A stretch of DNA of 64,000 bases from an uncultured Planctomycetota bacterium (GCA_963823665.1 CAWGMQ010000006.1:64001-128000), one strand, 5' to 3'; numbered from the stretch's first letter, positions 1 through 64,000 are shown. Notes: a model not told the origin generated them from the letters alone. Program-made: numbers and translations.

Positions 1-438
1 GGCGCCTTCCATGATCGTCTGAGTGCGCGTGAGCTCGATGTCGGGGTTGAAGCCTTGGATCAAGGCGTAGTCGCGCTGGCATGACAAGGTGCCGCCGAGG
101 TCTGCTAATCCGAGTGCGTTATACATTTCGGCGTATCGGCAGCGAGTGACGTTGAACGAGAGGCGATCGGGGGATTTTTCGAGCACGTCGATCTCGAGCG
201 CTCCGTTCTCTTTCCAGCGGTCGAGCCCTTGTGCGAAGGCCTCGAGCGTGTGCTCGCCGACGGCCCGGGCAAGCTCGCTGCCGGCATTGCGGGCGAGATC
301 GTGGATCAGGTTGCGGACGATTTCCAGCGTGCGCGCATCGCCGAGTTCCGTCGCGAAGGCGCGGATGAGCGGTCCGACAATCCGGGCCTCGATCTCGCGC
401 TGGTCAATCAACGGCAGCTTGGGCTTGGCGGGATCCAT
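1..438 (-). CDS. L-2-amino-thiazoline-4-carboxylic acid hydrolase-like protein (3' end runs off the window)
   Basis: Not in the ORF track; manual translation from ATG at 438 gives MDPAKPKLPLIDQREIEARIVGPLIRAF...FNVTRCRYAEMYNALGLADLGGTLSCQRDYALIQGFNPDIELTRTQTIMEGA. The VTRCxYAEMY, C-x-RD and LTRTQTIMEGA motifs fit this family. Confidence 0.8.
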   Translation of the reverse strand, partial: MDPAKPKLPLIDQREIEARIVGPLIRAFATELGDARTLEIVRNLIHDLARNAGSELARAVGEHTLEAFAQGLDRWKENGALEIDVLEKSPDRLSFNVTRCRYAEMYNALGLADLGGTLSCQRDYALIQGFNPDIELTRTQTIMEGA

Positions 439-669
439 CGGGTTACGGCTCCACGAAACGTGACGTGCCGGCGGGCGGAAAGACGCGAGACGAGCAGTGC
501 TCGTCCGCGCTGCCGGCGCTGATTCGATTGTACAACGAAGCGAAAGGCTTGCGTTTCCACAATTTGTGTGGAATGTTTCGATTGCGACACCGTGAGGGAA
601 CGGATCAATGTCGCCAGGGCGATCGGCAACTTGGTGTGGCAGCAGGGCTTGGCCCCGGGCGAGAGATCG

Positions 670-1683
670 ATGCAATTCAACGGCTCGACGGCGGCCCCGG
701 TGCGGTCCGGTGCCCGTGGGCGAACGCTGGGGTCGCGGTCGCGCACGACGCGACGATTTGCGCCGCAAGGCGTTGAGATTCTGGAGGATAGGAGATTACT
801 GTCCTCGTTTGACCCGGGTGTGCGCGTGGCGGCGCATCCGGCATGGCAGGGGCATTCGGAGCAGCGGCGAGTGACCGGTGCGCGAGACTCGACGCGGGAA
901 TTGAACGTTCCGTTCGCGACCGTGAACGGCGGCAGCGAACGGCTCGACGTTTACTTGCCGTCGGGTGGGCCTTCGGCCGCGGGTCGACCGGCGCTGATCG
1001 CGATTCATGGGGGCGGGTGGCGCCGGCTGGACAAGGCGGGTTATGGCGCGCGGATTGCAAGTGCATTCGTGCCAAGAGGATATGTGGTGATCGCGCCGGA
1101 CTATGAACTCTCGGCGCGGAACAAACCGACATGGCCGGTGAATCTGGAGGACGTGCAAGCGGCGGTGCGGTGGGTGCGGGAAAACGCGAGCATGTTGGGG
1201 ATCAATCCGAACGAGATCGCGGCGATTGGCGAGTCGGCGGGTGCCAATCTTGCGGCCCTGGTCGGAACAGACTCGGTCACGGGGTCGGGAGAGGCGACGA
1301 GCGCGTCGTCGGTGGAGGCTGTGGTCGCCTTTTCGACCCCGGCCGATCTGACTTCTCTCGAAGTGGAGAGCCCGCTGGCGGGCCGGGCGGTGAGGCAGTT
1401 CCTGGGTGGGACGCCCGAACAGGTGCCGGCTGCGTACACTGCGGCGTCGCCGACCGATCATGTTTCTGCGGGTGATCCGCCGATGTTTCTGGTGCAAGGG
1501 AGGCAGGATCCCTTGATCCCTTACACCCAATCGGTGGAGCTGGCGAATGCGCTCTCCGAGGCAGGCGTACGGAATCGGCTGGTGCTCGTGAATGGAGGTC
1601 ACGACCTCGACTTTCCAGGCCATTACCGGAAATTGATCCGGCAGATTCTTGAATTTCTCGACACAACCTGGAAGGATGAGTGA
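670..1683 (+). CDS. Alpha/beta hydrolase (GDXG/BD-FAE-like esterase) with N-terminal planctomycete extracellular motif
   Basis: HGGGW oxyanion motif, GESAG nucleophile elbow, QDPLIP and GGH; N-terminal RRFAPQGVEILEDRRLLS. ATG at 670 preferred over the ORF start at 568. Confidence 0.85.
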   Translation: MQFNGSTAAPVRSGARGRTLGSRSRTTRRFAPQGVEILEDRRLLSSFDPGVRVAAHPAWQGHSEQRRVTGARDSTRELNVPFATVNGGSERLDVYLPSGGPSAAGRPALIAIHGGGWRRLDKAGYGARIASAFVPRGYVVIAPDYELSARNKPTWPVNLEDVQAAVRWVRENASMLGINPNEIAAIGESAGANLAALVGTDSVTGSGEATSASSVEAVVAFSTPADLTSLEVESPLAGRAVRQFLGGTPEQVPAAYTAASPTDHVSAGDPPMFLVQGRQDPLIPYTQSVELANALSEAGVRNRLVLVNGGHDLDFPGHYRKLIRQILEFLDTTWKDE

Positions 1684-1716
1684 AACCTATCTAATTCATT
1701 CGCGATGATTTCATGA

Positions 1717-3051
1717 GTGGGATCACCAGGTCCTCTGCATGGCGGTGGTGGTGCGGAATCGTTGGTGGGAGGCGGCACTGTGACTATCGCGATTGGTGTT
1801 GATGGTGTTAGCTCAGCAATACCCGGTGCTCATGAGCTTTCGGGCGAGTGGGACCGCGTGTTGTTCACCGCCAGCGATCGGCCGAACACGGACACGCTTC
1901 CGGCCCTCCGCGATCCGGCTTCGGACCACGAAGGGGAGGAACTCACGCGACGACGCGGGGATATCGAGGAGAAACACGAGCGGATCCGCCAGTTTCTCGA
2001 CGCCACGGGGCAAGATGCGGTTGTTTTCGGACTGGCTGATTCCGTGGCGTGGTTTACCTCCGGCGGCGATCTGGCGCAGACACTGGGCTCGGACCAGAGC
2101 TCGATTCTGCTTTACATCAGCCGCACATCACGGGCGGTGGTCGCCGACAATGTGCAGAGCAGCCGAGTGTTTGAGGAGGAGCTTGCGGGGCTGGGGTTTC
2201 AGCTCAAGGAGCGGCCATGGTACGACGAGCCGCACCAGGTGCTCGCCGAGCTGTGCCACAACAAGCGGGTTGCGACCGATCTGGGGCAGTCGGGTTATTC
2301 GCACCTCCGGCGAGAGAGTGACGGCCTTTTCGACTTGCGGCGGCGACTGACGACGATCGAGCGCCAGCGGCTGCGTGAGCTGGGGCGGACGATCAGCCTG
2401 GCGGTCGAGGCGACGTGCCGGAACTTCGTTCCGGGGGAGCGTGAAGCCGACGTGGCTGGCCACCTTGCGCATCGGCTGATTCGCGAGGGCGTGGTGCCGG
2501 TTGACTTGCGGGTTGCCAGCGACGATCGTCTGAGCCGATTCCGGCAGCCGACCTTCAAGGACTCACCGATCCGGAGGCGAGCGACGATTGCGGTAACCGG
2601 GCGACGGCATGGGCTCTGTGCATCGATCACGCGCACGGTCGCATTTGGCAAGGTCGAGCCGGAGTTTCGCGAGAATCATGCGCTGGCCACGATGGTCGAC
2701 GCCACCTGCATCTTCTTTTCGCGGCCGAAGCAGGTGATTTCTGAAGTCTTCCGCCGCGCCAAGCGAATCTACGAGAAATTCGATCATCCCCACGAGTGGA
2801 CGCTGGATTACCAGGGGTGCTTGATCGGCTATTCGCCGCGTGAGGTGCTGCTGCGGCCTGATTCGTCGCTGGTGCTCGATTCGCACATGGCGCTGGCGTG
2901 GAGCCCGAGCGTCGGCTCAGCGCGCACCGAAGACACGGTGATCATCGACGCGCGGGGCTATGAAGTCGTCACCAAGATGGCCGACTGGCCGGCGATCGAG
3001 GTCGCTGTGAAGGGGTACGTCATCCCGCGGCCGGGGATTCTCGAGCGCTGA
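1717..3051 (+). CDS. M24 family (Xaa-Pro aminopeptidase/creatinase-like) protein
   Basis: VAWFTSGG, GLCASITRT, GYSPRE, AWSPSV...RTEDT pattern. True start uncertain (possibly near 1861). Confidence 0.7.
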   Translation: MGSPGPLHGGGGAESLVGGGTVTIAIGVDGVSSAIPGAHELSGEWDRVLFTASDRPNTDTLPALRDPASDHEGEELTRRRGDIEEKHERIRQFLDATGQDAVVFGLADSVAWFTSGGDLAQTLGSDQSSILLYISRTSRAVVADNVQSSRVFEEELAGLGFQLKERPWYDEPHQVLAELCHNKRVATDLGQSGYSHLRRESDGLFDLRRRLTTIERQRLRELGRTISLAVEATCRNFVPGEREADVAGHLAHRLIREGVVPVDLRVASDDRLSRFRQPTFKDSPIRRRATIAVTGRRHGLCASITRTVAFGKVEPEFRENHALATMVDATCIFFSRPKQVISEVFRRAKRIYEKFDHPHEWTLDYQGCLIGYSPREVLLRPDSSLVLDSHMALAWSPSVGSARTEDTVIIDARGYEVVTKMADWPAIEVAVKGYVIPRPGILER

Positions 3052-3069
3052 GTGGCTCGAGGAGGTCCG

Positions 3070-3089
3070 TTCGCGGAGCGAAGGGCGAC
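3070..3089 (+). repeat. Dispersed 20-bp REP-like hairpin TTCGCGGAGCGAA(G/A)GGCGAC
   Basis: Copies at 3070-3089, 20428-20447, 24925-24944 and 29222-29241, plus a reverse copy split by the IS (8352-8366 + 10019-10026). Core TTCGC-GGA-GCGAA is a hairpin. Confidence 0.85.
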
Positions 3090-3340
3090 AATGGGCCTGT
3101 GTGCAGCCCGTCGGTCGGGCGAAGGCTACGTCGTCCCGCGGCCTGGGATTCTCGGGCGTCAGGATCGTCCGGTGCGGCCTCAATCGCGCTCGAGACAAAC
3201 TGCGTCATTCACGCGATGATTCGCCCTCGCGCGTGAGCGTACGTTGCACCTGCGTCTGAATGAACTTTCCTCTTGACGCGAACGAAGTACAATGAGAGGG
3301 AGGATCGGGGGATCATCCCGGGGGAAAGGAAACAGGATTC

Positions 3341-4156
3341 ATGAGGCTTTCGTGGAAGATGGGGCGGGTTGCGGGGATCGATCTGTATTTGCACGCGACT
3401 TTTCTCCTGGTTTTCTGGTTCTTGCGGAACATACGTGGTGGGCCGGTTGAGTCGATCCTCTTCACCTGCTCGGTGTTCGGGTGCGTGCTCTTGCATGAGT
3501 TGGGGCACGCGCTTGCCGCGCGGCAGTTCGGCATCCGCACGATTGACATCACGCTCTACCCTATTGGTGGCGTGGCGCGGCTGGAGCGCATGCCGCGCGC
3601 GCCGGGTGCGGAGCTACTGATCGCGCTGGCCGGGCCAGCGGTCAATTTCGCCATCGCGGCCGCGATCACCAGCGTCTTCTTTCTGGGTGCCGCCGGATTC
3701 GGTCTGACGTCGAGCTTCAGCTCGTTTCTGGGCGAGCTGCTGCTGGTGAACCTCGGGCTCGGGTTGTTCAATCTCATTCCCGCGTTTCCCATGGATGGCG
3801 GGCGGGTGCTGCGAGCGGGGTTGAGCACCATGCTTGGTCGAGCCCAGGCAACGCACGTGGCGTCGATCGTGGGGCAGGTACTGGCAGTTCTGTTTGCGTT
3901 CGCGGCCCTGCGCTGGACGGGTGAGCCGATCCATCTGGCGCTCGCAGCATTCATCTTTTTCGCGGCGCGGAACGAGGAAGCCCATGTCCGTTATGAAGAG
4001 CGGCGCCGCGCGACTGTGAAGGCGAACGCCCAGGGCATGTGGGTGGCACCTCCGGGATACCACTGGGTCGATCGCGGCAACGGACTCTGGCAGCTTGCGC
4101 CCATCGGCGTGAGATATCCCGATCCAGCGGCGCAGGACGCTTCAGCATGGCGCTGA
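3341..4156 (+). CDS. Site-2 protease (M50 family intramembrane zinc metalloprotease)
   Basis: HELGH, AGPAVN and FNLIPAFPMDGG motifs, multiple TM segments, AGGA upstream of ATG. Confidence 0.93.
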   Translation: MRLSWKMGRVAGIDLYLHATFLLVFWFLRNIRGGPVESILFTCSVFGCVLLHELGHALAARQFGIRTIDITLYPIGGVARLERMPRAPGAELLIALAGPAVNFAIAAAITSVFFLGAAGFGLTSSFSSFLGELLLVNLGLGLFNLIPAFPMDGGRVLRAGLSTMLGRAQATHVASIVGQVLAVLFAFAALRWTGEPIHLALAAFIFFAARNEEAHVRYEERRRATVKANAQGMWVAPPGYHWVDRGNGLWQLAPIGVRYPDPAAQDASAWR

Positions 4157-4371
4157 TTCGCATCGTCGAGCTGTCCGTGAGCGAGGCCTACGACATTCTC
4201 ACCGGTCATTTTGGTGTCCTTGACCTGCCGCCGCTGGATGCGATCGAGAACGAGGACTGGGGGCGGGATTATCTGCTTTCGCGGTTTTACGAGCTGCCGG
4301 CGGATGAGCTGGCGAAAGCCGGGCTGGTGGCCGATGCGGGCGGGGACGAGCAAGTCGGCTCAACCCTTTGA
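4147..4371 (+). CDS. Small acidic hypothetical protein (74 aa), overlapping the S2P stop
   Basis: MALIRIVELSVSEAYDILTGHFG...; protein-like composition and 10-nt overlap with the upstream gene. Confidence 0.65.
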   Translation: MALIRIVELSVSEAYDILTGHFGVLDLPPLDAIENEDWGRDYLLSRFYELPADELAKAGLVADAGGDEQVGSTL

Positions 4372-4465
4372 AAAAGCCCAGAAGGGCTCCCGTCACGGCG
4401 TCGAAGACCTTGACGTTCTTGCCTGCGCCGCGATTCGTTCGGGCAATCGGATCGAGGCGGCGACC

Positions 4466-5686
4466 TCAGGGACTCTGCGCTGATTGGAGCCGCGCGGCGG
4501 TGAAGCTGACGAGATCGCCGGTTTCGCGAGCGACCTGGGCGAGGCGATCGCTTTGGCCGGCCTTCTGGCAAAGCTCGTTGAGCGAAGGGCAGGCCAGCGA
4601 AGATTCGGGGATGCCGGCGAGGTGGGCGGCGGCGACGTCGATTGCTTCGTCGAGCTTGCCGCATTCGAGCAGCAGCTTGACCAGGACCTGGGCCGCCGGC
4701 ACGGGGTCTCCCTCTTCGTTGCGCTGGATCTCCTCACCCAGCTTTCGCCGGAAATGCGCAATGGCGATGTCGGGTTCGCGGCCGATCAGTGCGTTCAAAT
4801 ACACACCGTGGTCGTCGAAGATCTTGTCGAAGGGGGGCGAGCCGTCGAAGACCAACCGCGGAGAGAGGCATCGTCCGTAGGCGGTGAGGTCGACCGCCGT
4901 TGCGATCGCCTCGCGGTCCCGTGCGAGCAAGGACATCCGCACGATGGACGCCAGGTGCGAGATGTCGATGTGGTAGGCTTCGTCGGTGAAGAGCCAGGGG
5001 CGGCCGGCGATCAGTCCGGCGATCGTGGTCCCCTCGGGCGGAAGGACCTGACCGCGGCGGGTGATCTCGGCGCGCAGATTCGCGGTGAGCTCACTGTGAA
5101 GATGACGAATGAGCCGCTCGGCGCACGCAGCGCGAACGGCGTCGCCTTGAGGCGGAAGCTGCTCGAAGGCCGAGATCGCCGGGCACGTGCCGTAGTTCTC
5201 GAGAATCAGCTCGAAACCCCTGCGCGGATTGACTCCATGGTTCAAGGCCACCTCGATCACGGCCCCCAACCGTTCATCGTTTTCGGCAGGCTGATAGGCG
5301 TTGATCGCTGCGGCGACAGGTTCGGTCTCGGCGATGGCACGATAGTAGGCCGACGCGGTGGGAATGTCGCCCTTTTCGAGGTATCGGGAGCCGACCAGGC
5401 GGATGGCCGCGATGTATTTGTCTTCGTACTGCGTGCGAGCGGGATCCGGTAGGTCGGCCAGCTTGCCGACCGACAGGATCGGCAGGCCTAGCTCGTGGCG
5501 AGCCTTGAGCAGGAGCGCATCGAGCAAAGCGCGGTACTCGCCGGATGAATCGAGGTGGTCGATCAAGCCGTCGATTGCGGCGGCTGGGCCGCTCGAGCGA
5601 AGGGTTTCGTCGAGCTGATCGAAGGGAGAATGATCGGCGGTGGCGGCAGTCTGTAGGGGCGCAGTGCTCGTGGATGGATCGGTCAT
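4466..5686 (-). CDS. Hypothetical all-helical (TPR-like) protein
   Basis: Long ORF with typical codon usage; ATG at 5686 (MTDPSTST...). No catalytic motif recognised. Confidence 0.75.
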   Translation of the reverse strand: MTDPSTSTAPLQTAATADHSPFDQLDETLRSSGPAAAIDGLIDHLDSSGEYRALLDALLLKARHELGLPILSVGKLADLPDPARTQYEDKYIAAIRLVGSRYLEKGDIPTASAYYRAIAETEPVAAAINAYQPAENDERLGAVIEVALNHGVNPRRGFELILENYGTCPAISAFEQLPPQGDAVRAACAERLIRHLHSELTANLRAEITRRGQVLPPEGTTIAGLIAGRPWLFTDEAYHIDISHLASIVRMSLLARDREAIATAVDLTAYGRCLSPRLVFDGSPPFDKIFDDHGVYLNALIGREPDIAIAHFRRKLGEEIQRNEEGDPVPAAQVLVKLLLECGKLDEAIDVAAAHLAGIPESSLACPSLNELCQKAGQSDRLAQVARETGDLVSFTAARLQSAQSP

Positions 5687-5974
5687 GGCGGGTCTTGTTC
5701 CTCGAATGGTCGGCCGGTCCCCGTCTCGTTGCAGCGATACGTTTACCGCATTGTAGAGCGAGTGGTGCGATCGGCACAGTGTGGGCGACGAAATTGGGGG
5801 CGTGAGACTGCCGGTTGGGTGCGACAGCTTGTAGAATGAGTGAGTAGCGGCCGGGTCAGTGTCATGCATCCGGAACTCGCAGCGGGCGGCACACGGAGTG
5901 TGCCTGCTACAACAGAGCGCTCGCAGAGCCAGCGCCAACCCACGGAAAGCGCGATTTCGACTGTGCCTCAAGAA

Positions 5975-7096
5975 ATGTGCGAGAGCCCCCTGCCCTCGGC
6001 TGCCGAATCGATCTCGCCGCGCGACGAGTCACTGTTCCTCAAGGCCTGCCGGCGGCAGCCCACCGCGGTGACGCCGGTCTGGCTGATGAGGCAAGCCGGG
6101 CGGTACATGGCGGAGTACCGGGCGATCCGCGCGAAAGTGCCGTTTCTCGAGCTTTGCAAACAGCCCGAGCTGGCGGCGGAAGTGACTGTCACGGCGGCCG
6201 AAGTGCTGGGCGTCGACGCCGCGATTCTGTTCGCCGACATCCTTCTGATCCTCGAGCCGCTAGGGTTTCAGCTCGAATTCGCCAAGGGTGAGGGGCCGAT
6301 CATTCACAATCCCGTACGAGCGGGAGCGGACGTCGAGCGGGTGCGGGCGCTCGAACAAATCGCACCCCTCGAGTTCGTGACCGACGCGATCAAGCTCATC
6401 CGGAGAGCGCTGCCATCGCACATCCCATTGATCGGATTCGCGGGAGCGCCGTTCACTTTGGCGTGCTATGCGATCGAAGGGGGTGGTTCGCGTCATTACG
6501 AGCAAGCGAAGGCGTTCATGTATCGCGACCCGGGGAGCTGGCACGCGCTCCTGGAGCGCTTGGTTTCGGCGACGGCGTTGTACTTGAACGCGCAGGCTGC
6601 CGCCGGCGCGGAGGCGCTCCAGATCTTCGATAGCTGGGTGGGCACGCTCGGCCCGCATGACTATGCGCGGTTTGTGGAGCCGCACATGGCGGCGCTCTTT
6701 GCAAAGCTCGACCAGGATGTGCCGGTCATCCACTTCGGCACGGGCACGGCGACCTTGCTCGAGCGGCAGCGTGATGCAGGTGGTGACGTGATCGGGCTCG
6801 ACTGGCGGGTCGAGCTTGACGAAGCCTGGCGGCGACTGGGCGCGGGGGTGGCCGTGCAGGGGAATCTTGATCCGGTGGTGCTCCTGAGCTCGCGTCAGGA
6901 AATCGAATATCAGACCCGTCGCATTCTGGGGCAGGCGGCCGGGCGGCCCGGGCACATTTTCAACCTGGGGCATGGGATCTTGCAGGAGACGCCGGTTGAG
7001 AATGTGAAGTATCTGGTCGAATTGGTGCACGAGATTTCTCACCAGCGCTCACGCACAATGAGCGCGCATCGCGAGGCTGATACCTCCCGCGCTTGA
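5975..7096 (+). CDS. hemE: Uroporphyrinogen decarboxylase
   Basis: PVWLMRQAGRYMAEY, DAAILFADIL, LIGFAGAPFTLACY, QIFDSW, VQGNLDP, HIFNLGHG. Start could be further upstream (5840/5864). Confidence 0.97.
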   Translation: MCESPLPSAAESISPRDESLFLKACRRQPTAVTPVWLMRQAGRYMAEYRAIRAKVPFLELCKQPELAAEVTVTAAEVLGVDAAILFADILLILEPLGFQLEFAKGEGPIIHNPVRAGADVERVRALEQIAPLEFVTDAIKLIRRALPSHIPLIGFAGAPFTLACYAIEGGGSRHYEQAKAFMYRDPGSWHALLERLVSATALYLNAQAAAGAEALQIFDSWVGTLGPHDYARFVEPHMAALFAKLDQDVPVIHFGTGTATLLERQRDAGGDVIGLDWRVELDEAWRRLGAGVAVQGNLDPVVLLSSRQEIEYQTRRILGQAAGRPGHIFNLGHGILQETPVENVKYLVELVHEISHQRSRTMSAHREADTSRA

Positions 7097-7157
7097 ACAG
7101 CAACGCGCGAACCCGGCCCCGCAGCAGTGCGAATCCGCACGAAAAAACTCTTTGGGC

Positions 7158-7306
7158 CTGCGTCATCCGTCACTTGCGTCATCCCCTTGCAGCGTCTTGA
7201 CTTAACCGATGACGCAGGAATAATCGGACCCTCGGGAAAATCGCGGTAACTCTCTGTTGCAAATTGAGTTATGCGATGACGCAGAGGTGACGCAGCGGTG
7301 ACGGAT
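7158..7306. repeat. Cluster of TGACGCA/TGACGG motifs in inverted and direct arrangement
   Basis: TGCGTCA at 7159 and 7175; TGACGCA at 7210, 7277 and 7288; TGACGGA at 7299. Confidence 0.65.
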
Positions 7307-7355
7307 CCCAGCGGTACGATCTCCAGCCGCTCGATTCGGCTCGGGTTCGTTCGCT

Positions 7356-7452
7356 TAAGCCCCAAAGGGGCGACATCGTACGGCCTGGGGGCGTGAGCCC
7401 TAGGCCGCCAGCAAACGCTCGCCATGTTTCAAGCCCCAAAGGGCCGAAATCA
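7356..7452. repeat. REP-like palindromic element (AAGCCCCAAAGGG x2)
   Basis: Reverse complement resembles the CCAGGGGCTGACGCCACCTGG...GCCCCTTTGGGGGCT element at 59657-59787. Confidence 0.6.
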
Positions 7453-7750
7453 TAAGTAGAAGTGAATGGGGCAAAATGGGACGAAATGGGACTCCTGACC
7501 CCAAAAACAGTCTCATTCTGATTGCGGTTTACAACCGCGCGTCACGGCTGGTCATCACACCCTGAAGCAGCAAGGAAATCCCCAGGAATAAGCCAAAAAA
7601 CGCCATCAGAGTCGGGCGAGGATCCCTCGGCCCGCGGGGTGGAAATTCACCCTCCCCGCGGGCCAAGGTAGTCCCACGCTGGGCGCGGCGAAAAACTCGA
7701 GAGATTTTCGTCAAGCGCAATTCCCCCATTCCAGGGGCTCCTGCTCGTCC

Positions 7751-7810
7751 TCTTGATCTTAATCCTGATACTAATCTTAATCCTGCTCCCACCTTCACTC
7801 CCCACCCTCA
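7751..7810. repeat. Degenerate hexamer microsatellite (TAATCT/TAATCC), reverse of the GATTAA/GATTAG tracts in the array spacers
   Basis: tcttgatcttaatcctgatactaatcttaatcctg. Confidence 0.65.
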
Positions 7811-7873
7811 CCGACGATTTCGTTTTGTAGATTCGTCGCGCGTCCTTACCCCACAAGGATTACGGGAACTGAA

Positions 7874-8021
7874 CAGCATTCGACCACCCGCGGATCTCAC
7901 CCAGTCCAAGTTCGCGCCGCTTGCTCGGAAACAGGGCCACCACCCAAGCGTGATCGACCGAGAAGTCCCATTCGGCGATAGTATCCCAGGTGCGACTCGT
8001 GTTGTTAACGAAGGAATGCTG
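7874..8021 (-). ncRNA. Candidate structured RNA: ~148-nt rod-like hairpin with internal bubbles (possibly 6S-like)
   Basis: Minus-strand nested pairings found by eye: CAGCATTC/GAATGCTG, TCgCACCTGG/CTGGGTGaGA, CGCCG/CGGCG, CTTCTCGG/CCGAGcAAG, ATCAC/GTGGT. G-U pairs favour the minus strand. Confidence 0.35.
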
Positions 8022-8366
8022 CCTTGTTTCAGGAAAGGATGGACATCGACGAGGAGGTAGGAAAGGAAAAGAGAGGAAGCCGCGCATTGCGCCGGCATCG
8101 CGCGTTCGCTCACTCTCCCTTATGTATTAATATGCGACGAGTTTGCCCGCTCGGCAACAAAAGCCTCCAAAAAAAGTGCAATCACTCAACCGACACGCCT
8201 GCAACGCCAAGAGTAACGGCTTTGCGCGATTTCTTTGTTACTCGTAAACACGCGGTCGTTCGATGGATCGTGGAGGGCGTGACTGTAAGACAAGAAGATC
8301 ACTTCAGTGAACCTGAATCAGCTCAGCAATGCGGCATGGTATCGACTCAATGTCGCCCTTCGCTCC

Positions 8367-10018
8367 GAGGCTGTGATTTTTTCGGCGTTGGGGTTGATTT
8401 TGTATAGTGTTCACGTTCTAATACCATGCATGTAGTCCGCCGCATGAGCCCCACGCAGCCCCGGTGTTGCAGGACGAGCGTCATGACACTTCCTCTCTTT
8501 AGCCCAGAAGACTTGCCCGATCAGCCCTCTCCCGCCCAGGCTGCCCAGTCGATGCCAACTGGCAAGCCGCGGCTGCGGTGTCCCGTACGCGACCAGATCG
8601 AGATGCGCTGGGCATCGCTCGATGAATTGCTCGAGGCCGACCATCCGGCCCGGGTCGTCTGGGCGGCGGTCTGCAAGCTCGATCTGAAAGCCTGGCTCGG
8701 CGAGATCAAGGCCGTCGAGCGACATGTCGGCCGAGATGCCACCGACCCGCGCTTGCTGGTCGGATTGCGGGTTTTCGCCACATTGAAGGGAGTCGGCAGC
8801 GCCCGTGAAATCGAACGGCTGTGCGAAAAGAACCAAGGGAGTCTGCCGTACCAGTGGCTGTGCGGCGGCGTAACCGTCAACCACAGCATGTTGTCCCACT
8901 TCCTCGCTTGTGGGGGCGAGAAGTTGAACGAACTGCTCACGCAGATCGTGGGCACCCTGCTCCATGCGGGGTTGGTGAAAATGGACCGGGTCGCTCAGGA
9001 CGGAATGAGAGTGCGTGCCAGCGCGGGCAAGAGCTCGTTTCGTCGTCGCGGTAGCCTGGAGGAGTGCCTGAAAGCGGCGAAGGAGCAGGTTGAGGCGCTG
9101 AAGAAACTGGCCGAGGAGGACACAGCAGAGCTGACTCGACGGCAGCGAGCGGCGCGGGAGCGTGCCGCCAACAAGCGACAGCAACGGATCGAAGAAGCGA
9201 TGCGGCAGTGCGAGGAGCTGCAACGCGAACGTGACGAGTCCTACGGCCGCAAGGGGCGGGAAGCGCGTGCTTCGACCACCGACCCCGACGCGAGGATCAT
9301 GAAGTTTCCAGACGGAGGATTCCGGCCGGGATATAACGTTCAATTCACAACAGACACCGAAAGCGGTGTGATTGTGGGTGTGGAGGTGACCAACGCAGGG
9401 AACGATGGCGAAGAACTTCCGCCCATGCTCGACCAGTTGGAGGAGCGTTACGAACGAATTCCGGATGAGGCATTGGTTGACGGTGGCTTCACGACCAAGG
9501 ACTCGATCGATCAGGCGGCCCAACGCGGCTGCATCGTATACGGGCCGATCAGAGACGAGAAAAAGAAACAGGCAAATGGAGAAGATCCCTACACCGCAAA
9601 GAAGGGCGACAGCGAAGCGGTTGCCGCTTGGCGGATCCGAATGGGGACCGAGGCCGCGAAGCTGATCTACCGGCTGCGAGGCCAAACAGCCGAGTGGGTC
9701 AACGCCCAGGCTCGCAATCGAGGATTCTGGTTTATGCCCGTGCGTGGCCAACCGCGTTGCCGCGCCGTCGCATTGTTGTTTGCAATTGCTCACAACCTGG
9801 TTGTCGCAGGGAGACTGTGCCCAGCGATGGGCAAACTGGCGGAATGAGCGGTACTTTGCAAAAAAGGGACAAAATAGGAAAGCGCGTTTGCGTCAACGGC
9901 TGGGCTATTGGAGAACTGGCGTGAATCGGCGGCACTAACCGAGCGACCAAGCGGTGAATCACAGCCGACTAGGCCCAACGGCCGAGTTACCGCAACGCGG
10001 CCAAAAGATGACAGCCTC
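8367..10018 (+). mobile_element. Complete IS1182-family insertion sequence (1,652 bp) with terminal IRs and 3-bp TCC target duplication
   Basis: Left end GAGGCTGTGATTTTTTCGGCGTTG; reverse complement of right end GAGGCTGTCATCTTTTGGCCGCGTTG; TCC at 8364-8366 and 10019-10021. Confidence 0.9.
8483..9847 (+). CDS. IS1182-family DDE transposase
   Basis: LDELLEADHPARVV, GRDATDP, SAREIERLC, YQWLCGG, AQDGMRVRASA, STTDPDARIMK, GYNVQ, LVDGGF. ATG 8483 preferred (ORF opens at 8426). Confidence 0.92.
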   Translation: MTLPLFSPEDLPDQPSPAQAAQSMPTGKPRLRCPVRDQIEMRWASLDELLEADHPARVVWAAVCKLDLKAWLGEIKAVERHVGRDATDPRLLVGLRVFATLKGVGSAREIERLCEKNQGSLPYQWLCGGVTVNHSMLSHFLACGGEKLNELLTQIVGTLLHAGLVKMDRVAQDGMRVRASAGKSSFRRRGSLEECLKAAKEQVEALKKLAEEDTAELTRRQRAARERAANKRQQRIEEAMRQCEELQRERDESYGRKGREARASTTDPDARIMKFPDGGFRPGYNVQFTTDTESGVIVGVEVTNAGNDGEELPPMLDQLEERYERIPDEALVDGGFTTKDSIDQAAQRGCIVYGPIRDEKKKQANGEDPYTAKKGDSEAVAAWRIRMGTEAAKLIYRLRGQTAEWVNAQARNRGFWFMPVRGQPRCRAVALLFAIAHNLVVAGRLCPAMGKLAE

Positions 10019-10061
10019 TCCGCGAAGGGTTTTCTGTCCAATGGTCCGTGCCGCGTGTGCG

Positions 10062-12296
10062 TTAATGGCCCTCCCGGCTCGCGTCCATCTTCGTTCGTGA
10101 TGCTTCTTGGAGGGGATTGGTATCGTCGGGCATGAGGTCGGCGCCGATTTCCCAGAAGAAGACGCCGCGGAAGCCTTGTTTCATGGCCCATTCGGTCTTG
10201 GCGGCGACGGATTCGGCGTCGTCGTAGCCGATCACGGATTTGTGGTCGGGGGCGATCAGCCAGGGGTTGCGCGTCTGTGCGTCCCAGATGCGCGTCCAGT
10301 TTTTCTCTTTCACGAGCTTGATCAGGTTGTTGTAACCGCCGCCGGGCACGCGAGTCCTCGGTGCGTCCTTGGTTGATGCGTACGGCTCCGCGACAGGGAA
10401 GCCGCGGCCGTAGAGCGGGATGCCCACCGCCAGGCGATTGGCGGGGATGCCACGCTCGTTCAGCAGGTATTTCATCGAGAGCTCGGTCGAGCGCGGAGGG
10501 CCAGGCTGCTTCGACGAGGCGAAGAGCGGTGAGTGGTGGCCGGCGTAGTTCGTCCAGTTGCCCGTGTAGTCATAGGTCATGACGTTGATCCAATCCATGG
10601 TTTCGAGCAGGAAATCCTTGCCCAGCCACTTGAGCGTGCCGGGGTTGGATGACGCGGCCATGGTCAGGAACATCGGCTGGTTCCGGGCCTTGCCGATCTC
10701 GTCGATCTGCTTGCGCAGGCGCCGGGTCAGCCGCTCGAAGCCGATCACCTCTTTCTCCTTGTCGGGGTATTCCCAGTCCAGGTCGATGCCGTCGTAGTCA
10801 TTGTCTCGAACCACGTCGATCACGGACTTGACGTAGCGATCCTCGGCTTCGGGCTTCGACACGATCGACGCGAACTGATCGTCCCACCCCCAGCCGCCCA
10901 GGGAGAGCAAGACTTTCACGCCGGCCGCATGAGCTTTGGCGGTCACATCACGGCTGGGGACATTCCGGTCTTTGCGAACGTTGCCATCCGCGTCGGCGAC
11001 GAGAAACGCATGGCAAAGGTGCGTATAAAGCTTGAAGTTGATGTGACGCGGATGGCCGTAAAGGTAGCCGACGAAGACCTTGGCGGGTTCCTTCGCGGTT
11101 GTTTCTTCGTGCGGAGTGCTCACGATCAAGTTGCGATCATCGGTCAAATTCAGATAGTAAACCATCGCCTTCGCGGGCAGGGTTGCGCTTGCGGTGTGGG
11201 TGGACTTGTCGATGGCGGCGGGTGCTGTTTTCCAGAGGCGAGTGGTCCAGGAGCCTGGGTCTTCCGTGTAAAGCAGCTCCGCCTTCATGACCGGTGTCTT
11301 GCTCTGGAATCGGGCCCAGACGTGCTGGCCGTCGCGGCCTTGCTTCTCGACGGTCGCGAGCGGGGCCCCCTGCCCCACGATTGCGTTTGCAAACGCGAGG
11401 ATCTCGGGCGGGTTCTCGCCGGGACCGTTGTGACCGTGAGGCATTCGCAAGCGGATGCACAAGGTGCTCGGCCCGGGGACCGTGCGATACGACTTTTGCA
11501 GTGAGTCGAGCGGGTAGGCAAAATCGTTCGTGCCAGTGACCCAGAGCATGGGCATCCTGGCGTTCTTGAGGTAATGCGACGGATCCCACATCGCGAGCCA
11601 GCGGTCACCTTTCGAACCCAGTCTTTTGAACTCCGGTGCCCACGCCGAGTTGTCGCCCAGGTAGCCGCAGCCGTAGACCGGAACGGCGAACTTGAAGCGG
11701 TCGTCGAGGCCGGCAACGATGCAGGTGAGGTATCCGCCCCAGGAGATTCCGGTGATGCCGATGCGATCGGGGTCGACCTCGGGCATCGCGCGGAGCAGGG
11801 AGTGTGCCCGGATGACGTCGCTCACGGCGTGATAGGGCCACTGTTCGGACATGGGCTCGTCGGTGTGTTCGAAGTCACCCCAGCCTGGTGGGCCGCCTGC
11901 CTCGTGGCGTTCCCATTTTCCGTAGCTTCCCTTCGGCACGCAGCCGCAGGTGTCCATGGCGATGGCGGCATAGCCGCGCGAGACCCAGAGCCTTACCCAT
12001 GAGTCGAACGCCGTGCCGCCGCCGCCGTGCACCAGGACGATTCCGGGCGCTTTCTTGCCGGGTTCCAGCTTGGGAATTCCGACCCAGGCGAAGACATGCG
12101 TGGGCTTGCCTTTCCAGGGGACACCCTCGAAGAAGATTGCCTTGACGCCTTCTGCTTCAAAATCGGGCGCGGGGGTGTGCTCGGGGACGGAAAGGGCGTG
12201 CTGCGGCAATGTCATGGGGCGCGGCTCGTCGGCTGCGTGGAGGCGCGCGGGGACGGCGGAGACCGCTAGCACGAGCAGAACGGTGAAGCGATTCAT
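10062..12296 (-). CDS. Secreted two-domain enzyme: alpha/beta-hydrolase (acetylxylan-esterase-like) fused to GH18 chitinase
   Basis: Signal peptide MNRFTVLLVLAVSAVPARLHA; LVHGGGG and GITGISWGG; LSLGGW, DGIDLDWEYP, VMTYDY, GIPLYGR, GVFFWE. Confidence 0.88.
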   Translation of the reverse strand: MNRFTVLLVLAVSAVPARLHAADEPRPMTLPQHALSVPEHTPAPDFEAEGVKAIFFEGVPWKGKPTHVFAWVGIPKLEPGKKAPGIVLVHGGGGTAFDSWVRLWVSRGYAAIAMDTCGCVPKGSYGKWERHEAGGPPGWGDFEHTDEPMSEQWPYHAVSDVIRAHSLLRAMPEVDPDRIGITGISWGGYLTCIVAGLDDRFKFAVPVYGCGYLGDNSAWAPEFKRLGSKGDRWLAMWDPSHYLKNARMPMLWVTGTNDFAYPLDSLQKSYRTVPGPSTLCIRLRMPHGHNGPGENPPEILAFANAIVGQGAPLATVEKQGRDGQHVWARFQSKTPVMKAELLYTEDPGSWTTRLWKTAPAAIDKSTHTASATLPAKAMVYYLNLTDDRNLIVSTPHEETTAKEPAKVFVGYLYGHPRHINFKLYTHLCHAFLVADADGNVRKDRNVPSRDVTAKAHAAGVKVLLSLGGWGWDDQFASIVSKPEAEDRYVKSVIDVVRDNDYDGIDLDWEYPDKEKEVIGFERLTRRLRKQIDEIGKARNQPMFLTMAASSNPGTLKWLGKDFLLETMDWINVMTYDYTGNWTNYAGHHSPLFASSKQPGPPRSTELSMKYLLNERGIPANRLAVGIPLYGRGFPVAEPYASTKDAPRTRVPGGGYNNLIKLVKEKNWTRIWDAQTRNPWLIAPDHKSVIGYDDAESVAAKTEWAMKQGFRGVFFWEIGADLMPDDTNPLQEASRTKMDASREGH

Positions 12297-12554
12297 GGCC
12301 TTGACCTGACGAAAGAAGACGCAGTTCGGTCGCGGTGTTTGATGCCGCGATCGATTATCGTGGGGTGCGACTGGAGGGTCAATCCGGCTGACAACGCGGA
12401 TTTCCGCGGCCCGATGATAATCAATCCCAACGCGGCAGCGCGGCATTGTTGGGCGCGGGTCTCTGACCCCGCCCCGCGGCGCGACCGCAGTTCTCCGAGA
12501 TGCACAGACGGCGTGGAGATCCTATGGCGGATGACTATGTTACTGGTCTCCAGG

Positions 12555-12584
12555 TTGAAACAGAAGGAAACGAAGGTAACGAAG
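12555..12584 (+). repeat. Dispersed purine-rich repeat TTGAA(A)CAGAAGG(A/G)AACGAAG(G/A)TAACGAAG
   Basis: Related copies at 38003-38031, 53383-53411 and 58045-58073, partial near 37960. Confidence 0.75.
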
Positions 12585-12630
12585 AATTCAACGATATGGG
12601 GTTGGGGTCGCGAGGGGAGATGGATCGAGG

Positions 12631-15532
12631 TCAGGATCCGGACGGTTTTTCGATCAGGATGTCACCCAGGTCGAGTTTCTCGCCGGGCTTGACGGTGAAG
12701 TCTTTGCGGATCTGGACGCCCTTTCGGTCGACATTCCTGGTTGAGTAGTCGCTGATGCGGTAGAGCGCGCCTGGGATCAAGACCGGGAAGGTGATTCGTC
12801 CGGCGGCGTCCGTGAGCTGACGATCCGCGTAGTGATCGCGATCGATCGCGCCGACAGAGTCTGCGTCGGCGGCGAGCTGGGATTGACCGTTCTTGTCGAA
12901 GGTCATCCAATGCGGGCCGGGGGTGACCAGGATCTCGAAAATAGACAACTGCCTCAGATCGACGGAGGCGAGTGGCTTGCCGTCGGGGCCGACGAACCGG
13001 GCCACGGCCTGGCCGCAGGGCTCGAGCTGGATGGTCAGTTCCTTGCCGGTTTGCTTGCCGGCGAGCTCGGCGGCGGCGCCCCACTGGTTCACGGCGTCGA
13101 GGAAATAGACTGGTACGGTTTTCTCGGGGTCGAGGCCGTTCAGCTCGAAGACGCCATCGATCGCTGCTTGGCGTTTGAAGTCGCCCCTCCATTGGGGGCG
13201 GTAGTTTTCGATGTGAAGTCGGGAGAGGATTCTTGCTTCCTTCACCGCTTGTCCCTGAGGGCCGATGACCCGACCGCGCACTGTGTTTCCCCGACGGAGC
13301 GCGACGTCGATCGTTTGGGTCGGGGTTCCGGCCTGGGCTTCATAGGCGAGGATCTTGTGGGCATAGTTGCGGCGACCACCCGGCTGACCGTTGCGGAGCA
13401 TTCGGTCGCCGATCGATTCGAGGATAAAGTCGGGGCTGGGGCCGAAGATCAGCATATGGCCTTTCCCGGGAGGGACGACGATCTGGAATGAACCATCGTC
13501 CTTGCTGGCGACGATGGAAAATGAACCGCCTTGATTGCTCGCGCGGGGATTCGTCGACTGGAATTGCACAGTCGCGCCCGAAAGCACAGTACTCGAGGCT
13601 TGCTCGGTGACCTTGCCCCGGATCAGAGCGCCGCGAGGCAGCGGGATGTCGAGGTGTTTCCGCACGGCACCCTTGGTCCATGCAAACTCGACTGGCGGAG
13701 AAAGGTAGGGCTGGCCACTGGTCGGATACGCGGTCACGCGGAAATGATCACCTGTGGAAGGGTTGGCCTCGAATCGGCCCTGCGCGTCGGCGCGGAACCG
13801 CGTTGTGAACATGCCGCCGAGCCTGCCCTCGCCGGCTGCAACCGCGATGGTTGCGTGAGGAATGGGCTGGCCGGAATCAGCGGCCAGGACCTGGCCTTCA
13901 ATGATTGTCGCGGGGCGGAGGGAAAGCGTGACGTCCCTCGGGCCTTGTCGATCATCGGCCTGGAGGCGCAGACCCAGACGCGCGTAGCGCGGGTCTCGGG
14001 CATCGAACAGGATCTCATCGCCGACGGCCAAACCGGCGAGCGCGAAACGGCCACGATCGTCGGTGCGAAGCGGCGCCGGCCAGACGCGGAGCCCTTCGGG
14101 AGGGAGATTCCAGAAATAGACTCCGTTGATCAGTCCACTGGTGTAGCGGTGGCGAATCTGCGCCACGTGAACCTCGACATCCGCCGCCGGCTGGCCGTTC
14201 ACGTCCACCAGCCGGGCGCGGATGGGCTGTTCGGGTCGAAACCGGATCTGGACGGACGGTTCGCGGGCATCGGGGTTCAGTCGCCGTCCACGACAGCCCG
14301 TAGCCGGGGGCTTTGGCCAGGGCGTAGACGTCGAAGAAACGAGCCGAAGAGGTGCGAGTGATGTCGACATGGAACTGGCCGTCGTCGCCGGTTGCTCCCT
14401 GGCCCAGGAGGGTGTAAGCATCGAACTTTTCGGCGGCTGCCACGAACGGCGCGCGAGGCCGTCCGACGAAGTCGACTGGCACGCCCGGCATCGCTTTGCC
14501 GGCCGGGTCGACGATGGCGCCGGTCACGGTCATCGGGCCGGACGTGGCATCGGTGGGACGAGCTTTCGGGTGCGACTGCCCGTCGGCGCGGCGCTCAGGC
14601 TCGGCCGAAGCCGGTGGTATCTGGATGGTAAGAGGCGTGCCGGAGAAATAGCGAGCGGCGGCGATGACGCTCAGCGCCAGCAGGGTCCACGCGGCGAAAC
14701 GCAGTTTCATGACGATCGTCGCGTTGAGCACGTCGTGGGCCAGAGCCGAGGCGGAAGCAGGAACCGAAGCGTACCCCACGACGGTCGGTCGGCTCACGAA
14801 CTGGACGGCGGCGCGTGCCGTTGCCTCGCAGAGTTTGCAGGAGACGGATTCGGCGGCCGTTCGCGGTGCGAACGCGGCGGTCATTGCGACCGCCGGCGCC
14901 GCGATCCCTCGCCGCGTTAGTGCGCGGCGGAGCTTGGCGCGTGCTCGCGCCATCCGGCTGCGAATCGTGCCGGGCGGGCATTGGAGGCGTCGCGCTGCCT
15001 GATCGCCGGTGCACCCCTCGAGGTAGCAGAGCACGACCACACTTCTGAAGGATGACGCGAGGCGATCGATCTCTTCGTGAAGCGCCTGGCATTGCTCGCG
15101 GCGAGCGGCCTGTTGCTCAGGTGACGGGAGCGGCGAGGTGGTGTCGAGCGGCGTGTCGACCAATTCGTGAGTTTGTCGCCGGGCATGCCTGAGCTTCGCC
15201 TTTCGTGCCGTTCGAATCGAGACCTGATGCAGCCACGTTGCCAGGAGGTCGGGTTCGCGGATCGAGATCGCTCGGCGAGCGAGTACGAGGAAGACCGCCT
15301 GGAACGCGTCCTCGGCCTGATGCTGATCGCCGATAACCTGCCCGCAGACGCGTAAAACCATTGGCCCGTGTCTGGAGATGAGTGCGGTGAAAGCTGCCTC
15401 TCCGGCCCGGTCGGGGCGGTTGATGAACCGCTCGAGGAGTTGCCGGTCAGCAAGTCCAGCGACTGATTCGCCGTCGAAGATTGACTCGATCTGCCGGATG
15501 ATCGTGCGTTGTGCCGCTTGGGTCATCAGCAT
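12631..15532 (-). CDS. ECF sigma-70 factor with TM helix and long C-terminal beta-sandwich (carboxypeptidase-regulatory-like) extension; one frameshift near 14285
   Basis: DRQLLERF, AFTALISRHGPMVLRVC, AEDAFQAVFLVL, VVVLCYLEG, GTIRSRMARAR; TM FAAWTLLALSVIAAA; continues in ORF 12631..14421 with repeated G-x-V/TDxxGRF modules. Confidence 0.88.
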
Positions 15533-15733
15533 GTGCTCGCCGGGGACAAAGGCCGTTCGCGTTAAACCCGTATTGATAGAGCCCGGATGCGACTCGTCGT
15601 ATCCCAGGCAGTCTCGAACGATTCACTTCGAAGACCCCGGAAAAACGGTTCCTTCGATGTTATGATCAATCTGGTGCCGCTCGCGAGCGCCGGGATTCGA
15701 TTTTGTTCGTCGATGTTTCCTGAGGGGTGCGCA

Positions 15734-16618
15734 ATGCCGTCGCCGTTTCCAGGAATGAATCCTTATTTTGAGCGGTCGACGATCTGGCTCGATTTCCACA
15801 CCGAGTTTTTGACGTCCCTGCGCCGACTTCTGGTCCCGCAAGTGGCACCCAAGTACTTCGTGCATCTTGACGAGCACGTTTACATCCACGATGCACCCAC
15901 TCAAGAACGGCGGTGGGTCGTTAGATCGGGCCTTTCCGTCGCTCAAGGTGAGGGTCTCGTGCCGGAACGCCCAGGTGTGGGTCTGCTGGAAGCACCCGCC
16001 GAGGTCTTTCTGCCGGACCAGGACCTTGAGGGAGTTCCATTTCTCGAAATCCGCGACCGAGACGAGCGCGAGCTGATCACCGTTATCGAGCTGCTCTCCC
16101 CATCCGACAAAAGACCCGGCCCGGATCGTGAGCAATATATTGCGAAACGGCGGGAGTATCTTCGTAGCGCGGCGCATCTTGTCGAGATCGATCTCCTTCG
16201 AGGGTGGAAGCCCATGCCGGCTCACGGCCGGCCGGAGTGTGATTACTCAATCATGGTGAGCCAGGCGGAAAAGCGCCGTGCTGCCCTATTCTGGCCGGTG
16301 AGATTGAGAGAAAAATTACCGGTCATCCCGATACCGCTGCGGCAACCGGATGGAGCGGCGCACGTTGATCTTCGGGAGGCGCTCAACAGGGCATATGACG
16401 GTCCGGGATACGAGCGCGTGCTCTACCGTGGCACACCAGAACCGCCGCTCTCGGCCGAAGACGACGCATGGGCGCGGGAGCTCATCGCGGCGCAGAGGCG
16501 AGCGTCGCACGTCGATGAACCAACGATCGCTCGGGCATGGCACGTGCATAGCCTAAGTTCGTTCGTAGGATCACTTTCGTGCCGCTATCATCTTGACAAT
16601 GGCATAGCGATCGGATAG
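15734..16618 (+). CDS. DUF4058 family protein
   Basis: MPSPFPGMNPYFE start, LITVIELLSPSDK, HLVEIDLLRG, LPVIPIPL. The C-terminal tail may be over-extended. Confidence 0.85.
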   Translation: MPSPFPGMNPYFERSTIWLDFHTEFLTSLRRLLVPQVAPKYFVHLDEHVYIHDAPTQERRWVVRSGLSVAQGEGLVPERPGVGLLEAPAEVFLPDQDLEGVPFLEIRDRDERELITVIELLSPSDKRPGPDREQYIAKRREYLRSAAHLVEIDLLRGWKPMPAHGRPECDYSIMVSQAEKRRAALFWPVRLREKLPVIPIPLRQPDGAAHVDLREALNRAYDGPGYERVLYRGTPEPPLSAEDDAWARELIAAQRRASHVDEPTIARAWHVHSLSSFVGSLSCRYHLDNGIAIG

Positions 16619-16813
16619 CCAATGAGGGTTGCTGCGAGTCATCCGCCAACGCGGGAACGCGTGCGTGGATCCGCAGGCTCCTGCACCCGCCATTCCTCGC
16701 TTGGAAGTTCTCTTTCAAACATGCTGTAATCTGACCATGAACGCGTTGCGGCCTGCCTGCGCCGCGACCGAAGTTGTTTTGATTGTTGAGGATATGACTG
16801 GTGCCGAAGCAGT

Positions 16814-18368
16814 TTGCCGGATCGGAATTCGGACGAGAGAAGGTACTTACGCTGTCCATTTACCCACGAGAGAGCGCTGGAAGGGACGACTTTGGCTGAA
16901 CGTGCGGCCGACGGAAAGAAACTGCAACGGGTGATCGTGATTGGCGGCGGGCTGTCGGGATTGACGGTCGCGCACCGGATTCACGAGCGCGCGCGGGCTT
17001 TGCGCCGGGGGGTCGAGCTGGTGGTGCTCGATGCCAGGGACCGCGTGGGAGGGGTGATCAGCACCGAGCGATTCGACGGCTTCACGCTTGAGCATGGTCC
17101 GGATTCGTTCATCACCAACAAGCCGTGGGGGCTTGATCTCTGCCACAAGCTCGGGCTCGCCGATCAGTTGATCGAAACGGAGGCCAGCAAACGGCGATCG
17201 TTCGTGGTGCGCAATGGCCGGCTGGCGCCGGTGCCGGAAGGCTTTGTTCTCATGGCGCCGAACCGGTTGCTGCCGATCCTGACGACACCGATCTTGTCGC
17301 TGCGCGGCAAGCTGCGGCTGCTGATGGATCTGGTGATTCCGAGGCGGAGCGACGAATCGGAGGAGAGCCTGGGATCGTTTGTGCGCCGCCGGTTCGGCCG
17401 CGAGGCGCTCGACCGCCTGGTGCAGCCGCTGGTGGCGGGAATCTACACGGCAGATCCCTACGACCTGAGCTTGAACGCGACTTTTCCGCAGTTCCCCCTG
17501 ATGGAGCGGGAGCATGGCAGCGTGATCCGAGCGCCTGCGCCGAGATGCACGCGAGCGAGGGCCGCGGCATCTCGAGAAACAGGCTTCCGGTGCGCGTTAC
17601 GGCCTGTTTGTAACGCTGGCCGACGGCATGGACATGCTGCCGGAAGCACTGGCTGAAGCGCTTCCACCCGGGACTGTTCGCACGAGCACGGCGGTGCGAC
17701 GCATCACCCGGAATGAACCGGTTTCTCCCTGGCTGGTCGAGCTGCTCGATGGTCCTCCGCTCGAAGCCGATGCGGTTGTGGTGGCAACAGAGGCCCACGC
17801 GGCGGCGCGCTTCCTGGACGCGCAGGACCCGGTGCTTGCGCTTCAGCTCCGGGCGATTCCGTATGCCTCGTCACTCATCGCCAACGTTGCTTACCGGCGC
17901 GACCAGATCAGCCATCCGCTCGACGGCTTCGGCGCGGTTGTGCCGGCGACGGAGCGGCGGTCGATCCTGGCGGTCTCGTTCCTCTCCGTAAAGTTCCCCA
18001 ACCGGGCCCCGGCGGGAACCGTGCTCCTGCGAGTCTTCATCGGCGGCATGACCCAACCCGAACAGCTCGAGCACGACGATGCCGCCGTGACCGCGCTCGT
18101 GGGGCAGGAACTCGGCGGCTTGATCGGGGCCTCGGGAGAGCCGATTTTCACGAGGATCACCCGGCACCCGCGAGCGATGCCGCAATACAACCTCGGGCAC
18201 CTCGATCGAGTGGCCGCGATTCGACGCAATCTTGCCAAGTACTCCCGTCTTTATCTGGCCGGCATCGGGTACGATGGTGTCGGGATTCCGGACTGCATTC
18301 ATGCCGCCGGAGTCACCGCCGATTTGCTGATCGATGCACTGGCCAGCCCGGCTGCGTCAGCCGCGTGA
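16814..18368 (+). CDS. hemY: Protoporphyrinogen/coproporphyrinogen oxidase (HemY-type); frameshift near 17535
   Basis: VIGGGLSGL, LEHGPDSF, PLVAGIY in ORF 16814..17656; SVKFPNRAP, AMPQYNLGH, GVGIPDCI in ORF 17628..18368. Start uncertain. Confidence 0.92.
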
Positions 18369-18431
18369 CCGCGGAGTCACCCGGGTCCAGCAATCGCAAA
18401 CACGGAAAAACAACCTTGGAGTGGATTGGAC

Positions 18432-20210
18432 ATGCCGCGCACGATCGCCTTGCCGAACGCGAAGCCCGCCCGCAGCGCGGGGTTTCTGTTTGCCGCACTT
18501 CTCGCCTGCTGGCAGATGGCCGCGGCGCCGGAGCCAGCGCGGGCACAGACGCCCAAGGCGACGTCGACGCAAGACCAGACGAAGCCCGCCGGTCCGGACA
18601 CGAAGAAGGCCGCTGGGCCGGCGACCAAGAGGCGCTCGGTCCGCGCAGGCCGACGCGGGCGGATATCCTGCGCGCGGAGTATGGACCGTATCGCGCCAAC
18701 AACGACCTTTTGTACTACCACCTGGACGTGCGCGTTGATCCCGAGAAGAAGACGATCGGCGGCAAGAACACAATCCGCTTCCGGATGCTGGTCGACGCCA
18801 CCAAGATCCAGCTCGACCTGAGCCCCGCGCTTGCGGTGGACAAGATCCTCCTCGGCGAGAAGCCGCTGACATTTGAACGCGAGGAAGGCGCGGTCTTCGT
18901 GACGTTTCCGGAGCGGCTCGTGCAAGGCAGGGAGTACTCGATCGACTTTCATTACTCCGGAACGCCGAGAACGTCGGGGCGATTCGGCGGCTTCACGTTT
19001 GGCAAGGACCCGGAGGGCAAGCCGTGGATTTACACGTCGTGCGAGGGCCAGGGGGCGAGCGTCTGGTGGCCCAACAAGGACCAGTGGCGCGACGAGGTCG
19101 AGTCCATGGACCTGAGCGTGACGATACCGAAAGAGCTGGTCGACGTATCCAACGGAAGATTCGCCGGCAAGAAGGACCTGGGCGACGGCTTCACGCGGTG
19201 GGATTGGCATATCAGCTATCCGATCAATAACTACTGCGTGTCGATCAACGCCGGCAATTATGTTCACTTCGATGACAAGCTGGGCGACCTGACGCTTGAT
19301 TTCTACGTATTGCCGCGGAACCTGGAAAAGGCCAAGAAGCAGTTTGCGCAGGCGAAGGGGATGATCGAGGCGTTCCAGCATTACTTCGGCGAGTATCCGT
19401 TCCATAAGGACGGCTACAAGCTGATCGAGGTGCCGTATACTGGGATGGAGCACCAGAGTGCCGTGGCCTACGGGAACCGCTTTGCGAACGGCTATTACGG
19501 GAACGACTTGACGGGAACCGGGATCAGCATGCGGTTCGATTACATCATCATCCACGAGAGCGGCCACGAGTGGTTCGGCAATAGTGTGAGCGCCGTCGAC
19601 AAGGCGGACATGTGGATTCACGAGGGCTGGACGACCTATACCGAGTGCCTCTATGTCGAGTACCTGTTCGGCCGCGACGATGCGCTCAAGTACACCAACG
19701 GCTACAAGCGGATGGTGCAGAACCGCCGGCCGATCGTGGGCAAGCGAGGAACGAACATCGAGCCGGACAACGATCAGTACTTCAAAGGGGCCGTGTTCTT
19801 GAACACGCTGCGCAGCGTGGTGAATGACGACAAGAAGTGGTGGTGCGTCTTGCGCGGGTATCATGACCGGTTCAAGTACAAGAGCATCGCCACCGAGGAT
19901 GTGGTCGAGTATTTCAACAAGGCGACCGGCAAGAATATGACGCCGATCTTCGATCAATACTTGCTGCATCCGGCGATTCCGGTGCTCGAGCTCAAATTTG
20001 ACGAACCGGGGAGCAAGGTTCTCCTACCGCTGGAAGGCTGATGAGAAATCGTTTGCGATGCCGGTGAAGGTGGGCACGAAGGAAAAGTGGGAAGTGATCG
20101 AGCCGACGACGGAATGGAAGGACATGAAGACGACGCTCAAGAAGGACCAGTTCGAGGTGGCCACGGATCTTTATTACATCGGCGTGAGCAAGACCTCCGC
20201 GGGGGGGTGA
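18432..20210 (+). CDS. Secreted M1-family aminopeptidase; frameshifts near 18630 and 20020
   Basis: Signal peptide in the 18426 frame; GMEHQS and HESGHEWFGN...WIHEG in the 18365 frame; C-terminus YRWKADEKSFAMPV in the 19998 frame. Confidence 0.9.
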
Positions 20211-20274
20211 GTCTGGGCTGTTGAGTATTCCCGACCAGGAGCGGTTATTTCCCGCCGCGTATGTTGCGCGAAGC

Positions 20275-20475
20275 TTCCCCCCCTTTAGAAGGGGTGGCAA
20301 GGGGGGGTGCGTGCCGGCGGCCGCCATCACAAAACCGTCGCGCAACAGAAAACGCCGAATCGTAGGGCCGACACTCTTGTCGGCCGTTTCGTTCGAGCGT
20401 GGGCGCGTGGGAAGCGGAAGACGCACTTTCGCGGAGCGAAAGGCGACTTTCGTACCCGCGTGGGCGCGTGGGAAC
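20275..20475. repeat. Stack of different REP-like elements in front of the array
   Basis: CCCCCCCTTTAGAAGGGG hairpin (related copy ~47093-47125); GTAG-GGCCGAC-actctt-GTCGGCC at 20362-20385; 20-bp repeat at 20428; GTGGGCGCGTGGGAA twice. Confidence 0.7.
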
Positions 20476-20688
20476 CACTGTATGATGAGAGGCGTCAGAT
20501 TGGTGGAGTCCGTGACGGATTGAGCCAGCGCGGAAGCAGCCGAGTATGGCCCTGGCCGATGACGCTAATCCCGATACGCGATTGACGGGCTCAGAGGAGC
20601 ACCGGGCCGAGCGCGATCGACAACGCGGCTCGTTTTTCGCGCGCCGGGCTGAATTCGTGCGCGAAGGCGCGCGGCGATTCGCGTCGCC

Positions 20689-23600
20689 GTGATTTCGGTC
20701 GCCGCCACGCTCTTCGTGGTCGCGGTGTCGGTCGTGGGTTGGTGGCTCCATGGGCAGTGGCGCAGCGGGCGAGTCGAACTGACGACCGAGGGAGAGCCGG
20801 TCGTCGTGCAGGTGCTCGCGGAGGATTCCGACACGGTGATCGGCGAGTCGTTTGATCTGGCCACGCGCGCGGTCGTGGAGCTTCCGGAGGGGGATTACCG
20901 GCTGCGGGTGAATGGAGAAGGGCGCCTGGGGCGGACGTTTCGGTTCGCGGTCAATCGAGGGGAGACGCTCGCGCATTCGGTTTCGATTGATGAGGGGCGT
21001 TTGCTTGGGGGAGAACCGGGCGAAGGAAGCGAGCCGGCGACGCGGCGCCACGAGCGGTGGATTCCGTTCGAGCGGGCGACAACCGCGCTCGAGCTGGAAC
21101 CTGGGATCTGGCATTTCGTGCAGTGGTCGGCTCGATCGCTCTGTTGCCGCGATGGTCGGACGGGTGCGGTTTTATGGGATGCGCTTCATCCGGCCCAGGC
21201 GTTTGACGAAGGGCGGGACCCGGCGCCGTCGCTTCGCAGCTTTTCCGGGGACACGGACGGAGCCGGACCGCCGAATATCGAACGGATGCAGGTTTTCGAG
21301 CGCGCGTACGACTTCAACGGCGACGGCACGGGCGATGTGCTGTGCTCTTTCCAGGAATCCGCGGCGTTCGTCGCGCTCTCGGGCAAGGACGGGTCACTGC
21401 TCTGGGACCATCTCACTTCAATCGACGGCCTGCCTCGAGCAAAGGAAGCGCTCTCAGAGTCGAAGACCAACATGCGCAGACCGGCGAAATTGGAAACGCT
21501 CCTCGGTGAGGCCGCGGTGGGCGATCTTGACGGCGACGGCCGCGCGGACCTGGTCGCCACGGTCGTATCCACCGGTTGGCATACCGTGATCCAGCCACCC
21601 AGGGCGGGATCGGGGAATCAGCAGGTCCAGACGGAAGTGCAACACTATCGCCGCGCCATCGTGGCGATCTCCGGCAGCTCGGGTCTCGGTCTCTGGCGAT
21701 ATGTGGTCGATGAGACGCCCAATGACCTGCCGAGACGCGCCTCCATTCCTCCAGGCGGGTCTGCATTGCTCGTCGACGACGGGGGATCGCCTCTCGTCGC
21801 GTTTGTCGACGATACGAAGTGGCTGGGGCTGGACCCGGCGACGGGCAAGCTGCGGCTTGGGCCGATTGAGCTTGGTATGGTTCCTAAGCGTCCCGTAAAG
21901 CATGTTGACCTGGATGGCGATGGTGAGCCCGAGATCGTTGCGCTCGGACCTGGCTTGCGCGCGGCCAGGCGCGGGTGAGCGCGATCTCGATCAAGACCGG
22001 TCGGGAGCTGTGGGCAGAGGACGTCGAGAACGTCTACGTTCAGTCCAACCGTGACTTGTCTGCGCCGGACTATCCGGTGATCGTCGATCTTGGCGGAGAG
22101 GGAGGGCCAGGGATCGTGGTCGCCGATTCGGGGACGATGCCACCGGGGGTGGGATACCGTGGCGTGCGTCTGATCGACGGGCGCACCGGGACGACTCGCT
22201 GGCGGCGTCCGTTACGGCCGCAGACGATCGGCAAGGATGGGCTCGCCCAGATCATCGCGGCGCCAGATCTCGATGGCGATGGAACGCGGGATGTGGTGAC
22301 TGTCTCGCTGTTCGACGGGAGAAATCCACCGGCCATCCGTCAGCCGCTCGCGGAGGAGCCGCAGCGAATTTATGTCGACGCGCTGTCGGGACGGGACGGC
22401 CGTGTTCTGTGGTGGTGGAAAGTCGATGGACCGATGTGGGGAATGACGGGAATCGGGAAGCCGGCGTGGTGGGGGCGCGGATCGGATGGATGGCCGCTTC
22501 TGGCTGTGCTGCTCGGTGCGCCGCGTCACGAAGGGCTGCCGAACCGGGTGGAATATGACGTTCCGAGACAGTCCAACGTTCACTTGCTGGAAGCGTCCAC
22601 CGGGCGGGTGCAGCATCGGGTGACCGGGCTGGCACAAGCGAGTTTTGCCGACCTGGACGGAGACGGGCGGGAGGACCTTTGGGGAGAGTGCGAAGGGGAG
22701 CTGCGAGCTTTTCGCGGCGAGGCGCCTGAGGCCTGGCGGGCCCTGGGCTCGTTCCGGCCGGCCGGGCGTTCCGGGGAGACACCCGATCGCGCAGAAGGTA
22801 GGGCGGTGGATCTTGACGGCGATGGGACGAGCGACACGCTCATCGTGGCCGTGCAGGCACCGGGGGCCTGGCGCCTCCAGGCGACGGGCACCCACACATC
22901 GTTGGCGCGCTCCGGAAGCGACGGGCACTTGATCTGGAAGACTGTGATCGATCCCTTGCAGAACTGGCTCGATCCCAACAGCGGCGAATCTTACCACTTG
23001 AGGGTATTTCCGTTGCCTGAAGGCGACTTCGACCGCGACGGCACGCCCGACGTGATTGTGTGGCGCGACGGGCGCCGGGGGGCGAGCCCGAAGATTCGCC
23101 GCGGTCGGGTGATGGGGGTGATTCAAGTGATCTCGGGGCGCAGCGGCGTCAAGCTGTGGTCGGCCGAAACATCGCGGCTGGAGCTGGAGGGCGAAGACTA
23201 CTCGAGTGGCGTGTGGATGGGTGCCCGCGCGGTCGAGCGGGGCGCGGTGGCGGATTTATTCGTGAGGCACACCACCGACAGGCAAAGGGTCATCAGGGCG
23301 GCGGCGATGGCTGGTGTGATCGGGAAGCCGAAGCTGGCGCGGATCTCGGGAAGGGACGGGCGCGTGTTGTGGGATGTGATCCTGGAAGATCAACCGAGCT
23401 GGGACTCGCTTAAACCGGACGCACCGCTTGGGGTTGATGATTTCGACGGTGACGGCGGCCTCGACGCGCTGTTCGAGCTGCCGCGATCTCTTCCGGGCGG
23501 TGGGCCCGAGAAGAGGTTGGTTGCCCTGTCGTTGCGCGATGGGAGGCGCCTCTGGTCGCGAGAGATCAGGACGGATGCAAGCGGTCGATTCGTGGCCTGC

Positions 23601-24914
23601 GCGGGCGACATTGATGGAGACAAGCGGCCGGAAGTGTTGGTCCTGGAAGTGTTCAAGCGCGAGCGCACTGGCCACGCTGAGCTGGAGGTTCTGGCGCTCG
23701 GCGGCGGCGACGGAAAACCGAAATGGACCTGGAATGCAGACAAGTCCTTCCTTGGGGATAACGAGTGGCAATCGATGGTGCTTGCGGACTTCGGAGGGGT
23801 TGGAACAAGAGACGTGTGCGCGACGTTCGTGCTGCAAGATGGGACGCGCCGGGTCATTGTCCTCGATGGGAATGGCAGGGAGCGGGCGCGGCGCGATGAG
23901 GGCACGGCTGTGGTCCAGGCGTTCGAGGCGGTTGACCTGGACGGCGATGGGCGGGATGAGTTGGTCGTAGAAGACGAGAATCGCGTGTGCGTGTGGGACG
24001 CTGCGCTCAAGGACGTCTGGTCGCGGGCGACGCATGGTCGGGCGGTTCAGCGGGTTTTGCAGGGAGCTCGCGGCGAGCCTGGCGCAGTCGTGATTGCGCC
24101 GGCGCTCTCGCTCGACGGAAAAACGGGCCAGCCGCGATGGACCGGCCAGGATCCGCTGTTCGTGCAGGAGGATCGACCGGCGGTGACAATTCTTGATCCG
24201 GGCACCCTGACGCGGCGGCCACGATTCCTCGAGGAACGCGGTGAGTCGACGGTCTGTCGCCTGGCGATGGCGACGACGCCCGACGGCGCCTTGGCCGCGG
24301 CTGCTGGGAAGCCAGTCCAGGCGCGATCGGTCGATGACGACCCGCGCTGGAGGAGGCTGTTGCCGTGGGTTCCGAAGCTGAAAGGGGCATTCGGGCCCTG
24401 GGGTCTTGTCGCTGCGGGCGGGCTTGCTTTCGTTAACCTGGGAATTCCGGTGTTTGTGCTTTGGCTGGCGGGTGGCCGGCGGAAGGCATTCCGCATTCGC
24501 ACGCTCATGGCGCTGCCGATTGCCGCCGTGATTCCGCTGATGGGGTATCTGACGATTGGACCTTGGCTGCCCGTCGGATCAGGGCGATTGCTGGCGACGG
24601 AGGGGAGGGTGTTTCTCGCTGGGACAGTCGGCGGAGTGCCGGTCGTGTTGTACGTGACGTGGATGGTGGTAGGCGCGATCCGCCGGCGGTACACGGATGT
24701 GCTTGCGCTCGTGGCGCTCACGGGATTGGCGACGCTGGCGGTTGCGGGAGGGTGGATCTGGCTTGATTCGAGGTCGAAGGTGGGGCTCGAGCATTATGGG
24801 TGGGACGGCTGGGAGGTGGTCGTGATGGTCGGAGCGTATGGTGCCGCGGCGTTGTGGGGAGCGCGGAGAGGGATGTTGGGAGGTTACAAGTGGATGAGGG
24901 GGCGACGGGCGTGA
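20689..24914 (+). CDS. Array copy 1: membrane protein with FG-GAP/VCBS-like DxDGDG propeller repeats; frameshift near 21965
   Basis: ORFs 20689..21978 and 21975..24914 align colinearly with intact copy 2. Start uncertain. Confidence 0.85.
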
Positions 24915-24945
24915 GGAACGCTCCTTCGCGGAGCGAAAGGCGACT

Positions 24946-27900
24946 ATGATCATCGCGAGACTTCGGGCGATCGCGGATCGAGCCCGCCGGTTGGATTCGC
25001 GAAACCGGCGATGGATTGGGATTGTCTACGCGCTGGGTGGCGTGGTGGTGACGCTGCTCGCGATTGCGGGATGGCGGATTTATGCGGGGTGGCGTACGGG
25101 GCGGGTCGAATTCACGACCGAAGGTGATCCGGTGGTTGTGCAGGTGCTCGCGGAGGATTCTGACACTCCGATCGGCGAGCCGTTTGATCTGGCGACGCGG
25201 GCTGTTGTGGAGCTTCCGGAGGGGGATTACCGGCTGCGGGTGAATGGGAAGGGGCGGCTGGGGCGGACGTTTCGGTTTGCGGTTAATCGGGGCGAAACTC
25301 TGGGTCCCGCGATTTCGATTGATGATGGGAGGTTGCTCGGCGGCGATTCGGTCGAACTGGGCCTCTTCGGCTACCGGCACCGCGAAGTGCGAATTCCGTT
25401 TCCGCAGGTGATCGCGGCACTTGAGCTTGAACCGGGAAGGGCCAGTCTCATGGAATGGGCTGAGGGATCATTGATCCGGCGCGACGGTGCGACGGGAAAG
25501 GTTGATTGGGATGTATTTCACCCGGTCAGGGCGTTTGGCGAGGGAGATGATCCGGTGCCGATCTTGCGCGCCTTCACAGATGAATACGGCGAGAGGCGAA
25601 TTCTGGAGCAAGCAAGCGACCTCGACGGCGATGGCACGCGTGACCTGCTGTGCTGCTTTCCGGGCGCCGCCGCCTTCATCGCACTTTCCGGCAAGGACGG
25701 CTCGATGCTCTGGAATCATCTCGTCGGGGTCGACGGTGCCTCTCGAAAGTCGGGCTTGCTTCCGGGAAGGATGGATGACGCGGGACCGCCTGGACAGCCG
25801 GAGGAGCTCGTCGGTGAGCCCGCATTCGGAGATTTGGACGGCGATGGGGTTGCGGATTTCATCGCCACAACAATATCCGTTGCGCGGTACGCCGGGAATG
25901 AGTCAGCACAAGCTGACTCCAAGAAAGAGTCTACGGTTGTGGACACCCAGCGCTACCGGCGTACGGTCGTTGCGCTTTCCGGTAAGACACGCCGCAGCCT
26001 CTGGCGATACGCCGTCGACGCGACGCCGCGTGAGCTGCCGCGCGCGGTTCCGGACCTGAGCCAACCCACGTTGCTCGCGCGTAGCCGGGATTCGACGCTC
26101 GTGGCTGTTGTCGACGAAGCGAAATGGGTGGGGCTGGACGCGGCGACCGGGAAGCTGCGAGTCGGGCCGATCGAGCTGGGGCAACGTCCGGAACGCGCCG
26201 TTCTCTATCCCGATCTCGATGGCGATGGCGAGCCGGAGATCCTGACGCTTGGACCTGGCCCTACCCGCGGTCAGCGGAGGGTCAACGCGATTTCGATGAA
26301 GGATGGGAGGGAACTATGGGCGCGGGTCGTGGATGAGGGATATGACCAGTCGCGAATGGGTGTGCCACTTGCGGATTATCCGCTGGTCCTGGATCTCGAC
26401 AACGAGGGAGTGATCGGAATCGTCGTGGCGGACTCGGGGGCGATGGCGCGTGGTGCGGCGTATCGGGGTGTGCGACTGATCGACGGTCGCACGGGTGTGA
26501 CCCGCTGGCGCCGGCCGATGCGTCCCCAGGCGGCGGGAACGGACGGGGTCGCCCAGTTGATCGCTGCGCCGGATCTCGATGGCGACGGGATGAATGATCT
26601 GGTGAGCGTCTCGCTGTTCGACGGGAGGACTCCTGCGGCGACGATTCAGCCGGTGCTGAAGGAGCCGCGCCGCGTGTATGTCGACGCGATCTCGGGCAGA
26701 GACGGCCGGGCGCTCTGGTGGTGGAAGGTCGACGTACCGGTTGTGGGAACGGCGCGGATATGGAAGCCCGCTTGGTGGGGACGCGGAGGGGATGGCTGGC
26801 CCTTACTCGCGGTGCCGGTGGGTGGGCAACGCCGGGAAGGGCTTCCGCTCCAGGTGCATCTGGACCCACCGATTCCGGCCAACGTTCATTTGCTCGAAGC
26901 ATCCACGGGGAAAGAAGTGCATCGCGTGATGGGGTTTTCACACGCGCGGTTTGCGGACCTGGACGGAGACGGTATGGCAGACCTCTGGGGAAACTCCGAC
27001 GGCGAGCTGCGAGCGTTTCGCGGCGAGGCATCGGAGGCGTGGCGGGCGCTGGGCCTTTTCAAGGTCGCGGATTCGACCGACTACGCCGTCGAAACCTGCC
27101 GGGATGCGGTCGTCGATTTTGATGGTGACGGGGTCTCGGATGCACTGATCATCGCTGTGCATGCGCCGGGCGACTGGGGGAACGAGACGACTGGGAGCCA
27201 TACAGCAGTGGCCCGGTCAGGTCGTGATGGGCGCACGATCTGGAAGACGGTGGTCGATCCGCGTGAAAGCTGGCTCGCGCCCAATAGCGGGGATTTTTAT
27301 CAGGTCCGTGCATTTCCGTTGCCGGAAGGCGATATCGACGGAGATGGCACGCCTGACGTGATCGTCAGCCGCATGATTCATCCTGGAGGGAGCAAGGGCA
27401 TTCGCCGCGACGACGCGAAGCTGCCGATCAAGCTTCTTTCGGGCCGCACCGGCGCGCGACTCTGGTCGGCAGGAACGTCACCGCTGGGATTCCAGGCACA
27501 ACGCGACTCGACGTACCTGTCTCTCTGTGCTCGCGCAGTCGAGCCGAAGGGCATGCCGGATTTGTTCGTGAAGCACAACAGCTCCACAGGCACGGTTGCT
27601 TTGGCGAACGGAAAAGGGGGCGCGATCGAGACGCCGTGCCTGGCGCGGATTTCGGGACGCGACGGGCGCGTAATATGGGATGTGGCGTTTGAAGAACAAC
27701 TGCGCGCGGCGTCCTTGAGACCTGGCTCGGGGACTCGTTTCGATGACCTCGATGGTGACGGCGGGCTCGACATGCTGATCGGTCTGCCGCGTTCGTATCC
27801 TGATCGCGAGGATGAAAACAAATTGATTGCCATCTCGCTGCGTGACGGCAAGCGGCTCTGGTCGCGATTGCTCCAGTTGGATTGGACTTCTGGGTTTGCT

Positions 27901-29211
27901 GCCTGCATCGGCGATTTCAACGGCGACGAGCGAAAGGAGGTCGTGATCGCGGACGTCGTCGAACGAGAGGGCGACCGCGCTCGGAGGTTGCAACTCGAGG
28001 CACTGGACGGCCGCGACGGAAAGCCCAAGTGGATCTGGTACGCCGGCCCATGGCTGGGGGAACAGGTTCGAGTGGTGCCTGCGGATTTTGAAGGAAGTGG
28101 CAAGAAAGAGCTGTGCGCCAGCTTCGAGACGCCGGATGAAACGCACCGGATCGTGGTGCTCGACGGCGACGGCAAGGAGCGAGTGCGACGCGACGTGGGC
28201 TCGGGGCGGGTCCGGATGCTCGAGGCTGTCGACCTGGACGGGGACGGACGCGACGAGCTGGTGGTGCAACAAGAGCAGTTGCTCGGCGTCTGGGACCACG
28301 AGCTGAAGGATGTTTGGTCGTATGTGGTGCGGGGACCGGGAACGGTCCAGCGAATGGTACCGGGCCGGCGGGGTGAGCCGGGGATCGTGGTCGTGTCGCC
28401 GGCTGTTGGTCTCGACGGAGCGACTGGCAAGCCGCGATGGATTGGCCAGGCACCGCTGCGAGATTCGGGGCAGCGGGCGGAGCCCAGGATTCTTGACCAC
28501 GGGAACCTGGAACGGCTTCCCCTCTTCATTGAGAATCTCCCAGTATCAACCGTGTGCCGCGTGGGGCTGGCAGCAACACCTGAGGGCGGCTTGCGGGCTC
28601 CTGGAGGCACGGTGGTGAAGGCACGCGAGATTGCCGATGACCAGCGGTGGGCGCGGCCGTTGCCGTGGGTGCGGCGGCTCAAGGGGGCTTTTGGGCCGTG
28701 GGGTTTTCTCGCTGCGGGAGCGCTGGCTTTCGTTAACGTGGCGATTCCTGTGCTCTTTCTCTGGCTTGCGGGTGGGCGGCGACGGTCGTTTCGGATTCGC
28801 TCGCTCATGGCGCTGCCGGTTGCAGTGGCGATACCACTGATGGCATTTCTGACGCTGGCGCCTTGGCTACCCGTGGGGTCGGAGAGCTTGCTGGCGAGCG
28901 AGGAACGAGTGTTTGTGATCGGGACGGTTGCAGGAGTGCCGATCGTGTTGTTTGTGGCGTGCATGGTGGCGGGCGTGATCCGCCGGCGGTGGAGGAGTGT
29001 GGTTGCGCTGGTGGGGCTGGCGGGATTTGCAACGCTGGCGATTGCGGGCGGGTGGGTCTGGCTGGATCGGAGGTCGATGGCGGGGATCGAGCATTATGAG
29101 CGGGAGGGGTGGTGGTTGGTGGTGATGGTGGGAGGATATGTTGCGGCGATGTTGTGGGGGGTGAGGATGGGGATTTTGGGGATGTACAAGATGATGCGGC
29201 GGCAGGCGTGA
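24946..29211 (+). CDS. Array copy 2 (intact, 1,421 aa): N-terminal TM, Ig/PEGA-like module, FG-GAP/PQQ-like repeats, ~5 C-terminal TM helices
   Basis: Many D(L/F)DGDG motifs alternating with ISGxDGxxxW; hydrophobic C-terminal ~170 aa after RWARPLPW. Confidence 0.9.
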   Translation: MIIARLRAIADRARRLDSRNRRWIGIVYALGGVVVTLLAIAGWRIYAGWRTGRVEFTTEGDPVVVQVLAEDSDTPIGEPFDLATRAVVELPEGDYRLRVNGKGRLGRTFRFAVNRGETLGPAISIDDGRLLGGDSVELGLFGYRHREVRIPFPQVIAALELEPGRASLMEWAEGSLIRRDGATGKVDWDVFHPVRAFGEGDDPVPILRAFTDEYGERRILEQASDLDGDGTRDLLCCFPGAAAFIALSGKDGSMLWNHLVGVDGASRKSGLLPGRMDDAGPPGQPEELVGEPAFGDLDGDGVADFIATTISVARYAGNESAQADSKKESTVVDTQRYRRTVVALSGKTRRSLWRYAVDATPRELPRAVPDLSQPTLLARSRDSTLVAVVDEAKWVGLDAATGKLRVGPIELGQRPERAVLYPDLDGDGEPEILTLGPGPTRGQRRVNAISMKDGRELWARVVDEGYDQSRMGVPLADYPLVLDLDNEGVIGIVVADSGAMARGAAYRGVRLIDGRTGVTRWRRPMRPQAAGTDGVAQLIAAPDLDGDGMNDLVSVSLFDGRTPAATIQPVLKEPRRVYVDAISGRDGRALWWWKVDVPVVGTARIWKPAWWGRGGDGWPLLAVPVGGQRREGLPLQVHLDPPIPANVHLLEASTGKEVHRVMGFSHARFADLDGDGMADLWGNSDGELRAFRGEASEAWRALGLFKVADSTDYAVETCRDAVVDFDGDGVSDALIIAVHAPGDWGNETTGSHTAVARSGRDGRTIWKTVVDPRESWLAPNSGDFYQVRAFPLPEGDIDGDGTPDVIVSRMIHPGGSKGIRRDDAKLPIKLLSGRTGARLWSAGTSPLGFQAQRDSTYLSLCARAVEPKGMPDLFVKHNSSTGTVALANGKGGAIETPCLARISGRDGRVIWDVAFEEQLRAASLRPGSGTRFDDLDGDGGLDMLIGLPRSYPDREDENKLIAISLRDGKRLWSRLLQLDWTSGFAACIGDFNGDERKEVVIADVVEREGDRARRLQLEALDGRDGKPKWIWYAGPWLGEQVRVVPADFEGSGKKELCASFETPDETHRIVVLDGDGKERVRRDVGSGRVRMLEAVDLDGDGRDELVVQQEQLLGVWDHELKDVWSYVVRGPGTVQRMVPGRRGEPGIVVVSPAVGLDGATGKPRWIGQAPLRDSGQRAEPRILDHGNLERLPLFIENLPVSTVCRVGLAATPEGGLRAPGGTVVKAREIADDQRWARPLPWVRRLKGAFGPWGFLAAGALAFVNVAIPVLFLWLAGGRRRSFRIRSLMALPVAVAIPLMAFLTLAPWLPVGSESLLASEERVFVIGTVAGVPIVLFVACMVAGVIRRRWRSVVALVGLAGFATLAIAGGWVWLDRRSMAGIEHYEREGWWLVVMVGGYVAAMLWGVRMGILGMYKMMRRQA

Positions 29212-29305
29212 CGGAGGCACTTTCGCGGAGCGAAAGGCGACTATAATCACGGGGTGCGGGCGCGTGGGCGTGGGTTCCCTCTGACGGTGGGGTTCCGAGC
29301 ATCCG

Positions 29306-32300
29306 ATGAACCATCGAGATGACAGCGAGACGGCAGATCGAGGCGGGGGATTGGCTTCGGCGATTCGGCGACGGAGGCTGAGGATTCGCGATGGCGTGCG
29401 CGGGGCGGCGGTGATGATGGCGCTCGTGGCGGTGGGGGCCGGCGGATGGATGGGCTATGGGCGGTGGCGAGCGGGTGAGATCGAGCTGCGCACCGAGGGG
29501 GCGCCGCTCGTGGTGCAGGTGCTCGATGTGACTTCGGATGCGCCGATCGGCGAGCCGATTGATCTGGTTGATCGGGCTATTTTGACGCTGCCTGATGGGG
29601 AATACCGGCTGCGAGTTACCGGGAAGGGGCGAGTCGGGCGGACGTATCGGTTTGCCGTGAATCGTGGGGAGCGGCAGTTGCATTCGATCTCACTCGATGA
29701 GGGACGATTGCTCGGGGGTGAGCCGGCACCGCCGAAACCAATGGAGAAGAACTGGCGGCACGTGCCGATTCTGTTTGCGACAGTGACGGCCGCGCTCGAG
29801 CTCGAGCCCGGGAAGGCGGATTTCATCCAGTGGTCGAATGGATCGCTGGTCCGGCGCGACGGCTCGAGCGGCAAGGTGCTCTGGGACGCGTTTCATCCCG
29901 CCAGCGCGTTCGAACGCAAGCGCGACCCGGGGCAGTGGTTTCCGGGCAAGTCGCCTGACGAAAACACGGGCGAGCTGATGGAGACCGCTGCTGAATTCGA
30001 CGGCGATGGCACGAAGGACATGCTGTGGTACTTCCGGGAGAAGTCGCTGTTTCTGGCACTCTCGGGCAAGGATGGCTCGCTGCTCTGGCATCACGTCGCC
30101 GAGCTCGAGCGTGCCGGAGCCGATGGTCCCGGAGCGGCGAAGTCGAATATCCGCGAGAGCGAGATTGCCGGCAAACCGGCGATGATGGACGTCGATCACG
30201 ATGGCGCTGCGGACATCGTCGCGACGGTCCTGTTCGGCGAATCGGCCGAGGAGGCCAAGCGGCGCATCGCGGAGACTGGGGATGACGCTAGCAAGACTGA
30301 ACCGAGGTTCTTTCGGCGTGTCGTGATGGCGATCTCGGGCAAATCGGGAGCGCGGCTCTGGAGCTACGCGATCGACAAGGAGTTCACCCTGCCTATGGAC
30401 GAGCTCCGGCAGGCGAAGCCGCCGGCTGAGCTGATGCAAGCCGGGCGCACGAGCTTGATCGCCGTGCTTGACGACGAGAAGTGGCTGGGGCTCGATCCTG
30501 CGACTGGCCGCATGAAGGCAGGACCGATCGACCTGGGGTTCGCCCCGATACGGCAGGTGCCCCATGCGGACCTGGACGGTGACGGAGAACCCGAGGTGCT
30601 GACGCTCGGGTCTGACTCGGCCGGCGTGAGGCAGAATACACTGCGTGCTCACTCGAGCAAGACCGGGGAACTGTGGTCGCAGGAGATCGGCAGCGCGTAC
30701 CACGTGGGCACTGTGAACGCCTTTGAAAGGCGATTCAAGCGTCGTCCCATTTTCCCCGCCTGCTTGCTGATCGCGGACCTCGACGGCGATGGGCGTCCGG
30801 AGATCGTGGTTGCCGACACCGGGCCGATGCCGCCGCTTGACGGCAGCCGGGGGGTGCGGCTGATTGATGGCGCCACGGGCCAGTTGCGCTGGCGGCGGCC
30901 GATGCGGGTGGAGACCACGGCCGAGGATGGAATGGCGCACATCGTGGCGGCGCCGGACCTCGACGGCGACGGCATGCGCGACGTGATCACGGTGTCGCAA
31001 TATGACGGCAGGAATCCGTTAATCAACTGGCCTCAGGAGCCAGATGAGCCGGCGGCAGTTTTCGTGGATGCATTTTCCGGAAAAGACGGCCGGCCGCTCT
31101 GGTGGTGGTGTGTGGATTTGCCGGCCGATCGATTCACGCGGATTGCGGCACCCGTGTGGTGGGGCCGCGGAAGTGACGGCTGGCCGCTCCTTGCGGTTGC
31201 GCTGGGTGGGATTGATCCCGATGAGGAGGACTCGTTCGGCCGGTCGTATCAGGTGTCCGCGCCGGTCGTGCATCTTCTCGAGGCATCGACGGGGAAGGAA
31301 CAACACGCGGTGATCGGGCTGACGAACGCGAGCGTGGCCGATTTGAACGGCGACGGACTTGCCGATCTTTGGGGTGAGGTTGGTGGTGAGCTGCGCGCGT
31401 TCCGGGGCGAAGCGCCGGAAGCCTGGCGAGCCCTGGGTCAATTCGAGCCGGCCGGGGCGATCGATCGGAGCGTGGGGATTCGCGGGAGAGGCGCGGTCGA
31501 TTTCGATCGGGATGGAATCGCGGACACCCTGGTCAGCGAGCTGGCGGCGCCGGGTACTCAAGACCATCGCACGACGGGCAGCCGCACGGCTGTTGCTCGC
31601 TCGGGCCGGGATGGGCATCTGATCTGGAAGGCCTCGATCGATCCGCGCGAGCTGGTTCGAGCCGAAGAGTGGAGACCGGTATGTGCTTCGCGCATTCCCA
31701 CCACCTGCGGGTGATCTGAATGGAGACGGCGTCGGCGACGTGATTGTGAAGAAGCGGTCGGGGCTTCGCGGTTTCCCGAGTGAGCGGGAATTCACGGTCG
31801 CGATCGAGGCGATTAACGGTCGCAACGGCGCCAGGTTGTGGTCAGCAAGCGTGCCATCTTTGGATATGCTTTCTGTCGATAAGATGACCGACTGGCTCGA
31901 GCCGCGGGTGATCGAAACCAACGGCGCGCCCGACTTGATCGTGCGCCGAGATAGCGGCAACGCCGGGCACCTCGCGCGGCTCTCGGGCCGCGACGGCCGA
32001 ACGCGGTGGGAGACCCGTGTATCCGATGAAGCAACGACTATGGTTCAACCCATGCGTCTGCGTTTGTTTGACGACCTCGACGGCGATGGCGCGCTCGATG
32101 CCCTTGTCGTGTTTCCGCATTCCACGCCGGAGGGTCAGATTGAACACACGATGATGGCGGTTTCGCTTCGCGATGGGAAGCAATTGTGGTCGCAGCCTCT
32201 TCGGTTCCTGGACCGTGTGATGATGCTCGGCGATGTCTGCGTGGGCGACCTTGATGGAGACAAACGGCCCGAGGTCGTCGCTCTCGAGGGGACTGGGGAG

Positions 32301-33672
32301 GATGGCAAGAACGAGCTGGGAGTGCGCGTTTTCGACGGGCGAGACGGGAAGGTTCGCTGGGCGTGGACGTCGGGTTTCGTGCCGAATGAGACTCCGGCTG
32401 GACAGTCGATCGTGCTGGCGAATCTCGATGGGGACGGTAAGCGGCAAGTGTGCGTGAGCTTTGTGACGCGGCGGCTGTTCGGAATCTCGCGCCGGGTGGT
32501 GGTGCTGGATGGCAGCGGCAAGGAAAGGAAGCGCCGTGACATGGCGGAGGCCGTGCGCAGCGGTCTGGAGGCGTTTGACTGCAACGGTGACGGGCGTGAA
32601 GAGCTGCTGGTGCTGGATGGGGATCTGCCGGAGGGGCGGCTCTGCGCGTGGGACCGTGAGCTGAAGGATCTCTGGACGTGGCCGGCGCGGTCGATCAAGG
32701 CCAAACAGGCCGTATTTGATATGGATGAAATCCAGATGCAGATCGGGCGCGCCAGGATGATTGACCGGGTGATTCCACCGTCGGGTGGGCGGCCGGGTGA
32801 AGTGATCCTGGCGCCGGCGATGGCGGTTCAACTCGCGACCGGGCGGCCGCTGTGGACGGGGCAGGCCGCGATCGTGCCGTCGGCTTCGCTGGATCTTTCA
32901 GCCGCTGCATTTGCGCCCAAGCTGCTGGACCCTGGTGATTCAGGTCGCCCTTCGCTCTTGATCGGGAATGGCCTGGGTGCGACGGTGTGCCGCGAGGCAC
33001 TGCCCACGAACGCTGATGGTTTGATTGCGGCGCCTCGGGGACGGGTGTGGTCGCCCGTGCTTGCGCAGAACGCTGGACCCGCGCTGGACGAGGCCGCTTC
33101 CCTGGCGGGCGTGGCTCGAGGGGTTGTTCGGACCGAGGGCCTTTCTTGCGGCGGGGGGACTGGCACTCGTGAACGTGGTGCTGCCGCTGCTGTTCTTGCG
33201 GCTGGTGATTGGGCGGCGGCGGGCTTTTCGGATGTGGGCGCTGATGGTGGTGCCGGTGGCCGCTGTGGTACCGCTGATGGTTTTTCTCGGGCTGACGCCG
33301 TGGCTGCCGGTGGGGGAGCAGAAGTGGCTGGGCACACAGAATCGAGTGTTTCTGGTTGGGACGCTGGCGGGATTGCCGGTTGTGCTGGGGGTGTGGTGGG
33401 CCGTAGCGGCGGTGGTGCGAGGGACATGGAGACGGATCGCGGCGATGGTTGGGCTTGTGGTGATGGCGACGCTCCTGGTGGCGCGGGTGTGGATCTGGAT
33501 GGATCGGAAGGGGATGGCGCCGATCGAGCGTTATGGGTGGGAAGGGTGGGAGCTGGTGGTGATGGTGGGGGGGTATGGGGCGGCGGTTATTTGGGGGGTG
33601 GGGAGGATGGTGGTTGGGGTTCATGCGTGGGTTCTTCGGAGGAGGGCGTCGGGGGCTGGTGATGGGGTGTGA
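29306..33672 (+). CDS. Array copy 3; frameshifts near 31650 and 33065
   Basis: ORFs 29306..31714, 31683..33662 and 33025..33672 together give the full architecture. Confidence 0.85.
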
Positions 33673-33680
33673 GGGGGGGC

Positions 33681-33726
33681 GGGAGTAGGAGTAGGAGTAG
33701 GAGTAGTAGTAGTAGTAGGAGTAAGA
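33681..33726. repeat. GAGTAG/TAG microsatellite between copies 3 and 4
   Basis: ggagtaggagtaggagtaggagtagtagtagtagtaggagtaag. Confidence 0.85.
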
Positions 33727-33803
33727 TGAAGGACGCGCTTTCGGGGTTGGCGCCGTGAGTGTGGGCGCGGGGACGGGCGCTGAGCAGGGAGGCATTGACT
33801 GTG

Positions 33804-36800
33804 ATGGAGCAGCGAGACAACAGGGATGGATGGGTCTCGTGGAGGTTGTGCGCGATCAGGGCAGCGGTGCGCTGGTTGGTGGGGGTTGCTCGCGGCCGCG
33901 CGGTGGCGGTCCCGCATGCGCTTGTTGGGGCGGCTATGTTGGCGGTCGTGCTTGGGGGGTGGCGGATTCATGCGGAATGGAGGGTGGGGCGAATTGAGTT
34001 TATGACTGGGGGGGAGCCGGTGGTGGCTCAGGTGCTCGAGGAAAACTCGGACCACGCGGTCGGGGAGCCGTTTGATCTGGCGGGGCGGGTGGTGGTTGGT
34101 CTGCCGGAGGGAGAGTATCGGCTGCGGGTGGAGGGGACGGGAAGACTCGGGCGGACTTTTCGATTTGCGGTCGTTCGGGGGCAGACACAACGTTACTCGG
34201 TTTCGATCGACGAGGGGCGGCTGCTCCGGGGCGAGGAACGCCCGAGGAGCCGGGTGGGGATCCGATTTGCCGAGCTCTCCGCGGCGCTTGAGCTGACGCC
34301 GGGAAAGGCCGACTTGATCGAGTGGACGTCTGCGAAGACCTTGATCTGTCGCGACGGCGTCAGTAGCGACGTGCGGTGGGATGCTGCGTGGGCCGTGAGA
34401 CCGCGGGACGGCGCGTTTGATGCGATTGGATGGCTGCGCACGAATACCTCGTGGGGGGAAGGCGGTGCCGGGCTCCTCGAGGGAGCGCCCGACTTGAACG
34501 GCGACGGGACCGGTGATCTGGTGTGGTACTCCGGACGCGAAGCGGAATTGCTTGCTGTTTCCGGCAAGGACGGGTCGACGCTTTGGCGGTACCGGGAACG
34601 TAGCGGGACCGAGCTTTCGTCGAGCAGCCGCAGTGCCGGCGCGCCGGCAATCCTGGATGTGGATGGGGACGGCGCGGCGGATGTCGTTGCCACATTCTTT
34701 GGTTATGGGTCTTCGGATGATCGGTTCGTCGTCTCCGCGATCTCGGGGCGAACAGGGCGGCGGCTCTGGACTTACCCGCGCGACGGTGCGATGAGCGATC
34801 CCTCGCGCGTAGCGCGGGAACGGCCGACTGTGGTGGTAAAGGGGCTGCGCTCGACGTTGATCGCCTACGTCGATGGGACGCGATGGCTGGGCCTCGATCC
34901 GGTGAGGGGGCGGGTGCAGGCGGAGCCGATCGAGCTTGGATTCATCCCGGTTCGCCCGGTGCAGCACGCGGATCTGGATGGCGACGGCGAACCGGAAGTG
35001 ATTGCGCTTGGGCCCGGGCCGACAGGGACGCAGCGGACTCTGCGCACCTTCTCGATCAAGAATGCACGCGAGCTCTGGGTTCAGACGGTGGATGGTGGCT
35101 ATGACCAATCGGAGCGCGGCGTGCCTTCCGGCGATCGCCCGCTGGCGGTGGATCTAGACGGTGATGGACGATCCGAAATCGTGGTGAGCGACTCGGGCGC
35201 GATGCCGCCCCTGGATGGCTATCGGGGAGTGCGGTTGCTTGACGGGCGTGCGGGCACGACGCGGTGGCGCCGGCCGCTGCGGCCTGAGACTTCGGCAAAG
35301 GATGGGCTCGCGCAACTCGTCGCCGCGCCTGATCTCGACGGAGATGGCACGCGCGAGCTGATCGCGGTCTCGCTGTTTGACGGCCGGGATCCGCCGGCGG
35401 CTCCCAGGAATCCGGAAGATCGGCGCATTTATGTCGATGCGATATCTGGAAAGTACGGACGCTCGCTCTGGGTGTGGAACCGCGGGCTGCCGGTGGCGAC
35501 GTTCACGCGGATCTGGGCGCCGCAGTGGTGGGGGCTTGGTCGTGACGGGCTGCCGATGCTTGCTCTCGCAATCGGCGGGAGCGCCCCGCCTCGGCTGGGT
35601 GAAATCGCTGGAATGTCGAGCACGCCATCCGAGCGTTCTGCCGAGCCGGAGGTCCATATGCTCGAGGCGTCGACGGGTGCGGAACGACATCGCGTACCGG
35701 GTCTGGCACGAGTGAGAATCGCCGATCTGGACGGTGATGGGCTGGCCGATCTGTGGGGTGATGTTGAAGGGGAGCTGCGAGCTTTTCGCGGGGAGATGCC
35801 GGAAGCCTGGCGGGCGCTGGGACGGTTCAGTCCGGCGGGTTCCTTGTATCTGTGGCCGAACGGAGTCGAATATCCTGCGGTTGATCTGGATGAGGACGGC
35901 GTCGCGGATACGCTCAGCGAGCCCGAGATCGCGGGCTTTCTCGAGCGCGAGGCGGAGCGATGCCACGTCGCGGTGGCGCGGTCGGGGCGCGACGGGCACG
36001 TCATCTGGAAGACGGCGCTCGATCCGTGGGATCACTGGTCGGACTCGAAGTGCAGGGACTGGTACGAGCTCGAGGCGCTGGGATCGGAAGCTGGTGATCT
36101 CGACGGGGACGGCACCGCCGACGTCATTGCCCGGAGACTGATTTGGGAAGCGCCAAGCCGTGGGTCGGAGCCGTTGAGCGCCGTGCCATTGCAGCTTCTT
36201 TCGGGCCGGACGGGGGCGCGGCTGTGGGCGGCTGGGCCGTTGCCGTCGGGCATCCAGGCGCAGGTCTACAATGGGGGGTTCTGGGCGCAGGCTTGTGCGG
36301 TGGAACGGGGGAGCAGGCCCGATCTGATCGTACGGCACCACGCCAGGCCGGCGAAGGCGGTGCCTGGGCTGACCGCGGTTCGGATGCCGGGTCGAGCGAG
36401 CCTGGCGCGGATCTCGGGACGGGACGGTCGCGTGCGTTGGGAGATCGCGCTGGCGGAGCAGGTCCAGGATTACGCGTACACGGGAATTCCGCCGCTGCAT
36501 TTCGGGGATCTCAACGGGGATGGCGCACTGGACGGGCTGGTGCTGCTCGAATCGGTGCACGTTGCGGACGAATCGGACTACCGGCTTCAGGCCATCTCGC
36601 TGCGCGACGGCGCGCGGCTCTGGACGCGGCCGATGCACTGCGATCGGTATTACGACGCCGAGTATGGTGCTGCTGATATCGATGGTGACGGGCGGCCCGA
36701 TGTCGCGATTCTCGAGGTCTATCCGATTGGCGATCAGTTTGCCGCGGAGGTGCGGGTGCTGGGTGGGCGCGATGGAGCGACTCGTTGGACCTGGAAGCCG

Positions 36801-37989
36801 GAGGCCGCGTTTCATCCGGATCGGCCCAAGTCGCTAGCGCTCGCGGATTTCGCGGGGGACGGCAGCACGGATGTGTGCGCTTGCTTCCGGGCGCGGAATG
36901 GATCTGTGCGGATCGTGGTGCTCGATGGGAACGGTCACGAACACGTGCGCCTGGATGTTGATGGAGACAAATACCCGAGTTTGAAGGCCGCGGACGTCAA
37001 TGGCGATGGGCGTGACGAGCTGATCGTCTGGTTTGGCGGGAAGCTTCACGCGCTCGATCGCGACTTGAACGAGGTCTGGTCATCGGCGACGCGATCGACG
37101 AGAGTCGAGAAGATTCTGGCACCGTCGGAGAATGGCAGGCCGGCGGCTGTGTTCATCAAGCCGGCGGTCGCCATTGATGGAGCCACGGGTCGGCCAAAGT
37201 GGAAGGGGCAGGCTCGATTCGACGATGATTTCGGGCCGTTCGTTCCTGACGTGCTGGACGCGGGCGCGGCGAATCGGGGGATGCCGCTCTTGATCGGCGA
37301 TGGCCTGGGTGCGACGGTGTGCCGGACGGCGATGGGGATGGATTCGGAGGGTGGGAGTGTGGCGGCTGCGGGTCTGCGGGTCGAGCCTGCGCGTCCTGAC
37401 GATGACCCGCGTTGGCGGAGGCCGTTGCCGTGGTTCAGGGGGCTCACGGGAGTGCTGGGGCCGTGGGGCTTTCTTGGGGCTTTTGGCCTGGCGCTCTTGA
37501 ACGTGGGAGTGCCGGTCCTGATCCTGCGCGGTGTGCGGGGGGCGGCGGGCCTTCCGGATGTGGGCGCTCATGATGGTGCCGGTTGTCGCCACAGTGCCGC
37601 TCCTGGTGTTTCTGACATTCTCGCGGCAGATGCCGGTGATGGGTGCCCGGGGCTTGCTCGGGTCTGGGGAGCGCATTTTTCTGATTGGCACGCTTGCTGG
37701 TTTGCCGATGGTTTGGTGTTTTTGTAGTTTGGGGGCGTGTCTGGCTCGAAGGCGCTGGCGGCCGGTTCTGGCACTGGCCGGGCTGGGTTTGGTTGGGACA
37801 GCGGCGATCGCGGCGGTTTGGATCTGGGTGGACAGGAAGTTGATGGCGGGGAGCGAGCATTATGGGTGGGAGGGATGGGGGCTGGTGTTTTTGGTGGGGG
37901 CTTATGTTGCTGCGGTGATGTGGGGGGTGGGGATTGCGGTTGGTGGGTGGATTCAGGGATTGAACAGAAGGGGGCGTTGGAGTTTATAG
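33804..37989 (+). CDS. Array copy 4; frameshift near 37530
   Basis: ORF 33759..37727 plus TM tail in ORF 37531..37989; ATG at 33804 preferred. Confidence 0.85.
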
Positions 37990-38144
37990 ATGGGCTCGGA
38001 GTTTGAACAGAAGGGAACAAAGATAACGAAGGGGGGAGAGGCGGCGATGCGAGCCGTGGGGGCGGTGATCTGGGTGGTGGGGAGGGCGGGGTCGCAGGCT
38101 GGCGTGGATGATCACGCGGTTTCGGTGGGCGTTTTCGGCGGGCG

Positions 38145-41100
38145 GTGCGCGCAATGAATATCGACAATATGAACATGGGATGGTGGGTTTTACCCACCCT
38201 ACGGACGCTGGGGCGCCGGCGGAGGGAGATTGTCTGGGCGATGGTTGGTTGCGCGATCACTGTGCTTTTGATCGCAGGATGGGGGTTGGGTTCGTACTGG
38301 CGGATGGGGAGCGTTGTGCTCACCGCGGCGGGGGACGCGGTTGTGGTGCAGGTGCTCGAGGACGGGAGCGACCGGCCGGTCGGCGGGCCGGTGGGATTGG
38401 TGGATCGTGCGGTCATTGCGCTGCCGGCGGGTGAGTATCGGCTTCGGGTGAATGGCAAAGGAAAAGTGGGGCGTACGTTTCGGTTTTCGGTCAACCGCGG
38501 GGAGACGCTTGCGCATTCGATTTCGATTGATGAAGGGCGGCTGATAGGTGGCGGCACGGAGGAGGAACCGGGAGAGTTCGGCAAGAAGAGAAGACTGAAC
38601 ATGCCGATCGCGTACGCGGAGAACACGCATGCGATTGAACTGATTCCGGGCAAGTTCGATCTGATTGAGTGCTCGGAAAAAGCGGTGGTGTGCCGGGACG
38701 GGGCCAGCGGACGAGTGCGCTGGGACACTGCGCATCCTCTGAGCCCGTTCGACGCGAAACGGGATCCGTCGCGGTGGCTTTCGGCTCTTTCGCCCACGGA
38801 TTGGAATACGGGCGTGGTGGAACCGGCGGTTGATCTCGACGGCGACGGCGTGCGTGACTGCGTTCTTTACTTTCACAAGGGCCTTGCGTTCGTTGCGCTC
38901 TCGGGCCGCGACGGGGGCATGCTCTGGAATCATGTCCCTGAGGTTGATTGGCCAGAACCGGCGCGGAGGCAGGGCGAGCTTGTCGGAAATCCCTCGATGC
39001 TGGATGTCGATCACGACGGCACGCTGGACCTGGTGGCGACGATCGCGTTTTCCGGCGGGACCAGTCTGAAGACCGGCGACACGGTGGTCAGGCGTATTGC
39101 GGTGGCGATTTCCGGTCGGACTGGATCGCGCCTGTGGGCTTTCGCGCTCGATCCGGGGTTCAGGAAGGTATCGGAGAGAGCCAGTGCGCGCGAGGCGATG
39201 GTGGTGCGCGGGGGGCGGTCGACGGTGATTGGCTTCGTGACCGGAACGCGATGGTTCGGGCTGGACCGGGCGGGGGGTGATGTGCAATCCGGACCGATTG
39301 ACCTGGGATTCGAGCCCGAGGGAGCGATTCAGCACGTCGATCTGGATGGCGATGGAGTGCTCGAGATCCTGGCGCTAGAGCGTGGCGGTACGGAAACGAC
39401 GAAGGTGTTGCATGCGATTTCCGTCGAGTCGGAACGCGAGCTGTGGGCCGAGGAGGTCGGGCCGATCGCCGACGAAGCCACACCGAATCGGTCGCCATTC
39501 CAGACACTGATGCCGGATGGGCCGTTTGTCAAATGGCCGGTCGCTGTGGATCTGGATGGTGACGCCGGCGCCGAGATTTTGGTACCGGACGAGGGCCCTC
39601 TGCCGCGGAGCGCGGGTTATCGCGGGGTGCGGCTGATCGACGGCCGGACGGGAGGTACGCGGTGGCGGCGGCCGATGCGGTTGCAGACGCCTAACTCGGA
39701 CGGAGTGACTGATGCGGTGGTGGCGCCCGACCTGGACGGCGACGGCAGGCGCGACGTGATCATCGTCTCGCGATACCGCGGCCGCGAGGACATTCCGCCC
39801 TTGCGAGTGACTTTTGGGCCGGCGGCGCCGGAGCGGGTGTTCGTAGATGCGGTGTCGGGGAAGGATGGCCACGCATTGTGGTGCTGGCACGCGGAGCTGC
39901 CTACGTCGAAAAGCTCGCAGATCCACGCCCCGTTGTGGTGGGGGCGAGGGCCTGATGGCTGGCCGATGCTGGCGCTGCCGCTGGGGGGGATCGAAGACGC
40001 GCCCTTCGCGGACAGCGAGTCGTTTGCCGAGCCGGTCGTGCACGTGATCGAGGCGTCGACGGGTCGCGAGCGGCACAGGGTGCCCGGGCTCGCTCGAGCG
40101 GTCGCCGCCGATCTGGACGGTGACGGGCTCGCTGATCTCTGGGGCGAGGTCGACGGTGAGCTGCGCGCGTTTCGCGGCGAGGCGCCGGAAGCCTGGCGGG
40201 CCTTGGGGCGATTCGATCCGGCGGGTGCGGACGAAACGGCCGATGCATCATCCCCCTTCGCCATGGACCCGTTCGAGATGGACCCGGAATTCACGTCCCT
40301 GACTGACTTACAGGGAAACCGGACGATCGACTTCGACGGCGACGGGGTTACTGATGTGCTCATCGGTGGGATGGCAGTGCCCCGCGCGGGCGAGGACGCC
40401 ACGACCGGCAGTCATATCGTGATGGTGCGTTCCGGACGTGACGGCCGTGTGATCTGGAAGACCGGCATCAGTCCTCTTGGAAGCTGGGTTGATCCGAGCA
40501 TCGGCGATGGCTATGCGCTGAGCGCGTTTCCGCTGCCCGAGGGTGATTTGAACGGCGACGGAACGCCCGATGTGATTGTCGAGAAGCGGCCGGGGAGCGG
40601 ACGCATGCGAGGGGGCGTGTTGCCTGATCTGGAAGTCGAAGTGCTTTCGGGCGCACCGGCGGCCGGCTGTTCTCGGCGCCGCTTTCGTCGGGGGTCCCGA
40701 TCATGATGAGCGCTCGCCGCGAACGGATGATCGAGCCCGTTGTTATCGAGCCGAACGGGAAACCGGATTTGATCATTCGCTGCGATGAGAACAATCGACC
40801 GAAGATGGCGCGAATTTCGGGACGCAATGGCCGGCTCGTCTGGGAGGCTCCGCTCGTCGATGACGCGACTGTCTCCCTGCAGAATGGTGCGCCGATCTTG
40901 TTCGACGAAGTTAATGGTGACGGCGTTCTCGATGCCCTGTTCGTGAAGACGCAGACGTCGTCGAGCGACTCGACCGAGTGTGTTCTGCGTGTGATCTCAC
41001 TGCGCGACGGCAAGCAAATCTGGTCGCAACCGGTTGGTCTGATCGGGGAACATCAAGGCTTCGGTGATTTCTGTGCGGGTGATCTGGACGGAGACGCGCT

Positions 41101-42511
41101 GCCTGAGGTTGTGGTCCTCGAAGCGCGCGGAGACCGAGGGCAAGGGAACGAGGCGGTGCAAGTTCGCGCCCTTGACGGGCGCGATGGAAAGACCCGGTGG
41201 ACGTGGAAGTCCGGGGTGGCAACGCAATCGATCGTGGGGGAAGCCTCCGTCGCTCTGGTGGATCTCGATGGAGACGTTGCGCGTGAGGTCTGTGTGGGTT
41301 TCTGCATTTCCGAAGAGCGCGATACCAAGGGTGGCGTGGTTGTGCTCGAGGGCAATGGGAAGGAGCGGACACGCCGCGGTTTGAACTCGGCATTACGGGG
41401 CGGGCTCCGCGGGATCGATCTGGATGGCGATGGACGCGATGAGTTGTTGTTCGTCAATAGCGATCTATCGAGCGGGCAGGTTCATGCCTGGCGAGGCGAC
41501 CTGAAGAACCTCTGGAGGTGGCCGGAGGGATCGGACACGACCGGGCTGTTGTGGATGAATACGCGTGAGCTGGAGCCTCGGCGCGAAGTATCGGTTGGGA
41601 TCGATCGGATTATTCCGTCGCCCGGTAAGCGGCGGGCTGCGGTCTTGATCACCACCAACTTGGCCGGGATCGACGGGTCGAGCGGAAAGCCTTTGTGGAC
41701 GGGGCAGCAGGCGCTCGTGACGCAATGGCCGCAGGTCGAGCCCCGGCTGCTTGATGCGGGCGACATTTCACGCCGAGCGCTCACTGTTGCGAGTGGCTCG
41801 GGCTCGGATGTGGCGGTGTGCCGCGCAACCGTGCCGCTGATGGAACGAGGGAGAAACGCGGTGATTTCGGGACGCCTGGCAAAGGGCGGCGGGGTGTTCG
41901 ACGATCCGCGCTGGACCAGGCCGCTTCCCTGGCTGCCGTGGTGCACCCGGATCCTTCGAACGAGGCTGAGTGTGGTTTTCCCGGGTCTGGCGTGTGTGAA
42001 CCTGATCTTGCCGGGAATGATCCTGTGGCTCCTGTTCGGGAGGCGGCGGGCGTTCCGGATGTGGGCGCTCATGGTGGCGCCCGCGGTGGTCGCGATTCCG
42101 CTCCTGTGTTACCTGAACCTGGCGCCGTGGCTGCCGGTTTCGAATGAGAAATGGCTTTCGACGGGAAACCGCGTGTTCGTGACAGGGACGGTGGCAGGAG
42201 TGCCGGTTGTGTTCGGAGCGATTGCGGTCGTTGCGGCGCTCTTGCGCAGGCGATGGAGAGCGATTGGTGCGATGGGGGGGATTGTGGTCGTGGCGACGAT
42301 GTTGGTGGCGGGAGGGTGGGTCTGGGTTGATCGGAAATCGATGGCGGTGGGGTTCGAGTATTATGGGTGGGAGGGATGGGGGTTGGTGTTTCTGGTGGGG
42401 GCTTATGTGGCGGCTGTGGTTTGGGGGGTGGGGAGGGTGATTCTGGGGATGCGCGGGTGGGTTCGGAGGAGGGGTCGGGGGGTGGTGAGGGGTGAGCGGG
42501 AGAGGGAGTAG
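38145..42511 (+). CDS. Array copy 5; frameshift near 40655
   Basis: ORFs 38145..40706 and 40703..42511. Start uncertain. Confidence 0.85.
38182..38202 (-). repeat. GTAG-type REP hairpin within the 5' end of copy 5
   Basis: Minus strand reads GTAG-GGTGGG-taaaa-CCCACC. Confidence 0.7.
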
Positions 42512-42615
42512 GAGTGAGAATAAGAACAAGATTAAGATTAAGATTAGGATTAAGATTAGGATTAAGATTAGGATTAAGATTAGGATTAAGATTAGGATTC
42601 GGATCAGGATGAAGA
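42506..42615. repeat. GATTAA/GATTAG hexamer microsatellite between copies 5 and 6
   Basis: About a dozen near-perfect hexamers with degenerate flanks. Confidence 0.92.
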
Positions 42616-42673
42616 TGGATGCGGCGGTTTGGGGATGAGCGTTGTGTGTGGGCGGTGGGGCGGTGGGGCGGGT

Positions 42674-42828
42674 ATCGGGCTTACGGCCGAGGTTGGAGGA
42701 CTGGCGTCCCGTCCGAACCACGCACTGACGGGCGTGGTCGTGGGGGTCACTGGCGTGGTCGTGGGGTTTACTACGGCGAGGGCTCATTTGCGAGATGGAC
42801 GATCGGCGCGCCGGGAACATGTTGGGGG
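42674..42828 (+). repeat. Leader shared by copies 6 and 8 (second copy 53608-53741)
   Basis: ACGGCCGAGGTTGGAGGACT(G/T)GCGTCCCGTCCGAACCACGCACTGACGGGCGTGGTCGTG...CGAGATGGACGATCGGCGCGCCGGG at both sites. Confidence 0.88.
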
Positions 42829-45800
42829 TAGCGCGATTGCGGGCGGGCGCGGAACTTATCGCGGGTCGACACGCGCGGATCGTGGTTCGCTCGGCTGTTA
42901 TCGGCGCGGTGGCGATGCTGATCGGGATCGTGGGGTGGCGGATTTATGAAGGGTCGCGCCGGGGCGCGTCGAGCTGGTTGCTGAAGGGGAGCCGATGGTG
43001 GGGCAGGTGCTCGATGGGGATTCGGATCTGGCGATTGGTGAGCCGTTTGATATCGCGAGTCGCGCGGTTGTGAATCTGCCGGAAGGGGATTACCGGCTCA
43101 GGGTCAACGGTGTCGGGCGGCTGGGAAGGACGTATCGGTTTGTGGTGGCGAGCGGTGAAACGCATGTGCATACGGTCTCGATCGACGAGGGGCGGTTGCT
43201 TGGTCAGGAGAGCAGCGGTCCGCCGAAGGTGCGCGGAGGGAGTGTGTCGAATGTGCCGCTTGCCTGGGCGATCGAGCTGATGCCGGGGCGGGCGGACCTG
43301 GTCGAGGCGACGGAAGCGTCGCTCATCTGCAGGGACGGTGCAACGGGAAGAGTACGATGGAGCATTTCCGGTGCCGAGAAATTGGGCGAAGGCAAGGGGG
43401 ATCTGGGGCGATGGATCTGTTCGCACGTTCAAACGGACGTGCCACATCGCGGACTGATCGAGCCCGCACCGGACTTGAATGGCGACGGGACAGGCGACCT
43501 GGTGTGGTTCGCTCGCGACTCGGCGCAGATGCGCGCGATCTCGGGCAAGGATGGGTCCAGGCTCTGGGAGTATCTCTCATTGGAAAACGGGCTTGGACGT
43601 GACGTTCGCGCTGGCGGCGAGACAATGTTCCGGCCGCTGGACACGGTCCATGCCGGTGAGCCGGCGAGGGCGGAGATGGATCTGGATCACGATGGCATTC
43701 CGGACCTGGTCGGCACGTTCATTTTCACCGCATTCGGGTCGGGCAGGCGGATCGTCGCGGGGATTTCCGGGCGATCGGGGCGACGGCTGTGGACTCATAC
43801 GACCGCCAAGACCGCGGAGGAGATTCCGTGGGACTCGCGGAGACAGGCGGCGGTGGTGGTGCGCGGCCGGCGTAGGGCGCTGGTTGCTTATTCGGACGGC
43901 ACAAACTGGGTCGGGCTCGACCCGGCGAGCGGTGAGGTGCGAGCGGGACCGATCGACCTGGGTTTTATTCCGATTCGCCCGGTTCAACATGCCGATCTGG
44001 ACGGCGATGGAGAGCTCGAGTTGCTGGCGCTCGACACGGGCGCAACGGCCGAGAAAAAAATTCTGCATGCGATCTCGATCACGACCCGTCGGGAGCTGTG
44101 GACGCAGACCGTGGATGAGGTTTACAACCAGGTGAGCCTCGTCGCGCTTCCGGATCGCCCGTGGGTGGTGGATCTTGATGGTCACGGGCGATCCGAGATC
44201 GTCATGCCGGATTCGGGGCCGATGCCGCCGCTGGCGGGTTACCGGGGCGTGCGTCTGATCGACGGCGCGACGGGCAAGACTCGCTGGAGGCGGCCGCTGC
44301 GGCCGGATACTCCGGGTAAGGACGGGCTGGTGGATCTGGCGGTCGCACCCGACCTGGACGGAGACGGCACGCGAGATCTCGTGACGGTTTCGGTATTCGA
44401 CGGCCGGAATCCGCCGGCGGCGGCGACTGGTGTGCTGCCTGAGGAGCGGCGGCTTTACGTTGATGCTCTGTCGGGAAAAGACGGGCGACCGCTTTGGGTG
44501 TGGCACCGCAATCTGGTGGTCGGGACCGCTACCCGGATCTGGACTCCGCAGTGGTGGGGGCGTGGCCGGGATGGCTGGCCGATACTGGCTGTCGCGCTGG
44601 GGGGAGGAGCGCGCGAGCAACAGTTTGCAAAATGGAGCTTCGGAGTTGCCGAGCCCGAAGTGCACGTGCTTGAGGCATCGACGGGAAGGGAGAGGCACCG
44701 TGTGCTGGGGCTGTGGCGGGCGAGCGTTGCCGATCTGAACGGGGACGGGCTTGGCGATCTGTGGGGCGCGGTTGGAGGTGAGCTGAGAGCCTTTCGTGGC
44801 GAAGCGCCGGAAGCCTGGCGCGCGCTGGGGCGCTTCTGGCCGCCGGGGTCGAACTACTCGCGGCCGAATGACGCCGGGTACGCCGCTGTTGATCTCGATG
44901 GCGACGGCATCGCCGATACGCTCAGCAGGGCGGACCGGCGCGGATTCCTGGATCGGCAGGCGAGCGGCACTCACACGGCGGTGGCACGCTCCGGGCGGGA
45001 TGGACACGTGATCTGGCGGGCGGTGCTTGACCCGTGGGATCGCGCGTGGGAGTCGACGTGCCGGGATTGGTACGACGCCCTTGCGCTGGAAACACGGGAC
45101 GGCGATCTGGATGGCGACGGCACGGCGGATGTGTTTGTGCGGAAGGTGATGTGGGAGGCGCGAAGCTCGGCGACGCGGATGCCGAAGTCGTTTCCGGTCA
45201 AGGTGCTCTCGGGGCGTACAGGAGCTGTGCTATGGTCGGCCGGGGTGTTGCCGTCGGGGTTCGAGCCGCAAGTGTATCAGGGGGGCTTCTGGGCGCAGGC
45301 GCGCGTGGTTGAGCCAGGGAGCGCGCCGGATGTTTTCTTGCGGCACTACACCACGCCGGCAGCGTCTGTTCCCGTGGTGGCCGCGGTGCGCGCGCCGGCA
45401 AGCCAAGCCTGGCACGGATCTCGGGACGCGATGGCCGCGTGCTCTGGGAGGTGAATCTCACGGATCAGGTGAAAGATTATGCGTATATGGGCATACCAGC
45501 GCTGGACTTCACGGACCTGAACGGTGATGGAGCGATTGACGGGCTGGTGCGTCTGGGGTCCAGGCACATTGAATATCCTTCGGAGGATCAGCTTCAGGCC
45601 ATCTCGCTGCGCGATGGCACGCGGCTCTGGTCCACGAGGCTGCACCAGGGGCGGTTCCTTGATGCGGAAGGGCGCGAGGGATTTGATGATGCCGAGGTGG
45701 GCGTCGGGGACCTGGACGGTGACGGGCGGCCCGAGGTCGCGGTCGTTGAGTACGACTCGAGTTACTCGCCGCTGAGGGCGCAAGTCCGCGCGCTGGATGG

Positions 45801-47014
45801 GCGTGATGGGAAATTGCGGTGGACCTGGAAGGTGGTCGGCGGCGCGCGCGGGGCGTTCCAAATCGATCGTGCTCGCGGACTTCGAAGGCAAGGGGACGAA
45901 GAGCGTTTGCGTCTGCGTGATGGTGAAGGCTGGAGCGGCGCGGATCGCGGTTCTGGACGAGCACGGCAAGGAACGCGCGAACCGAGTCGTCGCGAATGAC
46001 CAGATTCCCATTTTGAAGGCGGCTGATGTGAATGGTGATGGACGCGATGAGCTGTTCGTTTGGAACGGCGGGCAGCTTCACGCGCTGGATGGCGAGCTGA
46101 ATGAGATCTGGACGTGGGCGACGGATTCGCGGACGGTCGACCGTGTTCTCGCGCCGTCTGGGGGCCGGATGGGAGCGGTTGTTATCAAACCGGCGCTTGC
46201 TCTGGACGGAGGAACCGGGCGGCCGCGCTGGACGGGACAGGCGAGTCAGGGCGGGGGTGCGGCGAACGATTTATTTGTGCCGGAGGTGCTCGATTCGGGT
46301 GATTCCACGCGACTTCCTTTGTTGATCGCTTACGGTCATGGCGCGACGGTTTGCCGCGTGGCGATGCCGACGACTTCGGAAGGCCGGATCGCTGCGCTAG
46401 CCGGCACGCTGGTTCAGCCTGGGCGGACGGGCGACGACCCGCGGTGGATGCGGGCGCTGCCGTGGGTTGACCGGCTGGTGGGGATATTGGGACCGTGGGG
46501 TTTTCTGGCCGCGGCGGGATTGGCGGTTGTCAATGTGGGGGTGCCTGTGTTGATTGTCAGGGCGGCTCGCGGGCGGCGCAGGAGGTTTGGCATCCGGGCG
46601 CTCATGATGCTGCCGGTGGCGGCGGTCGTTCCGCTTCTGGTTTACCTGGCTTTGGTGCCGCGGCTGCCCGTGAACGCGAGTGGGTTGTTTGCGAGCGAGC
46701 CGCGCGTGTTTCTGATCGGCACGCTCGCGGGTTTGCCGATGGCGTGGGGGGTCTTGTGGGTGGTGGGGGCGCTCTTGCGCGGGCGAGTGCGGGAAATCAT
46801 CGCGATGGGCGCTTTGGGGATTGTGGCGACGCTGGCGGTGGCGGGGGCGTGGGTTTGGTTTGATCGGAAGTCGATGGCGGCGATCGAGCATTATGGGTGG
46901 GAGAGGTGGGGGTTGGTTTTTTTGCCTGGGGCGTGTGTGGCGGTCGTGTTGTGGGTTGTGGCGGGTGGAGCGGCGAGAGTGCTGCGCGGCGCGGGGGGGT
47001 CGAATGTAAATTGA
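42795..47014 (+). CDS. Array copy 6; frameshifts near 42965, 45405 and 45850
   Basis: ORFs 42795..43073, 42995..45454, 45439..45999 and 45797..47014 are colinear with copy 4. Confidence 0.82.
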
Positions 47015-47205
47015 ACGCGTGCTTGGTTTTACATATCTTGTTCGATATCAGAGGCGAAGAGTAAGGGGCAAAGTGGAGTCGTCCGCACTCGACCCCCCCT
47101 GGCCCCCCCTTCGTAAGGGGGGGAAGGATTGGGGAACGCTCGCGGCGCGGAGATTCGCGTCCGACGGGGTAATTTTCGCGGGAATTCTCGAGTCATCCGC
47201 ACAGC

Positions 47206-48678
47206 TCAGGCGAAGAACCTGGTCAGGGCTTCGGCTTTGACTAGCTCGCGGGGTTGGTTCAGGTGGTTGTAGACGATTGTCGCCGGATCGATGCCGAAGG
47301 CGTGATAGATGGAGGCAAGGAGCTCGCCGGGGTGGACGGGATCGGATATGGGGGCTGAACCGGTTTTGTCGGACTGGCCGTGGATGTGACCGCGGCGGAT
47401 GCCGGCGCCGGCCAGGACCGCGGTGTAGCAGTACGGCCAGTGATCACGACCATCGGCGCTGTTGCCGTTGCCGGAGGTGCTCACGCCCTTTTGCGGGCTG
47501 CGGCCGAACTCGCCGACGGCGACGACGAGCGTCGAGTCGAGCATGCCGCGCTGATCCAGGTCGGTGAGCAGGCCGGAGAGGCCCTGGTCGAGCATCGGGC
47601 CGGAGCGGTCGCGCATGCGGGTGGTCAGATCGACGTGGTGGTCCCAGGAGTGGTTGTCGGAGTTGGCGACCTTGGGCCAGATGACTTCGACGACCTTGGT
47701 GCCGGCCTCGATCAGCCGGCGGGCCAGCAGGCAGCTCTGGCCGAAGGTGTTTCGACCGTAGAGGTCGCGAACGGCGGCCGGCTCGTCCTGAATCTGGAAG
47801 GCATCGCGAGCACGGCCGGAGACGATGAGGGAGAGAGCACGGTCGTAATACTCGGGGAGCTTGTACTCGGCAACGGCCTTGTCGATATCCGGCATACCGG
47901 CGTTCAAGGCGTCACGAAGCTTGGCGCGGCGCTTCAGCCGCATGGCGAAGACCTCGGGGCGGAGCTGGAGGTCGTCGATCTTGATCTTGTCCATCTTCGC
48001 CATGTCCATGTCGTCGCCATCGGGATAAAGCGTGTACGGATCGTACGCCTTGCCCAGGAAGCCGGCCGAGCCGCCCTTGCCGACGACACCGCTTTCCTGG
48101 AGAGGACGCGGGAGCATCACGAACGGCAGCATCGGCTCGGTCGACGGCTGCAATTTGATGAGCTGCGAGCCGAAGTTCGGGAAATCCTTGGGGCTGGGGG
48201 GCTCGAGCTGGCCCGAGGGACTGACCTTGTCGGTCGTGTAGCCCGTCATCATCTGATAGATCGCCGCGGTGTGGTTGAATAGACCGTTGGGCGTGTAGCT
48301 CATCGATCGCACGAAGGTGAATTTGTCGGTGATTGCCGCGAGCTTGGGCAAGACTTCGGTCACCTGGATGCCCGGGACCTTGGTCGCGATGGGCTTGAAG
48401 ACGCTCCGGACGTTATCGGGAACGTTTTCTTTCGGATCCCACAAGTCGAGATGGCTGGGCCCACCTTGTAGATAGACCATGATGATGCCTTTGGCCTTAC
48501 CCCAGCCCGGCCCGCGGTTTGCCTCACCTGCCCGCGCCGAGACTGCCTGCAGCTCGAGCATCGAGCCGAGCCCCAGACCAAGCAGGCCTGATCCGCCGAC
48601 CCGCAGAATGTCGCGCCGCGAGACCGACAGGTGGGGGTCACAAAGATCCTTCGCAGGCTGTCCGGGTACGATGATCAT
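47206..48678 (-). CDS. DUF1501 domain protein with twin-arginine-like N-terminus
   Basis: [65 protein letters not shown] at 48678. Confidence 0.93.
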
Positions 48679-49078
48679 GGGATCACTCCATGGCATTGGG
48701 GGGCAGAATAACGGGAGGGACCACCGCCCAGGTGGCTTCGTCGGAGGTATCAAACAATTATTGTATCGAGCCGGAGGGGTTTTGTCGCCCCAAAAATTCT
48801 TGAGTTTATTGAAGTTCTTGGATCGAATGCGCGACGTTGCCTGGTCGTCGACCGGCGGCTGACGAAGGGCGACAATGGGGTGGGGCCGGGAGACCTGCGC
48901 AACAGCGGCAGAGGAGAGCCCCGCGTGCGCGGCACCTGCCCCCCTGCCCGCGAGGCGAGGCGATGGCGACGGAGGCGCCGCGCGGTGCTTTCGAAGCTCG
49001 CGAATAACTGTGCGATGGCGATAGTCTATCGGGGAGGAGCGCGGGAGCGGATGAAGGACCTCGGGGCCGGGGTCGGGT

Positions 49079-52000
49079 ATGGATGGGATCGGCGGGAATA
49101 AGGGTGATCGATTGGACGAACAGGCCGAGACGGTTGAGGCGACGCTCTGGGGACGCACTGGTTCCGCGGTGTGGCGGAGGCGGAAGGGGATTGGGTATGC
49201 GATTGCGGCGATTGTGGCGGCCTTGATGGTCGGGGCGGCGTCGATCGGGGGGTGGCGATACTATACCGAGTCGCGAATCGGGCGGGTGGAACTGCTCGCG
49301 GAGGGCGAGCCGGTTGTTGCCCAGGTGCTTGATGAGTCGGGTGATCTGGCGGTAGGTGAGCCGTTTGATCTGGCGACGCGGGCGGTCGTTTCGCTGCCTG
49401 GGGGGGATTACCGGCTGCGGGTGAACGGCGTGGGGCGGATCGGGCGGACGTATCGGTTCGCGGTCAATCGGGGGGAGACGCAGGCGTACACGGTCTCGAT
49501 CGATGAGGGTCGATTGCTGGGAGGCGAACGGGCGCAGGTTTCCGGGCGCGATGCTCGTCGTCGTCGGGCGCCGATTTCGTTTGCGCACGTTCTGGCGCGC
49601 GCGAGATCTTGCCAGGGAAGCCGGACTTCATTCAATTTGACGGGAAATCCTTGGTCCGCCGTGACGGGGCGACCGGCAGTGTGATCTGGGGTGCGTTTCA
49701 TCCGGCGAAGCCGTTTGCGAGCGATCGTGATCCTGTCCGCTGGATGCGCAATGACTTCGATCCGACACCGCCCGGGGGGCTGCTGGAACAGGTGCCCGAC
49801 CTGAACGGCGACGGGGTGGGGGACCTGGTTCTGTTCAACGCCCTGTCGCCGGCTGTGCTGGCGGTTTCGGGCAAGGACGGCTCGATGCTGTGGAACTACG
49901 TGGCCGAGCTCAATGGACTGGGCGGGCCGCGGGAGTTGTGCCCGGAGGCTGTTGCGCGGGTGCGGCCGCCGGGCGAGTTCGGCGCCGGTGGATCGGCGAT
50001 GATCGATGTGGATCACGACGGCACGCTCGACATTTGCGCGACATTTGTTTTCGAAAAGGCGATTCCTGCTGCGAAAGAGGACGGGGATTCTTCCCAGACT
50101 TTCGTTCAGATGGACCTTCGGCGGCGCCGGTCGCTTGTCGTGGGGCTATCCGGGCGATCGGGGCGCCCTCTGTGGACGCATCCGGTCGAGCCGGACTTTG
50201 TCGAGGTCAAGGGCGATGACGAGGTCAGGCCGGCTGAGGTCGTGCGCGGACGGCGGTCGAGTCTGCTGGCGTTCGTGGCGCAGACGCAGTGGATGGGGCT
50301 CGACCCGGGTACGGGCCGTGTGCAGGCGGGGCCACTCGAGCTTGACTTCACGCCGGCGCGGCCGGTTGCACACGCCGACCTTGATGGGGACGGAGAACCT
50401 GAGATCGTAACGATTGAAACGGGGCCGGGCGGGAGAGATTGGACGTTGCGGGTCTGGTCGATCGGGGGCGGGCACCCGGTATGGAGCCAGACGATTGATG
50501 CCGCGTTTGACTCGTCGGACGGGTCGTCGGTGTTCGGTCACCCGTCGGACGGGACGCCGCCCTGCTGTCCGCTCGTTGCCGATCTTGATGGGGACGGGCG
50601 GTCCGAGGTTGTGGTGCCCGATGCCGGGCCGATGCCGCCGCTGGCGGGCTACCGGGGAGTGCGGCTGCTCGATGGGCGCTACGGTGCGACGCGGTGGCGG
50701 CGGGCGTTGCGGGTGGAATCCGAGCAGGAGGATGGGGTGGCGGAGATCATCGCGGCACCCGATCTCGACGGCGACGGGACGCGGGAGGTTGTGATTGTTT
50801 CGCTCCTGCTCGCCCCGGAGTCGCAGGCGCGGATCAAGCAAAGGCAACGGCCGGAGCCGGAGCGCATCTGGGTCGATGTGCTCTCGGGCAAGGACGGCCG
50901 CCCGCTGTGGTGGTGGAATGTGGATGTTCCCGATGACAACCTCAGCCGCATCTGGACGCCCTTCTGGTGGGGACGCGGGCCCGATGGATGGCCGCTGCTG
51001 GCAATTCCAGTGGGCGGGAGTGACGAACTCGGGCCCGCGTCTTCATATGGTCCTGACACGATGAATGAGGTTGTTCATTTGCTCGAAGCTTCGACCGGGC
51101 GCGAGCGGCATGCGATCAACGGGCTCAAACGAGCGAGCCTGGCAGACCTGGATGGCGACGGCCTGGACGATCTGTGGGGGGACGTGGATGGGGAGCTGCG
51201 GGCGTTTCGGGGCGAGGGGGCGGAGCTATGGCGTACTCTGGGCTCGTTTCAGCCGGCGGTGCCATCGGAGTATCGCTGGGACGCGAAGGGCTCAGCGCTC
51301 ATCGATCTGGATGGCGACGGGATTGGTGATGTGGTCAGCGCGGATCTTGAAGCGCCTTCTTTCTGGTCAGCGGATCGGAGCGGGAGCCGAACGGCACTGG
51401 CGCGGTCGGGTCGTGATGGGCATGTGATCTGGAAGACCGCGCTCGATGACTGGGAGAGCTGGCTTTTGCCCGATCGAGGGGAAACTTACACGCTGGCCGC
51501 ATTCCCGTTGCCGGCGGGCGACTTCAACGGAGACGGGACGCCGGACGTGATCGTGACGAAAGAGGAAACGGATGATGACGCCATGGCGGCGATCCAAGCG
51601 ACGACACTGCCGGTGCGGGTTCTATCGGGGCGGACGGGGGCCAGGTTGTGGGCGTCGGGTTCCTTGCCAAGAGGGGTGCGATCGCAGGACGGAATGGCCA
51701 TCATGTCGGCCGACGCGCGGATGGTCGAGCCGGGCGGAGCGCCTGACTTGATTGTTTGCCATCGGGGCTCGTACGTCGCGCCTGGCGCGATGGCACCGGG
51801 CCGGGCGGGTATCGTGAGGGAGAGATTGGCGAGGCTTTCGGGGCGCGATGGGCGGGTGATGTGGGACGTCAGCCTTTCCGAGAAGGACGGCGGAACTTCG
51901 CTCGTGGATGTCGCGCCACGCGACGACTACGACCTGGACGGCGACGGCGGAGGGGACATCGTGCTGGGGCCGTCGAGCTCGGCCAACGTCGACGAGTCTG

Positions 52001-53406
52001 ACCGCGCGGTGATTGCGATCTCCTTGCGGGATGGAAAGCGGATCTGGTCGCGGCCTCTGGAGAATTCCTTCAGCACTCGGTTTGAAATCGTGGTCGCGGC
52101 GGGCGAGGGACCGGGCCGCGGGAATGTCATTGTCCTGGACGAGCTGGACGGGGGCGACCGGTTGGACTTGCGTGTGCGTGCGTTCGATACACAGAGCGGA
52201 GAGCCAGGCTGGAGCACGAAGCCGAGCGCGCTGCGGGCGAGCAGGCCGAGCAACGCGGCGATGGTGTTGGCCGATTTCGGTGGGAACAAGAATCCGTTCG
52301 TTTGCGTGTGCTTCTCGGTGCCGGGCGGAACTCGGCGGATTGTGGTGCTGGGGCCGAGCGGCGAAGAACTCGCGCGACGCGAATGGAAGTGGAAGGGAAA
52401 TGACGGGGGCGGGCTCTTCGCGGCGGACATGAACGGCGATGGCCGCGACGAGCTGGTGGCGTGGGGTGGGGGCCGGCTTCAAATCTTGGACCGTGAGCTG
52501 AAGGATGTGTGGGCGCGCGAGATTGAACCCGTCACGATGGTTCTCGATCTGAAGGGCCGAGTCGGACGCGGGCGCGAGGTGATGATTTCGCCGGCGCTTG
52601 GGCTTGACGCGGCGACCGGGCGGCCGAAGTGGACCGGGCCGGCGCCGCTCGTGGCTCGTCAATTTGTGCCGTATCTGCTCGATCCGGGTGATTCGACGCG
52701 GGGGCCTCGTTTGATCGCGAACAGCCTGAACGCGACGGTTTGCCGGATGGCGATGGAGACGAGTTTGGATGGCAGAATTGCGGAGCCGCGGGGGAGGGTT
52801 GTGAAGGCTGGGAACGCGGCGGATGACCCGCGCTGGAGACGACCGCTGCCGTGGGTGACGGGGCTCACGGGGGCGTTTGGTCCGTGGGGGTTATTGACGG
52901 CCATGGGGCTTGCGGTTGTGTCTGTGTATATGCCGATTTTGGTTATTCGGCTGGCTCGTGGGCGGAGGCGGAAATACACGATCCGGGCGCTCATGAGTGC
53001 GCCCGTCGCGGCGGCGATTCCGCTGCTGGTTTATCTGACGGTCGTGGCGCGGCTGCCTCGTCTGAGTGAGAGCCCGCTGCTGGCGACGGATGGGAGAGTG
53101 TTTGTGACTGGGACGCTCGTGGGGGTGCCGATTGTGGCTTGCGTGATGTGGATCGGGGTGAGTGTGGTGCGGCGGCGGTGGTGGTTGGTTGGGTTGATTG
53201 GGGTTGGTGTGATCGCGACGATCTTGGTTGCGGGAGGGTGGATGTGGGTGGATCGGAAGGCGATGGCGGTGGGCTTCGAGCATTATGAGTGGGACAGGTG
53301 GGGGTTGGTGGTGATGGCGGGGGGGTATGCGGCGGCGGTGATTTGGATGGTGGGGGTTGGGGTTTATGGTTGGGTTCGGAGGTTGAACAGAAGGGAACGA
53401 AGATAA
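49079..53406 (+). CDS. Array copy 7; frameshift near 49600
   Basis: ORFs 49079..49684 and 49609..53406. Confidence 0.85.
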
Positions 53407-53477
53407 CGAAGGGGGCGAGAGGGCAGCGGCATTCGTCGGTGAAGAGTTTTCTTTGGTGCGGGCTTTGACGTGTTGGG

Positions 53478-53552
53478 AGTAAGGGTGAAGGTAAGAGTTG
53501 GATCAGGTTTGAGATTGAGATTAAGATTAAGATTAAGATGTCGGAATAAGAT
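53478..53552. repeat. Degenerate GATTAA/GATTGA hexamer tract between copies 7 and 8
   Basis: gagattgagattaagattaagattaagatg. Confidence 0.8.
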
Positions 53553-53707
53553 CATGGTACGCTGATCGGGGATTCGGTCGGTGGTTGGGCGGGTGTGGGA
53601 CGGGGGGATCGGGCTGACGGCCGAGGTTGGAGGACTTGCGTCCCGTCCGAACCACGCACTGACGGGCGTGGTCGTGTGGTTCGAGGCGGCGGGGGTTCCT
53701 TTTCGAG

Positions 53708-56700
53708 ATGGACGATCGGCGCGCCGGGGACATGTTGGGGGCTGGGCGACTGCGGGGGATCGTGCGTGTCGGTCGCTGGGTCCTGGATCGGGCTCACGAG
53801 CGTGGGGCGGCGGTTCGCTATTTCGCGCTGGGCGCTGCGTTCACGCTCGCGGTGATTGCGGCCGTGGTCGGGGGATTGCGGCTCTACGGGGAGTGGAGGA
53901 TCGGGCGCGTCGAGCTGATCGTCGAGGGGGAGCCGGTGGTGGGGCAAGTGCTGGCCGATGGGTCGGACACTGCCGTTGGCGAGCCGTTTGATCTGGTGAG
54001 CCGCGCGGTGCTGGCGCTGCCTGATGGGGAATACCGGCTTCGGGTTGAAGGGAAGGGACGTGTGGGGCGGACCTATCGGTTTGCGGTGAATCGGGGGGAG
54101 ACGCAAACTCACGAGATTTCGCTCGACGAGGGGCGATTGCTCGGCGGCGAGCGGCGAGCGGCAGACGCGGACGAGGGAAGGCAGGGGCACGGGCACTCGC
54201 GGATTCGGTTCGCGCCCGGGACCCTTGCGCTCGAGCTTCGGCCGGGGCGGGCGGATTTGATCGAGTGGTCGGCGACTTCTTTGATTTGCCGGGATGGATC
54301 GACCGGGAAGGTGCGGTGGGATGCGCTTCATCCTGCGGTGCCGTTTGACGGCAAGCGTGATCCCGGGGCATGGCTGGCGGACGGATTGCTCGCGAGCGGG
54401 GCAAGTGGGCTCCTATCTCCGGCTCTTGATCTCGACGGCGATGGAACGGGCGACTTGCTCTGGTATACGCGCGCATTGCCCGCCCTCGTGGCGCTTTCCG
54501 GCAGGGACGGGGCGATTTTGTGGAATTACGTGGCCGAGCTGGACGGGCCGGGTGGACCCCGCAGCGATCGGGCGGCGGCGGCGCGCACCAGGAACCGGTC
54601 GTCCAGGATCAGCGGAATTGCCGGTCGGCCGCTGGTGACGGACGTTGATCATGACGGCCGGCCGGACCTGCTGGCGACGGTTGTGTTCTCGGAATCGAGG
54701 GAGGAGCACGCGCGGCGGACCGCGGCGCGCGGTGTCGGATCATCATTCGAGAAACGTGTGCTGGTGGCGGTCTCGGGCCGATCTGGGGCGGAGATCTGGA
54801 GGCACGCGCTCGACGGGAAGTTTGTCGAGCTGCCGCGGGAGCGGCATATCAAACTGCCGGTGATGGTGCACGGCCGGCGGTCAACCCCGATCGGCTATCT
54901 CAACGGAACGCAATGGTCTGGACTCGACCCGGCAACCGGGCGGGTGCAGGGCGAGCCAATCGAGCTGGGCTTCGTGCCGGTCGCTCCGGTTCAGCATGCA
55001 GACCTCGATGGAGATGGAGAGCCCGAGATCGTGGCGCTCGGACCGGGGAGCTCGGACGAGCTGAGTACGCTGCATGCGGTTTCCATCAAAACACGCCGCG
55101 AGCTATGGGCCGTGGACGTCTCTGCCGCATGCGACGTATATCAGAATATGATTCCGTATGGCTTGCCGTCGTTCTGGGATGATCGCCGTCCTGCCCTTTT
55201 CCCGTTGATAGCGGATCTGGATGGCGACGGCCGGTCGGAGATCGTGGCGGCGGACTCGGGTGCATTGGCGTCGCGCGCTGGTTATCGTGGGGTTCGTCTC
55301 ATCGATGGCTTGAGCGGCAAGACGCGGTGGCGGCGACCGATGCGGCCGGAGAACAGCGTGGGGGATGGACTCTCGCATCTCATCGCGGCGCCGGACCTGG
55401 ATGGCGACGGCATTCGAGACGTGCTGGTCATTTCTCGATACGCGGGGCGGCATCCGCTGGCGGGCTCCAAGGCGGACACGGAAGAACCCGTGCGTGTGTA
55501 TGTCGACGCGTTATCGGGCAAGGACGGCCGAGCTCTGTGGTGGTGGCACACGGACCTGGCCGAGAAGAAGCTCGCGTACATCCGGGCGCCCTTGTGGTGG
55601 GGACGAGGACCTGATGGGTGGCCGATGGTGGCAATTGCGCTCGGCGGTGCTCACGATGGGCTAATCGGCCGACGTGCGGGCGGCCGTGATGTTGCGCCGG
55701 GCGTCGTGCACCTGCTGGAGGCAACGACGGGGAGCGAGCGGCACCGGGTGCCGGGGCTGGCGCAGGTGAAATGCGATGATTTGGACGGCGACGGGCTACT
55801 TGATCTTTGGGGTGAGGTGGACGGGGAGCTGCGCGCGTTCCGCGGGGAGGCGCCGGAGGCCTGGCGGGTGCTGGGCCGATTTGCGCCGGCGGGAGGAGAC
55901 CAGTACACTGATCGAGCCGGAGAGGGCCGGGGTGTTGATTTCGATGGAGATGGAATTGCCGATACGTTGATCGGATATCCGGGCGAGCGCGGCGGACCGG
56001 GGTCTCGGCTGAGTGGCAGTCGCACTGTGGCGGCTCGGTCTGGGCGAGACGGGCGCTTGATCTGGAAGAGTTTCGTCGACGCGCGGGGGAGCTGGTTCAA
56101 CCCGACGGGCCGGGATGATTATGAGCTGAGCGAGCTGGCAGTGCCGGCCGGCGATCTCGACGGGGACGGCACCGCTGATGTGATCGTTCGGAAGCTGGCC
56201 GCGAGCGGATCGTCACCAACCCGGTCTCGTTCGTCTGCGGCGATCGAGCTGCTTTCGGGCAAGAGCGGTACGAAGTTGTGGTCGGTGAGCTTTCTGCCGG
56301 ACGGCGCCGGTGCCTGGCCGAGCGATTGGGTCGAGCCGTGTGCGATCGAGCCAAACGGTACGTCGGACTTGATCGTGCAGAGCGGACAGGGGGAGAGCGT
56401 GCGGCTGGCGAGAGTGTCGGGGCGGAATGGACGGATTGTCTGGGACGTCGACATCGCGAGGGAACGTCGCGTCGAGATTCGCGTCGAGAATCTGCCGCAC
56501 TTCCTGGCTGATCTGGACGGGGACGGCGGGCTCGACGCCCTCACTGTGCTGCCGCACGCCGATCAGCCTGGATACACGCTGGCCGCAGTTTCACTGCGTG
56601 AGGGTAAGCCACTCTGGTCGCGGGCGGTGACGCTGCGGGGGGAATTCGTCCGCCTGGGCGAAATTCGGGTCGGCGACATCGATGGAGACAAGCGGTGCGA

Positions 56701-58068
56701 GGTCGTGGTACTTGACGGCTTCGGTGGTGAACGCGGCAAGATCGACGTTGGTGTTCGCGCATTCGACGGGCGCGACGGCACACTTCGCTGGACGTGGAAG
56801 CCGGGCGCGGGCGCAGGATTGCGGACGACGGGCAGGCGATCGCTCTGGCGAATTTCGAGGGGCGGGGCATCCGGAGCGTATGCGTGGCGTGCGGTGTGGC
56901 GACGTTGAGCGGCCTGGAGCGAAGGACTGTTGTGCTTGGGGCTGATGGACAAGAGCGGCTGCAACATGCGGTGGCTCTCTCTCGCGATGGTCTCTTCGGC
57001 GCGGCTGATCTTGATGGCGACGGCAAGGATGAACTGGTGGGAACGGTCATGGAGAGGGGCTCGTTTGTGAGCCGCGTCTGCGCGTGGGACCGAGACTTGA
57101 CGGAGCTGTGGAGCTGGCCGGCGCGAACGAACGCGGGTGCGGGGCGGACTGTCGTATTTGAAGGCACGGACCAGCGGGTTATGCGATCTCGAACGATCGA
57201 GCGGATTTTACCCGCTTCGTGGGGCCGGGCGGCACGCGTGATCGTTACGCCGGGGCTGGGGGTCGACGGAGCGACGGGCCGACTACTCTGGAAAGGGCAG
57301 GCCGCGCTGGAAACTCACTCTGTCCCGACGCTGCTTGATGCCGGTGATGACTCGGGCGGGGGTGCGCGGTTGATCGGTCATGGAGCGGGGGGCGCGACCG
57401 TTTGTCGCGTGGTGATGGCGACGGATGCGGAGGGGATGGTTGCTCCAGCGCGGGGGCGAGTGTGGGTGGCTGCGGGTGGGGCGCCTGACCCGCGCTGGAT
57501 GAGGCCGCTGCCTTGGAAGAGGCGGCTGGAAGGATTTTTCGGGCCGACGGCGTTTGTGGCGGCGGGTGGCCTGGCGCTAGTGAACGTGGTGTTGCCGCTG
57601 CTGGGGCTGTGGTTTGCGATCGGGCGGCGCCGGGTTTTTCGAGTCTGGGCACTCTTGGTGGTGCCAGTGGCGGCTGCGGTGCCGCTCATGGTTTATCTGG
57701 GTTTGGCGCCGTGGCTGCCGGTGGGGGAGTCGAGGTGGATCGCAACGGAATGGAGCGTGTTTTGTGCGGGTACGCTGGCTGGGGTGCCGGTGGTGATGGG
57801 GTGGTGGTGGGTCGTGGCTGCCGTCGTACGAGGGAGGTGGAGGCAGGTTTTGGAGATGGTCGGGTTGGTGGTGGTGGCGACCATGTTGGTGGCGGGGGGG
57901 TGGATGTGGGTCGATCGGAAGGCGATGGCGGTGAACCTCGAGCATTATGACTGGGAGGGGTGGGGCTTGGTGTTTTTGGTGGGGGGGTATGGGGCGGCCG
58001 TGGTTTGGGGGGTGGGGGTTGGGGTTTATGGGTTGATTCGGAGTTTGAACAGACGTGAACGACGGTAA
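53708..58068 (+). CDS. Array copy 8; frameshift near 56820
   Basis: ORFs 53708..56908 and 56794..58068. Confidence 0.85.
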
Positions 58069-58078
58069 CGAAGTCGGA

Positions 58079-58122
58079 TTGGGACTGAGATTAGGATTAA
58101 GATTAGGATTAAGATAAGGATT
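58079..58122. repeat. GATTAG/GATTAA hexamer tract after copy 8
   Basis: gagattaggattaagattaggattaagataagga. Confidence 0.85.
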
Positions 58123-58153
58123 TCTCGGGGCACGTCGAAAGCTGAAGGCGATC

Positions 58154-58315
58154 ATGAGTGGGCGGATCAAGATACGGGGGACGGTCAACGCCGACGGGAC
58201 GCTGGAGCTGGACCACAAGATCGCGATGCCCGCGGGGCGTGTGGTGGTGACATTGCGGCCCGCGCTTCAGCCTGTCCCCGGTGACCCCTTCTGGGGCTTG
58301 ATGGGTCGGATCTAG
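58154..58315 (+). pseudogene. Short ORF (53 aa), probable truncated antitoxin-like small protein
   Basis: Manual translation MSGRIKIRGTVNADGTLELDHKIAMPAGRVVVTLRPALQPVPGDPFWGLMGRI*. From recollection, it resembles small planctomycete proteins found upstream of PIN toxins. Confidence 0.4.
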
Positions 58316-58492
58316 GACGGTCATGGGCGGCGCAGACTTTCGTCCGAGGCGAAACCGCGAACGGATACCTCGATCAAACCACTGAGTAGCGATCTCGATT
58401 GGGAGTTTTAGTCGGTCGGGGTCGATTCGTTTGGGAGGAATGTGGGTTCGCGGCGAGGGTCCCGAATCCTGGAGAGTGTCGGACTGTGCTGA

Positions 58493-58864
58493 TCACCAGG
58501 GTCTCATGGGCGTCAGATTAATCGAGTCGAACTCGGCAGAGGGCGGCGGAGGGTCGGGCATCACGGGAAGCCAAGGGAAACGTTCGGCCTGCTCATACTT
58601 CTTTATCAGCATGGTGTCATAGGCTTGGTAGGGGGCGATCCGCATGGCGTGCTCGTGCCTCCGCTGCTTTCTGTGCTCGCCACCTGGCCCGGAGTAGGCG
58701 AAGATCGAGCGAAGCGCGACTCGAGACTTGTAGTGCGCAACCCTTTCGTGAAAGCGGGCGCGTCGACGCTCCCCCTCGATCGTCACGCCGATGAGCAGTG
58801 CGATCGCTGCAATTGCTAGCATGATTCCTCGGATTTTGAATCGCAGCCGGAAACGCAACACGAC
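58493..58864 (-). CDS. Small single-TM protein with RFxIRxxMxxxA N-terminus and KYExAxRxPWLPVxPDPPP C-terminus
   Basis: Motifs in ORF 58493..58921. Start uncertain. Confidence 0.7.
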   Translation of the reverse strand, partial: VVLRFRLRFKIRGIMLAIAAIALLIGVTIEGERRRARFHERVAHYKSRVALRSIFAYSGPGGEHRKQRRHEHAMRIAPYQAYDTMLIKKYEQAERFPWLPVMPDPPPPSAEFDSINLTPMRPW

Positions 58865-58980
58865 GCCACCTCTTTGTCTGCGCCCGATCACCTGAGTGCG
58901 GCCACGGAGAGAAGTGCGCAAGAAGGGCGGAGCGCGCGGAGTCAGGCTCTTCGTGGGGGCCGGGGTCGGTGCCTCGCGCG

Positions 58981-59626
58981 TCAGGCAGTGATCGGCCCTT
59001 CCGGTACGTTCTCGCGAGCAGGGTTCTGGCGACTCTCGAACAGTTTCTGAAGGTTTAGCTGAGCGATGCCGCCCACCGCAGGATCAACCGCGGAGATCTG
59101 CATCAAGACCCGGTCTGCGCGCGGAGACGGCTGGACCATTACCGTGACCTCGCTTACTCGACCTTCGGCACCGATACGAAATCCTCCGTACGTCGGTGCG
59201 GTGGATCTCCTCACGATCCGATCGGACACCGCACGCCAAATCCCGTTCATCCGCTGCGTAAAGTCAGCAAGCCGGCGAGCGTCTTGATTTCCTGGATGAC
59301 TTCGATGGCTATCTCGAATGGCGGAGGCACAAGTTCGTAGCTCTCACCATTGACCACGTAAGACAACCGAACTCCTGGCTCGCTCGAATCGGTGTCTTGG
59401 GGCTCGAGTCGGAGTTCGGTCGCTCGATCTTTCAGGCTCAGCAGGAAGAGCAGGAGCAGCATTTTCCGGTGTGGGGATAGTGACGGATAGTGCCCGATTT
59501 CGCCGACATCGATCAGATTACACCCGCCGACTCGCGACGCCAGCACGCCGCTACCGGGCGCAAGAACTCGTCCAGCGAACGATCGTCAATGTTGTCGTCT
59601 TCGTTCGTAGCGAGGGAGTCGGTCAT
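58981..59626 (-). CDS. Stand-alone GspE/PilB N2-domain-like protein, split over three ORFs (frameshifted or pseudogene)
   Basis: SLKDRATELRLEP...VRLSYVVNGESYELVPPP...IKTLAGL...YGGFRI...VTVMVQPS..ADRVLMQI parallels the ASDIHxEP...RYRVDG...PPP...IKVMA...QDGRI pattern; no Walker A motif. Confidence 0.5.
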
Positions 59627-59656
59627 GGAATCACACTTGGTTCGCCGCGATTGTTC

Positions 59657-59787
59657 GTTTCCAGGGGCTGACGCCACCTGGCTACGTGCTGCCGCCCCCT
59701 TCGGGGGCTCAATCGATCGTCGGGTCAATGTTTCCAGGGGCTGACGCCACCTGGCTACGTGCTGGCGCCCCTTTGGGGGCTCAATCG
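59657..59787. repeat. Two tandem copies (73-bp period) of a ~58-bp palindromic REP-like element
   Basis: GTTTCCAGGGGCTGACGCCACCTGGCTACGTGCTG...GCCCC(C)TT(C/T)GGGGGCTCAATCG at 59657 and 59730. Confidence 0.9.
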
Positions 59788-60959
59788 GTTTCTCCCTGTT
59801 GCCGGAATGGTTTCCCGGCGCGGTATTGGGCCAAGCGCTCTCGGCAGGACTCTATGTCGGCCGGTTCAACGGTCAGAGTCAACGCTTTCCCTTGCCATTT
59901 CACGGCTGATTCAAAGTCGGCGGCCTCGGCGTAGGCCGCGGCCAGGACTTCCAGTTCGCCCGGATTGTGCCATTCGGTAAGCTCGCAGGCGCGGCGGGCT
60001 GACTCGACGGCGAGCTTGCCGTTGCGGTGCTGGGCGTCAGGACTGGTGGCCCTCAGCCACGCAGACCGGGAATGTGCCTCGACCAAATCCGGGTACATGC
60101 GGCCGAGATCGTCATAGACGGCGAGGCTGCGCCCTTGGTCGCGAAGGACTAGCCAGTCGGCTGCGTCCTTTTCCGTTTGCGGCCACGGCCGGTTCGGTTC
60201 ACCTGCGACGGTGTCGAGCGGGTGGGCCGCCGCCCGCTGGTGCTTGAGCTTTTGCTCCGTATTGGCGAGGAGCTTGGCTAGCAGGACGTCGACTTCTAGC
60301 TTCTTCAAGTCCTTGACCATGATGCCGCGCTCGGTAGCAGTCGTCGTACGACGGAGGACCCTGCGTGCGGATTCATCCTTTTGCTCTGTACCTCGGCGAT
60401 ATGGGCGCTCGTCTCGCATGGACCGCAATGTTGATAGGGTGCTTTCGACGCCTAACGAAAACTGAGAGGCCGCACGCCGGTGATCGCTGCGCAATCGCCA
60501 GGTCCGCCATGCGTGGACTTCCCAGCCTGCATAGACGCCGATGATCGCAACCAACACGAGGGCCGTGCGCATCCGGAACCGCAGCGCGCCGACTTTCGCG
60601 GACATGCGGCGCCACATCGGGGCGTCGGCCTCGCGCGGTGCGAACAGAAACAGGATGAGGAGGATCAGCGCGAGCAGGAGCACGCTGCAGAAGACCAGTT
60701 CGCCCGGGTCGAACAACACCAAGAAGCCGGAGGGAGTGCGCGGCCCGTCGTTCCAATCTACCCAATTGACGAGACGGACGAACGGGGTTTCCGAGCGGAG
60801 ACTGTCGAGCCCAAGCAAGTCGGAATAGATGCGCGGGGGGCGTTTCAGCCAGACCCAGAAGGCGAACAGATCCGCGGCGATCAGACTGGTGATCAGCAGC
60901 TTTAACGAGGCGAACTGGGTGCGGGTCAGTCGCGTCATTGGTGAAGTCATGGGTTGCAA
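59781..60959 (-). CDS. Membrane protein (3 TM) with C-terminal TPR-like domain
   Basis: Hydrophobic segments, then AWLRATSPDAQHRNGKLAVESARRACELTEW...LAAAYAEAADFESAVKWQGKAL. Confidence 0.8.
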   Translation of the reverse strand: MQPMTSPMTRLTRTQFASLKLLITSLIAADLFAFWVWLKRPPRIYSDLLGLDSLRSETPFVRLVNWVDWNDGPRTPSGFLVLFDPGELVFCSVLLLALILLILFLFAPREADAPMWRRMSAKVGALRFRMRTALVLVAIIGVYAGWEVHAWRTWRLRSDHRRAASQFSLGVESTLSTLRSMRDERPYRRGTEQKDESARRVLRRTTTATERGIMVKDLKKLEVDVLLAKLLANTEQKLKHQRAAAHPLDTVAGEPNRPWPQTEKDAADWLVLRDQGRSLAVYDDLGRMYPDLVEAHSRSAWLRATSPDAQHRNGKLAVESARRACELTEWHNPGELEVLAAAYAEAADFESAVKWQGKALTLTVEPADIESCRERLAQYRAGKPFRQQGETD

Positions 60960-61140
60960 TCAAAGGTTGTGGGTGGCCTGGCCGTATTTTGGCGATCCGA
61001 GTGGTGCGGGGGCAAGGGGTAGCGCAGGGTGTCGCCGTGATTCGAGGTGCCGAGGGGTACAAGCGGTTCCACGGGTTCAAGGGGTTCAAGGCGCCAAGGG
61101 CTGAAGCCCGTGGCTATTGACCGGGGCCATAGGCGATTCT

Positions 61141-62025
61141 CTAGCGATCCGCGTAGGCTGCCGGGGGCGGAAGGACTACAGTATCGGCAGCGGGCCTGGT
61201 CACTTGCTCGCTTCCTGCCATTGTCGAGTATGCCTCGAAAACTCGCTTGGAGATCGACTCGTTGATCAATCGGACGGAACCATCAGCGAACAGGACCATC
61301 GCGCCGTCACGGTGGTACCCGCCGAACTGACGGTTCCGGCCGACGTAGGGCGCCTGAGCGGGATCGAGCCCCCGCACCGTGGCCGTTCCGCCCGCAATCC
61401 AAGGGCCGTTCGTAGCGGCCGTCTCAGCGAGCATCATCGTGTTGGCCGTGCCATCTTTGATATCCTCGATTCGAGTTTGCCGGTCGTACCCGAATATACC
61501 GACTCTTGGATGTGCTTTCGGGAGATCAGGTGAGTCCAGTCCGAGGCCAGCGACTGCGACGTAATGGGTGAAACCGGGAGGGCTCGATTCTGGGCCGAGC
61601 GGACTCGCCGGGCACTGAAGCACGCTGAAGGTCCCCAGAGCAGTCGGTTGAAACACGCCTTCCTGCTCGCCGAAATCGCCGGTTGTGATTCTTGGGATAC
61701 GATTTGTGTCGGAATCCCAGGGCTCTGCGTTGTCGAAAAGGAAGTGGAGGTTCTGGCTTTCGTCGAAGAAGGGATAGATGAGCGTGACCGAACTCAACCG
61801 CTCTTGCGGCCGTAGCCGCTCAGCAGGAATGGAGGCAGGGGGGAACGTATTCGCGTGAGTCTGCCAATAACCGTTCAGCGCGTACCAGAGATTCTGCAGG
61901 CGGCGAGCACAGTCGTCGCGCAACTTTAGTTCTTTCGCCCGCCGCGCCAGATAAATCGATCCGCCGACAATCGCCGTGATGATCGCGAGTACCGCCGCCA
62001 GGCATAGTTGCTTGCGCCAGGTCAT
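61141..62025 (-). CDS. DUF1559 domain protein
   Basis: TM, CARRLQNLWYAL..Y...FPP, LQCPAS, DIKDGTANTMMLAE, FGGYHRDGAMVLFADGSV (H-X9-DG). ATG at 62025. Confidence 0.9.
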   Translation of the reverse strand: MTWRKQLCLAAVLAIITAIVGGSIYLARRAKELKLRDDCARRLQNLWYALNGYWQTHANTFPPASIPAERLRPQERLSSVTLIYPFFDESQNLHFLFDNAEPWDSDTNRIPRITTGDFGEQEGVFQPTALGTFSVLQCPASPLGPESSPPGFTHYVAVAGLGLDSPDLPKAHPRVGIFGYDRQTRIEDIKDGTANTMMLAETAATNGPWIAGGTATVRGLDPAQAPYVGRNRQFGGYHRDGAMVLFADGSVRLINESISKRVFEAYSTMAGSEQVTRPAADTVVLPPPAAYADR

Positions 62026-62113
62026 CACGTGTGCATCGCCAAGCGTAAGATACCGAGTTGACCTGATAGCCCCGATTCTTGGTTCAAGTTTTCCACACGC
62101 GGCTTCGCCGCCT

Positions 62114-62719
62114 CTACTGGCGTGACCTTTCACGATACAAGTGCCCGAACTTGCATCCATAATCCAGTTCGGTCGGGTCCGCAAGAGCCCATTCATGCTC
62201 GGGACCACAGACACGACGGTCAAAGTCTTGCAGGTCGTCTGGGGCGTCGAGGAGTAGTCGCCAAAACGCCCCGGCGATCCGGTGGCAATTCTCGGTATCG
62301 GACTCGTCGATGCTGAATTGAAGGTGGGATCGACCGGCGAAATCGCGACATCGGAATGGATACCCAGTCGCGTGTCCATCGGGGATGGCAACAAAGCCTT
62401 GATTCAGGACCATTACATCTTCCGCCGGGTCGGGCTCAATGGAGAAGACCCGCATGATCCTGGCGAAGGTCCAGGAGACATCGTAGCGACCTCGAATCGC
62501 GTTCCTGAGAACGATCGATGAACAAGACGGCGCATATTCGGCAAGGTAGAACCCGTAGTCCTCGAGACTCTCTGGCTCATCATTCATCTCGAGATCAACC
62601 GGACAGAAAGTGTAATCCTCCTTCTTGCAGGGATGACCGTAGACTCGAACGAGCTCGCCGTATCGGACTTCGAAGGCGACCATGTTGAAGGCCTCTGGCC
62701 GATGAACGATCGCTTTCAT
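62114..62719 (-). CDS. Hypothetical protein
   Basis: Protein-like acidic/aromatic ORF from ATG 62719 (MKAIVHRPEAF...). Confidence 0.6.
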   Translation of the reverse strand: MKAIVHRPEAFNMVAFEVRYGELVRVYGHPCKKEDYTFCPVDLEMNDEPESLEDYGFYLAEYAPSCSSIVLRNAIRGRYDVSWTFARIMRVFSIEPDPAEDVMVLNQGFVAIPDGHATGYPFRCRDFAGRSHLQFSIDESDTENCHRIAGAFWRLLLDAPDDLQDFDRRVCGPEHEWALADPTELDYGCKFGHLYRERSRQ

Positions 62720-62829
62720 TCTAACAACGAACCAGCTCTCTGGCGTGGATGGGATCCCAAGAGCCTCATTGTTGGCCGTCGTTGCTGTGGACGCCATCAA
62801 TTTCGGGGCCATCTGCGCTGGGCTTGGGT

Positions 62830-63624
62830 TCAGGCGGTCGTGAAGCGGGGCCTCGACTGCACCCGCGCACTGGTCGGCGGTGGCACCCAATCACCCGCGA
62901 CGATGATGCGGCCTTCGGGGCACTCGAGTCGGACGACATTCTCGACTTCGATGGCGACTCCTAGGTCCGCAAGACAACCGTAGATTGCCCGGTCGAGAGG
63001 TCTCTCCGGTGTCGCGGAGATGTAACCCGTCTCGAGGATGAGAGAGGCATCCTTGATGACGAACCGTTCGCGATTCTTCCCATTGATCTGATCGACCTCG
63101 GAGAACTCGACGGTCAGCGTCTGCCCGACCAACGGCGTAAGGCATTCCTCGAGGTGGATTCGTCTCGCGTAGGCATCGTCGGAAAGACTTGGGACGAGCG
63201 TCTTGACCTCGAGAGCGACCTCGTCGGCGATGATCCTGAGCTCTGATCTGGCGAGGAGCACACGAAGATCGAAGCCAGTCTTGGCGTGGAGGTGGGCTTC
63301 CTCGTAGAGCCAGATATCCCCGACGATGTCGTTGATCCCTTCGGCGATCTGCACGCCGCGGAAGGTCAAGGTCGTATACCAAGGGCTGCTATCCGCCTCG
63401 ATAACGACCTTCCCGTCTGGTGTCGTTTCCGCCCGCTGGATCGTCGCATCGTGGAGGCCAGTCTCAGCTAATCGCTGCATGGCTCGGGGGAGCCGAGACT
63501 TGATCGTGTCCGCTGCGGATCGGTAGGCCATCACCGCCGCGTTCCAGTTCGCGAGGGCAACCTCGGGCGGGACGCCTGAGTCGGGCTGGAGTTGCACGTA
63601 GAGTGAGCGGGTGAAATACTTCAA
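62830..63624 (-). CDS. DUF4085-like hypothetical protein
   Basis: MKYFTR start (TTG), LHDATI, DIWLYEE motifs. Confidence 0.6.
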   Translation of the reverse strand: MKYFTRSLYVQLQPDSGVPPEVALANWNAAVMAYRSAADTIKSRLPRAMQRLAETGLHDATIQRAETTPDGKVVIEADSSPWYTTLTFRGVQIAEGINDIVGDIWLYEEAHLHAKTGFDLRVLLARSELRIIADEVALEVKTLVPSLSDDAYARRIHLEECLTPLVGQTLTVEFSEVDQINGKNRERFVIKDASLILETGYISATPERPLDRAIYGCLADLGVAIEVENVVRLECPEGRIIVAGDWVPPPTSARVQSRPRFTTA

Positions 63625-63675
63625 GGCCGGCCTCGTCTTTGACGTGCGTGGGATCGATAAACCATCGCTTAAACT

Positions 63676-63999
63676 TCAGGCAATGCGCTGGACTCCCAGG
63701 TTCCAGAAGCGATCCAGGGTCGTCGGGGCAAGATCGTCTCGGCTCAACCAGACCCACAAGAGCGCCTGGCGCAACGACTCGTCGCCTTGCACTCGTTTTT
63801 CAATTGCGGCGATCATTTCCTCGCCATGCTGCGCGATGAGGTCTTCGAGAGGGCCAGCAGCCACGATGTGGAGTGCGCCATCCGATGGGGCGCGATGGAC
63901 GAGCTCCAGGATGATTGCCCAGGCAAGTGCTGGGTCTTCGTCGATGACATTGGACAGGGACTCGTCAGCCCAAGAACGATTGTCTTCCCCTGACTCGGC
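63676..63999 (-). CDS. DUF6869-like protein (5' end outside the window)
   Basis: Frame is open to the window edge: ...DPALAWAIILELVHRAPSDGALHIVAAGPLEDLIAQHG...LRQALLWVW. Confidence 0.65.
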   Translation of the reverse strand, partial: AESGEDNRSWADESLSNVIDEDPALAWAIILELVHRAPSDGALHIVAAGPLEDLIAQHGEEMIAAIEKRVQGDESLRQALLWVWLSRDDLAPTTLDRFWNLGVQRIA

Positions 64000-64000
64000 G

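Follow-up and report, generated by a model that had tools for sequence, protein, structure and literature searches.

The gene array and its setting

The window analysed here is a 64,000-nucleotide stretch from the genome of an uncultured Planctomycetota bacterium (G000), and between 20546 and 58068 it carries eight co-oriented paralogs. A tandem array of eight paralogs in one orientation had been proposed in a preliminary description of this DNA and was confirmed. The array start given there (20689) was incorrect, as copy 1 begins at 20546, and what had been taken for a single run of eight copies was found to be six copies, an opposite-strand DUF1501 gene and two further copies (6+2). All eight copies except copy 2 carry frame breaks, and percentages in the list are identities to orthologs in the sister species G001.

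20427..20447, plus strand: REP-like dispersed repeat (also at 24924-24944 and 29221-29241)
20546..24914, plus strand: copy 1, kinase-less, mosaic; frame breaks near 20665 and 21960
24946..29211, plus strand: copy 2, unbroken 1421-aa reference; ortholog 72%
29306..33672, plus strand: copy 3, kinase-less; breaks near 31650 and 33069; ortholog 67%
33804..37989, plus strand: copy 4, kinase-less; break near 37537
38145..42511, plus strand: copy 5, kinase-less; break near 40650
42517..42742, plus strand: hexamer tandem repeat (also at 33682-33723 and 58077-58122)
42795..47014, plus strand: copy 6, kinase-less; breaks near 42957, 45420 and 45841
47206..48696, minus strand: DUF1501 gene splitting the array
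49079..53406, plus strand: copy 7, kinase-less; break near 49595; ortholog 81%, in a different array of G001
53708..58068, plus strand: copy 8, kinase-less; break near 56810; ortholog 70%

Chance likeness of the eight copies is excluded because their pairwise identity is 43-57%. A conserved N-terminal module, the motifs RGVRL[IL]DG..G..RWRR and P.WWG[RL]G.DG[WL]P, and the motif DLWG...[15 protein letters not shown] are common to all eight, and each copy has 8-11 DxDxDG-type motifs. The REP-like repeat has 113 matches genome-wide and is therefore not array-specific, and a 66-nt dispersed repeat that follows the hexamer repeat at 42517..42742, and recurs at 53604-53676, has 26 matches in the genome. 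Array-specific intergenic elements were thus rejected, since the repeats between the genes occur genome-wide.

The seven broken copies carry 11 frame breaks in this assembly, of which copies 1 and 6 each have one near the N-terminus. All 11 lie at GC-dinucleotide or G runs, a placement given little weight because such runs are common at 65% G+C. Short-read contigs, from which joints with sides of 20-39 letters were excluded, bridged one of the 11 breaks. At this break (45841, copy 6) contigs of runs X1 and X2, from two studies, have two extra letters that bring both halves in frame, and the break is therefore an assembly error. It had been asked whether the array itself was mis-assembled, and no sign of this was seen; separate arrays were found in other genomes, and in one of these (G090) all eight tandem copies are single open frames. 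An unrelated amine oxidase gene of the window (16814-18368) is also split, and its G001 counterpart is whole.

Protein architecture and kinship with receptor kinases

The double-anchored multi-propeller plan that had been read from the sequence was borne out by family-averaged hydropathy, with one N-terminal and five C-terminal membrane helices, and by structure models, the AlphaFold model of the C-terminal part having five long helices. In copy 2 the parts lie as follows.

25018..25086, plus strand: N-terminal membrane helix by hydropathy, after the Arg-rich tail
25096..25284, plus strand: conserved beta-rich module, modelled with six strands
25408..27051, plus strand: first VCBS/FG-GAP-type propeller, probably about nine blades by the model strand list
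27058..28575, plus strand: second propeller, likewise probably about nine blades; structural matches span this part
28696..29205, plus strand: five-helix membrane domain, C-terminus predicted inside

Across the copies, the beta-rich module is the part conserved best, with a mean of 66%, and it is where the crossovers of mosaic genes lie; that of copy 2 had no Pfam or NCBIfam match. For the five-helix domain, fold searches turned up nothing clear (the best Z, 5.2, was to helical hairpins, and no Foldseek E was <0.001), and the ESM Atlas gave no usable match for this domain or the whole protein. Six helices are more than a mere anchor needs, a point against the binding role favoured below. In the propellers, Pfam FG-GAP_3 and FG-GAP scored above cut-off (PF13517 82.4 bits, cut-off 26.9), and PF01011 reached 16 bits, below its cut-off of 26.7. 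About 18 blades, probably 9+9, were counted from the model strand list, and the DxDxDG loops, which would bind Ca2+, lie between blade strands A and B of the model. As modelled, the array proteins thus have the DxDxDG loops in four-stranded blades that define the VCBS/FG-GAP superfamily. The top structural matches were BBS9 (Z 17.3), a PL11 lyase (16.3) and Bap1 (15.4), with integrin alphaIIb (14.9) tied with many WD40 rows, and sequence comparison found as solved relatives only Bap1 (over one stretch, E 7e-10) and three PL11 lyases, whose matches are weak and partial (E 6e-6 to 1e-4). The automatic JGI name of many homologs, a BamB/PQQ-like lipoprotein, which would have a lipoprotein signal and one PQQ propeller only, was rejected as no cysteine follows the first helix in any of the eight copies and PF01011 stayed below its cut-off; a weak, sub-cut-off Pfam match to TcdB_toxin_midN on a DxDxDG stretch was read as propeller likeness and not as a toxin.

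A kinase profile search at or before the eight copies gave zero matches, in agreement with the earlier statement that the array proteins have no kinase domain. The companion statement, that no characterised system with this architecture was known, overlooked a precedent in the same genome, which encodes the corresponding ECF-linked Ser/Thr receptor kinase three times. G000 has 11 kinase-less and three kinase-fused members (C3:86.5k, C3:17k and C6:1440k), together with a single cognate ECF sigma. The kinase-fused members combine a Pkinase domain in which the motifs are intact with six membrane helices, and a TIGR02984 ECF sigma lies next to them; the cognate sigma scores 204.9 against a cut-off of 183.75. 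Everything after the short N-tail of an array protein is equivalent to the kinase sensor half, and in the kinase-fused relatives the equivalent of the N-terminal helix comes after the kinase. Among the best 120 homologs listed, 11 are kinase-fused over the whole length, and copy 2 is 36-45% identical to these over 81-100% of its length; against G000's own three kinase-fused proteins the array copies show 36-42% identity. Judged from these alignments, each array gene is the membrane and sensor half of a planctomycete ECF-linked Ser/Thr receptor kinase, with the kinase missing. The kinase-fused state is read as ancestral, and the kinase as lost in the array, because all five whole loci in four other families of the class consist of one kinase-fused gene and then the ECF. 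In a tree of 183 sequences rooted on Pirellulaceae kinases the eight copies fall inside a 67-member kinase-free clade with support 1.0.

The two classes of gene also differ in their surroundings. A cognate ECF follows 18 of 30 kinase-fused genes and one of 58 kinase-less genes, with none in the window, and a two-part promoter-like motif was found upstream of 21/30 and 0/58, respectively. In 16.5 Mb this motif has exactly three sites, and at each of them a kinase of the propeller family lies downstream. With up to three mismatches it had nine matches in the window against 11.9 expected, and with one mismatch 11 in G000 against 24 for the reversed control, so that no wider regulon was visible. 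In metagenome contigs a family kinase lies just downstream of 12 of 120 motif matches (8 of the 66 with at least 500 nt of downstream DNA), and because only 12/120 precede such a kinase most of these matches are taken as unrelated. Since the three kinase genes of G000, at three loci, share the motif and one close ECF, the family likely acts across loci.

Constraint, variability and recombination

Orthologs of the array in G001 are 67-81% identical, and in 4/4 of these comparisons dN/dS was 0.30-0.39, by which the kinase-less copies are under purifying selection. Variability is restricted to two of the four loop classes: the B-C and D-A loops have a mean entropy of 2.6 bits and nearly all length variation, compared with 1.0 bits in the A-B (DxDxDG) and C-D loops, and dN/dS is 0.56 in variable-face loops against 0.24. 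As had been predicted, the variable loops cluster on one predicted propeller face, shared by the B-C and D-A loops, and the copies form a diversified repertoire in that the loops on this predicted face differ among them. In kinase-less pairs, simple counting found no site class with dN/dS >1, and by these measures the diversification of the array is old and constrained. The five-helix domain is 40% identical among kinase-fused and 45% among kinase-less members, compared with 53% and 33% for the first helix. The kinase-less member of G049 and G053 has a dN/dS of 0.30 between these genomes, a divergence (dS 1.1) that may mostly be older than kinase loss; the G049 copy fails the WWG pattern, and the G088 copy is under weaker constraint (dN/dS 0.50 and 0.62) and failed the RW.RPLPW pattern. 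Kinase-less genes expanded in two separate lineages, with 1-8 copies per locus and 0 to 11 per genome, so that copy number varies between related genomes, in line with the strain-specific number that had been anticipated.

Copy 1 is a mosaic whose N-tail, first helix and beta-sandwich belong to one paralog lineage (first helix 67-70%, and 21% to the other) and whose propellers and five-helix domain belong to another (78-94%), the crossover lying in the conserved N-terminal module. Beyond its sister, protein P0023 has its best match in a kinase-fused protein for the first helix (72%) and in a kinase-less protein for the next module (80%). Six kinase-fused proteins fall within a 145-member, mostly kinase-less clade, and in a FastTree kinase tree, many nodes of which are weak, they occupy three separate branches. 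Where G000 and G001 share a syntenic kinase-ECF locus, their DNA is 72-96% identical along the kinase-less gene and 78-85% identical along the first half of the kinase, falls to 44-58% over the sensor and rises again to 88-93% in the ECF; this swap begins inside the kinase domain and therefore needs a kinase-bearing donor. Recent gene conversion within the array was rejected, coding stretches reaching at most ~89% over 50-270 nt, and the lone 96% stretch is a genome-wide dispersed repeat.

Possible roles and relation to known systems

We tentatively favour, at a probability of roughly 0.4, the view that the array is a repertoire of periplasmic binding proteins that works independently of the kinase and is, besides, a source of sensor modules for kinases. 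Planctomycetes are described as having an outer membrane and a periplasm, in which macromolecules accumulate (PMC5394234), and because of six alpha-helical membrane segments in such a Gram-negative cell plan the array proteins, which are presumably expressed, would sit in the inner membrane with both propellers in the periplasm. Since the copies differ mainly in loops on one predicted propeller face, they likely bind different molecules, without signalling by themselves, and this ligand-binding side would be the face opposite the DxDxDG loops. The ligand is probably a glycan, by analogy because the propeller matches are generic: VCBS-like propellers are typically tied to carbohydrate recognition (PMC9218822), and that of Bap1 binds exopolysaccharide (bioRxiv 10.64898/2026.08.03.742583). 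Bound ligand would be held at the membrane with no need for the family's kinase, the conserved five-helix domain would bind some membrane partner, and over evolutionary time the kinase-less pool would likely feed new sensor modules to kinases by homologous recombination. Kinase independence is suggested by gene content, as three near-complete genomes (G049, G053 and G088; 95, 96 and 99% complete) retain one kinase-less member each and neither a kinase-fused member nor a cognate ECF was found in them. In G088 the order is dapF-gene-cbiX, and G015 has kinase and ECF between the gene and cbiX. The less conserved first helix of kinase-less members and the lack of the kinases' promoter motif before all 58 kinase-less genes point the same way. 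Against the favoured reading, a Pfam scan covering 34 of the 97 candidate neighbours showed neither a conserved transporter gene nor a conserved glycan enzyme gene beside the arrays, and the G088 copy is the less constrained one.

The same three genomes speak against the proteins being co-receptors that bind ligands, associate with kinase-fused paralogs in the membrane and activate or decoy-damp them, so that 11 kinase-less sensors feed three kinases and one ECF sigma. This is possible but on balance unlikely. Its modules are identical in kind to those of the kinases, the five-helix domain is still constrained (dN/dS 0.10-0.46 in six kinase-less pairs), the shared motif and ECF make cross-locus action likely, and in 14 of the 20 genomes that carry kinase-less members there is a kinase-fused member too. 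Moreover, a kinase-less gene lies upstream of a kinase-ECF unit in seven genomes of four genera (adjacent or within ~2 kb in G000, G001, G015, G066 and G067, 11 and 20 kb away in G074 and G021), and this operon partner falls in the array's clade. Tandem duplication and common ancestry, however, account for adjacency and co-occurrence, and the first helix, the would-be signal carrier, is relaxed in kinase-less members. In Hanks-type kinases a kinase-less dimer partner is expected to block, not drive, trans-phosphorylation unless larger clusters form. It is improbable that the array mainly stores sensor modules for recombination onto kinase genes, in which the conserved N-terminal module and the five-helix domain would be the homology arms. 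The copy 1 mosaic, the six kinase-fused proteins with sensors of the kinase-less clade and the divergent sensor at the G000/G001 locus would fit it, but the donor there must bear a kinase and no kinase sensor is close to any array copy (36-42%). In silent-cassette systems (vls, Rhs/CDI orphan modules) the cassettes lack their own start and N-terminus and decay outside the transferred part. Such a system was rejected, as each of the eight copies still begins with a start codon, an Arg-rich tail and the first helix, in several cases in common with orthologs, and as dN/dS, at 0.30-0.39, is lower throughout than silent cassettes would show.

Very improbable are the variable surface receptors or adhesins first suggested for these proteins. 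A variable face, expansion in tandem and the resemblance to Bap1, itself an adhesin, would suit them, but six helices with Arg-rich inside loops indicate inner-membrane proteins, with propellers that would lie in the periplasm behind the outer membrane (PMC5394234), and neither a lipoprotein cysteine nor a beta-barrel in the models was found; a Bap1/RbmC-type secreted adhesin, which has no membrane span, was rejected on the 1+5 helices. Least probable is that the copies are duplicates evolving neutrally or in decay, or that assembly produced them: frame breaks in seven of the eight and REP-like repeats that could promote duplication would fit this, but the single break tested was an assembly error, dN/dS is far under 1, arrays elsewhere are unbroken and run X1 has pieces identical to copies 2-8.

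Plant receptor-like proteins, which have an ectodomain, a membrane anchor and a short tail, derive from receptor kinases, signal through a partner receptor kinase and form tandem clusters that change by birth-and-death and recombination. For such a partner in the present family the genomic evidence is indirect and mixed. The array resembles them in its kinase-derived, anchored ectodomain with a short tail, tandem expansion and recombination, and differs in its unrelated fold (propellers, six helices), in that no positive selection was found, and in that the gene persists in three genomes where the family's kinase was not found. In a bacterial receptor-like-protein/receptor-like-kinase system, planctomycetes of this family would have split a receptor kinase into a signalling form and a large, recombining set of kinase-less receptors that pair with kinases in the inner membrane, and a wide range of periplasmic ligands would act through a single sigma factor that is activated by phosphorylation and has a private promoter; this signalling version of the likeness seems doubtful. 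If the kinase-less proteins act on kinases, they would form a receptor/co-receptor system in bacteria; if not, a signalling receptor would have turned into a diversified periplasmic binding protein. One ECF, a three-site promoter motif and natural genomes that range from 0 to 11 in their kinase-less members are ready tools.

Planctomycetes encode large numbers of membrane Ser/Thr kinases, and for most of these the input is not known (PMC11032199). ECF-associated kinases are described in groups ECF59, ECF61, ECF62 and ECF217, with six helices in ECF59s1 and five or more in ECF61 kinases (PMC7826278), and EcfP/PknT and EcfK/PknS are tested models of such pairs (PMC8999054). The kinase-fused members match them in Pkinase domain, six helices and adjacent TIGR02984 ECF and differ in that their kinase lies before the ECF, whereas array genes have neither kinase, adjacent ECF nor the kinases' promoter motif. 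The group description, as far as PMC7826278 and part of its supplement extend, has no kinase-less paralogs and no FG-GAP/VCBS sensor, and a literature search, judged from search results alone, gave no description of a kinase-less propeller family. In the cited papers, as far as the parts consulted go, kinase loss followed by repeated tandem expansion and sensor exchange through recombination is a route undescribed for bacteria.

Bap1/RbmC, the PL11 lyases YesW/YesX and integrin alpha also have DxDxDG loops between the first two blade strands. The array proteins differ from VCBS/FG-GAP propellers in their ~18 blades in two domains, PQQ-like SGxDGxxxW turns and 1+5 helix anchors; Bap1 is secreted, PL11 proteins are enzymes, and integrins have seven blades, each described as bearing the integrin motif (PMC3192720), and a beta subunit. 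Likeness to EMC1 and FAM234/ITFG3, membrane-anchored propeller proteins of eukaryotes, lies in a multi-propeller build in common and is not taken as kinship: EMC1 is among the top Foldseek rows (TM-scores <=0.2, 9-10% identity), and the FAM234/ITFG3 propeller PF23727 matched above cut-off over 46 residues.

The array and its proteins

Eight co-oriented paralogs had been claimed in the preliminary description, and eight plus-strand genes were found, 43-57% identical among themselves and each carrying the motifs named there, though a DUF1501 gene interrupts the run.

20546-58068, plus strand: eight paralogs (copies 1-8)
47206-48696, minus strand: DUF1501 gene, separating copies 1-6 from copies 7-8

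Copy 2 is a single open frame of 1421 aa, and 11 frame breaks are spread over the other seven copies. The frameshift correction that had been proposed succeeded at break 45841, where short-read contigs from two studies carry two extra letters that restore the frame, but the other ten breaks stayed unbridged. Pieces identical to copies 2-8 are present in the short-read run X1, which may come from the source sample, and the array is real. The assembly probably has indel errors elsewhere too, as an amine oxidase gene (16814-18368) lies in two frames here and is whole in the sister species G001, and an M1 peptidase gene (18365-20200) has an apparent frame change at its 3' end. The genes of the window include the DUF1501, DUF1559 and DUF4058 families, which mark their bearer as a planctomycete, and close homologs carry Isosphaeraceae labels.

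Hydropathy averaged over 88 sequences of the family placed one helix at about residues 25-47 and another five within residues 1251-1420, bearing out the suggested topology of one N-terminal and about five C-terminal transmembrane helices; by Arg/Lys counts both ends of the protein (the N-tail and the C-terminus) and two loops of the C-terminal part are inside. As the planctomycete cell envelope includes an outer membrane and a periplasm (PMC5394234), the proteins would sit in the inner membrane with their propellers in the periplasm. An AlphaFold model of residues 50-1245 (53 rows, pLDDT 78, pTM 0.78) has a six-stranded module followed by a long series of four-stranded blades. About 18 blades, counted from the model's strand list, and structural matches spanning model residues 656-1151 together suggest two propellers of about nine blades each. 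The structural matches were generic propellers, among them BBS9 (Z 17.3, rmsd 4.5, 263 aligned), a PL11 lyase (Z 16.3) and Bap1 (Z 15.4, 328 aligned, 20% identity), and at the sequence level only Bap1 and three PL11 lyases were matched. The five-helix domain, whose model is well folded (pLDDT 93), gave no clear match in structure searches; a cut-off of E 0.001 gives it 277 relatives, and in the 150 of these that were listed it is mostly at or near the C-terminus.

Kinase-fused relatives and the origin of the arrays

Among the 120 best homologs listed, 11 are kinase-fused proteins of 1600-1790 aa, in which an N-terminal Ser/Thr kinase precedes the array-type helix, module, propellers and five helices. 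The 16.5-Mb genome of the window (G000), surveyed through searches and selected stretches, has 14 members, namely the eight of the window, three other kinase-less ones and three kinase-fused proteins with intact catalytic motifs. At one of its kinase loci a kinase-less gene, a kinase-fused gene and an ECF sigma gene follow one another, and this ECF passes TIGR02984 and has no other close copy in G000, where the next best match is at 52%. G000 is very rich in ECF sigma factors: when 150 of its 377 candidates were scored, 37 reached an E of 1e-20 or lower.

Members were present in 25 of 121 Isosphaeraceae genomes, with 1 to 14 matches each; in a tally made by hand, in which many genomes are incomplete, 20 have kinase-less members, 18 kinase-fused ones and 14 both, while six are kinase-less only, four kinase-fused only and one has an unclassified fragment. 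When 301 genomes of the class were sampled, with two candidates scored in each, five outside Isosphaeraceae were matched. In all five one kinase-fused gene stands alone with an ECF behind it, as in locus L065 and genome G009. In a FastTree tree of 183 sequences and 1282 columns, rooted on Pirellulaceae kinases (seven near-duplicates left out, broken genes read with X), 32 kinases fall in a 35-member clade (support 0.60) and 139 kinase-less members in a 145-member clade (0.999). Copies 1-8 all belong to a kinase-less subclade of 67 members (1.0), together with the kinase-less gene of the kinase-ECF operon. Because the outside loci hold single kinase-fused genes, and given this placement in the tree, the kinase-fused form is ancestral and the array its derivative through kinase loss, though some of the database proteins tallied as kinase-less may be fragments of broken kinase genes. 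At L280:7874-12800 (G073:C15) the cognate ECF directly follows a kinase-less member, as would be expected had a deletion joined a kinase-less gene to a kinase-fused one in tandem with it.

Copy number, which had been predicted to vary, is labile between genomes. G001 has five copies at the corresponding site, where genes for a DUF4058 protein, an amine oxidase and an M1 peptidase precede them. Three more copies lie elsewhere in G001, and copies 2, 3, 7 and 8 of the window have orthologs in it. In genus g58 a different branch expanded behind dapF, to eight copies in G090, six in G091, four in G092 and one each in G088 and G093, and all eight copies of G090 are single open frames, 34-40% identical to the window copies. 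Since g58 expanded a separate branch, with one to eight copies, arrays arose at least twice. A kinase-less gene or array lies directly behind dapF (diaminopimelate epimerase) in six genomes (L252, L256, L259, L272, L282, L289), followed by cbiX in two of these loci, and the dapF site may be a mere insertion site.

Kinase-linked ECF groups are already known in planctomycetes (PMC7826278 and its supplement), and the kinase-ECF unit described here joins them. In EcfP/PknT the kinase was shown to activate its ECF (PMC8999054), and by analogy the propeller kinases would do the same. No description of a kinase-less, tandemly expanded derivative was found in the literature searched, which covered few subscription journals and part of the ECF supplement, and the portions of PMC11032199 covered make no mention of FG-GAP or propeller.

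Promoter-like motif, loop variation and sensor exchange

A motif, GTGACR-N13-CGGCCCTA, is located 70-125 nt upstream of kinase genes. Its GTGACA-N13-CGGCCCTA form occurs exactly three times in G000, each time preceding one kinase-fused gene:

G000:C3:86423-86449
G000:C3:17082-17108
G000:C6:1440418-1440444

Across five genomes, eight of nine exact matches precede kinases, the motif having been built from those same eight sites, against one match for a reversed control. Over all fetched loci, the motif minus its last letter was upstream of 21 of 30 kinase-fused versus 0 of 58 kinase-less genes, near variants stand before another seven of the kinase-fused genes, and the cognate ECF was next after 18 of 30 versus 1 of 58. 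The window array lacks the motif. Given its two-part shape and position, the motif is likely the promoter of the cognate ECF (G000:C3:91904-92485).

It was predicted that the variable loops would cluster on one propeller face, and variation did concentrate in loops B-C and D-A, with a mean of 2.6 bits and almost all length variation, against 1.0 bits in loops A-B (DxDxDG) and C-D (35 versus 36 loops, in blades hand-assigned from the model). General propeller topology places one set on each of the two faces. For six kinase-less pairs taken together, dN/dS was 0.56 in variable-face loops, 0.24 in opposite loops and 0.33 in strands. This pattern fits ligand-binding faces with ancient divergence; many propeller families have a similar one, and it does not amount to positive selection.

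In copy 1 the tail and first helix match one lineage at 67-70% and that of the copy 1 body at 21%, and the propellers match this second lineage at 78-94%, with the switch point inside the conserved module. There are six kinase-fused proteins with sensors of the kinase-less clade. One of them is a fragment, and the other five, whose kinases are whole, fall in three kinase branches (supports 0.64-0.95), each adjoining kinases that bear the other sensor type. A comparison of G000 with G001 at their common kinase-ECF locus gave identities of 72-96% for the kinase-less gene, 78-85% for the kinase's first half, 44-58% across the sensor and 88-93% for the ECF. Between L031:12517-18489 of G000:C3 and L048 of G001:C4, from two species of one genus, the kinase's sensor half was replaced, flanked by the conserved kinase-less gene and the conserved ECF. 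Since the swap starts within the kinase, the incoming sequence probably came from a different kinase gene.

Possible role of the kinase-less proteins

We tentatively favor, at a probability of roughly 0.4, a role in which the kinase-less proteins would bind ligands in the periplasm without depending on a kinase. That they work together with kinase-fused paralogs as co-receptors is a little less likely. In favor of it, seven genomes from four genera have a kinase-less gene upstream of their kinase-ECF unit, and one ECF appears to control kinases across loci; against it, G049, G053 and G088 (95-99% complete) each have one kinase-less member, and no kinase-fused member was found in them when all N-module candidates were scored. 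The cognate ECF was likewise sought in these three and not found, the best candidates reaching 49-54% against 73-81% for cognates; dN/dS was 0.30 for G049 versus G053 and 0.50-0.62 in comparisons with G088. Also against the co-receptor role, conservation of the first helix was 33% in kinase-less versus 53% in kinase-fused proteins, and that of the five-helix domain was kept without the kinase, at 45% versus 40% (300 random pairs each of related, non-independent sequences). It is the kinase-less-only genomes, the relaxed first helix and the retained five-helix domain that place kinase-independent binding slightly above the co-receptor role.

A pure store of cassettes is improbable, and among the kinase sensors compared with array copies none was close. 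A surface adhesin is still harder to credit, and decay or artefact is very improbable indeed; dN/dS was 0.30-0.39 for four array ortholog pairs, by simple counting, whose values high G+C can inflate. The kinase-less proteins may also bind harmful periplasmic proteins, a parallel being that immunity genes can form arrays. For kinase-independent binding, our best guess at the ligand is a glycan, by analogy with VCBS relatives (PMC9218822; Bap1 preprint 10.64898/2026.08.03.742583).

In four genomes the ECF or the array has behind it a gene whose N-terminus is similar among them (L031:18596-19870, L048:5703-6929, L265:2432-4345, L280:13361-14800), and PF02321, an outer-membrane efflux family, is matched by three of these genes. 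In copies 4, 7 and 8 the 3' end overlaps with a AACAGAAGG-type repeat unit. Other repeats and neighboring genes of the window are as follows.

20427-20447, 24924-24944, 29221-29241: REP-like unit of 21 nt, matched 113 times across the genome
42670-42742, 53604-53676: 66-nt intergenic unit, 26 matches in the genome
33682-33723, 42517-42616, 58077-58122: hexamer tandem runs
8426-9847: DDE transposase (DDE_Tnp_1, DUF772)
10062-12446, minus strand: alpha/beta-hydrolase (acetyl xylan esterase-like) fused to a GH18 domain
12634-15532, minus strand: two overlapping frames, probably a single broken ECF57-type gene, for an ECF sigma that is much extended at its C-terminus and has carboxypeptidase-regulatory-like domains
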